DNA of 64,000 nucleotides from Chiloscyllium plagiosum. Taxonomy: Eukaryota. Of this stretch, positions 1 to 64,000 are shown piece after piece. Under the pieces are notes generated by a model. That model saw only the letters and a program-made list of their open reading frames with translations, did no database searches and was not told the origin of the DNA. Where the stretch lies: positions 14,268,076 to 14,332,075 of the forward strand of contig NC_057738.1 in NCBI RefSeq assembly GCF_004010195.1, given 5' to 3'. Position numbers and translations under genes: made by a program. Within the stretch, counting starts at the first letter, position 1; each line of letters begins with the position of its first letter.

Positions 1-76
1 TGCCTGACCTGCTGCGCTTTTCCAGCAACACATTTTCAGCTCTGATCTCCAGCATCTGCAGTCCTCACTTTCTCCT
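1..76 (+). mobile_element. 3' terminus of Penelope-like element, family A (cut by window edge)
   Basis: Sequence ...ttttccagcaacacattttcagctctgatctccagcatctgcagtcctcactttctcc. It matches the terminus of the GIY-YIG-encoding copy at 50800-50888 and is the reverse complement of 24257-24316. Confidence 0.8.
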
Positions 77-1171
77 AGAAGAATTTTCCATTGATGCCAA
101 TATGCTACTCTCTACACCATGGGCTTTTATACCGTACGATAATGTATGATGTGGTAAGCAAGCTTTGCTGTGCTTTGCTGCACTGTTCTCCCTTTAACTC
201 ACTTTTAATCTGCACAAGCTTTCCTTGATCCTGCAAAAGTAATTCTCTCTCATCATTTACACAAGCACTAGCAGCACCAAAGGCCCTGAGCTCCACCTCC
301 ACATGGTGTGCTTCAGCTCCACCTCTGACAAGGAAGCCACCGAACGCTCAGAGAGTGTTCGCGCAAGGCTGTCACTTAAACCCTCCATCAGCTCAGCGCC
401 CTTTGTCTCAGTAGGTTCTCCATCTAGATTAGTCTCAGGAGCACAATCTGGTGAGCACATCACTGATGTATCTCCACAGATTGCCAAGGAAGAGATGCTA
501 TAGAGCCCTTAATACTCAGGGCTGACATAGACCAGGCACCTGCATAGCCCCAGGCAGAAAATGATCCCATTGTCCTGGCCATTAGTGATTTCGCCAAAAT
601 GCACAGTGAGACACAGGAGCTGCAGGCTGTTGGTAAACTGGATCAAACGTTGGAGGTCTCTACCATTGTTATTCATACAATAGGGTTCAGCATGCGACAG
701 GTTGTCTCCATGGAGTGAGGCCTGCCCATCTACCCTTCCCTCCCAGTGGGCCCCCCCACCCCTACCCACTCCCCTCTCCTCCATATCACCCACCCGTCTG
801 TGATGTTTAATTCTGCACACTCCAGCCCAGGAGCCAGTAAGCCTGCATCTGCGGAAGATATTCTCAATAAACCTGGATCCTTTAGGCCTGAACACTCTGA
901 GGAAAGACTTCCCAAGACTTCCAACAGCAACCACTGAGCGGTTACCTCCACCCCGTCCCCAGCTGTGAAATTTATGTCGGCACTTAGACATAGTGGGAGG
1001 GAATGGAAGAAAAATAGTACAAAACACATATCAGTGGCATAGGGAACACACAATCATAAATTATCTTATACTTTATTTATATATATATTCATTTGCTGTT
1101 TTCAAATGTCTGCTCTTTGTCACTATCAGACTTGGTCAAGTCACATGTGACATGCATAGCTTCTTCAGACA

Positions 1172-1455
1172 GGGCGGCACGGTGGCACAGTGGTTAGCAC
1201 TGCTGCTTCACAGCGCCAGGGCTGATTGTGTGGAGATTGCATATTCTCCCCGTGTCTGCGTGGGTTTCCTCCGGGTGCTCCAGTTTCCTCCCACAGTCCA
1301 AAGATGTGCAAGTCAGGTGAATTGGTCATGCTAACTTGCCCATAGTGTTAGGTGCATTAATCTGGGGTAAATATAGGGGAGTGGGTTACTGTTTGGAGGT
1401 CAGTGTGGACTTGTTGGGCCAAATGGTCTGTTTTCATACTGAAAGTAATCTAATC
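1172..1455 (+). mobile_element. HE1-type tRNA-derived SINE (B-box region deleted)
   Basis: Head gggcggcacggtggcacagtggttagcactgctgc with Pol III A box, typical body, and LINE-like tail ttgggccaaatggtctgtttt...taatctaatc. Confidence 0.85.
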
Positions 1456-1596
1456 AGGCCAGGAATGAAAGAAGTTCTAACGGCCAAGTATAGCTCACCT
1501 CTAACAAACAACTAACTCCTTGACTGCAGTTAATCTTAAATATTGCAGACCCTTGACCAGTGTCAAGGCTTTGCACTCTCATGGGGACAACTTTCA

Positions 1597-1806
1597 ATTA
1601 GATTAGATTACTTACAGTGTGGAAACAGGCCCTTCGGCCCAACAAGTCCACACCGACCCGCCGAAGTGCAACCCACCCAGACCCATTCCCCTACATTTAC
1701 CCCTTTACCTAAACTCCACACAGTCAGTCGCCTGAGTCGGGAATTGAACCCGGGGTCTCTGGTGCTGTGAAGCAGCAGTGCTAACCACTGTGCCACCGTG
1801 CCGCCC
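1597..1806 (-). mobile_element. HE1-type SINE, internally deleted
   Basis: Reverse strand has A box tggcacagtgg, B box ggttcaattcc, and tail gggccgaagggcctgtttccacactgtaagtaatctaatct. Confidence 0.85.
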
Positions 1807-2159
1807 ACCAACATTGAGGATAAATACAGTATGAAGGGATTGTACTAAGGCCAGGCCTGCACACGTTATTCCACACTTTATGAATGGGAGTACAACACCA
1901 CAGATCTCAGGAGGGAAAGGTTCATTCTATCATTCAGCTTTTCAAGGAGCTGTGCTGCAACTCAAAGCTGGGTAATTCATCCATCGTTCACTTATAGACT
2001 TGCCTCCTTCACATATTAGTCTGCCAAGAACAATGACACAACGTGCTCTGTTGTCTTGGTTGTCACTCCCACTCCATTTTCTGATCCTGATCCTCATCTT
2101 CATTCTCAGAAGATTGCTATTGATTCCCCATTTCATCCACATCTAGCACTTTGTCACCT

Positions 2160-2590
2160 TTGTTGCTCCACTTGTGGAGGACACTGCATGTCATAGTGAC
2201 GCAGGACTCCTTTTCTCGGTTATATTGCAAGGTCCCACCAAAGCAAACAGGCATCACACACCTATCTTAAGGCAAGCTATGCTCTGTTCCTCCATGGCCC
2301 TGCTGGAAGAGTAGGACTATCTTTGTTTCGATCAGTCTGAGGGTCTTGTAATGGTGTCAGTAGGAGTAATGTTTGGAGGGACAGCCTTTGTCCTTGAGTA
2401 GCAATCCCTGTATGGCCCATGGATTTTGAAGTGGGTAGGAACATATGGGTTTCCTGGTATGTGAGCCTTGTGGCAAATCGAATGACCTCTAGCTCACATC
2501 TGACTGATGGTCGCATATAATTTGAACGTTGATGGAGCAGAAGATTTTTCTGGTGATGAACTGTTATTTGGTTATAGGATACTTTCAAAG
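2160..2590 (-). mobile_element. Decayed PIF/Harbinger transposase fragment (DDE_Tnp_4/HARBI1-like)
   Basis: Minus-strand frames give GLLLKDKGCP (cf. WLLGDKGYP), LLTPLQDPQT (cf. LMTPxRxPQT) and GGTLQY...CSVLHK (cf. GGxLQY...CCxLHN), with frameshifts. Confidence 0.65.
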
Positions 2591-2600
2591 CAAACTTAGA

Positions 2601-3008
2601 TGTATGTTAATAGCCTCTCTGTACCCGAGGGAAGCCAGAAACAGTGGAGAACTCTGCATTGCCATCTCTCTTGGTCATGGAGTAAGGATATAAAGAGCTC
2701 TGAGGGCACTGGCCACTCGGGCGCTTTTTCTTTGTGGTGGTGGAATATGAATAAAGTTTTCTGCACTCGTTGTTTCTTCACTGTGTCCTACACCTACACG
2801 CACACGACATGGGTGCTGGGGAGAAATAAGCACTGCCACCGTTTGGTGGTGGTGTGGGGAAGGAAAAAGGGACAAAGTGTAACCAGGAACTTAGAATCGT
2901 GTCAGTTAAGAATTGACTCTGAGCTGGCTGGCTACAGCCAGTGTACTGTGCATTAATAAATGAAGGGTGACTTTGTGATGAGACCAGGCCTCTGTGCAGT
3001 TATTGCAG
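2601..3008 (+). mobile_element. Possible solo LTR with an unrelated ~180 bp insert
   Basis: Starts TG and ends ...gttattgCA. TATAAA near 2689; AATAAA near 2750 and 2955. No TSD confirmed. Confidence 0.3.
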
Positions 3009-3489
3009 GGAAAGAATTTATATATATATATAAACAGCTGTGCTAGCGAGATAATAGTATCTTTAACATCCTGGATGCATCTGTGGGTCATGGATTGGAA
3101 GATGCCTCATAACTCCCCCAGTTTCTCCTCAAAACAAGCCAGTTGCATAAACATTCAGGGCAACAGTTGGATCTTGACAGCCATTGAGATGGAATTGCAC
3201 CCTGGTCCTTCTGAGTGCAAGATCGACTCCAACAGTTCAGCGACGATGGCCTCGGACATCCTTAATCTGGATTTACGCTGTCTGCCCAAGAGTTGTAATT
3301 AAACTATAATTGCTACCCACGATGACATTATCTTTGAGTTTGAACCAACACCACAATGACTGAAGCCCTGGTAATGCTCATGTCAGATTGTGAGCAGTTA
3401 ATCTGTGAGGAATGTTTGAAAGGGAATATCTGAAACAATGGGGCAAATAGCCTTCACAAATCGCCTTCATGTCTCAATGGTCTGTCATA

Positions 3490-4150
3490 GCAGCTGGAGT
3501 ATAATGGCAATAAATGTGAGGGTTATCTACTTTGGAAGTAAAAATGGGAAGGCAGATTATTATCTGAATGGCAATAGTTTGGGAAGAGGGAGATTCAATG
3601 AGACTTGGATGTCCTGGAATATTGTGTGCAGGTTTGGTCACTTTATCCAAGGAAGCATATTGTCGCTATGGAGGGATTGTAACAAAGGTTTACCAAACTG
3701 ATTCCTGGGATGGCTGGACTAACATATGAAGAGATATTAGATCATTTATGACTACATTCACTGGAGTTTAGAAGCCTGAGAGGGAACTCAAAGAAACCTG
3801 GAAAATTCTAAAAGAACAAGACAGGGGTAAATGCAAAAAGGTTCAAAAGGCCAGGGAATCCAGAACTAGGTCACGGCCTAACGATACAGGATACGCAATT
3901 TAGGACTGAGATCACAGAGAGAGAGTGATCCTGTGCAATTCTCAACCACAGAAAATGATTGAGGCCAAAACATTGAATGTTTTCAAGGAGCAATTACGTA
4001 TAGTACTTAGGTCTAAAGGATTTGGGGAGAAAGTGGGAAAAAGGTACAGCTTTGGATGACCAGTTATGACCACATTGAAAAGTGGAGCAGGCTCAAAGGG
4101 CCAAATCATCTACTCCTGCTCCTATTTTCTACGTTTCTTTGTTTCTATGA
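3490..4150 (+). mobile_element. CR1-group LINE, 3' part (decayed)
   Basis: RT C-terminal region (YFGSKNGKADYYLNG; gtttaccaaactgattcctgggatgg), followed by 3' UTR ...tactcctgctcctatttt and short-repeat tail. Confidence 0.8.
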
Positions 4151-4197
4151 CAAAGAGCTCTGAGGTGTGTAGCCTTATCGAAATGTATATTGCACAG

Positions 4198-4325
4198 GGT
4201 AAAAACAATGACTGCAGATGCTGGAAACCAGATTCTGGATTAGTGGTGCTGGAAGAGCACAGCAGTTCAGGCAGCATCCAAGGAGTTTCGAAATCGATGT
4301 TTCGGGCAAAAGCCCTTCATCAAGA
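4198..4325 (-). mobile_element. 128-bp PLE family A mini-insertion with 11-bp TSD
   Basis: TSD atattgcacag at 4187-4197 and 4326-4336. The insert is the PLE terminus plus a mutated hammerhead core (reverse strand ttgatgaagggcttttgcccgaaacatc). Confidence 0.85.
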
Positions 4326-5114
4326 ATATTGCACAGACAGAGTTCCCCATGCTAAACTGGGGAGTGGAATTCTGGCAGTAAGCCACTGTGATAATGCTCA
4401 CCATGACTAAAAGGCAACCTTCTACATCATAGACCATGTTGTTGCATACTTACAATTCAGTGTGTGAATGTGGCCGCTCTGCAGCACTGTCTTCCTCTTC
4501 CGTTGATAACTGTGGAATGTATTTCAGAAATGGCAAACCTAAGTTGCACTTTTTAAGTTGGTGTGTGATTATACTTAATTAGCTGATGTAACAAGGAGGC
4601 AATTGGTGTGAACAATATAGTGGGTCCTGTTTGCTTGAGGCCTGAAATTGTCATGTGTTCTTTGGAGAATGAATGACCTGCCAATGAAGTGCAAGTTAAA
4701 GCCCGGCACGTGGCTATGCTGAAACAATGGATCCATGATGAATGTAACTGCCCTAGCAGAGCTTCACAAGCAATTTTAATCTTCCCCCAAAAAGAGAAAC
4801 AGTAATTCTATAAGCTCTGGCAGCCATTTTGTATCATTGAGCGCAGTTCACATTTGATCAAGGGTGGCAATGTTTCAATTTATTCTTGCAGGTGCCGCCT
4901 GAGCTATAGGATTGCTTTCCTTATGGCCCACCGTAACCATCGATGTGACCCATGACAATTCTCTTTCTTGGCTCCTCTTGTCCTCTCCTATTCTCTATGT
5001 GACCCCATCATTCTATCCAGAATTGCCTATTTCACTGTAATCAGTGCTGGCTTTCCTCAAGTCTTCATGGCTATAACCCTAAATAGATCATTATTTGGCA
5101 AACCCTGAGGTCTC

Positions 5115-5653
5115 CCTGGTATTGGAAAGATGTTGTTAAACTTGAAAGTGTGCAGAAAAGATTTACAAGGATTTGCTGGGATTGAAGGGTTTGAGCTATA
5201 GGGACAGTGTTGAGCTATAGGGAGAGGCTGAATAGGCTGGGGCTATTTTCCCTGGAGCATCAGAAGCTGAGCGGTGACCTTATAGAGGTTTATACAATCA
5301 TGAGGGGCATGGATAGGAGGAATAGTCAAAGTCTTTTCCCAGGGTGGGAGAGTCCAAAAGTAGAGGGTATAAGTTTAAGATGAGAGGAGAGAGATTTAAA
5401 AGGAACCTAAGGGCACCTTTTTACATGCAGATGCTGGGTACATGAATGGAATGAACTGCCAGAAGAAGTGATGGAGGCTGGTACAATTACAACAGTTAAA
5501 AGCCATCTGGATGGGTATATGAATAGTTTAGTTCAGAGGAATGTGGGCCAAATGCTGGCAAATGGGACTAGATTAATTTAGGAGATCTGGTCGACATAGG
5601 CAAGTTGAACCCAAGGTTCTGTTTCCATGCTGTATAACTCTATGACTCTATGA
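5115..5653 (+). mobile_element. HER1/CR1 LINE 3' end
   Basis: gtgcagaaaagatttacaagg...gaggctgaataggctggggct, typical 3' UTR, and (actctatg)n tail. Similar to 45865-46790 and 52580-53545. Confidence 0.85.
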
Positions 5654-7249
5654 TTGACCATAGCACACTCACCTGGATTGACATGACAGGAGAGCCCTGA
5701 CTGAGCATGGTCCAACTCTAGACTCATATCTCGACAGCTCCCTCTTTGAATATCTGTAATCTCTTCTCTGGCTTCACTTGACCTGCAGGGTTGACTGTGC
5801 CACAATCCTTAGACAGTAAAGACACAGAACTCTGGACTATGGTCAGACCGAGTACCTAACTGGCCATGGTCAATCCCCCTGGAGGGTAATGGAATGAGAC
5901 CCTTCACTGATGGTGGCAGCAGCCTCTGAGTGTCTGGATTCTCCCTTAGCCCCACGAAGGACTGCTCCCATTTGACTTTGAGATATGGCCATTTGATAGA
6001 CATGAAATGTGTTTGTCACGTAAGCTGCAGGCACATGCCATTGGTGTAGCACAGTGCCTTATGGTGACATGTCTACTTTCATGACCACTCAGTACTACCA
6101 ACCATGACAAGTTGCCTGACTTTCCCTCTGCTCTAAAAAGCAATGCAAGCCACAAGGGTTAACAGTCTTCAAGTAAGCAGAAAGTAAGTGAGCACTAAGT
6201 CTGTTAAGAGACATAAGACGTATCCTGCTTAGATACATGTGCAAGAAAATCAAGCTGGCAGAAACATGCAGGCCACAGTCATCCTGGAACACCAGAGTCA
6301 GGTCCAAAGGGGCTGAAGTTATGGGAGGGTTGGACCAGGAGCAGACACTTAGAGGAAATCTCTCACTATCTATACCCCTCAGAACTTCAATCAGCAACAT
6401 CCACACATCCCTACCACTCCAACCCCCCACACATGCCCCTCAGCCTTTTCTGCTCAAAGGAAAATAACCCAGTCTCTCATCATGGCTGAAGTGTTTTGAA
6501 GAGTGAAAACAACACAGTAAAGAGATACTGTCAATAGAAACAAGTCGGTGGATTAATACAGACAGCTTGGAAGAAAAATTGCACTTATTAACAAATGGTC
6601 TAATAAGATTGATTCATAACCTAATGCAAAACGAAGCCACACATTCCACATCCTCAATCTTGCAGCATGTCTTAGATTTTGAACACTTACAGAATCCCAC
6701 AGGATGTGATGGTAAGAGCATAGGTAGATAGTTCACTGATCAATTATTGATTGAAGTCTTGCTCCTGCCTCTGCGCACAACACTACAAGCATTCAGCGCA
6801 AACTCAATTGCATTCCTTTAATGGCCTTCCTTTATATTCTACCTAATTCTGTTGAATATTAGGATGTTCTATCAGGCCTGATGTAATCAGACCAGTGTGT
6901 GAGTTGGGATGTGGATCCTAATAACAAGCTGTCAGGGTGTGCTTTGATAGCTGGGCTTGACAATAATGCATGCCATACAGCCTTAATTGCCTGAAACTGC
7001 ACACTGGAATGAAATATGAGAACAACACATCGATAACAGGGTGCTCGCCTCAGGTTAAGACACAGTTTATGTGCTGTTTTAATCTTTTTGTCCGAGTACG
7101 CAATGATGCAAAATGAATGAGAAATGAGAAAAAAAATATAGCTTTCCTACTTTGCTCACTACTGGTTTGCAAACTCAGTTTTGCTGCAGGTCTGACCTGG
7201 ATCTTACTGGTCGCTTAATTGTAACATTACTTCAATGTATGAGATGGAT

Positions 7250-7545
7250 GTTTTTAATTGATCAAGGGATGTGAGTGTCACTGGTTGGGTCAGCATTTAT
7301 TGCCCATCCCTACATGTCCTTGCGAAGGTGGTGGTGAGCTGTTTTCTTGTCCGATTGCAGTCCATTTGGTGCACGCAGACTCACACTGCTTTACAAAGAG
7401 ATGGAGTTCCAGGATTTTGACCCAGCAACGCTGATGGAACAGCAATACATTTCCAAGTCAGGATAGTGTGGGACTTAGAGGAGAACTTGCAAGTGGCGAT
7501 GATTCTATGCAGTTGCTGTCCTTGTCCTTCTAGATTAGGAGGTAG
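7250..7545 (-). mobile_element. Old LINE (CR1/L2 group) 3' end
   Basis: cagcatttattgcccatccct...gttccaggattttgacccagc. Homologous to 13135-13470, 13520-13850, 28480-28920 and 45070-45320. Confidence 0.65.
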
Positions 7546-10214
7546 GGAATCTGAGAACCGTGGGCTGCATCCAGCCTGTTCCAAGATTTAACAAAGCTGA
7601 CTCATGATAAGATCCTGGAGTAAATGATTGCTACAGAGGTGCATTTAAGCTCAAAGTGGGGAAACAGCAGCATTACCCAATATGGTGGGGGAAATGTGTG
7701 TGGACAATGCGGGAGCCACAGGAAAAGAAATAATGCAAATACATTGGGCAAGAACAACCTGAAAACTCGGGACCCACCATGGAAGAAGCAGCAGCAGTGG
7801 CTTTCAGAAGACAGCAGTCTGAGGGTACAGGAAGCACCAGCAGAGATACACCAGCAGTGGCCTCAGTGAGAAGAAGGCTTACCACAGAATGACCATAAAC
7901 TGGCTACTGCAGCCATTAAAAATAAAGGAAAGTGGATGTAGATTGTGATGTTTTACTTTATTCTGTGGAAGTGAATGCAAGTTTGTGAAAGGAGTGAATC
8001 GTTACCACCAGAGCTTTCCTGGCTCTGGGGGAATCTTAAATCATTTCAGAGTGTGCGACTGCCTCTTTGGACCATGTTAGATCAGATTAATGGTGTGGCT
8101 TAGTACACCGAAAAGTCTCTGGAAGATTCTGCAGCTGATTTCATGTTCTACTCTCTGGCTATTGACCAGATAACAGATATATTTAGTAGGCCAACTGACG
8201 GTTTTCATGTGTGGAATAACAGCAGGTTTTGAGGCTTAGAGTGGACTTGCTTTTTTTAGCATCCATCAAAGGTGAAAATATTTTTGGGAGGGTTACTATG
8301 GCAGTTCACGGGCTTCAGTTATCATTTGGAAAATGAAGTGGTCTTACTACTGTTGGTGCTTCAGCCACGGTTGGATCCCAGCAGGGATTAGTTGCCCTAG
8401 TCAAGACAGCAATAGATCGCTTTGAATTTGATCTGATCAGGTTGCTTGTGTGCCAATTCTTCATTCAAGAGTCCCGACCGATGAGCACTGTAAAGTAGTA
8501 TTGAGTATTAACTTCATTATTGAAGTCACCAATCTACCTGAGAACCTTTAACTCAATGACATAGAACTGTACAGCAATAGTGACCTGAAAGTCAGATACA
8601 ATACTCTGCATCTGCTGGGATCCGAGACATTCCATGCAGTTCCTACCGACTTTCCAAATTCAAGGAGGCACAATCTAAGAATGGCATCGTTATTCAGAAT
8701 GACATATTGCTGTGAGCACAATTCTTGACAAAACTTTCCCTGACAAATAATTATTTGCATTCCAGTGTAATAGACATTAACAACAACAGTTAGAAGTAGC
8801 AACATCTTTATTGTCAGCATTTGTAAGAAGGCTTCATGAGGAAAAGCAATGTCAGCCATCGCAGCAGCTGAGTCAAAAGTTTCAGTTTTCTCTGTGTGTG
8901 GCCCTAGCTTGGTTTTGTCGATGGATCTCAATAGGAGAAGGGTTCCCTACTCCTGTTCTCGGTTGCCAAGGCTGTGGCTTTGGAAGGTGCTGTCAATGGA
9001 GCCAGTGAGTTCCCAGTGAGTCATTGATTTAAACAAACATCTCCAAATTGTCATTTCCAAATTACTATATTGTCACAGTTTGCATTTTCATTTCAAGATA
9101 CTCCAGAAGAGTAAAAGTTATTCTGACCAAAGACAAGTAAATGTAGAGAAAAGTTGGATCGTAATATTTGAAAATATTACAGGTATCAGCTTTGGATTGA
9201 GGGTAGATGTTGGGAGAAATTCTTTGCTTAAGGCAGCCATTTACACTCCTTTCTGCAGATTCTTCTGCTGATAGGTGGGTTGGCGGGGTTGGGGGGGGGA
9301 GGGGAATGGATGAGTCACCCTCAATATACCAGATGTGCTAACGCTCCAAACCTGACTGGAAATAGGTGCAGCCCGGCTCATGGTGCTCAGAAGTGTCTTA
9401 CACTTAGGGATTAGCTTTCTGAAGATACCAGATAAAGTGATTAATCTCCAGCTTCTTCAATTGCAGAATGGACAAATATTTGAATTCTTATAATGTGCAT
9501 CCAATAGGACAAAAATATAAAATGACAACCACTTATTATTATACCTACTAGTGAAAGCATTGACAAATGAACCAAATCATGTCACATCTAATTATTGTTT
9601 ATATTCAATTATACAGAGGATAAAATCCTTGATGTTAATTAAACTATCATTTGTAAGAGTAGAATCTTTAAAATAATCTTTCCAGTTTTCTTTTTGGTAT
9701 ATGTGCATTTTTCTTTAAAAATATAATTAATATTACTTTCATTTTTGGTTAAGAACACAATTAACATATGAATCTTTCTTTTAGGCAGCTCATTTTTGTG
9801 GACAGCAATATAAACTATCCAATTTGTCATGTGCTTTCCTTAACGTCACAGCATTATCTCTGGCTCAATGAAAAGAAAAAGCCAGCAAAAAGGAGCAGAG
9901 AAAAATCAATCTAACTGTTAAATAATTAACCTTGTGCATAATCAGTTTGTCATTATGATCAGTAATGGTACTTCAATGTATCAATTTGTGATTGCAAGTT
10001 TTTGACTGCTACTAACATATTCTGTCATGACTTCTGTTCAATTTCACAATTTTGTTGCGATATCAATAAGAATCTTTGTCGTATAAATTTTCCACTGGCT
10101 ATACTGCTGGGAATACTACTGTTTTAAAAGAGTCAGCCATGGACCAGTAGAAAAGCGGGCAGAAAAATCAGTAGAAAGCAACAGAATGTTTTGTGTTCAA
10201 CAGACATCTAACAG

Positions 10215-11510
10215 ATTTGAGATCAGAGTCCAGGCCAATCTTCTAATGAAATGCTAAAACACAGTTGCACTATTCAAGGTATTACCTTTGAAATGAAATG
10301 TTAAACAGAAGGTTCTCTCAAGTAAGTATTAAAGATGCCTTGGAAGAAAAGTATAATACAATCATACAGTACATGAGAGGCATTTCGGCCTATCAAGTCT
10401 GTATTGTCAAAGATATACTATGTCCTACGCTCGTCTCACTTTCCCGCCATTAGGTCCATAGCCTTGAATGTTTTGACATTTTAAGTGTTCGTCCAAGTAC
10501 TTTTTAAAGGTTGTGAGGTTTCCCACTTCAACTAAATTCCCAGGAAGAGCATTCCAGATCCCCACATCACTCTGGATGAAAAGATTTTTCCTCAAATCCC
10601 TTCTAAATCTCCTATCTTTCACTTTTAAATTATAACTCCTCTTCAACTAAGGGTAACAGCTGCTTTCTATTTGCCCTGTCCATGCCCCTCAAACTTTGTA
10701 CACTTTGTTCCCCCCAACTCTCTCCAGTCCAAAGAAAATGACCCAAGCTTATCTAGACTTGCTTCATTACTGAAAAGCTCCACCTCAGTTAACATCCTGG
10801 TGAATTTACTTTGCCCACCCTCCAGTGAAATCACACCCTTCCTATCGTGTACTGAGCAGAACTGCAGACAATACTCCAGCTGTGACCTAACCAAAGTTCA
10901 GTATAGCTCCACATTACATCCCAGCTTGTATAATCTATGCCATGTTTGATAAAGGCAAACATTCCTTTTGCCTTCATAACTACTCTATTAATCAATCCTG
11001 CCAATTTCAGGGATCTTTGGACAAGCAACCCAAGAGCCCTCTGTTCCCCTGAGCTTCCTACAGTCTTGCCATTTATTGAGAACTCCCTTGGCTTGTTTCT
11101 TCTTCAAAACAGTATCACCTCATTCATTAAATATCATCTGCCGTTGATCTGTCCATCTGACCAATCCAGTTATGTCTTCCTGTAATCTAACACCTTCCTC
11201 CTCACTGTCAACCACGCATCTGATCTCATGTGATCTGCAAACTCACGTATCATCCCTCCCATATTCTCACCGACATCATTTATAAATATCAAAAGCAATA
11301 AGGGACCCAGCAAGTTAGTATGGTACTTTAATGCATATTGAACAATATTGAACTGTTAACTAGCATCACTAAAAACAAACAGGTCATTATCACTTTTTTG
11401 CTTCTAATTTGACCAAATATTTCAAATTGGTGACCATAATTTAAAAATAACTTCCTTGGTTGTAAAGTGCTTTGGGTTCTGCTGATGTCATGAATAAAGT
11501 AATCAGACTT
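10215..11510 (+). mobile_element. Deu-domain SINE (SacSINE1/AmnSINE1-like), split by a CR1 insertion
   Basis: 10230-10350 resembles the Deu core (ttgcactattcaaggtattacctttgaaatgaaatgttaaac). 11350-11510 resembles the 3' part (ggtcattatcac...ttggttgtaaagtgctttggg). Highly diverged. Confidence 0.45.
10355..11310 (-). mobile_element. CR1 LINE 3' ~950 bp
   Basis: Minus-strand ORF remnants MVRSQLEYCLQF..., RVVMKAKGMFAFI and RFRRDLRKNLF...VGIWNALP...FKKYLD. Confidence 0.9.
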
Positions 11511-11635
11511 CATCAACCTTGTATATTTTAAGCTCTTAAGCTATTTAACAATGTGTCAATAACAGTATGGTTTGGATTTTCAATAAGACAGATGAGTTTC
11601 ACATTTAAGTCAAACTGATAATGAAGCCAGGAATT

Positions 11636-11978
11636 TAGAGTCATAGAGTCCCTATGGTGTGGAAGCAGGCCATTCAGTCCATCGAGTCCACACTAACCAT
11701 CTGAAGAGCATCCCAGGCAGCCCTGCTCCCATACCATGCATTTCCCATACTAATCCATCTGGTCTGCACATCCAGGGACATTATGAGCAATTTAGTATGG
11801 CCAATCCACCTAAGCTGAACATCTTTGGACAGAGAGGAAACCGGACCACCTGGAGGAAACTCACGCAGACATGGGGAGAATGTGAAAACTCCACACAGAT
11901 GGTCACCAGAGCCTGGAACCAAAACCAGATCCCTGGCACTGTGAAGCAACAGTGCTGATCACTGAGCTACTGTGCCAC
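11636..11978 (-). mobile_element. HE1-type SINE
   Basis: Full head, body and tail on the reverse strand (gtggagttttcacattctcccc; gcctgcttccacacc...actctatgactct). Confidence 0.85.
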
Positions 11979-13134
11979 TCTGCAAGTCCCCACCTATCAC
12001 TAAACCCAGCATTCATCATTCTCACAGCAGTAGGCGCCGATAGGGATGAATGGGGAATGATCATATTTCTCATATCCAGATTCCATGTCATAACAGTACA
12101 TTTAAAGGTGCTGCAACTTACAGACAGAAGCAATCTTTATTACTGGGCTTGGCGAATCACAACTTGTGGGCTTTGGACATTAAGGAAAGATCCACTCTTT
12201 CTCTTTGGAGAAAGGTACAAGTGGGAGTGGTCAGATACTCTTTGGAGAGAGCATGTAGCCTTTGGGAATGGGCAATTCACCCTTTGGGATTGTTAAGAAT
12301 GGACATGAGCATGTGTAAAAAGGTGGTAAGCTCTGTGGAACTGTCAAGTCATCAAGTATTTCAAATCTTTATGTCCTTTAAATTGAAAAAAAAGTCCAGT
12401 CTGCAGTTGAAATAAATCAACATTTGCTATTTCACTATTTGTTGACATAATGATCAGTGCTGATAGACTACAGCCAAAACCTGTCTTTTATCAATGTGAG
12501 AGCCTGTATATTTGCAGTTTGATTGGCTGTTCTAATAGTTATAATAAAGTTAGCAGTCTCAAAGTGAGATGAAATATAAATGTTTGCTTTACAAGGGATT
12601 TAGTACTTGAAGGAAATGCTTGTGTTTGTACATGAAAGGATTTAACTGTATTAGTTAGGCTTTTATTAATGAAATGTTTCTTTAAAATATAGTTGTTTAT
12701 AAAAAATATTAATAACTATTTTATTTCATCTTACCTTGGTTCTTAATAATTGATTAGGGTGGATAGGCAGCATGGAGGATATATGGGTAAAAGCTTTTGT
12801 TTGGAATGTATAGTCTGACATGGGTTTGCAATAGGTTGGTATGGATGGGGCATCAGAAATGCATTGGGGGGGTAAGGGGCCATAAGGGTGAAGGTTTATG
12901 GGCTATTTTAAATTTTATTTTATACTTACAGTTGTGCCTATGTCCTCGACACTAAGGCAGACATATGAAACACTCCATCTCAAAGTCTACTCGCTGCTAT
13001 TGCTGTTTCCACCACGTTTCCGGGAGATAGTAGTCTGACTCTAGTCAGCACCAATGTATCCCAACTGGAACCAAAAGTTGACAGTTTGAAGATTTGTTTG
13101 AGCCAAAATAAAAGCCATTTCGCAAAAGCTTTTT

Positions 13135-13470
13135 TTCTTTATTCATTCACAGGATGAGCATTTCCGATAAGACCAATTAGGAATTACTCATGTTTAGGTG
13201 AGCTTAAGAAGATGCTGGGGACTCAGTATCTTGAATCTCTGCAGTCCATTTGTGAAGGTATACTCATAGTAGCTTTAAGGAAGCTTTCCAAGATTTTGAC
13301 CAAGTAACACTGAAAGAATTCTATCGCTCCATGTCAGGATGGATATAGTGTGACTGAGCAACTTTCAGCTGATGGTGCATCTCCTTCTCCTTGCAATTGT
13401 TTTCCTTGTCTTTCTGGGCAGTAGCAGTCACAGGTTTGGATGGCGCTGTCAGAGGAGGAACCTTTTAAAT
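13135..13470 (-). mobile_element. Old LINE 3' end
   Basis: Same family as 7250-7545 (attcattcacaggatgag...ttccaagattttgacc). Confidence 0.55.
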
Positions 13471-13519
13471 TAACAGCACCATTGTTACAACAAGTAGAAA
13501 TACACTGCAGTTACCATTG

Positions 13520-13850
13520 TTCTGACGGCACCCTCCAAAATCACAACTTCAAACACCTTGGACAACACATACATGGGATCATCACTATCTGCAGACTTCC
13601 ATCCACAGTTCCTTCATTAATGTTGGGTCAGTGCCTCGGAACTCCATTCTTTGAACCCGCGTCTACAGGCGCTGTGAGGCAGCAGTGCTAACCACTGGGC
13701 CACCGTGCCGCCCAGTCCTAAGAGTCCTTAACATCCTAAGGAGTGTAGTGGTTCAAGTAACAAACCCACCATCACATTCTCTAGAGTTATTAGATGAGGA
13801 CAATAAATACTGATCTATCCAGCAATGCCCACATCTGATGAACAATTAGT
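13520..13850 (+). mobile_element. Old LINE 3' end containing a 5' HE1 SINE fragment (13651-13713, minus strand)
   Basis: ...gatgaggacaataaatactg...caatgcccacatc tail. The inserted piece is gctgtgaggcagcagtgctaaccactgggccaccgtgccgccc. Confidence 0.55.
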
Positions 13851-14869
13851 AGAAGTTATTTTACTTTTTGTGACTTGGTCTGGTAAGGTTTATGTTAATT
13901 TGTTCAAAGCTGTGGAATCGTGTGACTTTATTTGTTAGTAAAGAATTCACCTACCTTAAACACAAGGTGACTGGACTCTAAACAAATCAGAACCAAGCTT
14001 GGCAATCAAGTTTGAGATTATAACAAAATTTTAAAGTATGTAAGCTGTTAGTATTTCATTTCACTCAATATTTCATACTAAAGAGTTAAATAATTAACCT
14101 GTATTCAGCTGTGTACCATTTCAGAATGGTGTGGTAATTCAACTATCTGCCTCATGTACTAATGATTCACCATCCAATGGTTTACTTATGTTACAAATTG
14201 AATAGTGTAGCCATTCAATGTTATTTTCTGTAATTTAACAACAGCACAACTAAGCACTGCAAATATTGGCCATTTTTCAACATTCATAAATCATTAGTTA
14301 ACAATTGATGCATTTTGCAAGTCAGTTACAACTGGAAGCCATTTTTCAACTAGATCAGACATTGGTCCCATTATATTCAATATTGGATAAGCTAATCGGT
14401 TTATTCAGGTATGTCAATAAATAAGCAGGAGGCAACATATGGAGATCAATAAGAATGAAACCTTTTTACTGTTTACTTTTACAAGAGTCAGTGAGTCTTT
14501 AGTCAGGATAACGCAAGAAATGAGGGGAAACGCGATTCTTTTTAACTATTTCAACTGACTATATCCTTTGAAATTTCTCAGTTTCAAGAGAATGGACCAA
14601 ATTTGAAAAAAACTTGGTTCCACGTGGACTTAACCATTCCATTATCAGTGGATTGGCTTACATCAATATTCACTGTCACTTCAATATTGATGGAGGAATA
14701 TGGGGAGTTCTGACAATGGGGAATAAAACTGATAAGACTGAAGAAATAAAGGTTGTGGTTGATTTTTAATGACAGGGCCTTATTTAATTAACACTTTGCT
14801 GACCCTGTTGCAATTGTTACTTGAATAGCTGGCCCTGTAATGTTGCAATACTCTTTAGCTTTGTAAGCC

Positions 14870-15432
14870 GACATTTCCCATCTCTCAAACACTCCCTGTC
14901 TATTTCATTTAAAGTCCTCCCTCCAGCCCTAGTTGTTCAATTCACCAGGACAGATCTCAGCATGGCTCAAGTGAAACCCATCCCACTGGAACAACTGCCT
15001 TTGATCCCCGTACTGTGCCAGCGTTTCACGAACTGGAACCTATTCCTCACACAGCAGTCTTTGATCTACACATCTAACACTTTGACTTAATTTCCTCAAT
15101 GTCAGTGGCTCAAATCCTGAGTTCTTACCTTGGAGTAAAACATAGAACTGTAGATGCTGTAAATCTGAAAAAGAACACATAAATTGCTAGAGAAACTCAG
15201 CAGGTCTGGTAGCATGTGTGGAGAGAAAGCAGAGTTAATTTCGAGTCCAGTGACCTTTTTTTTCAGAACTGGACTCAAAATGTTAACTCTTTCTATCTAC
15301 AAATGCTGCCAGACCTGCTGAATTTCTCCAGCAATTTCTGTTTCTGATACTTTGGAGGTTTTGTTTTGTAATTTAGCTCCTAACTGTTCAATCTCTTTCA
15401 GAAGGATCTCCTTTTTAGTCCTATCATTGTCA
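14870..15432 (-). mobile_element. CR1 ORF1 (SGNH esterase-like) remnant, interrupted by a fold-back PLE insert
   Basis: Minus strand reads NDRTKKEILLKEIEQLGAKLQNKTSK and LFQWDGFHLSH (cf. DGLHLN of CR1 ORF1 esterase). Confidence 0.65.
15136..15347. mobile_element. Fold-back PLE family D mini-element
   Basis: Arm aaattgctagagaaactcagcaggtctggtagcat is inverted relative to atgctgccagacctgctgaatttctccagcaattt. Pivot near 15266 in decayed hammerhead sequence. Imperfect TSD taccttggag/tactttggag. Confidence 0.75.
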
Positions 15433-15584
15433 ATGAATGGAGATCCACTGCAGTTCTCTTCAATGCAGCACTGGCAGGTGATCCAGCAAAACTTCCCCCT
15501 GAGGAGTCAATACAGTTGTCTTAATGTTTTTTCAGGCAGCACATGAGACACCCACCAATCATGACTCCAGTATTTTAACAATGA

Positions 15585-15900
15585 GAACAACTTGTCCTTA
15601 TAATAGTTAGATGTAATAAATCATTCCAAGGAACAATAAAGTAGTCAAACAAAATTGGAAACCACATAAGATGATATTATGGCTGGTGTATAACCAAGCA
15701 CTGACTGAAAGAGATGGGTTTTAAGTAGCAATTTAAACAAGGAGAAAAGAGACAAGTTTTAGGGGGGGAATTCCATTGCTTAGGACATAGACAGCTAAAA
15801 GCATAGCCGACAATGTTGGGATGAAAGGAACTGAGGATGCAAAAAGAGACCAAAATTGAAGGAACACTGAGTTCCAACAGCTTGTAGTTTTCGAGGAAAT
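15585..15900 (-). mobile_element. L2-like LINE 3' end
   Basis: Minus strand reads GYAFSCLCPKQWNSPP...YLKP, resembling the AFSxxxPxLWNSLP...LKTxLF end of L2 ORF2. Confidence 0.6.
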
Positions 15901-17084
15901 TACAGAGAAATTGTGGGATGAGGTCATGGAGGGGTTCAAGCACAAATTCTAAACAGTCAAACTGCAGTTCGTCCAAACTATTAGCTTCAATGCACTGCAA
16001 GGAAGATAATTGCACAATGTATCTCTCTGTAGAAATAAGTTCATCCTTGAACAGACTTCAAAATAAACGAGCTTTTAAACAGACAACCTTTTTTTTCACA
16101 TTTGCAGTGCTACTGAGGCCCCAGAGAGCATCTGACTTTACATTCTGCTTGGTGAGATTTGCTATTTTAGGTCAGTACTGGTGTGGCAGGCATTTAGCAG
16201 ATGGTGCTGTCAGAGAATGTATGCACTGCCTTCCAAGCCCAAAATAAACATCTGCTGTAGCTGCAGCCAGTGACATGAGAAAAGAGCAGACACCATACGA
16301 AAACCAGTACTCGTCCTTTGTGCCTTCAGCAAGTGCACACTCGAGCCACATTTTAATTAAGTGCAGCACATTTTTTTGCCCTGATTCTGCTTTAGGGACG
16401 TGCTGAGTGGATACTGAGTGTCCTGACTGATGAGGGATGTTTCACTTAAAGTGGTAATAAGATGATAATGAGCAGACGTATCATCTATGACCTGAGACCA
16501 AACTGGTTGTTAAATTGCAAACTGTAGTCTGGGATTTGGGATTTGAGTTTTGAATGTGATACCTAAGTCTTCTGTTTAGTGGGACTTGCAGCTAAGTTGG
16601 TTGCATTTTAGAAACATGCAGTCTTGCCTGTGGATGTACACATTACCCTGAGACCTTAACATTAATGAACATTCATTGTTAAAACATTTCGCTTTTTAGT
16701 GGAACCCTATGAGTTTGATCCTGAGCAGTGTGCTGAACTGTGAAGCCGGATTTTGTGGGTATGGTCAGAGTTCATCCTAGTCCAGCTTTTAAAAGTTGCC
16801 ACAATGGCATAAGTATTTTCCCCTTCTGCCAGTTTCCCTAATTTCCTTTAGTTCAAACTGATGTGTCGCCGACAGTAAAAACCAAGGGCCGAGAATACAA
16901 CTTGGAAACTTGATCTACAACTTAGAATTTTCTAGATTGAGCCTTAAAAGCCCATCAGATGCAGTCATCATGTAAATATAAATAGGAATAGGCAATGGAA
17001 AAAAAACAGCAAATCATTTCCATACTGTTTAAAAAAAAGGTTGATGGACCTTTGATTAAAGTATGATGTTTACACAGGGTATCA

Positions 17085-17540
17085 AGTCCAGCTCTTGACC
17101 ACCATGTGACTGAACAAACCAATTCCCAGTCCCTAGATCTTTGGGCACATTGGGTAGAATGTCCCACAATGCAACAGGATTTGCTTCCTTTTCTTTCTTC
17201 CTCCTCTGCTGCTACTGTCCTTTATCATTACGGTGTCATGCCTCAAACATGTTGCGGCTTGAGAGACAAAATGTCTCCATTTTGAAAATCTAGGAGCTGG
17301 CTTCTTCCAGTCAATAACATCAATGTTATCACATTTCAAGCTGAACATCACAGTGTCTTTGAAGCATTTTTTTTCTCTCAAACCCCAGAAAGTTGAACAC
17401 CTGACAGGTAAGAAACGAGGACCTGGTATCATCTGGACGTAGTATCCAGTCCATTGAAAGTGATTTTTGCTTAGCTGCTGTGGAGTTGGTCTCGTGAAGG
17501 AAGCTAGCATTTTATGCAACTGTTTTCCCATCAAATCCAG
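17085..17540 (-). mobile_element. RTE-clade LINE C-terminal remnant
   Basis: FQWTGYYVQM (cf. LRWAGHVVRM), KKCFKDTVMFSLKCDNIDVIDW...SKWRHFV, and a terminal Cys/His remnant MCPK...GIGLFSHM. Confidence 0.7.
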
Positions 17541-17654
17541 AGTTCATGACAGAGAATTTGCTGCTAAAATGTCTTTAGTACTCGTCTAATACATAGTTTA
17601 GGTCTTTTTTTTTTCTATTTCTGCCTCCTCCAGCAGGATGCCACTACCAAACAC

Positions 17655-18070
17655 CAAAACCCTCCCCTCCCTTGTCAGCATTCTGCAGGGACTGTTCTCT
17701 TCCTGGTCCACGTTTCCGTCACTCCTAACACTTCCTCACTCCCTCATGGCATCTTTCCATACATTCTTGGAAAATGTAACACTTGTTCTATAACGTCCTC
17801 ACTCTTCCTTGTCCAAGGCCCCAAGCACACCAGCAGAATTTTACTTGTACATCTTTCAATCTAGTCTACTGCATTTGCTGCTCACAATGGCATTATTTTC
17901 CACATTGGCAAGACAAAATGCAGGCCAGGTAACTGCTTTGTGGAATACCCCCACTCTGTCTATAGCAAAGACACTGGCTTTCCAGTTTTTTGCCATTTCA
18001 GTGAAGCATCTCGCTCTCTTGCTAACATTTGCGTCCTCCAATGAAGCACAGTGCAACCTCAAGGAACAAA
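17655..18070 (+). mobile_element. Old PLE GIY-YIG endonuclease remnant
   Basis: FTCTSFNLVYCICCSQ...IGKTK. Collinear with 49990-50480. Confidence 0.7.
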
Positions 18071-18072
18071 GG

Positions 18073-18410
18073 ACGGCAAGGTGGTTCAGTGCCTCATAGC
18101 ACCAGGGACCGAGATTCAATTCCAGCTCTTGGGCAACTGTCAGTGTGAAGTTTGCACATTCACCCTGTGTCTGCGTGGGTTTCCTCTGAGTGTTCCAGTT
18201 TTCTCCCACAGTCCAAATATGTGTCAGTTAGGTGGATTGGCCATGGTAAGTCCCCCCAGTATGTCCATGGATGTAAGAGTTGGGTGAATTTGCCATGGGA
18301 AATGCAGGGTTATAGGGATGGTGTGAGAGTCTGGGTGGGACTGTCCTCAGAGGATCAGTTCAGACTCGATGGGCCAAATAGCCTCTTTCCACACTGTAGG
18401 GATTCTATGA
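18073..18410 (+). mobile_element. HE1-type SINE
   Basis: tRNA-like head, body gtgaagtttgcacattcaccctgtgtctgcgtgggtttcc, tail ttccacactgtagggattctatg. Confidence 0.85.
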
Positions 18411-18689
18411 TCTTTAACGTACATCAGGCTAATTTCTTCAGGACTTCCTAGAAACCTCACTTTAGGACTTTCTGTTCAAAATCCATCTATCTTCCATTCT
18501 CTACATAGCCCCAGGTCAATATTTGTATCATAAAGTACAATAACAAGGAAGAAATGCCAAAGTTTCATAAATCACAGGTAAGAGCACATTTAGCTCAATT
18601 CCAGACACCATGCTTTAGAAATAATGTCAATAACTTGAAGATGGCACAAAGGAATTTTCTAGATCAGCAGCAGAGATGAGTGGTTTAAA

Positions 18690-19505
18690 TTGTGGAATGA
18701 CTACAGAAGCTGCAATTATCCTCTTTGAAACAGAGAAGAATAAGTGGAGATTTAGTGAGCTAATGAAAAACTGTTGGAGGTTTCAATGGATGGGATAGAG
18801 GGAACCATTGTTTCACCACAGAAGGACAATGATTTGAATAATTGGCAAAAAAGTTAAAGAATTTGAGAAGGTTTTCAAGAATTCTTTCTCTGATTGGGTG
18901 CTGGAAACAAACTTGCCAGATGGATTGGATAATTATCGAAAAGAAATTAATTGTATAGCTGTGGGGATCAAGAGTGGGACTAATGGATAGCTCTTTCAGG
19001 GACCAGTCATGATGCAATGGGCCCAATGGCCTTCTCCTATGCTGGAGGTTTCCACTCGTACCAGGATGTTGTTTGGTCTGCAGGGTTTGGACAAACTCAG
19101 ATTGGTTTCCTTGCAAAGATGGAGGCTGAGGGGCAATCTGATAGACGTCTACAAAATTATCAGAGGCATAGATAGGGTGGTTTGTCAGTGGCTAGGGTGG
19201 AAAGGTCAACTACAAGAGGGCAAAGGTTCAAGGTGAGGGTGATAGTTTTAGGGAGAAGTTCAGGAAAGATTTTTCATGAAGAGGGTGGTTGGTGTCTCTA
19301 ACACACTGCAAATGGAGGCAGTGGAAACAGGCATGTTGGCAATTTTTAAGGCATATCTTGATGGACACATGAACGAGAGGTGAACAGAGGGATAGAAACC
19401 ACGCATTGGCAATAAGTAGCGGATCTAAATATGAATTAGAATCGGCACAGGCTAATGGACCAAAAGGCCTATTCCTGTGCTCTATTGAAATGTATTGTAT
19501 TGTAT
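18690..19505 (+). mobile_element. Two adjacent CR1-group LINE 3' fragments
   Basis: ORF remnant LDKLRLVSLQRWRLRGNLIDVYKIIRGIDRV. 3' ends gggcccaatggccttctcct (~19035) and gaccaaaaggcctattcctgtgct (~19480). Confidence 0.75.
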
Positions 19506-20169
19506 GAACAAGAGAAGCTTATCTTCTCCCACCCTCTATCTGATATCAAAAAGTCACTCTGAAGTAAACTGTGCTGTAACTGCTCATTTGAAGAGATTTT
19601 CTATCTCTGCTGTTAATCATGCAGAACAGGAAGCCATTCGGTCCACCATATATAGACCTGATCTGTGAAAAATCTATCCATTTCCACCCATTCCCCTGCT
19701 CTTCACTCATAGGAATGTGAGCTTTTACCTTTCAGTAAATGTCAAGTCCTGCTCAAAAGTTATTCTTATCTGCTTCCACAACCCTTTCAGCCAATGAATT
19801 CAGGACCGTACAAATTCACTGGGTGGAAAAGGAATTCTCGTCCCAGCCGGTCGTTTTAGTCAACAATTTTAAGTCGGTGTTCCTTGATTACCAACTCAAA
19901 TGCCAGTGAGAATGGGTTCTACCTGTCTCGACAGATGTCCAGAAAAAGGAGCTGTGCTTTGAGGAGAGGTAGAGAAATATTCCCTGGATTTCAGAAATTG
20001 TTTTATATATAGCATTTATAGGAAGTTTGGCAAGGTAAATGTTGGGATGACCTTTTCTGCCGGCTGGGAAGTCATGGTGTCAAACTAAGAGGTTGTTCAA
20101 TTCAAATAGAAGTGTGTAGGAACTGAAAGGGCTGTGGATCCTTGAAGACACCTCCTGATACTCAGGCAG

Positions 20170-20450
20170 AGGTGGGTACTGCAGATGCTGGAGATTAAAG
20201 TGGTGCTGGAAAAGCACAGCAGGTCAGGCAGCATCTGAGGAGCAGGAACTCGATGTTTCGAGCAAAAGCCCTTCATCACAAATGAGCTCATTCCTGATGA
20301 AGGGTTTTTGCCTGAAGAAGGGCTCATGCCTGAAACGTCGATTCTCCTGCTCCTTGGATGCTGCCTGACCTGCTGCGCTTTTCCAGCAACACATTTTCAG
20401 TTTTTGCCTGAAACATTGATTTTCCTACTCCTCAGATGTGCCTGACTTAC
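20170..20450. mobile_element. Fold-back PLE family A element with a younger family A fragment nested at 20311-20400
   Basis: Left arm minus, right arm plus, pivot aatgagctcatt (20281-20292). The nested piece is flanked by gtttttgcctgaa at 20304-20316 and 20400-20412. Confidence 0.8.
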
Positions 20451-21438
20451 TAATAGTCAGGTCATTCAAGCCAGAGATTGACAGCTTTTGGATGCTAAGG
20501 GCCGCAAATCAAAGGTTATGGGGAGAGTGTAGAAATGAGATGTTATCAAACACTGGAGCAAGCCTGAGTGACCTAAAGGTCTACTTCTCAATTTCTAACA
20601 TTTAGCAATCTATTAAAATCAGAGAGAAATTAACAATTTTCACATTTGTCATGGCTTCATAAGAACATTTGAGAAGATTTCAGTTGAGGGTGTATCTAAT
20701 AACACAGTAGTCAGAATAATGTGGAGCATGGTGAGAGATGTGGCAGAGTATTGGAAGAAGTCCAGCCTGGTCTATCTTGGCATTGGGATAACTTAGAGCA
20801 ACTTTTAATTAAGTCATGGTGAGATTCGTGCTGGACAGCAATAAGTTGCCTATTAACGGGGATTAGTGCTGGTTAACAACCTTATTAACTGCATATCTCA
20901 CCTCATTAATGTACGGCTTTCAATCATACCATTCACTGAAAGCAAGCTAGACACTGAGAGTTGTCCACACAGAGGTCAGTGTGGGTTCCTGATGACTTCA
21001 GCTCACTATTTTCTCCAAAGGACCTCCTTGTGGGGCAACAGGCACAAACATCCAAGGGTGTACTCCATGGGCACCAGCTACATGTGTCCCACATCCACAG
21101 ATACTGGTATCTGACATGTGCCAACATCTAATTACAGTCACCACACATCTCCAATCCACTTCCAGGATGTTTCTGCACATCAATGCTACACCTCCGAGAT
21201 CAAAGGCAGCTATCATTGTGATGCTGCTGCAAGGATACTGAGTGCTCTGGGGGACACACAACAGTCTCATAGATTGGATCAGGCTGCTTCGTCACCTGCT
21301 TGCTTGCTCTCTTAGCTCTCATTCAGTTTGAGCCTACCTAGATAATCACAATTCGGAGATGCCGGTGTTGGACTGGGGTGTACAAAGTTAAAAATCACAC
21401 AACACCAGGTTATAGTCCAACAGGTTTAATTGGAAGCA

Positions 21439-21473
21439 CACTAGCTTTCGGAGCGAGGCTCCTTCATCAGGTG
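21439..21473 (-). ncRNA. Minimal hammerhead ribozyme motif (family B)
   Basis: Reverse strand cac CTGATGA A GGAGC ctc GCTCC GAA AGCT A gtg: intact core, 5-bp stem II, palindromic stem III, cac/gtg stem I. Confidence 0.8.
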
Positions 21474-21500
21474 ATTGTGGAGGGCTCGATCGTAACACAG

Positions 21501-21968
21501 NNNNNNNNNNNNNNNNNNNNNNNNNNNNNNNNNNNNNNNNNNNNNNNNNNNNNNNNNNNNNNNNNNNNNNNNNNNNNNNNNNNNNNNNNNNNNNNNNNNN
21601 NNNNNNNNNNNNNNNNNNNNNNNNNNNNNNNNNNNNNNNNNNNNNNNNNNNNNNNNNNNNNNNNNNNNNNNNNNNNNNNNNNNNNNNNNNNNNNNNNNNN
21701 NNNNNNNNNNNNNNNNNNNNNNNNNNNNNNNNNNNNNNNNNNNNNNNNNNNNNNNNNNNNNNNNNNNNNNNNNNNNNNNNNNNNNNNNNNNNNNNNNNNN
21801 NNNNNNNNNNNNNNNNNNNNNNNNNNNNNNNNNNNNNNNNNNNNNNNNNNNNNNNNNNNNNNNNNNNNNNNNNNNNNNNNNNNNNNNNNNNNNNNNNNNN
21901 NNNNNNNNNNNNNNNNNNNNNNNNNNNNNNNNNNNNNNNNNNNNNNNNNNNNNNNNNNNNNNNNNNNN
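21501..21968. other. Assembly gap (468 N)
   Basis: Run of n. Confidence 1.
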
Positions 21969-22179
21969 CTGAAGTGTTCCCCAACTGGGAGGGAACCCTC
22001 CTGTCTGTTGATTGTTGTGCGGTGCCCATTCATCCGTTGTCGTAGCCTTTGCTCGGTTTCCCCAATGTACCATGCCTCAGGGCATCCCTGCCTGCAACGT
22101 ATAAGATAGACAATGTTGGCTGAGTCACATGAGTACCTGCCATGTACATGGTGGGAGGTGTTCCCACGCGTAATGGTGG

Positions 22180-22519
22180 TATCTATGTCCACAATCTGAC
22201 ACGTTTTGCAGTGACCACCGTGACAGGGTTGTATGGAGTTGTTCTGAGAGCCGGACAAACTTTGCTCACTGTGAGGCAGCAGTGCTAACCACTGTGCCAC
22301 CATGCCGCCCTTGAACTGAGAAGCTTGCTGGACAATTTCAGAAGGCAGTTATCTATGTCCACAATCTGACACGTTTTGCAGCGACCACCGTGACAGGGTT
22401 GTATGGAGTTGTCCTGAGAGCCGGACAAACTTTGCTCACTGTGAGGCAGCAGTGCTAACCACTGTGCCACCATGCCGCCCTTGAACTGAGAAGCTTGCTG
22501 GACAATTTCAGAAGGCAGT
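22180..22519. repeat. 170-bp tandem duplication
   Basis: 22180-22349 versus 22350-22519, about 2 substitutions. The unit is PLE 5' end + HE1 head + flank. Confidence 0.95.
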
Positions 22520-22650
22520 AAAGAGACAATCACATTGCTGTGTGTCTGGAATGACATCCAGATCAGGTAACAGCAGTAGACCTTCCTTCTCCATCTGACA
22601 TGAGTGAATCAGATGGGTTTTTAATGACAATCGGAAATAACTGATGTTTC

Positions 22651-22952
22651 AGATTAGATTAGCTTCCCTTCCGTGTGGAAACAGGTCCTTCGGCCCAACC
22701 AGTCCATACTGACCCTCCAAAGCGTAACCCACCCAGACCCAATTCCCTCTGACTAATGCACCTAACACCAAGGGCAATTTAGCACGGCCAATTCACCTGA
22801 CCTGCACATCTTTGGATTGTGGGAGGAAACCGGAGCAAACCCACGCAGACACGGGGAGAATGTGCAAACTCCACACAGACAGTCTCTCAAGGCTGGAATC
22901 AAACCTGGGACCCTCGTGATATGAGGCAGCAGTGCTAACCACTGAGCCACCA
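22651..22952 (-). mobile_element. HE1-type SINE
   Basis: Complete reverse-strand copy ggtggctcagtggttagcactgctgcc...acctgtttccacac...taatctaatct. Confidence 0.9.
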
Positions 22953-24256
22953 ATTCCAAATATATTGTTTGAATTTAAATTCACAAACTGTTATAATGGG
23001 GTTTGAACTTAATGGCTCGGTTTATAGATTACTAGTACAGTGACATTACTGTCATCCCACCACCTTCGCTTTGTAATTGCCTTCCTTTAGATTTATGGTT
23101 GAGTTTGGTGGACCCTTTGAGGAATTGGTGAAGAGAATTTGGATTTTCTATATCCTTCAAGAGAGTGTCAAACACTTGAACCCAGGCCTGACTGTAAGGA
23201 CAAGTGGAAGCCTTGCAGAAACCCAAGCTTTGCCAACTTTTCCTAACAGTTTCCATTCGCCTATGTTTCAGAATTGCAATGGCCAACCTGTGGTAACCTT
23301 GCTGACTTTCAGGGCCTCATCACCCATCTGTCAATTCAAGAGTCCAGCAAGCAAATTAATTGTCTGAGAGGCCATAAACTAGGCAGTGAAAACTTGTTCT
23401 GTCACCTGAAAGTTGAATATATAGTTTAAACATTATTTCTGTGGCTTACTGGACCTGTTAGCGAGCTTATGCCAGAAATAGCCTGCCTTATCATCTAGGA
23501 CCTAGTCCCAAGCACTTTCTCATGAAATTTATTCTGAACTGCCTAGTTATATTGGCCATATGCCAACCCATTTTGCACAATCACATCTAATTGTGAAGTT
23601 GGGTAATCATTATTTTCCTGGTGCCAGCTACAGTCAAGGTTTAAGTATGAGTTGACAGATTGTCCTTAAAGGGACCAACCAACAAGGTAAGTTCTCAAAA
23701 TACCCGCCCCTGAGCGTGGATCCAGCAGAAATTTCCACTGAGCTCATATTTAAAGAATTTTGATCATTGTCACTTTGGCTGTTGATTCCTCCCCGACAGT
23801 TAGCCCAACCTAGTCAGCGATCTTCCTCCATCCACCCTCAGACTACTGCGCTCTGAAAGTGCTGGAAAAGCTCTGTTGCAGTGATCCCACCAACTATCTT
23901 TTCTTCTACACAGACCTCCGAAACTGGAAGTCAACATTTCAAATAGTGACAGCATACCAATCATTGTGTGTTCGCACCTAGAGTGGCTAAAACAGTCACA
24001 CAGCACTTTCGGCAGCATCTAGAGCAGGAAACGGCTTTAAATCCAATATCAAACCTTCAAAACTGAACAGGATTAGAAAATGGTAGTCCACATGCCATTG
24101 TCAAAGGGTGGGGAGGAGCAAGTGGAACAGATGGTGAAAGCAACCAGGGTAAAAGACAAATGGAGTGCTAGGGGCAATTCAGGAGCGATATTTTCTGTAG
24201 AATGGGCCTTAATAGTAGCTATGAATAATAGAAAATAGGTTATCTCTGCTCTCCAA

Positions 24257-24316
24257 GGAGAAAGTGAGGACTGCAGATGCTGGAGATCAGAGCTGAAAAT
24301 GTGTTGCTGGAAAAGC
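24257..24316 (-). mobile_element. PLE family A terminal 60 bp at the left inversion breakpoint
   Basis: ggagaaagtgaggactgcagatgctggagatcagagctgaaaatgtgttgctggaaaagc, the reverse complement of 16-75. Confidence 0.85.
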
Positions 24317-24616
24317 CTTACAGCACCAGGGGGTTCCTGCGTTCAATACTAGCCTTGAGCGACTTTCTGTTTGGAGTTTGCACATTCTCCCTGTATCTGC
24401 GTGGGTTTCTATCAGGTGTTCCAGTTTCCTCCCACAGTCCAAAAACGTGCAGGTTAGGCCATGCAAAATTGCCTCATAATGGTGTGCAGGCTACATGGAT
24501 TAGCCAGGGTAAATGCAGGATTATGGGGTGGGGTTGTCTAGATGGGATGCTCTTCAGAGGATCACTGCAGACTCAATAGGCCGCATGGCCTCTATCTACA
24601 CTAGGGATTCTATGAT
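24315..24616 (+). mobile_element. HE1-type SINE lacking its 5' head; inverted duplicate of 25112-25361
   Basis: About 250 bp near-identical to the reverse complement of 25112-25361, including private mutations. Retains the 3' tail. Confidence 0.9.
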
Positions 24617-24958
24617 TTGGATGATGGCTCTGAATCCAGGAGTCCTCATTTTGGTATGTGGGGATTGCAGAATATCGTCCTTATGCCAGAATGATAAGAC
24701 ACACAGTGTGTCCTGAATATGGGCCAAGTTTTCATGTAGTGGACAAGATGCAAAAAAGACGGGCTGTTCATCAATGCCTGCTTGAAAATGAAGCTGCTGC
24801 AATGCTAATAGTACCCTCAGCCATGAGAATTGTAGAGACCGGATTGGAAGAACGTTGACTTGTTGGTGTATTGGTAGCCAACTGGATTGGTTAGATTCTA
24901 TAGATTTGAATATGGGTGTGGATATGTGGTTTATGGGATTGGAGAGCAGAGATAGGAC

Positions 24959-25110
24959 CTGAAAATGTGTTGCTGGAAAAGCGCAGCAGGTCAGGCAGCA
25001 TCCAAGGAACAGGAGAATCGATGTTTCGGGCATAAGCCCTTCTTCAGGAATGCTTCAGGCTTATGCCCGAAACATCGATTCTCCTGCTCCTTGGATGCTG
25101 CCTTGGATCC
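24959..25110. mobile_element. Fold-back PLE family A mini-element at the right inversion breakpoint
   Basis: ...gagaatcgatgtttcgggcataagcccttcttcaggaat | gcttca | ggcttatgcccgaaacatcgattctc...; pivot at the hammerhead. Confidence 0.85.
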
Positions 25111-25111
25111 A

Positions 25112-25395
25112 TGATCCTCTGAAGAGCATCCCATCTAGACAACCCCACCCCATAATCCTGCATTTACCCTGGCTAATCCATGTAGCCTGCACACCATTAT
25201 GAGGCAATTTTGCATGGCCTAACCTGCACGTTTTTGGACTGTGGGAGGAAACTGGAACACCTGATAGAAACCCACGCAGATACAGGGAGAATGTGCAAAC
25301 TCCAAACAGAAAGTCGCTCAAGGCTAGTATTGAACCCAGGAACCCCCTGGTGCTGTAAGGCAGCAGTGCTAACAACTGAGCTATTGTGCCACCCC
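25112..25395 (-). mobile_element. HE1-type SINE lacking its 3' tail
   Basis: Head at 25361-25395, body truncated at 25112. Confidence 0.9.
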
Positions 25396-28253
25396 ATGTC
25401 TAGTTAAGATCCACTCCAGCATGACCAACTCACAAACGCCCACCGGGAATGACGTAGTGTATCACTCAGCTCTATCAACGATTGCTGCAAAGAATAAAAT
25501 GAAGGATCAATACCTCCCTTTTGAAGGCAAATAGGGCTGAATAATAAAGATCAGTCAGGCCTGAGCATTTATATTCCAAGTATGAATTATTAAGAAGGTG
25601 CAGCATGTATAAAACAATGCATTATGGAGGCTCATTACCATCGAGAGTAACTATTTAGTTATATTTCAATATTGGGAGCTTACCCAATGAAATTATTTGT
25701 TGGACTCCCTGTCAAGTACCTGTGCTTGTTAAGAATGAAGGATGCTGTGCTTGGGAACAGAGCCCAGTTTTAGCTTCAAATAGCCACGAATCAGATACTG
25801 GCAGTAAAATGAAGAATAAAGATCCTGGTCCACTAAACACCAATAATGCACTTTAATCCCAACTTGAGAAGTTCACCAGGGTGACTTTTCCATTTCCCAC
25901 ACCAGCCATGACATGTGACCCCATTGAGCTGACAGCTAATTAGCACTGAATTATAGTGTGTTGTGGACCCAAGACTAATACGAACTACATTGTGACCACA
26001 GAACCACATTTCACACAGGACCCATGCAGTCATCAGCGAGAAAGTTGCAATCTCATTAGACCAACGTTTTCTAAGTGAGATACCGGTATTTAGAACTACT
26101 TCATTAACCAATTCCTCATTAAGTATTTTTTTTTATTTTTAATCATTGCTCAATTTTGAGACAGAGGTATATTTGTGATTACATTTTTTATTTAGTTTAA
26201 TTGACAGAGTAATTTTATTATTCTTGAGTCGAAACATTTTTTTATTTTTGCAAACTGTAATCTGTTACTTCTAAAACCATCAAAATATCATTGCCACTCA
26301 GAGTGAAATAACTCCCTCTCCAGTAGGTGCAATGTTTTTTAGGTAAAACAGCTGGCATTTTACAAACTTTGCAAGATGGTTGAAGGTGGGAGGCATAGTG
26401 GGTTGGGTGAGGGGAAGACTAGGTGTGAAAGACTTGACTGAAAACCAAAGGAAACATCTGTGACTCTCTCAACAGCTGCAACGTTCGAAATAATGTTTAT
26501 TTCTTCCAAAGTCTAATGGCCATTCTAATAGAGTCATCGCAGCTTCTCCATCAACAGTAATGGGAAACTCTGAGTCCTAACTTTCAGCATTGCCTGATGT
26601 CAGAACACTGTTGGAACATAATTGGAATACTGACTCTGATTTTAATTCCACGTCATTAAGTTCTGCTAAAATAAGAGCAGTAATATCCTTCAAACTTCCC
26701 CATAATCCTGTTCTGCATGTGACTCCAGGCCAATAGCAATGCTTTGTAATTGCCCTCTGAAATGGCCTAGCCAATAAGAAACTCACATGGATCAAACCAC
26801 CAAGAAGGTTAAAATGAATAAAACCTATGGCCACCTGTTATCATCGGAAATGCCAATGGCAAATCCAGTCCTATCAACCATGTAAAGTCCTCTTTGCTAT
26901 TCTCTGGAGGCTTATGCAAAAATTGGGAGAGCTGTACCATAGAACAGTCAAATGGTAGCTCAGTCATACTCACAGAATCTTGCCTGAGAGACAATGTCCC
27001 ACATAGCACCATCACTGTCCCATGGAAGGACAGATTCACAAGAGGTGGAGACACAGCAACAAACAGTCAAGAGAGAATTGCCCTGGGATAGCACAACGCT
27101 GGTCCTGTATCAAGTTAGGTATGGCAAAGAAACCTCCTGTTTGTTGCTACCTCCTCCCCACCTCCCCCTCAGTACTTCTCAATGTTAAAAAGCCAAAAGA
27201 AGTACCACTGAGAGTGGCAAGGGCACAGAATGAACTCTGAGCAGACAGAGGACTTCAAGGTCCATTATTATGAGTAGCCTGACGGCTAGAGATCAGAGGC
27301 TACAACCCGCAATACAAAGGCGGGTTTGATGTATTAATAAGGGAGATCATAGTGTATTGGAGGACATGGGATGTTGCAAGAGGGGACATGTTACCTGTGC
27401 CCACCACCACTGTGACCTGCACAGGGCACGTGTGCGCAATGACAGTGGGAATGCCTAAGCTGTAGGGGCAGGGCTTAGGAAGTAAGGATGAGGTGATGTG
27501 TGGGAAGATATAAGATATCGATACCAATTGGCTGTCCAGGAAGCATCAGAAACATGGAGGTTCAGGGAGGCTGTTTTATCACCAGGTTCTGCCTGACACT
27601 CACTGTGCCAAGAACAATCTGCATTGCCTTCCATTATCAATCAACTCCTAAATACAAGTACAAATGGAATGTGGCTGTAACCACACCCAGCAGGGTGACT
27701 TGTTTTTTATTCCAACATGAGCTCCACTTGTGAGCTGCAAGAGTCTCTTCAAAGGGCAATTGCATGAAATGGCATGTAACTGATATGCCAAGTGCATATA
27801 CATGTATAGGTAATGCCCATCACTATCTCCCCTTGATATTCAATGACATTACCATCACGGAATCACTCACTATCAAGATCCTTGAGGTAACCTTTGACCA
27901 TAAATTGAACTACACCGATCATATAAATACTGTGGCTACAAGAGAAGATCAGACTCTGGGAACACAGGGATACAAAAAAAGGGCTACCTGTTTAAGATGG
28001 AAAAGAAGAGGTTTTTTTTTCTCTGAGAGGGTCATGGGGCTTTTAGAATTGTCTTCCCAGAGCATGGTGAAATAGGATTTGAATATTTTTTAGATGGAGG
28101 TAGATAAATTCCTGATTACCAATGCGCTAAAGGGTATCAGGGAAAGGCAGGGAAGTGGAGTAGAGGCCACAATCAGATCAGCCCTGATCTTACAGGACAA
28201 GCTCAAATAAGCTGGTGTGTAAGTCACCTCCTGGCTCTTTCCTACTTAAAAAC

Positions 28254-28463
28254 TTAAAAATCACACAACACCAGGTTATAGTCCAACAGGTTTAATTGGA
28301 AGCACACTAGCTTTCGGAGCGACGCTCCTTCATCAGGTGATTGTAAGGAGCGTCGCTCCGAAAGCTAGTGTGCTTCCAATTAAACCTGTTGGACTATAAC
28401 CTGGTGTTGTGTGATGTTTAACTTTGTATACCCCAGTCCAACACCGGCATCTCCAAATCATGA
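28254..28463. mobile_element. 210-bp fold-back PLE family B mini-element with 12-bp TSD
   Basis: TSD ctacttaaaaac at 28242-28253 and 28464-28475. Arms 28254-28330 and 28345-28421 are inverted with one mismatch around a 14-nt loop. Confidence 0.92.
28305..28339 (-). ncRNA. Minimal hammerhead ribozyme motif (family B)
   Basis: Reverse strand cac CTGATGA A GGAGC gtc GCTCC GAA AGCT A gtg. Confidence 0.8.
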
Positions 28464-29409
28464 CTACTTAAAAACAACACTCAACACATGACACCATCCA
28501 CCATGCAGGCCACTTGAATGGAATTCTATCCAACATCTTCAAATGTTAATTCCTTTGACCATCAACACATATTGGCAACAGTGCGTATCATCTACAAGAT
28601 GCACTGCAATAATTTAGCAAGGATTCTTCGACATCACCTTCCAAACCCTAACCTCTATCACCCAGATGAGTAAATGTAGCAGATGTGTGGGAACACGATC
28701 ACCACCTGCAAGTTCACCTCCACTCCACATGCATTCCTGTGATGTTGCTCCTTCACTGTTGCTGGGTCAAAATCCAGGAAGTCCCTCCCTATGTGGGTGG
28801 ACCTACAGCATATTGACTGCTCAAGAAGGCAGATCACTGCCATCTTTGCAGTGGTAACTATGGATGGGCAATGAATGTTGGTCTCATCAACAATGCCACA
28901 TATTGTGAATGAATAAAACAAGGTCACATGAGGAAGAAAGCAATAGGAAGAAATTTAGATAGCATTAGATGAAGTTAGGTGGGAGGAAGTTTGTATGAAG
29001 CATAGAGATTAGTATGAACCTACTGGTCTTAATGGTTTGTTCCTCCACTGTAAATTCTATGTGTTTAATATAATCATAGTGAGGGTCTATACAATGGAAA
29101 TGAAATGGGAAGAGATGATTAACAGATAGCTGAATTGATAATGTCCTATTCTACCCTGGTACACAAAATGAAAATGATTCCACTCATGATTAGCCCTAAC
29201 AGAATGTTGTTAATTCACTTGGGTGATTGTGATCTCATCCTTTGATGCAACAAGCCAGATGGAGGTGTTTATGTTGATCTGTGGATGTGTGATATAATTG
29301 CTGCATGATAATGTGAAACTGAGCAGTAGCGTTTGTATATGTGAGAAAATCATTAAAACTGTCATCGGCACAAAAGTTGCTAAAAGGAAATGTCCCAAAG
29401 ATGCCAATT

Positions 29410-29580
29410 CTACTCCCACTGGTCATTATCACATTGCTGCTTCTGGCAAAGTAGTTGATGCATTTCTTAACATCCCTTCATTATAATGATGAGGACACTT
29501 CCATAATATTTGATTTGCTGTAAAGCACTTTGGAATGACATGAGGTCTCAGAAAGCACTGGACAAATGCAAACTCCTCTT
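29410..29580 (+). mobile_element. Deu-SINE (SacSINE1-like) 3' fragment
   Basis: ggtcattatcacattgctg...ttgctgtaaagcactttggaatgacatgaggt...aaatgcaa. Confidence 0.5.
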
Positions 29581-30704
29581 ATATTTATGATTCTATCTGT
29601 GTAGCTATGCCAAAGTTCAACGTCGTGTAAAGCCATATTTACAATCATTGCTCTGAATATTAGCTGCGCTCACTGTTGCTGTCAGTATAAATTTCCAAGC
29701 TAATTCACCAAACACCTAACTCATTACAGAATTAAATTTACAACCTAGCCCGAGGCGGAATGATAAATCTGGAGAGAATAGATTCAAAGATCTTTGATGT
29801 CACTGATCACATTGTCTTAAGCAGTGCTGAGAAAAGAGTTTATAATGCCTGTTACCAGGGCTATAGGGAAAATGGGACTACTTTGTTCATTCTTTCAAAC
29901 ATGGGCCAAATGACCTATTTTAGTGCTGGATGATTATATGGTGATATAGAATTCACATAAAATCACGTATGTCACCTAACAAAGAGCTGTATTGATCTAC
30001 AACTCAGAGTAGCTGTCTTATTTGTTGTCATGCCTAAGAATGGTTTCCGTATTGATTTCATTATTGAGCAGAAGTGTACCTTTGAAGAGTCCATTACTGT
30101 GATTCAATTAAGTAATTAAGGGAGTCAGTACAGTGTTTCATCATATGCCATCGTGATTCTATATCATCAATAACCTTGGTCATTGCACACATGGAATCAA
30201 GGCATAGACCAGGAATTGACATGTATAACCAGGAGTTCCATTACAGTGATGTGATGTTACAGTGACGGAGTGCGAACTACTCCAAGGAAGTTTCCACATA
30301 AATTGTGATCTCCGTTGAAGCAAGATGTGAGGATGAGAGATTTTATATGTGCAATTATTTTAGTCTTCATTTTATTGTCATGCATTTTGCTCTTGTTTCA
30401 GGATGACCATGTTAAATATATTCTGTTTTCCTGTGATCCTTCGCATTCTGAGAATCCATCCTGTGCCAATCATCTGGAATAATCATTTGTAACTTTTGTC
30501 AGATCTTAAAGTCAGGCCTAGTAGAAAAGGGTGAACAGTATTATGAGATTTATGTAAATTATGATTATGTAACTGATCACATGGTTTTGGCATCATTTAG
30601 AGATAAGACATCCATCTGGAAAGGGCATGTGAAGAATTACACTGACCGAGTTGTATTTGTTGACCTATCGTGTAAAGGCAACATAATGCCAGAGGACTGC
30701 TCTC

Positions 30705-30880
30705 ATAGCGTGAGAGGGACAGCTGGTGGTGAGGTCAACCTGAGGGGTAACCACACCTTGGGTGAGGTTGAGAAGGCAGGACCTTCATGGTGACATGAGC
30801 CAGTGTGGGAAATGAACTGATGCTCTTGATATCATTCTGCGTCACAGTCCAACCAAAACAGCTAACCGAACCCAACCTAT
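30705..30880 (-). mobile_element. tRNA-derived SINE, distinct from HE1
   Basis: Reverse-strand head ggttcggttagctg...cagttcatttccc, and body catgaaggtcctgccttctcaacctc...ccctcaggttgacctcaccaccagc. Confidence 0.5.
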
Positions 30881-32019
30881 GATACACAACTGTAAGTAAA
30901 GGAGTTCTACAATACATAAGGACTTGAAGAGCCTAACCTAAATGATAAGGAGCAAACAGCTCCAAGGGCTAAGTACGTGCAGACAACTAAGCCCATGTTC
31001 CAGACCTGTATCTGAACATGCATGGTGCAGTGTTGGCTTAGAGCACAGGATAAAGCATGGCAGCAACTCTCCCGAGACAGGCTCTAAAGTTTAAACAGAG
31101 ACCAAGGGACACGGCTGAAAAGGGAGGACTCTGACAACAGGGTAAGATCTTCAAAGACTTTGAAGTTGCAGCTGAGAAAAATGAAGGTCGATTCCAAAGG
31201 CAGGCCCAGACCTCTGATGAATACACAAAATAAAAACTGGAAAAGGCTCTGGAGGTGGGAAAAAGGACATCAGGCAATTTCAATTATTAGGGCCACAGAG
31301 CGGGAAGACAGAGTGGGAGAAAAAGACCCTAGAAGACTTTGAAGCCTAGCCACGAACCGGCAATTATATGGCAAGCGTGGGAACACTTTGATAGCAAGAA
31401 GGAAACAGCCAAATTCTACCTAGGTCGGTCAGGGATGGCAATTCAGGTGGAAACTTTGCCATTAACCGATCACAGGGAAAGCCGACAACAAGATCAGAAG
31501 TAGGATCTCTGGGAGCAGCTAACACTATGGAATTAACTCAAAGGAGCAGCACCATCAAGTCAGCACTTTTCTATATGTTATTGAACCTGTGACTGATGAA
31601 GCTCTTGTATGTAGGCACTGCGAAGTATGATGCTTTGATTAAAGCATCTTAGCCCCAAAATATATTGTGACATTATGGGCAAGATTTAATCAGCAGTATC
31701 CACCTTTGGGAGAATCAATAGTAGCCTTCTTAATGGTTTCACATCAGTGTGGGTTGTCATGGGTACAAGGCATAAATAATTAAAGACCACACAGTAGTCA
31801 GTGAGAGGGATGCACAGTTATCAGATTTTCTTCAATGCGAGGAGGATTTAACCCTATAATAATCAATCCCATCACTGCATAAGCAGAAATCAGGACCCAA
31901 TATTGGTTGATCAATACTACAAGAAAGCACCATGGATTCTTCTAATATGGTCGAAAGGGTCACTCCCAAGATGGTATTGTCACTGTCCTGTGAACCCACC
32001 AAAATAACAAAGGAGTTCA

Positions 32020-32145
32020 GTTGTGTAAGATGTGGCTTAGTATTAGGGGTGGGGGCGTGTTGGGTCTGGGTGGCATGCTCTTCAGGAGACTCAGTGTGTA
32101 CTTGATGAGCTGAATGGCCTGTTTCCACACTGTAGAGATTCTATG
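32020..32145 (+). mobile_element. HE1 SINE 3' fragment
   Basis: tgggtctgggtggcatgctcttcagg...aatggcctgtttccacactgtagagattctatg. Confidence 0.7.
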
Positions 32146-32800
32146 AAGCTAGCATGCAGGTGCAGCAAGTAATTAAGAAGGCTAATTGAACTTTGACCCT
32201 TCTTTGCATTGGGTCTTAAAAGAAAGGAAATCCTGTTGCAACCATACGGGTTGTTGGTGAGGCTGGACCTGGAGTACTCTGTCCCCATATTTAAGAAAGT
32301 ATGTACTGGCTTTGGAGACTGATCACTAAGCCGACTGCTGGGTGAAGGTATTGTCTTATCAAGTATGGCTAAACAGGTTAGGCCTTTATTCATGTGCATT
32401 CAAAAGAATATGGGGTGATCTTATTGAAAACAAAATTCTAAGGGGCCTTGATAGGGTAGATAATAAAACAATACTTTCACAAGTGGAGGAATCTCAAACG
32501 AGGGAACATAGTTACAGAATAAGGGGACACTCATTTAAAACTGAAGTGTCGGAGAATTTCTTCTATCAGAGGGTCCTACCTGTCTGAAATTTTCTACACC
32601 AGAGTGTTGTGGAGAGTAGATCCCTAAAAGTATTTAAAAATGAGTCAAATAGGTTTTGAAACGTTAATGAGTTAGAGTTATGAGGAATAGCATGAAAGAG
32701 AAGTTAGGACAGATTGGCTATGACCTTGTTGAATGGTGAGGCAGGCTTTGAAAGCCAAATAACTTACTCCTGTATCCAGTTTTTATGTTCTTATGCTCCA
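32146..32800 (+). mobile_element. CR1 LINE 3' part
   Basis: LSYQVWLNRLGLYS...GDLIE.KILRGLDRVD...TREHSYRIRG; tail ttatgttcttatg. Confidence 0.85.
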
Positions 32801-32884
32801 GAGGGAATATTTAAGTCTCGCAAAGTGCAGAGAAAGAACACAACTGCCAATGTGGTGCATTTTGAAAAATGTACAGGATTATAT

Positions 32885-33240
32885 AGGAACATAGGGCATA
32901 GGAATAGGAGTTAGGCCAATCAGCCATTCAATAAAAGTATGGCTGATCTGTGGCCTAACTCCATGTTTGCCTTGAACCTATATCCCATGATACCATTGCT
33001 TAATAAAAATGTGTCTATCTTAGATTTAAATTTAACAGTTGAATTAGCATCCACTGCTGTTTGACGAAGTGTTCCAAATCTCCACGACTTTATGCATGTA
33101 GATGTACTTCCTCACATCTCTCCTGAATGGCCTGGCCCTAGTTCTTAGACAATGTCGCCGGGTTCTAGAATCTTCAACCAATGGAAATAGGTTATCTTTA
33201 TCTACCCTGTCTTTCCCTGTTAACATCCTGAAGACCTCAA
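32885..33240 (-). mobile_element. CR1 LINE 3' end
   Basis: DRVDKDNLFPLVEDSRTRRHCLR...FRRDVRK...VVEIWN. Confidence 0.8.
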
Positions 33241-33462
33241 TTGTAATGCCAAATGTGTACCATAGACAGCCAAGTGTCTACAAAGCCAATTATTTCACCA
33301 AGATTCAGGCAAAGGCCATGGGAAAGACTTGCAATGTATTAGTTCAATTATAAGTATTTAGTCTTAGTTGACTATTGTTCAAAATGGATTGAAGTGGCAA
33401 CACAGGGAACCACAATGGTTTCAGTGGGCAGAGCACCGAGAAGGATCTTTACAAGACTACAC

Positions 33463-33590
33463 GGTTCTAAAGGATCACTGGGCCTGAAACTTTAACTTTG
33501 ATTTCTCTCCATAATGCTGTCCACTGAGTTTCCCCCAGTAATTTCTGCTTTTGTTTCTGATTTCCAGCATCCTCAGTTCTTCTGTTCTTT
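33463..33590 (+). mobile_element. PLE family D 3' terminus (decayed)
   Basis: gatcactgggcctgaaactttaac...aatttctgcttttgtttctgatttccagcatc. Confidence 0.65.
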
Positions 33591-33889
33591 TTATTTAGTA
33601 TTTAACTCATTGCCACATTTCTTCCAGGCATGCCCACATTGAAGAAGTTCTGCCCCCCTCCCAATCTTTTTTCCTTTTTCACCATCATTAATTTCACTGT
33701 CACTCTTGGTGTTTGACCAGGTATTTGCTAAAACTCATTTCCACAGTAACATCACAATCTTCACTGACTGCCACCAGCTCAAACTCACCCCATATGGATT
33801 CCAACTCAAGTTTCTTCCTTCATGACAATAGACAATAGACAATAGGTGCAGGAGTAGGCCATTCTGCCCTTCGAATGTTATGAATCCAC

Positions 33890-33995
33890 CCCAGTTCTGA
33901 AGAAGGGCCACTGGACCTGAAACATTATCTCTGATTTTTCTCTATAGATGCTGCCAGATTTGCTGAGTTTTTCCAGCAATTTCTGTTTTTGTTTC
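33890..33995 (+). mobile_element. PLE family D mini-insertion beginning at the hammerhead
   Basis: gtt CTGAAGA A GGGCC actg GACCT GAA ACAT T atc, followed by gatgctgccagatttgctgagtttttccagcaatttctg. Confidence 0.7.
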
Positions 33996-34254
33996 TTTGC
34001 AATATATGATTTCCAGAAAGAATTATTATCAGACAGTGGGCCTCGAACTTTAACAGTAATTCCAGAAAGTTCATGTGATCATTTTTCCATTGTATCTATT
34101 CTTGAAAGGAGAGGCAGAAAGAGCATAAGAATTTAGACTAAGAATTAGCTCTACTCAGTTACAGCCAACACCATTGAATATTGAATATTGGCTTGAACTT
34201 GTGAATGGAGAGGAGGTTAAAAAAAGACATATTAGTTTTAATTCATGACCACCA

Positions 34255-34500
34255 GCCGAACATAAAAGGTGGAACAACAAGAGAAAAGCTGCAGGAAAAA
34301 GCAGCAGAAGTAACACAACTTTAGACATAGAGAGCAAACTCTATTAACCTTGCGCCAGGTTGGAAAGTCTGGTTGAGGGACAGAAAATCGGAAACCATGT
34401 TTATCAAAGAGACAGATCAACCAAGATCTTATATTGTTAGAATGCCTGAAGAGGCATTCAGCAGGAACAGGAAAGCATTGATCTTTGTTGAGTCAAGACG
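34255..34500 (+). mobile_element. Gypsy pol C-terminal (post-integrase) remnant
   Basis: KVWLRD...QPRSYIVRMPEEAFSRNRKAL (cf. PRSYxVxTxxGxxRRNRxxL). Purine tract aagagggg near 34675. Confidence 0.6.
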
Positions 34501-34919
34501 TGAGATCAAGTATGACAACCACAGGATGTGGAACAGTTATATCTATACAATACCAGACAGTGTACAGAGTGGTACAACTATTCAAGACACAGTACAATAC
34601 CATTTTCCTAGTGTTGAGCTCAAGTAAACAAGATTGGAATGCCAAATTATAGTTGTAGTTCATCTCAATTTTTAAGAGGGGACTGGAGGTAGTGATAATG
34701 ACGATAATATTGATAAAGTTAATAATGATGTGGATGGTGTTTCTGGTGTGGTAGTAATAAAAGGAGTCTTATGGGTAAGTAGGATGAAGGTACTGATTAA
34801 ACATGGAATATGATAGCACTGCTATCACAGAGACATGGTTGAAGAAAGAACAGGACTGGCAGCTTAATATTCTGAGGAAAGAGTCCTCAGGTGAGGTAGA
34901 GAGGCATATAAAGAGGGAA

Positions 34920-35135
34920 GTGTCATAGTACAGAAGAGGTCCTTTGGTCCATTGAGTCTGTGCTGACAAGAATATACTACTATCTACAGTAGTCCCACTT
35001 TCCTGCACTAGGCTCAGAGCCTTGAATTTTATGACATTTCAAGTGCTCATCCAAGTACTTCTTAAATGCTTTGAGGTTTCCAGCCTCAGTTACTCCAGAT
35101 AGTGCATTCCAGATCCCCACTATCCTCTGGGTGAA
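34920..35135 (-). mobile_element. CR1 3' end nested in CR1
   Basis: FTQRIVGIWNAL...FKKYLDEHLKC. Same family as 10355-11310. Confidence 0.75.
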
Positions 35136-35549
35136 AATTAATCCTAAGGATGGTGTTGCCATATTAGTCAAGGAGTCAATTACTCCATCAATTGAGGGAT
35201 AATATCTTCATTTGAGATCATATGAGTCAAACCTAAAAACAAAAAAGAGGCAGTCACATTGTTGGGAGTGTACTATAGACTCCCAAACAGCCAGAGCCAG
35301 ATCGAAATATAGATACATCCACAAATTTCAGAGAAGAGTAAAAGTAATGGGTAATAATAATAAAGGATTTCAACTTTCCCAATATTAACTGGGATGGACA
35401 AAGTGTGAAAGGCTTAAGGGAGTGGAATTCTTAAAATGTATTCAAGTGAGTTTTAAGTCAGCCTGTAGAAAGCTCCACAAGAGAGAGGCAATGCTGCATT
35501 TGACTTTAGGGAATAAAACCAGTCAAGATGTGTCAGTGGAAGAGAATAG

Positions 35550-35880
35550 CGTCACAGAATCCGTACAGTGTGAGGTAGGATATTCAGCCCATCACTGACC
35601 CTCCGGTTGAAACATCCCACTCAGACCCACCCCATCCCCACAACCCTGCATCTCCCATGGCTAATCTACCTAACCTCCACAATCCTGGACACTCGGGACA
35701 ATTTAGTACGGCCAATCCACATAATCTGCACATCTCTGGAGGAAACAGAAGCACCCATGAGACCCAGGAAACCCATGCGGACACAGGGAGAATGTGCAAA
35801 CTCCACACAGACAGTCACCCAAGGGTGGAATCAAACCTGGGTCCCTGGCGCTGTGAAAACACTGAGTCACCATGCTGCCA
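35550..35880 (-). mobile_element. HE1-type SINE nested in CR1
   Basis: Reverse-strand body tgtgtggagtttgcacattctccctgtgt and head. Confidence 0.85.
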
Positions 35881-36890
35881 CTATCATAGTCGTGACCAGA
35901 ACTCAGTAACATTTAAGGATAGCCATGGAAAAGCCCAAAAATAGACCAGAAATAAAGATTTTGAATTGGGGGAACGCTGATTTTAACATGATAAGACAGG
36001 ATTAGGCCAAAGCAGACTGGTAACAGTGGGATCAAACATTTTAGAAAATGCTGAATGCTGAGGAACGTTTAGAATTGGATAAGGTTAAAAAAAAGGAAGT
36101 TTATGGTGGATATCCAGGGCTCAGAATCATAATGCCCTACACGTAAATATAAAGTGCAAAGGGTTAACTTAAAAAAGAAATTTGAAAATTGAACAGAAGG
36201 CATAATAAAAATAAAGGAAAAATGAAAGTGTTTTGTCAGTATATTAGGGCCATGAGGATAACTGGGGAGAGAATGGGGCCTATTAGGGACTTAACTAACA
36301 AGATGTGAGTGAAGTTTTAAATGAGCATTTAACTTCCATATTCGTGCTGGAGAGAAACAGTGTAGGGATAGGAATCAGGAAGGAATACTTGAACAAATTA
36401 CAATTGTAAGGAGGAAAGTATTAATTGTTTCAGCAGGCTTAAAATTACACGTCCCCAGGCAGGAAATAAACCCAAGCTTCCTGTGAGAGGCATTCATATT
36501 CTGTCTGGACACAGGAGAATAGCTAACGTGGCACCGATATTCAAGAAGATAGTAGGAATAAACCAGGAAACTAAAAGTCAGTGAGTCTAACAACACTGGC
36601 AGAGAAACTGTTAGAAAAATCTCTGAAGGACAGAAATAATATCCACAATGAGAGGATTAATCAAGGATGATCAGCATGGCTTTGTCAAGAGGAGATCATG
36701 TCTGACAGATTTGATTGATTTTTTTTGAGGGGGTGACTAGCTGTGTGGATAAGGGTAATGCAATTGATGTTGTCTGCATGGACTTCAATAAGGTTTTTGA
36801 CATAGCCACATGGGAGACCAGTCAAACTAGAAAGAGCTCATGGGATCCAGGGTAATTTCGTTAGTTGGATCTAAAATTGGCTAAGTGGCT

Positions 36891-37495
36891 TGAGTAAAAA
36901 CAATGACTGCAGATGCTGGAAACCAGAGTCTAGATCAGAGTGGTGCTGGAAAAGCACAGTAGTTAGGCAGCATCCGAGGAACAGTAAAATCAACATTTCG
37001 GGCAAAAGCCCTTCATCAGGAATACAGGCAGAGAGCCTGAAGGGTGGAGAGATAAGTGAGAGGAGGGTGGGGGTGGGGAGAAAGTTGAAGTGTTCCAAGG
37101 CGGAAGATGAGGCGTTCTTCCTTCAGGCGTCTGGTGGTGAGGGAGCAGTGGTAAAGGAGGCCCAGGACTTCCATGTCCTCGGCAGAGTAGGAGGGGGAGT
37201 GTGGTTGATTGGTGCGGGTGTCCCAGAGATGTTCCCTAAAGCACTCTGATAGGAGGCATCCAGTCTCCCCAATGTAGAGGAGACCACATCGGGAGCAACG
37301 GATACAATAAATGATATTGGCGGATGTGCAGGTAAAACTTTGATGGATGTAGAAGGCTCCTTTAGAACCTTGGATGGAGGTGAGGGAGGAGGTGTGGGCG
37401 CAGGTTTTGCAATTCCTGCGGTGGCAGGGGAAGGTGCCACAATGGGAGGGTGGGTTGTAGGGGTCGTGGACCTGACCAGGTAGTCACGGAAGAGG
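36891..37495 (-). mobile_element. PLE family A, internally deleted, nested in CR1
   Basis: Terminus, hammerhead at 36990-37023 (reverse strand ctgatgaagggcttttgcccgaaatgtt), and GIY-YIG region (FTCTSANIIYCIRCSRCGLLYIGET). Confidence 0.85.
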
Positions 37496-38028
37496 GAGTT
37501 AGCTGCATGCTGTTTCTGTGACTGGAAGTCTGTATTCAGTGGCACACCACAGGATCCAGTACACTAATGATCTAGAACATAGCTAGAGTACTGTGTGCAG
37601 TCTGCTCACCACACCATTGGCAGGATGTAATTGCACTAGAGAGGGTGCAGAGGAGACTGACCAGGATGTTCCCTGAGCTGGAGTGTTTCAGCTATGAAGA
37701 GAGACTAGATCAGCTGGGATTATTTTCCTAAGAGCAAATAAGGCTTGAGGGGTGACCTGATTGAGGTGTAAAAAATTATGAGGGACATAGATAGGGAGAC
37801 ACATTTTACCTTTTGTCGATGGATCAGTGATCAGAGGCATAGATTTGGTAAAGACCAGGAGGTTTATAGAGGATTTAAGGAAAATTTTTTCATCCGGAGG
37901 GTGGCAGGTATTCAGAACGTATCACCTACAAGGGTAGAACGAATGGGAACCATCACAACAGTTAAATAGTGTTTAGTTGATCACTTGAAGTGCCATGGTA
38001 ACTAAGGCTATGGATCCATGAAAAGTGG

Positions 38029-38125
38029 TTCTGGATTAGTGGTGCTGGAAGAGCACAGCAGTTCAGGCAGCATCCAAGGAGCTTCAAAATCAACGTTTCG
38101 GGCAAAAGCCCTTCATCAGGAATCC
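38029..38125 (-). mobile_element. 97-bp PLE family A mini-insertion with 14-bp TSD
   Basis: TSD tccatgaaaagtgg at 38015-38028 and 38126-38139. Confidence 0.9.
38090..38123 (-). ncRNA. Minimal hammerhead ribozyme motif (family A)
   Basis: Reverse strand attc CTGATGA A GGGC tttt GCCC GAA ACGT T ga, with intact core. Confidence 0.75.
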
Positions 38126-41100
38126 TCCATGAAAAGTGGGACTAGTGTAGATAAGCAGTTGATGATCAGCATGAACCTAATCGGCCAAGGATCTCTTGCA
38201 ATAAAACAGCAATGACTTTAAAAGTAAACTACTAGAATTACATAGACTAGGTACAGAGAAACTTGGGGGCGCATGTGGTATGATGAGATACAGGTCAATC
38301 ATGTATCTGACTACATCATTCTGATGTTAGTAAGAGAAAAGACACCAGTCGAGAATGAGCAAATGAATAGAGGGTCTTAGAGACTGCACTAGAGCTGGAT
38401 TTGATAAACTATTAGTTACAGATAAAAGTAGAGGAGTTTAACAGTACACAAGGAGTTAACAAGCCTTACTTAGTGATAAGATATAGACCATGTCTGGGAT
38501 AGTAGATGTGCAGGTCCCTATACTCTGATATCCACAGATTGCTTTCTCAATATATAGGTAGATGAATTGGCTTATAACACAAGATCAAGAAAAAGTATTA
38601 AAATGAAGCATGTGAATAAACTGAGTAGTTAATCCTCACAGACAGAGGCATTGCATTAAGATTGGATTACAACATGTTGCACAAACTGGCATGATTCCAA
38701 GCTGCCTTACTTAATTTGCACCACTGTTTCTAACCTATATCTCATTGTTTACTGTGACAAAAGTTGATGCTCATATTCTTTTTGTTTAAAACAATCACCA
38801 AGGGGTCTCTTTATGAATCAACTTAACCATGGAGCTTATAGCTATTTATCAGTTTTCTATTTATCATGTCTCTGTCCAGTGTAGGGTTAGATGGATCCAA
38901 CAGGCAGAGTATTTACCAACTCCCAAAGGAGGTGTTGTAAACAGGTCATTTTGATTCATCCAAATGCAAATTGGGTGGACATGTTTCAGAAAATATCACT
39001 TTAGTACAGCATAAAAGTAAGTTGAGACATGACATATGGTCAGTGCAGCATGGTTAGGAAGAAAAAGCTGGCTTTCAATCTATGGTTGCCAAAACTCACC
39101 AGTGAGGTTTTCCTTCTTCATGTCTGAGCTTGTTGTGAACTAGTTGGTAGAGTGAAACTGCTATCATTAACCAACAGTCCCATTGATGTGTACATCATGA
39201 CTGAAAGGACAGTAGAAGGCCAACTACATGGACCTTTTCTTGTCTCGCAATTTAGCTCCAAGATGGTGTGACCATTAACAAAGATAATGATGAGTGTTAA
39301 TGTTGACTATTCAGACGGGGATGTGCACAGGTGCTTAGGGATAGAGGAATTATGGCACTTGAAGGCATGTGTTTTTCTGGGAACTTAAGTAAAAGGCATG
39401 TTGGGAAAATCAAAGTGTGATTCTTGGCACCAGAAACTGTCATACCACCCACTTTCCTATACGCTTGAGAAACTGTGCCTCTCAGAGCACCATATTCTAG
39501 TTTGAGGCATCAGGCTACCACTGCTCACTTCCCCAGCCACTTCATTCAAACCTGTTTGCTCTAAAAGCCTGACCTCTGCCTCCTGTTCTTGGGAAACATC
39601 ACCTCACTTCAGTCCCTCAGAGCTCAATCTCCATGTAAAGGGCAGAGACTCGGGAACTAGCTTTCCCAGGATCCTTCCCATTCCTGTTGCTGAAGCTTCA
39701 AGGATCTGAATTCACACGGACAATGGTAACGCATGCTGATATCCTTTTGACTAGAAATCTATCTTTTGGCAGATCCAGCATCTCATCTTGCCTGCACTGT
39801 CTGATTGTTAGGCAAACCCAGCTTCAGAAATGTTAGTGTAAATAGCCATAGCAAAGCCCTCTGCAGATTCCAACTGTATCCTGATCCATTAATCTAGTAG
39901 GAGAGGCAATGAACTTCCTACATATTCTGTGAACTGAAAAGTTTGCTTTGATTCAGATGAATTACTAGAACTGTGTGATGGTATTCCAAATACCACAAAG
40001 TGAAAAGACACATAAATTTGAAAATTGCTAACTACTAATGCTTTGCTTATGAAAATCTTTGTTGTTTATGTGAGAGAAAGGTATTGAAAAAAACCCCAAA
40101 TTGTAGCTGCAGCAACATCTGTTACAAAGACTACCACAAATATCCAAGTTAAAGTACCTTTAAAATGCTGCAAGGCATGAGTGGCACAACTAAGTGTGCT
40201 ACTTTAGTTACATAGAGTCTATGGCACTGGAGTTGGGCCCTGGGCCAAACTGACCTTTGGTTGGTCTTATACACACTCTCAAAAGTCTCTTCAAATTCTG
40301 ATCGCACTCTGTCCCATATTCACCTCCCTCCTATTCCATCAAAAATCCCTTTAAATAAAGTTATCTGTGCCTGCCACTCCGTGTGAAAATGAGTTGCACA
40401 TTTTCACTTACACCGAGCACAGAGCAAGGAAGCAAAATTCAACAGCATTAATCTTTGGTTTATGTGTTTACAAACATACGTTTCAATGCTTGATTGCACC
40501 AGTTATCCATAGTTCTGCCTTGACATCAATGGCACATTGTACAATTGGTCCTACATTTACTCCCTGAGCTAAAAGAACTATGTCAAGTGCTTGTTTTCAT
40601 GGTGAGATTAAACTCTAGACTTTAATTAATTTCTGGTCTGTATGCAACTAACTCTCAGTCCTTCTACTCGTTTGCCTTTCTTTTAATTGTACTTTATCGT
40701 TCAATAATCTTATAGTCGCAGGATTAATCCAGATGGGAGGATTTCAAGGGTGCTTTCACTGTTAATGAGAAAGTAAGTCGCCAATTATGTGTACTCTGCA
40801 GCTTTTGTAAGACCTTAATCAAATAAAATAAAAACCGCACGCAGCATTTTGAGGGATATTTAGGAAGGCTGTGTGCAGTTTACTAATTCAGCTATTCACA
40901 CTTTGATTACACAGCTTCTGGTCATCTGTTCAAGTGCAGCTGCTCCATAGAAACGCAAATACGAACTTTATAATTCACCAGCTGTCCCGTCTCACACTTG
41001 TTTTGTGCTGGGCAGAATTCAGGTCAGGCACAGCTTTATAGACAGAGAAACAAAAAGAGATGGGGAGGTTTTGTTTTGTTGCCGAGTTGTGGCATAATTG

Positions 41101-41624
41101 AAGCTTTCTATCATTTAATTTATAACACAGGTTCCCAAAAAAAAAAGCAAAATCTCATGAGCTCTTCTGTTCATAGAAATGTTGCATAACCAAAGCCCAT
41201 TGAAATCACAGTTGGGAAAAAATGACAGAAGATGTTTTTTGAGCACATGTTTGACAGAAACTTGTAGAACTGAAGTGAAGAGGAAGTGAAGCCTGAGTAG
41301 GAGTAAGTACAGCTGAAATGATAAACAAGCACCTCTTGAACGATATTGGATAATGAAGTTGGACAGAGCTGTCAATGTTTGGGAGAGCTGAACAGGTCAA
41401 TTTTCTGCTCACATGTTCCTCATGTCAGGCTTCACCTGCTGGGTGAGTGCATTAATAAGACTCCACACAAGGTCTTCATTCATGATTAATTCTTTAGCTG
41501 TAGCCAGTGGTCACCTGAACTGACTTGAATCATCTGAGGAGTCTGGAGAGGAATTCTCCAAAGAGTTTGACTCTGTTCAGCTTTCCCTTTTCTCCCAGGA
41601 GATTAGGTAGTTATAGTAGAGGGC

Positions 41625-42168
41625 CGAATGGTGGGTGGGTGATTGAAGCGGCACAAGTGAAGCACAGTAGGTCAGTGGGATCGATTCCACCCACAGGTGA
41701 CTGTCTGAGTGGACGTTTTCCCCTTGTCTGGGTGGGTTTCCATTGGGTGCTTATTTTTCTCTCACAATCCAAAGATGAGCAGGTAAAGTGGATTGGCCAT
41801 GCTAAATTACCTAGGAGGAAGTGAGGACTGCAGATGCTGGAGATCAGAGTCGAGAGTGTGGCGCTGGAAAAGCACAGCAGGTCAGGCAGCATCCGAGCAG
41901 CAAGAGAATCAATGTTTTGGGTATAAGCCCTTCATAAGGAATGAGGATTCTTTTGCTCCTCAGATGTCGCCTGACCTGCTGTGCTTTTCCAGCACCACAC
42001 TCTCGACCATGCTAAATTACCCTGTGGTGTCTAGGAATATGTAGGCTAGGTGGATTAGCCACAGAAAATGTGGGATTATGGGTACAGGGTAGGACCTGGG
42101 CAAGATGCTCTTCAGAGGTTTGGTCAGGACTCAGTCACCTGCATACACACTGTAAGGGTTCTATGATT
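41625..42168 (+). mobile_element. HE1-type SINE interrupted by a PLE fold-back
   Basis: Body ctcacaatccaaagatgagcagg...gattggccatgctaaattac resumes after the insert; tail cacactgtaagggttctatg. Confidence 0.8.
41812..42006. mobile_element. 195-bp fold-back PLE family A mini-element with 15-bp TSD
   Basis: TSD ccatgctaaattacc at 41797-41811 and 42007-42021. Arm tcgagagtgtggcgctggaaaagcacagcaggtcagg is inverted relative to cctgacctgctgtgcttttccagcaccacactctcga. Confidence 0.9.
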
Positions 42169-42297
42169 CCAAGTGGGTGTCTAATCATGTTGCTGTAACC
42201 ATCATGGCTCCAGGCAATATTTTCTTAAATGACTAAGTCCATGTGTTGATGGTGATGTTGATAACGCCACAATATTGTTAAATAGGGAATTCCAACA

Positions 42298-42780
42298 ACA
42301 TAGAGATGTACAGCACGGAAACAGACTCTTCAGTCAAACTCGTCCATGCCGACCAGATATCCTAAATTAATCTAGTTTCATTTGCCAGCATTTGGCCCAT
42401 ATCCCTCTAAACTATTTCTAATCATATACCCATCTAAATGTTATAATTGTACCAGACTTCACCACCTTCTCTGGCAGCTCACTCCATACACGCACCACCC
42501 TCTGTGTGAAAAAGTTGCCCCTTAGGTCCCTTTTTAGATCTTTCCCTTTCACCTTAAACCTATGCCCTCCAGTTTTGGACTCCCCTACCTTGGGAAAAAA
42601 ATACCTTATCTATTAACCCTATCCATGCTCCTCGTGATTTTATAAACCTCCGTTATATCACCCTTCAGCTTTGACACTCCAGGTAAAATAAGCCCAGTCT
42701 ATTCAATCTCTCCCTATAGCTCAAACTCTCCAACCCTGGCAACATGCTTAGAAATCTTTTCTGAACCCTTTCAAGTTTGT
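42298..42780 (-). mobile_element. HER1/CR1 LINE 3' end
   Basis: Reverse complement of the 5115-5653 family (catagagatgtacagcacggaaacagac...). Confidence 0.85.
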
Positions 42781-44444
42781 TAACCAAGCGAAGTTGAAGG
42801 AATGCTGATATACGTCCAAATCAGAGGGAAAGCTGTTCTGAACACATTATGAGTCTGTTTCCCTCTTTCCAGAGAACTAGACAGGACTAACAATTTAGAT
42901 TGGTTACTGTCCCCCTCTGAGCATGCATTTATCCTCAGAAATGACAAGTGAGAAATGAACTGGAATGCTTAATGCCAGATGGGTACTTCACTTTGCCATC
43001 ATTTCTCTTCTCAAGCTTTCCCTTAATGTTTACGTGGCATTGGAGAAGACAAAAACTGCAGCATGTTCAGATCTCATGGGTTTCGAATTCATTTTGGGTC
43101 CATCAATTCAGGAGCCAGTATGGCAATGATTGTATCACAGTACGAGAACACTGCTGAAGCTTTAATGATTCTCAGCATCTTTTAAATCCAATGACTAGCT
43201 GCTTTGTTGGAATTGAGTACATTAAATTATTAATAGCCCTTTAAATACAGCCATAATGCAACAACTAGCCATTATTAGGTTAAAAGTAAAAAGATACAAT
43301 TTCTGTGTAAACAGCCCTACTCTTTAACTGTGCAAAAAAATCACAGACATTAGCAGACAACAGATTGCGAGAACATTAATTAGTTCATCTCTTGTATTTA
43401 TTTACAGTTTTATGAGATCCAATGGAAATCTGGAGCTGCTGATTTTCTTATCATGAAAGCATTAATCTTGCAAGCACAGGAGGATGCCATTTGGCCCATT
43501 TTGGCTGTACCTGCTCTTTGAAAAATTTGTTCCAGTCTCCTTCTCCTTCCCCACATTGTGAGTTTAAAAGCAAAAGAGGAAAAGACTATCCATCCCCAGC
43601 AGGGCTAGAATTCAAGTGTCCACAGCAGGTGCTGTCAAATACTTCCTGCACAAAGCCCCGTTTACTCCATGATGGTCTCTAAAAGACAAATTATTGATCC
43701 TTTCACCAGCCTCAACACCTTGTCAGCCTGTGGTGCCGGAAGAGGGTTTCTGAGTTGGTGCCGGTGGGGTGGCTTGGTGGTGTTTCGATATGAAAAGATG
43801 GACCCATTCTGTTCAATGCTGCCAAGGCCGCTACATCACCATAGCTACCATCCTCACCCACTGGCCTCTTTTGTTAACTGTCAACAACACAGAATTGGCA
43901 TGGCCTTATCAATACGTCACCTCGTATATAATCTTCTCAAAGCTGATTGCTGTGAATTAGCAACTTAAAAAAAAAATTACGGAGGGGGGCACCTGCTTGC
44001 ACTTAACTGGTACAGCAGCGACAAAGGAGATCCCTGCAGAAAATAGCCACGCTCTCATCCAACTCAAACATAACATATCCGGTGGTTTATCCACACTGTG
44101 CACGAGCATCTGTTTTCGCTGCTTCCCAAATATTTGACTGTGTGAGATGAGTGTCATTGATTAATTCTGCATTTAACTGCCGCAAAGATTTATTTATTTC
44201 CCTTGCACAATGATAAGGCTTTATTAGCCTATCAAACATTTCGACAGTTAAACATGTGGTAATTGTTTTTAATTCACCCAACCACTCTGTTTATGTTGGG
44301 CATGTTGAGTAGCCATTAAAAATGCACCTGCCTTCAAAGCTGTGACAATAACGTACAGGTTTGTATCTGTGCTTCCAAGTCTGTAAACATGGAATAAGAA
44401 ACCAAGCATCTTGCAAATCAAGTCAAGAAATATTGAGCTCGCAA

Positions 44445-44975
44445 TTATACTGTGCCTTGTATGACCTCAAAACGTGGCAAAATATTTATAGCCAATGAAG
44501 AACTTTTGAAGTCACTGGTGCAACAAAAAAAATACAGCAGCCAAATTGCCCATAGCAAGGTTTCATAAACATTGATGTGATGTGATAATGACCACCTAGT
44601 CAGGTTTAGCTGTGCTGACAGAGGAATTATATTGGTTAGGATACTGGGACACTCCATTGCTCCCCCTACACCCACCTCCTGTCCTGAAGAAGGGTTACAC
44701 CTGAAACATCGACTTCTCCACCTCCTGATGCTACCTGACTTCTTACATTCTTCCAGCCTCCTGCCTGTCTTTTCTTCAAAATAGTACCTGGGATCATTTA
44801 TATCCACCCTTGAGGCAAATTGAGACCTTTAACATCTCATCCAAAAGAAAACCAACTCCAACCTCAGGGACTGACTGTGTCTTTCAGTACTGCACTGACG
44901 TGGCAGTATAAACCTTGAGGTCAAATCATTGGAGTAGGGCTTGAATTAATATAATCTCCAGACCCAGAGACAAGA
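44445..44975 (-). mobile_element. Deu-domain SINE (SacSINE1/AmnSINE1-like)
   Basis: Reverse strand cagtgcagtactga...ttttggatgagatgttaaa...ggtggatataaatgatcccaggtactattttgaagaa resembles the Deu core as I recall it. 3' part gacttcaaaagttcttcattggctat. Confidence 0.65.
44660..44770 (+). mobile_element. PLE-end mini-insertion (family E) with hammerhead at 44681-44713
   Basis: gtc CTGAAGA A GGGT tac ACCT GAA ACAT C gac, then ...gatgctacctgacttcttacattcttccagc resembling the A/D termini. Confidence 0.65.
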
Positions 44976-45069
44976 GCCATATCCATTGGTGTGAATTATG
45001 GGTACCAGCTATAAAAATAACTACCAGATGAAATGTGTCAGAGAAATACTGTCACAGATGTACAAATAT

Positions 45070-45320
45070 TTAACAATGAACGCCATCACCTAAAAGAACA
45101 AGGACAATGGGTATCATCAGCACTTCCATTTTCATTTGAATCACTGCCTGTTTATTGATGCTACATCAGAATCCTGGAAGTCTTGAGCTAACAACACTGT
45201 AGGAGCATCTCACCACACGAACTGCAGCTGTTCAAGAAAGAAGCTCAGCACCACCTTCTTGAGGGCCATTAAGGATGGGAAATACATGCCAGCCTTGCCG
45301 ATGATACCTGTGTTCAAAAG
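45070..45320 (+). mobile_element. Old LINE 3' end
   Basis: gttcaagaaagaagctcagcaccaccttcttgagggccattaaggatggg. Same family as 28480-28920. Confidence 0.6.
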
Positions 45321-45864
45321 AACACAGGAGCAAAAGGTGTACAGAGGAATTTGATACCTATCTAACACATCAAGGGTGTAAGTGTAGGCTCAGAGTGAAA
45401 TAGTTTTGTTGCTGGTGTAGCGTAAACAAAACCTGAATGTAATTGTCATTTCCATGCTTCACACCTGGTTTAACCTCCAAACATTGGATCATTGTGATGG
45501 TTGAATGCAGTTAATGTGTTAATGTGAAGACAATGTCAACAGTAATTTGTATATCTTTTGTTTTCAGTTTAGACAGAAGTTACTTTTGGATGAAACAAGC
45601 AATACTCATATATCTAATTTCTTCAGGTAAGCAATTGTGCAACTTCTGCGGTGTAGCAACAGTGCAATATGTTAATAATAATGGTCAAATAATCAATTGC
45701 TTATCAGAGATTGATTAACTCAGCTGGCGAGTTCATTTAGAACAGTAAAACACATTACAAGTTTTGAAGCAGACACATGCACCTCTCTGAAAGGCAAGCA
45801 ACGCAGACACCATCTCTCTCCTTTCTAAAAGAAAATTTAACTATATACAATAACAAATAAACCA

Positions 45865-46790
45865 ATATGGTATAGTTAGTAAGTTTACAGATGACACCAA
45901 AATTGGAGGTGAAATGAACAGTGGAGAAAGTTACCTCAGAGTACAACAGGATCTTGATCAGATGGGCCAATAGGCTGAGGAGTGGCAGATGGAGTTTAAT
46001 TTAGATAAATGTGAGGTGCTGCATTTTAGAAAGACACATCAGGACAGCACTTAGACACTTAATGGTAAGGTCCTGGGGAGTGTTGCTGAACAAAGAGACC
46101 TTGGAGTGCAGTTCATAGTTCCTTGAAAGTGGAGTTACAGGTAGATAGGATAGTGAACAAGGCATTTGGTAAGCTTTCCTTTTTGGTCAGTACATTGAGT
46201 ATAGCAGTTGGAAAGTCACCTTGCAGCCGTCTAGGACATTGGGCACTTTTGGAATACTGCGTGCAATTCTAGTCTCCCTTCTATATAAAGGATGCTGTGA
46301 AACTTGAAAGGGTTCCAAAAAGATTTAAAAGGATGTTGCCTGGGTTGGAGGGTTTGAGCTTGAGGGAGAGGCTGAACAGGCTGGGGCTGTTTACGCTGGA
46401 GGGTCGGAGGGCTTACTTTATTGAGGTTTATAAAATCATGAGGGGCATAGATAGGGTAAACAGACAAGATGTCTTCCCTAGGGTGGGGGAGTCCAGAATT
46501 AGTGGGCATAAGTTTAAGGGGAGAGGGGAAAGATTTAAAAGAGATCTAAGGGGCAACATGTTCATGCAGAGAGTAGTGCAATGCATGGAATAAGTAGCCA
46601 GAGGAAGTGGTAGAGGTTGGTACAATTATAACATTTGAAAGGCATCTGGATGAGTATACGAATAAGAAGGGTTTAGATGGCTATGGGCCAAATGCTGGCA
46701 AATGGGACTAGATTAATTTGGGATATCTGGTCGGCATGGACGAGTTAGACCCAAGGGTCTGTTTCCGTTCTGCATATCTCTATGACTCTA
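45865..46790 (+). mobile_element. HER1/CR1 LINE 3' ~920 bp
   Basis: SKFTDDTKIGG (RT xADD-type motif), WQMEFNLDKCEVLHF, KLERVPKRFKRMLPGLEGL; (ctctatga)n tail. Confidence 0.92.
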
Positions 46791-46823
46791 AGTCTCCTCC
46801 AGATAGACAAGTTAGATAGTTTT

Positions 46824-47000
46824 AGAAATTGCTGGGAAAGCTCAGCAGGTCTGGCAGCATCTGCGGAGAGAAATCAGTGTTAGCATTTCAGATCCAGTGA
46901 CTCTTCCCACTTCTGAGGAAAGGTCACTGGACTCGAAACATTAACTTTCATTTCTCTCCACAGATGCTGCCAGACCTGCTGACCTTTCCCAGTAATTTCT
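46824..47000. mobile_element. Fold-back PLE family D mini-element
   Basis: Arm agaaattgctgggaaagctcagcaggtctggcagcatctg is inverted relative to cagatgctgccagacctgctgacctttcccagtaatttct. Pivot ~46908, just before ctgaggaaaggtcactggactcgaaacattaac. Confidence 0.85.
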
Positions 47001-47009
47001 GTTTTTCTT

Positions 47010-47201
47010 ACAGTCTTTATGTGATTGGTCAATAGATAGGCTTGTATCCCCCTTCAAGAATAAAGTTGTCACCCCCTTGAAATAGCTAATTTTATCAAAA
47101 CATTCTGGATATTTCACTGTTCAATTACGAATTGAAGTTAAGCAAAGTTTCAGAGTTTGATTTGTTTGTCTGATGTCTGGCTGATTCAATGCATTTTAAC
47201 T
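47010..47201 (-). mobile_element. Gypsy pol fragment; diverged second copy of 48891-49082
   Basis: Minus strand VKYPECFDKISYFKG...LKGDT (pre-RT linker). Confidence 0.6.
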
Positions 47202-48029
47202 AGTGGTAGTTATGTTCAGATCTTGTAATGGTGACTTTGTCTGGAGATGCTGTTGATTTCTGAAGTCTTCAGTCGTATGTCTGTCATTCTTGTTTGTGTT
47301 GTGAAGTTTTATTTTGACAGACTGCAGTTATCATTCAAGAATTTGTTTATCCTGACACCCTACAGTTAGGTTTTGTTCCAGACTAGTCACTGACTGATTT
47401 CATTCCTCAAGCTATTTTGAGTGGTTCAGATTGTCGTGGCATTTACTGTTCCAACTGATTTTGAAACTTCTGGGTTTACACCTTGGATTCTCCTGATTGT
47501 ATCAAAGGTTTAGCCTCTTATTGATCGAGTATTTCTTTTTCTTTCATAACCTGCTCTAATAACTGTCCAGCCTCTCCAAAGTATATATTCCCATTTGTTT
47601 ATTTTTGTTCTTTTTTTTGTCAGGAGCTGAGTGGCCCTGGCGGAACCCAAACCTGGCATCGCTGAGCAGGTTATTGCTGATCAGTTCCCTTTTGTTTTAT
47701 GTGAAGCTTGGACGCGTTCCATTTGCTGCTTCAGTTATTGCTTGGTTTCTTCAATTTTATTGGAAGGAAGACATATACGCACACTGGAATGAATAGAAAT
47801 GAAAGAATTGCTCTTTGACGCATTGATGTGACATTTCTGACAACTGAGCACCAATTCTTCATTATGTACAGCACGCACAAAGAAGTGCAGATTGTAATCA
47901 TGTTCTTGTTTCGCTTTTCCCACCCCAACAATGTCAGTGGTGGTACAGTTACATCTTCTCAAAGAGGACAGAATGCATTCCATGGGAGTGAGAAAGAAAT
48001 TGTGAGCAGCAATAAACCCAAAGGGGAAA

Positions 48030-48565
48030 TTTGAGTCATTGAGTCAAAGAGTCATACAGCACGGAACCAGGCCCTTCGGTCCCACCGGTCCCAGCCCGAA
48101 CGTAATCCCAAACTAAACTAGTCCCACCTGCTTGCTCCTGGCCCATATCCCTTCAAACCCCTTTCCAATTCATGTACTTACCCAAATGTCTTTTAAATGT
48201 TGCAATTGTGCCCACATCCACCATTTTCTCAGGAAGTTCATTCAGCACATCTACCCTCTATGTAAAAAAAAACAACCCTCATCTTTTTTAAAACTCTCTC
48301 CTTTCATCTTAAAAACGTGCCTCCTGGTCTAGGGAAAAGACCAACTACCATTAACCCTCTCTATACCCTTTATGATTTTTTAAACTTCTATAAGTTCACC
48401 TCTCGACCTCCTATGCTTCAGTGAAAAAAGTCCGAGCCTAGAGTCATTGAGTTATACACCATGGAAGCAGACCCTTGAGACCAACTCATCCACACCGACT
48501 CGATATCCTAAACTGATCTGGTCCCGTTTGCCAACATCTGACCCATATCCTGCTAAACCTATTCA
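48030..48565 (-). mobile_element. Two HER1/CR1 3' fragments
   Basis: gagtcatacagcacggaacc... and gagttatacaccatggaagcagaccc... tails on the reverse strand. Confidence 0.8.
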
Positions 48566-48567
48566 TT

Positions 48568-51300
48568 TACCATCAGGAGATGTTGCAAACAATATCAGCC
48601 AAAGGGGTATGGAATGTAACGAGAACTTGTAACTCTACTGCAAGTTGTGCTGACTAGTTACTTTGTTTCAAATCACTTTCAAATCTTGGATTTAGCTCCT
48701 CTAAAGTGAATACTTTGTAAGGACATCATTTCAAAACAGTATTTGGGTGTCGTGAATCAATCTCTCAGACGTCCGTCGTTCTCTATGACACGTTACTGAG
48801 CTACACCAGTCTGCTCCTGTGCTGTTACAATTATTCAATCTCCTTCCATCCTGTCTCACTCAATCCTTTTTTGCTGCCTTTTAAATGGTCACAGTCTTTA
48901 TGTGACTGGTCGATGGACAGGTTTGTATCCACTTTCAAGGATAAAGCTGTAGCCCTTTGAAATAGGTCATTTTATCAAAACATTCAGAATATTTCACTGT
49001 TCAATTATGAATTGAAGCGATAAGCAAAGCTTCTGTGCTTGATTTGTTGTCTGATATCTCACTGACTCAATGCATTTTGACTCGTGTCAGACCACAGCAG
49101 ACTAGTAGACCAGTCCAATAGATAGCCCAGCAATGTTTATGAGGTAGATCATCTGTGACACCGTCACTTTTTGATGCTATACGTGGAACTGGTGAACCGT
49201 CCCATACTGAGAGTTTTATATTCATAGGTTCCATCATGGTTTCCCATGTCTGGATATACACTTTCTATTAGAATTCATAGGGACAGTGTATTGACACTTG
49301 CCGCTGTGAATCTTAGTGGAAACGTGTGGTGCTGGAAAAGCACAGAAGGTCAGGCAGCATCTGAGGACCAGGAGAATCAATGCTTTGGGCATAAGCCCTT
49401 CATTAGGAATGGGGGGGTGGGGGGGGTGGGGAGATGGGGAGTGGTAATGGCGGTTGTGGTAGGGAAGGGGGCTGAGAGCTAAATAGGAGGGGGGGTGCTG
49501 GGGGAAGGGAGCTGGAAAAGCAATAGGTAGATGCATGTGGGAGTTGATGGTGATTGGTCAATTCTGGTGCTCCCTCCCCTTCCTGGACCTCTCCATCTCT
49601 ATTTCCAGCAACCAACTCAACACAGATATCTACTTCAAACCCACCAACTCCCACAGCTACCTGGACTACACCTCCTCCTACCCCTTCCCTTCCGTAAAAA
49701 CGCTATCGTTTACTATTCAATTCCTCCACCTCCGCCATATCTGCTCCCAGGACGAGCAATTCCACTCCAGAATATCCCAGATGGCCTCCTACTTCAAGGA
49801 CCGCAATTTCCCCTCCCATGTGGTCAACAATGCCCTCCAGCACATCTCCTCCACTTCCCGCACATCCCCACCCTCCAACCGCAACAAGAATAGACACCCC
49901 GGTCCTTACCTTCCACTGCACCAACCTCCGGACACAATGCATCATCCTCTGCCGTTTCTGCCACCTACAGTCAGACCCCATCATCAGAGATTTATTTTCC
50001 TCCCCACCCTATCAGTATTCCACAGAGACCACTCCCTCTGTGTCTCACTCGTTAGGTCCACACCCATACCCCCCCCACCCCCAACCAACCCACCCTCCAC
50101 TCCCAGGCACCTTCCCTGCCACCACAAGAGGTGTAAAACCTACGGCCACACACCAGCCCGCTCACCTCCGTCCAAGGCCCCAACGGATCCTCCCACATCC
50201 AGTAGAGATTTTCCTGCACAACCAAACACCTCATCTACTGTATCCATTGCTCTCGATGTGGTCTTCTCTACATTGGGGAGATAGGACGCCAACTCGCAGA
50301 ATGTTTCAGAGAACATATCTGGGACACATACACAAAACAACCCCACCGCTCTGTAGCCAATTACTTCAACCCCCTCCCCCAACCCACCCCCCCCAACACA
50401 CTCCGCCAAGGACATGGAAGTCCTGGCCACCTCCACTGCCAATTCCAAGCCACCCGATGCCTGGAGGAAGAACACCTCATCTTCTGTTTTGGGACGCTCC
50501 AACCACAAAGCATTAATGTCAATTTCACCAGTTTCCTCATTTCCTCTCTCTCCACCTCATCCCAACCCTTCAACTCAGCATCGCCACTTTGAACTGTCCC
50601 ACCTGTCCATCTTCCTTCCCACCTATCCACTGCACCTTCCCCTCCAACCCATCACCATCACCCACCACCTGCATCTAACTATCACCTTCCCAGCTACCTT
50701 GCCCCCAGCCCCACCCACATCCTCCTATTTATCTCTCAGCCCCTTCCCCCCCCAACATTCCTGATGAAGGGCTTATCCCCGGAATGTCGACTCTCCTGCT
50801 CCTCAGGTGCTGCCTGATCTGCTGTGCTTTTCCAGCACCACCCTTTCCAACTCTGATTCTCCAGCATCTGTAGTCCTCAATTTCTCCTTGTGAATCTTAG
50901 CCAATATTAAATCGCTGCCAACTTTCTGAGGACAGATCATTTGAATTTTTGCAAACATTTTGAGCAGTGTGATAACATTGATGCTTTCCATGAGATTGAC
51001 AGTGTTAAATGCATTCACCATTCTTTGTCCTGTTGTGTACATGGTCAAATTCTGGATTGTTGATCATTTTATACCTGTATTTCCAAGGGTATGCCAGCCA
51101 GCCTTTATTATAGCTTGAAAATACTCCTTGAAATCGGTCTGTTTGGAGTGGTGTTACTGATTGAAGGCTGGACATTTCTTTGTGTCATATACAGAAGGAC
51201 CCACCTTCCATATGTCTTGCTATGTTTATGTGTTCCAGTGATTATGTCAACCCACAATTTTGTATCTGTAGGCCTCATTGATGTAGGAATAAAGTGACAG
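48568..51300 (-). mobile_element. Decayed Gypsy (K02A2.6-like) gag-protease-RT relic, interrupted by a PLE
   Basis: Minus-strand remnants in order: KKCPAFNQ (zinc knuckle), AKIHS..SVNTL / NIKLSVWDGSPVP (protease), KYSECFDK, DWCSSV...DGRLR, CPYKVFTLEEL, VTFHTPFG*YC (RT). Confidence 0.7.
49317..50888 (+). mobile_element. PLE family A (Neptune-like), 5'-truncated, with inverted 5' terminal copy and 12-bp TSD
   Basis: TSD tgtgaatcttag at 49305-49316 and 50889-50900. Inverted arm 49317-49560. Coding remnant SLPFLDLSISI...TDIYFKPTNSHSYLDY, then IYCIHCSRCGLLYIGE (GIY-YIG). Decayed hammerheads at ~49377-49410 (minus) and 50757-50790 (plus). Confidence 0.92.
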
Positions 51301-52579
51301 TGTAATTGGAGCTGGGAAGTGCAATACATGTGAGCAGGAAGGCATTTTGATGTCTGGGTGAGGAGATGAGTCACTCCTCCTTTGACAGCAGTGCTGATGA
51401 GGTACAAAAGATGCACAGTGAGGGGAAATAGACACAGCAGCAGCACTGAGTCCACTTGAGACCTCACAGCTCTGCAAGCGTTTCTGCTTCATGTCGTGTA
51501 GTGGCTGGCAAGGACCAGGCAGTGAAGCAGTGCTGGTAGCATGGTGAATGTAACAAAGGGGTGGTGGCTAAGGAGGCCTACTCCACAGGTAGCTGCCAGC
51601 CTCCACCTGCTACATCCCCTCGCGGCCGGCTGAGTAAAGCCAGCAATGGAGGTGCACACAGACACAGTTGACGTAACAGCGTATGTCACACGGGGCCATT
51701 TTGTCACTTTGGAGCAGCACTCCACGTTAATATGCATGTCAAGAAAATCAGCAGTTCTTATACCAATCCCTGGAAACCCTACTGTATGCCATCTTTCAGT
51801 CTGAAAAACAACTCTTCACTATTCCTGCATCAAATCTATGTTCCTACTGTGCTTATTATTTCATAAATTTCTGCTTTAGTGGGAATTTTGCAATACTCAT
51901 AGAGATAGTTCTCTACATTTGTAAATAATTTAATGTGGAATTTACAATGGAATGTGGTTCTGATTGATCTTACTGAATTTATAGTTGCAAGAAAAAGAGA
52001 TGAACTTGATTGCTAGACCTATTGTTGCCACTAGATGTTGATGGCTATGTTCTAACTTGCTATAATGTAGAACATTTCAAAGTGCAATTGTGGTCACTAA
52101 TAGGAACTGCACTAATGACCCTTCATCACTTGAGAATGCAAAAGCGGTTGTTTAAATGCGCCTCTTGCCTTAACATTTACTTTCCACATTTAAATTCATC
52201 AGGCTTGTTAGTGAATTTGATTCCCCTGTGCTCTTTCAGACTTCACTGCATCACTTTAAGATCTTGTGCATGTGTGGGAGGTTTGAAATGTGACACATGT
52301 CCAGAGATCGGAGTTTGAATTAATATCAAGGCCGTGGGAATGTTTTGAGGCAGTGTCCTAGGGGTTTGGGAAGTTGACTTGGGAATCAGACATGGGATTG
52401 CTATGGCCTTGTCTGGGGGTCCCACGCACCGATTCTGTTTGCCCCCACCCTCCTCCCCTCACAAGACAATGTTGCTCAATAATGCCCACTTCATTTGGTT
52501 CTGATTCTTCACAAATATGATCTTGAAAAGGCAATTGGTCAGAAACAGCTGTCTGTTGTGACTAACATCTGAAATGCTG

Positions 52580-53545
52580 TCCAGGGTATTGACAGGATGG
52601 TGAAGGAGGCACTTGACATGCTTGCCTTCATCAGTTGGAGCATTGAGTACAGGAATTTTTAGAATGAATTAGAATTTCTACAGTGTGGAAATGGGCCCTT
52701 TGGTCCAACAAGTCCACACCAATCCTATAAAGAGTAACCCACCCAGACCCAATCTCCTACCCCTTACTAATACACCTAACCTACACATCCCTATGCGTAA
52801 TCTAGCATGGCAAATTCACCTAACCTGCATATCTTGGGACTGTAGGAGGAAACCACAGCACCCAGAGAAAACCCATGCAGCCACGGAGAGAATGGGCAAA
52901 CTCCACAGACAGCCGCCCGGGGCTGGAATCAAACCTGGGTCCCTGGCGCTGTGAGGCAGCAGTGCTAACCACTGAGCCACCGGAACTGGGATATTATGTA
53001 AAGCACATTGGAATAGTATGTAGAATTTTGGTTGGCCTTTTATAGAAAGGATAGTATTAAACTGAAAAGGCTGAAAATAGTATTTACGAGAACGTTACTG
53101 AGACTGGAAGGTTTAAGTTATAAGGAGAGGCTGGATAGACTGGGGCTTCTTTCCCTGTAGTATAGAACTCTGGTCTTATAGAGGTTTATAAAATCATTAG
53201 GAGCATTGATAGGATGAATAATCTATGTCTTTTCCTGGGGTGGGAGGGTTCAAAACTAGACGGCACAGGTTTAATGTGAGAGGGGAAAGATTTAAAAGGA
53301 ACAGGCAACCTTTCCACACACAGTGTCACACGTATATGGAATGAGTTGCCAGAGGAAGTGGTAGAGGTGGGTATAATTCCATCATTTAAAAGACATTAGG
53401 ACAGGGACATGGATAGGAAAGACTCAAGAGGAAAATGAGCTGAACACAGGCAAATGAGACAAATTCAGTTTCGGAAAGCTACTCAGCATAGATGAGTTGG
53501 GCTGAAGGGCATGTTTCCATGCTGTATCCCTCTATGACTCTATAT
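52580..53545 (+). mobile_element. HER1/CR1 LINE 3' part with nested HE1 SINE
   Basis: gacaggatggtgaaggaggcacttgacatgcttgccttc...gagaggctggatagactgggg...ctctatgactctat. Confidence 0.85.
52660..52982 (-). mobile_element. HE1-type SINE
   Basis: Reverse strand ggtggctcagtggttagcactgctgcctcacagcgccagggacccaggtttgattcc. Confidence 0.9.
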
Positions 53546-53787
53546 AAATACTGTCAATAAATACGGCATTTAAATCAACCCAGCATATCAGACAACCCCA
53601 TTTTTCCAGCTCCAAATCATGTTTTGGCATACACTCAGCGAACCTCATCCCACCATACTTAATGTTCAGCTATAGGTTGGTGTTGTTGCATTAGTAGCCA
53701 GCCTCTGATTATCACCACACAAACATAAAGTTTGCTTACTGGGTCCTTATAAGTGTCACAAGCAATCATGTAAGCAATGTAGATGCT

Positions 53788-54045
53788 ATGGAAAAGCATA
53801 GCAGGTCAGGCAGCATCTGAGGAGCAGGAGAACCAATGTTTCAGGCATTAGTCCTTCATCAGGATTGAGGCATGTGGGCCGGGGGCTGAGGGACAAATGG
53901 GAGGGGGGGTGGGGTTGAGGGTTAAGTAGCGGAGAATGCAATAGGTAGATGAAGGTGAGGGAGAAGGTAATAGTTCAGAGGAGGGTGGAGCTGATAGATG
54001 GGAAAGGCGATGGACAGGTCAGGACGGCGGCACTGAGGAGGAGGC
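53788..54045 (-). mobile_element. PLE family A 3' terminal fragment
   Basis: ggaaaagcatagcaggtcaggcagcatctgaggagcaggag...tgtttcaggcattagtccttcatcagg, followed by the G-rich UTR. Confidence 0.8.
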
Positions 54046-54216
54046 TCAAGTGAACTTTTAAAAACATTTTGCGATTTACATGTGAAAGAACTGAAACCAA
54101 CATTGGCATTCTAAAAGAAGACAGACTTAACAAACAATCCAGGTCTTTTTCAGTATATAGTTTCAGTTACACTACAAACTTTTGCTATAAATTCTGTGTC
54201 TTACAATTTTATTCTT

Positions 54217-55450
54217 AGCAAGTTTTGAGAAGGTTTATGAGGTTTTGGAAGTAGGTTTGCTCGCTGAGCTGAAAGGTTTGTTTCCAGACGTTTCATCACC
54301 CTACTAGGTAACATCTTCAGTGGGCCTCAGGCAAACCACCGCTGATAGAAAGCAGGAACTAGTTATATGTTTGGGTTTCTTTGGGTTTGTGATGCCACTT
54401 CCTGTGGTGAAGTCACTTCCGGTTCCTTTTCTCAGGGGATGGTAGATGGGGTCTAACTCGATGTGTTTGTTGATAGAGTTCCGGTTGGAATGTCAAACTG
54501 CCATTCCTAGATGTCGCAGTTGAGCGAACAGCCAATGAGAAACTCCAAATCAGCATCTACAGGAAAACAACACATACGGACCAAATATTGAACGACAGAA
54601 TCAGTCATCCCAACATCCACAATGAAGCTGCATCAGAACATTATTTCAATGAGCCAACACACACTACAGCACAGAGGAACTACGCAGAGCAGAGGAAAAT
54701 CACCTGTACCCTGTATTCAAGAAGAAAAGGTATCCAATGAACACAGTCCGGCGATTTCTCAGCAACAAACCCAAACATGCAGACAAAACATGTCCAGAAA
54801 CCCTAGCCACTCTCCACTATGTCAAAGACATCTCGGAAATGACTGCCAGACTACTCAGACCCCTTTGCATCATGGTAGCCCACAAACCCACCAAACACTA
54901 AAACAGCAGCTAATGAACTTGAAAGACCCTATACAGGCAACAAGCAAAACTAATGTCATTTACAAAATACCATTCAAGGACTGTAACAAACACGACGTTG
55001 GACAAACAGGTAGAAAACTAGCCACCAGGATACATGTACACCAACTAGCCACAAAAAGACATGACCCTCTCTCACTAGTATCCTTACATACGTATGAGGA
55101 AGGACACCACTTCGACTGGGACAATACATCCATTCTAGGACAAGCAAAACAAAGACATGCATGAGAATTCCTAGAAGCATGGCATTCCAATGTGAACTCT
55201 ATTAACAAATACTTCGAATTAGACCCCATCTACCACCCACTGAGAAAAGGAACAGGAAGTGACTTCACCACAGGAAGTGACTTTACAACAGGAAATGACA
55301 TCACCAACCCAAAGAAACCCAAGCATATAAATGGAAAGCAGGAACAATCAGCGGTGCTTTGCCTGAGGCCCACTGAAGACGTTACCTAGGAGGGTGACAA
55401 AACGTCTGGAAACAAACCTTCCAACTCAGCGAGCAAATCTACATCCAAAA
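54217..55450 (+). mobile_element. PLE family C (Poseidon/Penelope-like), 5'-truncated, with inverted 5' terminal copy
   Basis: Inverted arm 54217-54495 mirrors 55183-55450. Coding remnant KLPFLDV...IYRKTTHTDQILN and NVIYKIPFKDCNKHDVGQTGRKLATRIHVH. Imperfect TSD aattttattct/aatcttattct. Confidence 0.9.
54284..54323 (-). ncRNA. Minimal hammerhead ribozyme motif (family C)
   Basis: Reverse strand cca CTGAAGA T GTTACC tagtag GGTGAT GAA ACGT C tgg. The partner copy at 55370-55409 has a G-to-A change in GAAA. Confidence 0.75.
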
Positions 55451-56050
55451 TCTTATTCTCCACAACCACCTGATGAAGGAGCAGCGCTCAAAAAGCTAGT
55501 GCTTCCAAATCAACCTGTTGGACTATAATCTGGTGGTGAGTGATTTTTAACTTTATATTCAATGTATAAGGCAATGGCTTTTTTTTGGAAAGATTCTTCA
55601 GGGCTTCAAATGTTGACTTATTTGCTAACATCCATGGAGCTCAATTTGCAAAAAGCAAATTCTAATCAGTTCAATCAATTAGCACTGAGGATCTGAGTCC
55701 AAATGATGGTATAACATGGTCGATAAGACAGCCTCCGGTTCACAATAAAATGTTACAATCCACAATTCTTAAACAGACCCTTGCTAGTGTGTCTTGAATG
55801 AAAAGACATATTGTTTGCTCATGAAGGAGATTTCACATGTGACTAACATATTGTGAAATACACACTGTCAATTTTAACTTCATGTGAGGACACAGAGTTT
55901 TTTATAAATGATATAGACAATGCAAAAGTAGGTTTAGGTACGAAAGAAAAGGCTGGACTTGTGCAACAAAAAAATGAAAATGTTAAAAGTGGAAGAGATG
56001 TAAAGATTTCACAGGAGAACCTTACATCTAAATCTAAGAAAAACTGCATT

Positions 56051-56870
56051 CATGTTTTGCAATGCACATACTCCCAGAAGTGTTGGTAAAGGGCAATCAT
56101 TTACTAGAGATGCATGTTGTGTAATGTTATCGTTATCTCTCTCTTTGGCTCTAACCACACCTATTGTTAACTCCTTACCCCAGCCCCACCATATTTTCTT
56201 GTTTCTCACTGGGATATATGTTTGTTGTGAACTATGACAGTTTTCCAAAATGTCTGCCATTGTTTGCATGTTTTGCAATGCGCATACTCCCAGAAGTGTT
56301 GGTAAAGGGATGGTAGCTCGGGAAAAGTTGTATTTTATGCAGAAGGTAGGATGGGGGGCAGGGGGTTAAAGAGTAAACGATAGGTGGGGATAGAGCCCAA
56401 AGAGAGAGAAGAACAGTTGGACAGCCATAAAGATGGGGCATGATCAGCCTGGGAGGATGAGTACCTATTAGTGGATATTTAGTGATTCCCAGAAGTGTTG
56501 TAATGTTATCGTTATCTCTCTCTTTGGCTCTGACCACACCTATTGTTAACTCCTTACCCCAGCCCCACCATATTTTCTTGTTTCTCACTGGGATATATGT
56601 TTGTTGTGAACTATGACAGTTTTCCAAAATGTCTGCCATTGTTTGCAACTATTTTTGTTGCTAAATTCCTTTCTCCGTTCACGCTATCATTAATCACTAA
56701 ATATCCACTAATAGGTATTCATTCTCCCAGGCTGATCATGCCCCATCTTTATGGCTGTCCAACTGTTCTTCTCTCTCTTTGGGCTCTATCCCCACCTATC
56801 GTTTACTCTTTAACCCCCTCCCCCCCATCCTACCTTCTGCATAAAATACAACTTTTCCCGAGCTACCATC
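56051..56870. repeat. Mosaic of direct and inverted near-identical duplications
   Basis: A 56051-56093 = 56267-56309. B 56120-56268 = 56499-56647. C 56692-56870 is inverted at 56309-56487. Confidence 0.9.
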
Positions 56871-56975
56871 AGTTCTAAGGAAGGGTCATTGCACCAGAAA
56901 TGTTAACTCTGATTTCTCTCCACAGATGCTGCCAGACCTGCTGAGTCTTTCCAGCAATTTCTGTTTTTGTTTATG
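56692..56975 (+). mobile_element. PLE family D 3' UTR and terminus
   Basis: Pyrimidine-rich UTR, decayed hammerhead agttctaaggaagggtcattgcaccagaaatgttaac, and terminus gatgctgccagacctgctgag. Confidence 0.75.
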
Positions 56976-56984
56976 TTCCCTCAG

Positions 56985-57380
56985 GCTTTTCTGTTCCTTT
57001 TTATATATTTAAAGAAGCTTTGGTGTCAGTCTTGCTAGTTCTTGCACGTTTACACTCAAATTTTATTTTATCCTTTTTTTGTTAGCCATCTTTTGTTCAT
57101 TTTTAAAACTCTCCCAATCCTCTGTTTAACTATGGAGCATTGCTACATTGTAATTTTTTTAGCTTTCAATTTGATGTTGTCCTTAACTTCTCCAGTTAAC
57201 AATGGTTAGCTTATCCCTTCAGAGGTTCCTTGTTGCTCACTGGGATATGTTGGTTGTGAACTATGACTATTTTCTTAAATATTTGCCGTTATTCCATAAC
57301 TACCTTTGATGCTAAACTCCAATCCCAGTCCTCTCCATCTAGCGCAGTCCTCTTTAATTACCCAAATTAAAGGCAGTTAT
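56985..57380 (-). mobile_element. CR1 ORF2 internal remnant
   Basis: Reverse-strand homology to 63050-63380 (aaagcttctttaaatatataaaaaagg). Confidence 0.65.
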
Positions 57381-58206
57381 GAGTCAAAGATCAGAAATTA
57401 CTTTGAAAATGTTAGTACATACGTAATAGAACCAATTAAAATATTTGTTGTGTAAAGTTTTATGGATCTAGTTGCGCAGTTTTGAATGCTAATTTCACAT
57501 TGCTTTAATCACACCAATACTGAGAAAAATCATTCAACAGGATAAATATTTCAGTTAATTATATTTAGAATTCTGAATTAAACATAACATTGTCCATTAT
57601 CAACAATGCTGGACTAGGCAATTGTAAATAACAAGTGTTTCTGACGGTGCAACTTTAAACTCATAGTCAAAGGCAGGATGAGTCTTAAATAGAAATTACA
57701 ACATGGAAAGCAGCCATTCGCTCAACTGGTATGTGTTGGTGCTTATCTTTCATAACAGCAGTGGTCCTGATCCTATGTGCCCTCCCTGTTTCCAGAGTAA
57801 ATTTCCTTATGGTATTCCTATGTCTGCTCCTTTAGCTGAAGTTTTACTCATCTGAGATAAGCAGGCTCATGTCTGAATGGATTAAGCAAATGTGTCAAAC
57901 ATTCATTCCTCTAAGAGTTATTTCAAGTTACTTTGTTATTTACAGTCCAGCATGTAGGAGCACGTAAGCAGCTGGGGATTGTGAAATTAATGCAGTTCAT
58001 CCTTAGCAATTAACTATTAAGAAATAGTGACTTTGAGGTAATCAAAGTAATGTATTTTCTCTCAGTTTAGTTTAAAATGGAAGTTTTCACAGTTCTTCTG
58101 AGTTCAATTGTACAGTTGTGAAGAATATTCAACTTAAATTCTTACATGTCAGCTACAGAGCTTCGAATCACATTATAATTCTAACACTTCACTGATTTTC
58201 TAAGTA

Positions 58207-58703
58207 CAGTTTGAGTATCCGATATCCTCATGTTCGAAAACTGACAAGGCCAAAAAGCCAAAGGTTTTTCTGAAAGCAGAACCAAACAGACCTACAGACC
58301 TGCACTGAGTTTGGGCCCTTTGACAAAAAATCTTCACTTGGTCCAAACTGACCCAAATAGATCTAAAAGCAAAGCTTTTCTTACCCAAAGGGCTCGAATG
58401 GACCTGAACAGACCAAATCAGCCAAGGCGGTAAGTGTAGCAAGAAATAGAGACCAAAAATAGTAAGTGCAGAGATAATGAGAAAAATAATTTACCATCAC
58501 GTTTTTTTGATAAAGATATTGTAAACCTAATCCCCAACAGACTGGAACATGAGTTCAAGAGTTCAGTGAATATTTTGTTTTTGATGGTGAAATAATTAAT
58601 AAAAGATCTTGGAGAATAAGGGAAGTTTATTTGAAGACTGAAAATACCTTTCACCTGAAATACAGCTGATCCCAAGGTTTTCGGATAAAGGATTCCTGAC
58701 ATG
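58207..58703. mobile_element. Old Tigger/pogo-like non-autonomous DNA element
   Basis: TA|cagtttgagtatccgatatcc ... cccaaggttttcggataaaggattcctgacatg|TA. Degenerate TIRs (13/21) resembling Tigger4-type ends, with TA flanks. Confidence 0.5.
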
Positions 58704-58824
58704 TAGTGCAAAGTTATGACTGAGGTTGGAGGAGTGCACTGTCTTTCTCTAGTCCCATTACTCCACTGGTCATAACATGAAATGTTTTACCCATTTACTG
58801 GCATGACCAATTATATTATTTGTC

Positions 58825-58950
58825 AGTTCTAAAAAATAATCACTGGACTCAAAACATAAACTTTGTTTTTTCTCCACAGATGTTCCCTGGCTTACTGACT
58901 TTCTCCAGCAATTTCTGCTTTTGTTTCAGATTTCTAACAATCACATTTTT
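58825..58950 (+). mobile_element. PLE family D terminus (decayed)
   Basis: cagttct...tcactggactcaaaacataaac...tctccacagatg...ctccagcaatttctgcttttgtttcagattt. Confidence 0.6.
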
Positions 58951-59132
58951 TGTTTCATTATATAATTTATCTCTATTGGTTTCATAACTCAAAAAAATCT
59001 ATCAACCAAATTTATTTAATAAACAAAATTATTGCTTTATTGTAGCAACAAGACTTATTCAACGAAGGTGCAATGCAGTTTGAAAAACATGGACGTATAA
59101 TATTAACCCTTCTAAGTAAACTAATAACCTAA

Positions 59133-59293
59133 TACAAACGCACATACACACGCACTCACACAGACACACACGCACATACAGACACACATGCACATACATA
59201 GAGACTTACACCACACACACACACTACACACACATAAACATACACACACAAATACACACGTACACATGTATATATACACACACACACACATAC
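59133..59293. repeat. Imperfect (CA)n microsatellite
   Basis: About 160 bp of cacaca/cataca/cagaca. Confidence 0.95.
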
Positions 59294-59815
59294 AGGTTAA
59301 AGGAAAGAAAAGAACATTTCTCTGCAGAAATATATCTTTTAAAACATACTTTTGTGGAATACTTGTTAATTCTTAAAGAAAAACAACAATGAGCTATGAA
59401 ATGTTCCATTTGACTTTGGCCTGGCATTCTGATATACAGGCAGGTATGTGACTGAACAAATGAGATTGTCACTGGAATATTTTCAGAAGCAGTTTATTTA
59501 AGAGATATATTGAGAAGAAGTCTTCCAGAAGCTTCTCAAGAGAATTACCATATCAGTTTTCCAGTTCTCACACTGGACTCTAAAAGTGTTTTCTCAAAAA
59601 ATTGTAGAAAAAGATTAGTCGATGGCTTCTCTCTTAGGCTACACCCCAACTGAATTTTCCAAGCAATATTGGAAACAAACAAAAGTTCTAACAGCCTTAA
59701 ACCAGACATGTGATTTCTATATACAAAAGTTCAAGCAGTTCCATAAATATGGTTCTGGCTGTTAACTGAACTTAACTGTTAATTGCCGTAAATGTTTTTT
59801 AAAAAAATGTATATG

Positions 59816-60132
59816 TAGGATAGCATGATGGCTCAGTGGTTAGCAATCCTGCCTCACAGCACCAGGGACCTGGGTTCGATGCTGTCCTTGGGCAACTTTC
59901 TGGGTGGAGTTTACACATTCTCCCTGTGTCTGCATGGGTTTCCTCTCACAATCCAAAGATTGCAGGTTAGCTGAATTGGCCATGCTAAATTGCCCATTGT
60001 GTCCAGCTGGGTGGATTAGCCATGGGAATTACCAGGATAGGGTCGGGGAGTAGGTCCGGTTGGATTACTCTTTGGAAGGTTTGTGTGGACTTGATGGGCC
60101 AAATGGCCTGCTGTCATACTGTAGGAATTCTA
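59816..60132 (+). mobile_element. HE1-type SINE
   Basis: A box tggctcagtgg, B box ggttcgatgc, and typical body and tail. Confidence 0.88.
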
Positions 60133-62029
60133 TAAAGTGTCCTTCCAGTAACTTGTAGCAAAAAATCAAGTCCAAGCATCTACTTAATTTTTTCAAGTTA
60201 ATCAATCTTTACAATTTTTTAAACGTAAGTATTCAAAACAAAATTGGAAGCACCTTATTAAATCAGAGCTAGATATGATTTTTATTTCCATCTAAAGCTG
60301 TGTTTAGAAGAAAATTCAGCAATTTATGGATATTTTTAATTGTACTTCTCCAATTTTCTTTCTTTTGCATTCCCAATTTCCTTCAGTCCATCCCTTATAT
60401 GAGGCTATACTTAGTTAGTCAGGCCTCAACATCTGAAACCCCACCTCTAAATCACTCCATTTCTTCACATCCTTCTCCTTACTGAAGTTGGCCCTTAAAC
60501 TCTATCCTTTTGGTTAATTTTTTTGGTCTAGGATAATGCCTTGAAACATTTTACTTTTACTAGCAAGAGAGATATATTGCTGATGTTTCCATCCCGCGCT
60601 CTTCCAAACAAATGAAAGAATTACAAATTTCAAATAGACATGCAATTTATTCTGAGGGATAAAAGGGTACTGAATGATTGGCAAGATGACCTGAATTGGC
60701 CGAAGCATTGCAATGGAGAAAGCAACAAATAGCGATGGGCTTTCGAAGCACTTGGTTAATTCAAAAAAAGGTGCTTATCCAAGTTACCAGATGAAGCAAA
60801 ATGAGACATCCAATTATTTTATTCTTAAAAATTCAATGTTTCAACCATTTTCCTTTAAAATAGTTGAATGACCATAAACATTTAGAGTTCTGTTGCAGCT
60901 GAAAGTCTGTCATGCAATAATTTGCAATCAATACATTGCAACACATTCTCCCAAATCTGCTTCACTTTTGAAATTTTGAGGCCAATCTAAAAGGAAACTG
61001 GATGAGGAGATAATTGAATCAAATTTCATAGTAACACCTTTTTTAAAAAATCCTGTATTTATAACATATTAATAACACACAGCATTAGCACATACTTATG
61101 AACTGATTACAGTTTTCTCCATTTATATTTTTATAAAAATATTTACCAATTCATCATTCTAGTGCTCTAACACCTTTTTCAATAAACACATTTCTATTTG
61201 TTACATCAGTGTCAGTGGTTATGTACATTTGTTTAACTAGAATATTGCAGCTTTGCTAATCACGAATTGCACTAACTTAAGGTGGAATTTTAAATGAAGT
61301 ATTCCAACATTTTAATCCAAGCCATACTTATACCAAAGAGAAGCAATATTTCTTGGAAGAACCTGGGTAAAGGCTAACTCCAGGTCCTGCCATCCATGTA
61401 CAACTCTGGATCAAGATTTAAACAAAATAAGTTAACATAGCACATCCAGTGGCCCTATGCCTTGTTTGTCACTGAAAGCTTCTCCACCAAAAACACAATA
61501 ATGTGAGTTGCACAGGTCCATACTTGGTTGGTTAAATCAAAATCCAAAACAATCATACCTAACTAACACTCTATCAAAGAAATACTGAAGTCAATATTAG
61601 CACAGAGACAAGAAAGCCAGTATGTGCATGAAAGATTATAGAACACCTTCGAATGGCCCATTTCACCATTATTATTTTAGTTCCCTTGATTGACATTAAA
61701 TGTACTTTCATGGTGAAATTTCATGACAATTTAAAGGGCCAGTTCATAGATGGAATTCGGAGGAGTTGGAAGCTGTGTAAGAAAGACAAAATAGAGAGAA
61801 TACTGTGGAAGATTACGTTCCGGTTCAATGTAGTTTTGCTTACTAGGTGCAACAAGGGGTGTATGTGTTGTGGTATAACGACATACGCCTTTAAGAGACC
61901 ATATTGTGAATTAGTGTCAGTCAATACTACCTCAATGGCATATCGTTCCAATGACTTGTAGGCGATCAGAAGCAACTATCCTACGTTACTTATCCTATGC
62001 TTAGACCCAAGCGATCATTATCTTCACAG

Positions 62030-62360
62030 AAGAACACAAGAAATACAAGTTGGAGTCAACGGTACAGCCCCTTAAGTCTGCTCAGCTATTCAATGTGATC
62101 ATGTCTGATCTGGGCATCAATGCCATTTTGCTGCTCTCTTCCTATATCCCTCGATTTCCTGACATGTCAAAAATCTCTCTATCCCAATCCTAACTGTATC
62201 CAAAGTTCAACAACCTCTAGGACAAGAAATTCCAAAGATTCAACATCCTTTGAGTGAATAAATTTCTCATCACAGTTCTACCTGATCAGACCCTTGTCCT
62301 GTTACTCCGCCAAAATATATTCAAACCCCATGTTTTAGTTTCCATGACTAGAATCCATAC
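62030..62360 (-). mobile_element. CR1 3' end (old)
   Basis: aagaacacaagaaatacaagttggagt...attcaatgtgatcatgtctgatct...gaaattccaaagattc. Confidence 0.65.
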
Positions 62361-62459
62361 AAACGGAGTAAAAAATAATAAGGGAAAAAAGACACTGGAA
62401 AGAAGACACTGATAGTCTCTCTACTCCCTAACAGTGGCTGCTCTGCAGAACAGAGAATA

Positions 62460-64000
62460 AATCAGAACATAATGAGGCATATAAAAAGAGTAGCACATTA
62501 ATCATGAATGACTTTAAATTTCATGTAGATTGGAAAAATCATAGTCAAGGAGTTATACAGCACGGAAACAGACCCTTCTGGCCAACCTATCCATACTGAA
62601 CATAATCCCAAACAAAACTAGTCCCACATGCCTGCTCCTGGCCCATATCCCTTCAAACCTTTCCTGTTCATGTATACATCCAAATGTGTTTTAATCATCA
62701 TAATTGTACCCACACTCATTACTTCCTCAGGAAGTTCATTCTACACACGAACCACCCTCCGTGTAAAACAGTTGAGTAATTGGCGAGGAGGATATCGTAG
62801 AGGGCATTCTGGACAGTTTTCTAAAACAATATCATTGTGAATGCAATCATCAATCCAGTTATTTTGGATTTGATGATGTGTAATGAGGCAGGCTTAATAA
62901 AATATCTGAGTAAAAGATCTTCTGGGGACAGTGACCATAAGATGGTACAATGTAGCATTCAGTATGAGAGAGAGAAACAGATGTCAGAAACAATCGTGTC
63001 AAACTTAAATAAGTGTAATTAGATAGAGATGAGAGCAGAGAGGTCTGAAAAAGCAGTTTAACAGAAAAGATGGTTGAGGAACAATAATAGACATTTCAGA
63101 AAATAATTTATGACTAGCAGCAAAGATTTATCTCAGAGCAGATGAGGCAGATTCTAGGAAGGGAATGAATGGAAGTTAAGTATATTATTTAATTGAAAGA
63201 GAAATGTGACAAAGCTTAGTTGTAAATCAGAATTGGAAAAGTTGTAAAAGCCAAAATAATTACTAATAAATAATAAAGTGGGAAAAAAAACTATCAGGAC
63301 AAATGTTTATGTAACATTAGGATGGACAGCAGGAGCTTCTTTAAATATATAAAAAGGATGAGAAAGGGCAAAGTGAACAAAGGTGCCTAAGAGACCGAGA
63401 CTCTCAAAATAATACTAGGGAATGAAGGAAATAGAGGAGCTGACTCAATACTCTGCATCAGTCTTCGTGGCACAGGACACTATTAGCTTTCCAAACACAC
63501 CAAATAGTCAAGGGGTTACAGAAGGAGAGGGAATAAACACAATAATTATCATGAGAGAAAGAATACAAGGGAGACTAAAGGGGCTAAAGTCCAGTAAGTT
63601 TCCTCGATGGGTTTCATTCCAGGATTTTAAAGAAATGGCTTGAGATTATGGATTCACTGAATCTTTAGCTTCTGGAAAAGTCCCAGATGATTGGAAAACT
63701 ATCATTGTGATGACCTTATTTTTAGCTTGACATTTGTCATTGGGAAAATGTTAGAGCCCTTAAACACATTTAGAGGGACTATAGTATGAGGAGAATGTGA
63801 GCAGTTTGGGCTGGTACTCATTAGAATTTAGAAAAATGAGAGAGCCTTATTGAAACATATAAGGTTCTTACAGAGCTTGATAAGGTAAATGTGGAGATGT
63901 TTTTACCCCTTGTGGGAGAGTTTAGAACCAAACGACAAAACCTTAGAGAAAGGAATACCCATTTAAGACAGAGATTAGGAATTTATTTGCTCTTTCAAAG
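62460..64000 (+). mobile_element. Decayed, internally deleted CR1 ORF2 with nested HER1 3' end (62538-62775, minus strand)
   Basis: DFKFHVDW, ILDLMMCNE.GLI...GDSDHKMV, EELTQYSASVF, GKVPDDWK, and the C-terminal region at 63780-64000. Confidence 0.8.

Follow-up and report, generated by a model that had tools for sequence, protein, structure and literature searches.

EN+ Penelope-like elements (PLEs) insert as units with an inverted, 5′-truncated copy and a tail of 30-40 bp, and the published passages on these units, which propose self-priming and hold no junction distribution, describe head-to-head inverted pseudo-LTRs (pLTRs), one tail, a TSD of ~8-16 bp and palindromes at the junction (PMC8557442, PMC3846280). 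In PAc, the Poseidon element of Anolis, two RT start sites found in vitro bound the tail and lie in the pLTR-ORF junction, both target strands are nicked and extended, the protein is a predicted dimer and hammerhead cleavage is dispensable; neither inverted stubs nor the running off of cDNA at the cap is dealt with in the parts of the paper examined (PMC11167929). Truncated PLEs bear minimal type-I hammerheads in their pLTRs, solo or dual, the dual motifs of Schistosoma lying on opposite strands 100-700 bp apart; the ribozyme is there proposed to process RNA, and the extract used here maps no junctions (PMC4209133). In L1 twin priming, as outlined in the section drawn upon, both target ends are primed, the TSD is discrete, the inner junction shows microhomology, and full-length insertions carry an extra G at their 5′ ends, a mark of cap copying (PMC11702581). 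Non-LTR retrozymes, in the available portion of their description, are non-coding, hammerhead-bearing and PLE-derived, and are built of units that follow one another head to tail in tandem and all contain a full hammerhead (10.64898/2026.07.22.740005).

We analysed a 64-kb stretch of the Chiloscyllium plagiosum genome (the window), together with an unbiased sample of 1.42 Mb of arbitrarily chosen genome blocks. The hairpin inserts found there are stub-sized insertions of PLEs, probably of Neptune type, with two outward-facing arms and a junction that differs at nearly every site. Their architecture is already published, but unlike the EN+ units in the passages cited above they are shrunk to two arms of 90-130 nt, number ~240,000 copies by extrapolation, and have a sharp edge that appears promoter-linked. 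Their head-to-head pairs, with the second core often missing, rule them out as non-LTR retrozymes as far as these are described. An earlier note, made from the sequence of the window, had proposed a ribozyme-delimited class of elements; the palindromes are real, but they do not constitute such a class. Each arm is likely a cDNA primed at the target whose synthesis ended by run-off at the capped 5′ end of an element RNA starting 4-8 nt upstream of the hammerhead core. The fold point is likely the start of the capped RNA and not a product of ribozyme action.

Inserts in the window and their parent elements

An inverted-repeat search of the window recovered all six inverted repeats reported in the earlier note, and the TSDs given for three of them (at 15136, 28254 and 41812) were borne out (Table 1). 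The inversion point was said to lie within ~15 nt of the core, which holds for most arm ends, one arm of the 41812 copy (+28) being the exception. Nor are all six simple insertions: 20170-20450 is compound, and 24959-25110 marks just one of the breakpoints of a more extensive rearrangement, in which 24565-24939 also appears inverted. Stub-forming events are able to invert and duplicate target DNA as well. Two long inverted pairs absent from the earlier note have junctions far from the hammerhead. At 25058-25103, a local fold-back looks likely.

Table 1. PLE-derived features in the window. Arm positions count the C of CUGANGA as 0, negative values being upstream.
Feature	Coordinates	Strand	Structure	TSD
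Family D mini palindrome	15136..15347		tailed arm - strand (15136/15146-15271, to -5); tailless arm + strand (15268-15346, from +13)	15126-15135/15348-15357, 10 bp with 1 mismatch
Compound site	20170..20450		family A palindrome, the older insertion, with arms at 20172-20284 (left) and at 20287-20310 and 20401-20445 (right); one arm to -5, partner starting just before core	
Younger A0 solo stub	20311..20400	+	-1..+88; nested in hammerhead of older right arm	20304-20316/20400-20412, 13 bp
Tailed A0 arm	24256..24325	-	+125..+59; left breakpoint of event including 24959-25110	24241-24255/24940-24954, 15 bp, in inverted form
Target segment, 250 bp	24315..24564		duplicated inverted at 25112-25361, 100% complementary	
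Tailless A0 arm and sense piece	24955..25103	- (arm)	arm to -5 at 25052; 5-nt insert; sense piece +9..+54 (25058-25103)	
Family B1 mini palindrome	28254..28463		tailless arm - strand, end exactly -8 (28344), core CUGAUGA at 28336-28330; tailed arm + strand, +6..+123	28242-28253/28464-28475, 12 bp
A1 solo stub	38029..38123	-	start -4, G before; same edge, no partner arm	
Family A mini palindrome	41812..42006		tailed arm - strand (+126..-8); tailless arm + strand (+28..+83)	41797-41811/42007-42021, 15 bp
Family D mini palindrome	46824..47009		- strand arm +87..+4; + strand arm -5..+96	looked for, none found
Long family A inverted pair	49315..50889		junction -113/-1174; long arm with end of RT region and GIY-YIG region (50206-50592)	12 bp
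Family E (Poseidon-type) inverted pair	54238..55453		junction -175/-863	

Full-length elements carry the same +0..+125 module, which runs on into the ORF. A family-B copy matched RVT_1 in Pfam (E=5e-10), and YIDD and VYxIxC...YIGET motifs occur in families A, B, D and E; the GIY-YIG piece itself had no Pfam match, the endonuclease call resting on the motif. As in EN+ PLEs, an ORF with RT and C-terminal GIY-YIG lies upstream of the module, a 30-40 bp tail stands at one end beside an inverted truncated copy and a variable TSD, and the pLTR is present at both ends in partial tandem (L256 in D, L258 in E, L265/L267 in A1, L288/L289 in B1), running into the ORF in L256, L265, L267, L288 and L289. 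A CxxxxCxxC linker between RT and endonuclease is present in A, B and D and absent from E; a Cys-rich linker is given as a feature of the Neptune clade in the text consulted (PMC8557442). The ORF starts at ~+121 (B1) to +170 (A1, D), whereas in the PAc sections cited it starts inside the hammerhead (PMC11167929).

The earlier note was right to take the arms for PLE ends that bear minimal hammerheads. The predicted motif comprises CUGANGA, stem II, GAAA, a 2-nt palindromic stem III (ACGU, AGCU), UH and a short stem I. A descriptor of this motif gave 96 matches across the 1.42 Mb, and almost every one of them belonged to these families. On the stubs, Rfam returned no hammerhead model and only sub-threshold miRNA hairpins, and the cores of most families, folded as monomers, did not take up an active structure, which is normal for minimal motifs and was given no weight. 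Such stubs are open to mis-annotation as miRNA hairpins or MITEs.

Two 3′ end peaks, one tail

In the 1.42 Mb sample, a partner lying head to head at no more than 60 nt was found for 121/230 minus-strand arms, and a tail-to-tail partner for 2/223; head-to-head pairing is commoner than chance. The 3′ ends of the arms form two fixed peaks per family, the first at ~+85/+97 and the second at ~+120/+125, and every insertion has one end from each peak. The tail is the 35-40 nt carried by one arm only: exactly one tail was present in 100 of the 121 pairs (59 expected), and two tails in 2 (22 expected). TSD lengths proved variable, an exact TSD of 8-16 bp flanking 23/34 young pairs and 0/34 controls; among solo stubs only 17/95 had one (control 0/95). 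The earlier suggestion that two target nicks prime two cDNAs is borne out, and the two end peaks and the single tail per pair match the start sites and two-strand extension reported in the PAc sections available (PMC11167929). Both arms copy the same part of the RNA and would reach the cap after ~100 nt, unlike L1 arms, which in the section cited copy adjacent parts (PMC11702581).

The upstream edge and the source of the RNA

Arm end positions plotted against CUGANGA cluster near the core genome-wide, as the earlier note had anticipated. In families A, B and D, 89 of 224 paired arm ends fell in -13..0 and 5 in -60..-14, that is 6.4 versus 0.11 per nt; the edge statistics rest on pair-based and pattern-based counts, to the exclusion of the 30 sequences that matched the B1 copy best, a set picked by likeness. 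The ends are concentrated in the stretch 0-13 nt before the core, away from the cut site (+28 to +30) and from the stem-III dimer interface (~+24), which argues against a junction set by the ribozyme. One arm runs through the core to between +4 and -13 in 77/112 pairs, and in 17 more it runs beyond. Solo copies have the same edge.

The edge is sharp, at -4 in A0 and D and at -8 in B1. Genome-wide exact counts of copies reaching -2/-4/-6/-8/-10 in A0 were 61612/43555/26146/22181/16000, with the steepest loss after -4 and a second drop at -8 to -10 (28%) that is at least partly lineage variation; in B1, 5672/4733/2989/2601 copies reached -6/-8/-10/-13, with the steepest loss after -8. The few B and B1 ends of the 1.42 Mb sample were scattered from -1 to -12. 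A TATAAA or TTTATC-like box is found at -33 (D), -35 (A0), -38 (B1) and -40 (B), those of family A being non-canonical; the edge falls ~30 nt downstream, on an initiator-like A, and shifts with the position of the box. In family E there is TATAAA at -47/-53, yet a matching edge is absent.

An extra G often precedes the edge. Before -8 in B1, 948 copies genome-wide had G and 169 A/T, against 178 and 282 at the control position before -6 (odds ratio 8.9). The upstream sequence continues in only 8 of the 948, so the G is no lineage variant. In A0, 7390 copies had G before -4 and 4742 A/T; in the local sample the proportions were 16/31 versus 20/86 (p=0.006), local solo stubs with G being 3/14 for A types, some of them A1 with native base T, and 2/3 for D. 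We read this G as a probable cap signature in B1 and A0, like the mark of cap copying in the L1 passages cited (PMC11702581). Part of the extra G could derive from the partner arm through microhomology. Among read ends for family B and A0, no place where many molecules begin was seen.

We propose that transcription from the pLTR promoter begins at the edge and yields a capped RNA, and that the element protein, which probably acts as a dimer, makes a nick in each target strand, ~8-16 bp apart. Two cDNAs would start inside the 5′ copy of the module, at two separate sites, and meet the cap after 90-130 nt, often copying it as an extra base; their ends would be trimmed and joined through microhomology or end-joining into a head-to-head palindrome, and the joining of one cDNA alone would leave a solo stub. 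The hammerhead would stand near the pivot only because the transcript opens with it. On this account hundreds of thousands of fossil intermediates record, at base resolution, where both cDNAs started and stopped, and so place the transcription start.

In LTR elements, priming near the 5′ end of the RNA gives a short run-off cDNA, the minus-strand strong-stop DNA, which then undergoes first strand transfer. The hairpins are possibly failed copies of this kind. Extending the idea, we suggest tentatively that Neptune-type PLEs use a retrovirus-like strong-stop step on target priming, some quarter million hairpins being failed jumps. The pLTR would then act as a U3-R-U5, its TATA box followed by the capped start, the poly(A) site and the RT start sites; as in LTR elements, the promoter would lie upstream and the terminal repeat would contain both the start and the poly(A) site. 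The two cDNAs, begun in the 5′ copy and run off the cap, would have to jump via the terminal repeat to the RNA's 3′ end. Unlike in LTR elements, synthesis would be target-primed at two nicks, with no tRNA primer, RNase H or integrase, and the transfer step is conjectural. The edge and the extra G would fit RT starting near a capped 5′ end. In one run, family-B reads were polyadenylated at +57/+60, upstream of both RT start sites; raw reads of a related sample showed no comparable poly(A) site for A0. Such a step would bring pLTRs, partial tandems, tails and inverted ends under one mechanism, and it is directly testable in the existing in vitro system. Among the papers searched, no prior report of cap, poly(A) site or strong-stop for such elements was found.

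The templates may instead be short capped RNAs from promoter-bearing solo pLTRs, mobilised in trans in a SINE-like manner, and not the 5′ end of a full-length mRNA. This possibility, which we also regard as less than even, agrees with run-off from a capped RNA in all but the source. Solo pLTRs can promote transcription in the Penelope of D. virilis (PMC2377424), trans-mobilisation by pLTRs is mentioned in the passages on EN+ units (PMC3846280), and the thousands of copies keeping upstream sequence (to -13 in B1, to -10 in A0) fit such a route. Against it, family-B RNAs end before both start sites, and short polyadenylated RNAs would therefore be useless as templates.

A stall of RT on a long RNA, either at the folded hammerhead (or a protein bound to it) or shortly beyond, with the two cDNAs joined where synthesis halted, appears improbable. 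The edge of A0 and D does lie at the 5′ side of stem I, hammerhead folding is protein-assisted according to the PAc sections consulted (PMC11167929), and in long copies 5-6 internal deletions have their downstream break at -12..+6, at the edge, as a pause would also give. However, a structure should halt synthesis at its own 3′ side and not once passed, the B1 edge lies at -8 though stem I of B1 has 3 bp, the extra G is confined to the edge, and 14/14 arms of Poseidon-type E0 read through an equally good core. Arm lengths are moreover coupled: among 112 pairs, 95 were short-short, 10 long-long and 7 mixed, where independent stalling predicts 1.6 long-long and 23.7 mixed.

Independent formation of the palindromes

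A single cDNA or antisense RNA folding back to prime itself, as proposed in the passages on EN+ units (PMC3846280), or an assembly artefact, is very unlikely to explain the pairs, despite the sense piece at 25058-25103 and the many assembly gaps beside long copies. In 53/94 pairs the tailless arm extends upstream beyond the end of its tailed partner, so neither arm was copied from the other, and sequence unique to each of the arms excludes simple fold-back. The inserts have unique flanks with TSDs, and arms within a pair diverge by 2-20%. At position -4 of A0, 155 loose ends and joints between opposite strands were present in raw reads of a related sample, the joints being seen in 3-4 reads each, where library chimeras are possible. 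The two arms of a pair share lineage variants more often than shuffled arms do (A0, 0.023 versus 0.005); since this is also expected if one lineage is active at a time, a single RNA for both arms is unproven. Subfamily calls differ between arms in 7/56 pairs, one of them a nested case and the others with short overlaps or small margins.

In one model of the earlier note, a pair of RNAs dimerised at the hammerhead, by way of its palindromic stem III, is reverse-transcribed from the two nicks and the copies meet at the ribozyme; this, or a template ending at the ribozyme cut, is now highly improbable, being largely refuted as the main route. Stem III is indeed palindromic, minimal hammerheads cut weakly as dimers in the extract cited (PMC4209133), and there is a slight shoulder of ends at +27..+35 (2.0 per nt versus 1.55 and 0.6 alongside). 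But the majority of arms extend beyond both stem III and the cut site, the junctions show no symmetry at ~+24, solo stubs share the edge, pairs with two tails are almost absent, and no mixed-source pair is convincing; in the PAc sections seen, insertion does not need cleavage and no reads end at the cut site (PMC11167929).

Amplification of a few master palindromes as MITE-like or retrozyme-like units, the remaining alternative, is scarcely credible, for although one junction (A0 -1/+9) occurs 4 times among 83 and 40/40 scored matches to the B1 copy, a set selected by likeness, are full palindromes, that junction sits on 2-3 nt of microhomology and is also found with the tail on the other arm, TSDs vary, and 80 of the 83 junctions compared in the 1.42 Mb sample are distinct. 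Copies of one source haplotype likewise differ in junction. The palindromes must therefore form anew at each insertion, and a self-amplifying class is not supported: there is no common junction, and the TATA-like box lies outside the stubs. The variable 8-16 bp TSDs and differing internal junctions are not those of MITEs. The stubs bear on the origin of the pLTRs, tails and inverted ends of PLEs, and on the role of the hammerhead.

Palindromes and their parent elements

All six short inverted repeats reported for the window were present, and the three TSDs claimed among them are 10, 12 and 15 bp long. Positions are counted from the C of the CUGANGA hammerhead core (0), with the cut predicted at +28 to +30. 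The earlier note placed the inversion point within about 15 nt of this core; on both arms this holds for five of the six and fails for the palindrome at 41812 (-8/+28). The window also contains two long inverted pairs, whose junctions lie far from the core. The large A0 event of the Table, which includes SINE sequence, reads as a local rearrangement driven by a Penelope-like element (PLE), with mis-assembly as the alternative. We take the window SINEs to resemble the HE1 family of sharks.

Features of the window and of sampled loci
Location	Feature	Details
Window 1172-1806	Inverted pair of SINE pieces, presumably HE1-like	about 600 bp across
Window 20170-20450	Compound: younger stub (short copy) inside older palindrome	13-bp TSD
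Window 20311-20400; loci L207, L208	Stubs or mini palindromes nested in older same-family copies	
Window 22180-22519	Tandem duplication	170 bp, 98.8% identity
Window 24241-25394	Single A0 insertion event	inverted 15-bp TSD, inverted target segment, 250 bp of SINE sequence duplicated in inverted form at full identity
Window 24256-24325	Tailed arm of this event	
Window 24959-25110	One end of this insertion; the event inverted and duplicated target DNA as well	
Window 33470-33818	Family D piece from +6	about 260 nt past tail into ORF start
Window 33892-33996	Further D stub	
Window 33930-33950 (example)	Family D module +35..+49, resembling a splice acceptor directly after the hammerhead	branch-point-like, pyrimidine-rich, CAG at end
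Window 56051-56975	Copy of family D carrying an inverted segment from upstream, 56309-56487 (about -190..-5), which stops at same edge as short arms	flank pieces duplicated: 56051-56093/56267-56309, 56120-56268/56499-56647
Locus L258 3622; block C3 23124-23465 (examples)	Poseidon-type family E copies	several ends at -44 to -52, at the TATAAA box, not 30 nt past it
Block C21 53357-54211 (example)	Long-long B pairs, arm extents often near equal	-344/-344, -195/-189, -99/-108

The sample comprised seven blocks (1,415,598 called bases) of the 3.56 Gb genome, six at arbitrary places and one around the window. In these 1.42 Mb, 493 arms (outward-facing PLE ends) were found. A head-to-head partner lay within 60 nt for 121 of the 230 minus-strand arms, and a tail-to-tail one for 2 of 223. 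Arm 3' ends form two peaks in each family, and exactly one tail (35-40 extra nt at the 3' end) was present in 100 of the 121 pairs, two in 2 and none in 19, where independence would give 59, 22 and 39, respectively. TSDs with at most one mismatch flanked 60/121 pairs (control, 2/121), none being found in the 19 old D pairs. Their length, which was to be surveyed, proved variable, with exact TSDs of 8-16 bp at 23/34 young pairs (control, 0/34). By rough extrapolation from the seven blocks, the 95 short pairs in 1.42 Mb correspond to about 240,000 genome-wide.

The palindrome architecture and the hammerhead motif are already published. Two papers describe a PLE insertion unit built in this way (PMC8557442, PMC3846280), and the palindromes, proposed earlier as a ribozyme-delimited class, are this unit in its smallest form. 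They also fit PAc, in which there are two RT start sites and both strands are extended (PMC11167929).

A minimal-hammerhead descriptor gave 96 matches in the seven blocks, nearly all within families A, B, D and E. In full-length copies the module is also present at the 5' end and continues into the ORF (ATG at about +121 in B1, +166 in A1 and +170 in D; loci L289, L265 and L256), so that it serves at once as the 3' terminus of the element and, in the RNA, as the 5' untranslated region. The nesting of stubs in older copies of the same family suggests self-targeting.

Upstream limit of the arm ends

Paired arm ends fell within -15..+14 in 83/130 cases for A, 28/56 for B, 23/38 for D and 0/18 for E; for solo arms, which lack a partner, the fractions were 52/124, 16/45, 24/65 and 2/17. 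Over A, B and D, paired-end density was 0.11 per nt at -60..-14, 6.4 at -13..0, 3.1 at +1..+15, 1.55 at +16..+26, 2.0 at +27..+35 and 0.6 at +36..+60. On the upstream side the density drops at a hard wall, behind which the ends are trimmed; the hammerhead cut site shows at most a shoulder. The expected clustering near the core is borne out. Arm lengths are coupled, with 95 short-short, 10 long-long and 7 mixed pairs, whereas independent stalling of the arms would give 1.6 long-long and 23.7 mixed. The core was passed by 14/14 E0 arms.

The wall is likely to be the start of a capped RNA. A TATAAA or TTTATC-like box lies at -33 in D, -34 to -36 in the A types, -38 in B1 and -40 in B. Exact genome-wide counts of B1 reaching -6/-8/-10/-13 were 5672/4733/2989/2601, and those of A0 at -2/-4/-6/-8/-10 were 61612/43555/26146/22181/16000. 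The steepest losses, after -8 and -4 respectively, fall about 30 nt past the box on an A in pyrimidine-A context, which is the initiator consensus; the second A0 drop partly reflects lineage variation. At the base preceding the A at -8 of B1, non-native G occurred in 948 copies and non-native A/T in 169, versus 178 and 282 in a control two bases further in (odds ratio 8.9), and upstream sequence continues in only 8 of the 948. Before the A0 edge, G was counted 7390 times versus 4742 for A/T; the positional control covers B1. In the local sample an extra G stood at the edge in 16/31 versus 20/86 cases (p=0.006). In all these counts the G of a paired arm can derive from the partner arm, and the few local solo stubs gave a mixed result. 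In L1, an extra G is a known trace of cap copying (PMC11702581), and transcription start inside the pLTR, the module with the hammerhead, is known for Penelope and Chlamys (PMC2377424, PMC8557442).

When raw reads of a related sample were aligned to an A0 copy, 155/3406 broke off into loose ends just before -4, where opposite-strand joints occurred as well; being mostly genomic copies inside host RNA, these reads bear out the wall and the joints but do not establish the start site.

Formation at each site

Amplification of a master copy, which would leave shared junctions, is contradicted by 80 distinct junctions among 83 short one-tail pairs. The sole recurrent junction (4 copies) also occurs with the tail on the opposite arm, and two copies with a common 8-variant haplotype in both arms differ in their junctions. 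Junctions (n=112) showed overlap in 51 cases, inserted bases in 57 and neither in 4. Of 94 pairs, the tailless arm extended further upstream in 53 and the tailed arm in 25, with 16 equal, so in general one arm cannot be a simple fold-back copy of the other. In A, A0, B, B1 and D the two arms of a pair had more lineage variants in common than shuffled arms did (p 0.001-0.004; A1, p=0.077). This is consistent with one source RNA, but also with lineages having been active one by one. In the near-equal long B pairs, both cDNAs look as if they had ended at one broken RNA end.

A possible poly(A) site and proposed cDNA transfer

In run X20, whose reads derive from a different sample and possibly represent another species and a few host transcripts, poly(A) loose ends followed +57 and +60 of the B1 5' end (382 and 462 of 2948), with AATAAA/ATTAAA upstream at about +40 and no A-rich DNA behind. 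Both positions precede the two RT start sites. If the element mRNA ends there, RT start sites are confined to the 5' copy, and making a long copy would then require a jump across the -8..+60 repeat that the two ends share. Such strong-stop-like cDNA transfer is a tentative proposal that we consider less likely than not: the provenance of the X20 reads counts against it, as does the absence of AATAAA from the A and D modules. For A0, no poly(A) end was present among the six loose ends listed (157 more lay beyond these). Alternatively, because PLEs can use unprocessed RNA, RT may start directly at a read-through 3' copy. A full-text literature search did not find junction clustering at a transcript start, the cap G or the strong-stop reading, which subscription papers, Repbase notes or supplements may contain. 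In line with a jump, 5-6 of the 19 deletion joints detected beside the module of family A and B copies had their downstream break at -12..+6, in a small and partly selected set of loci.
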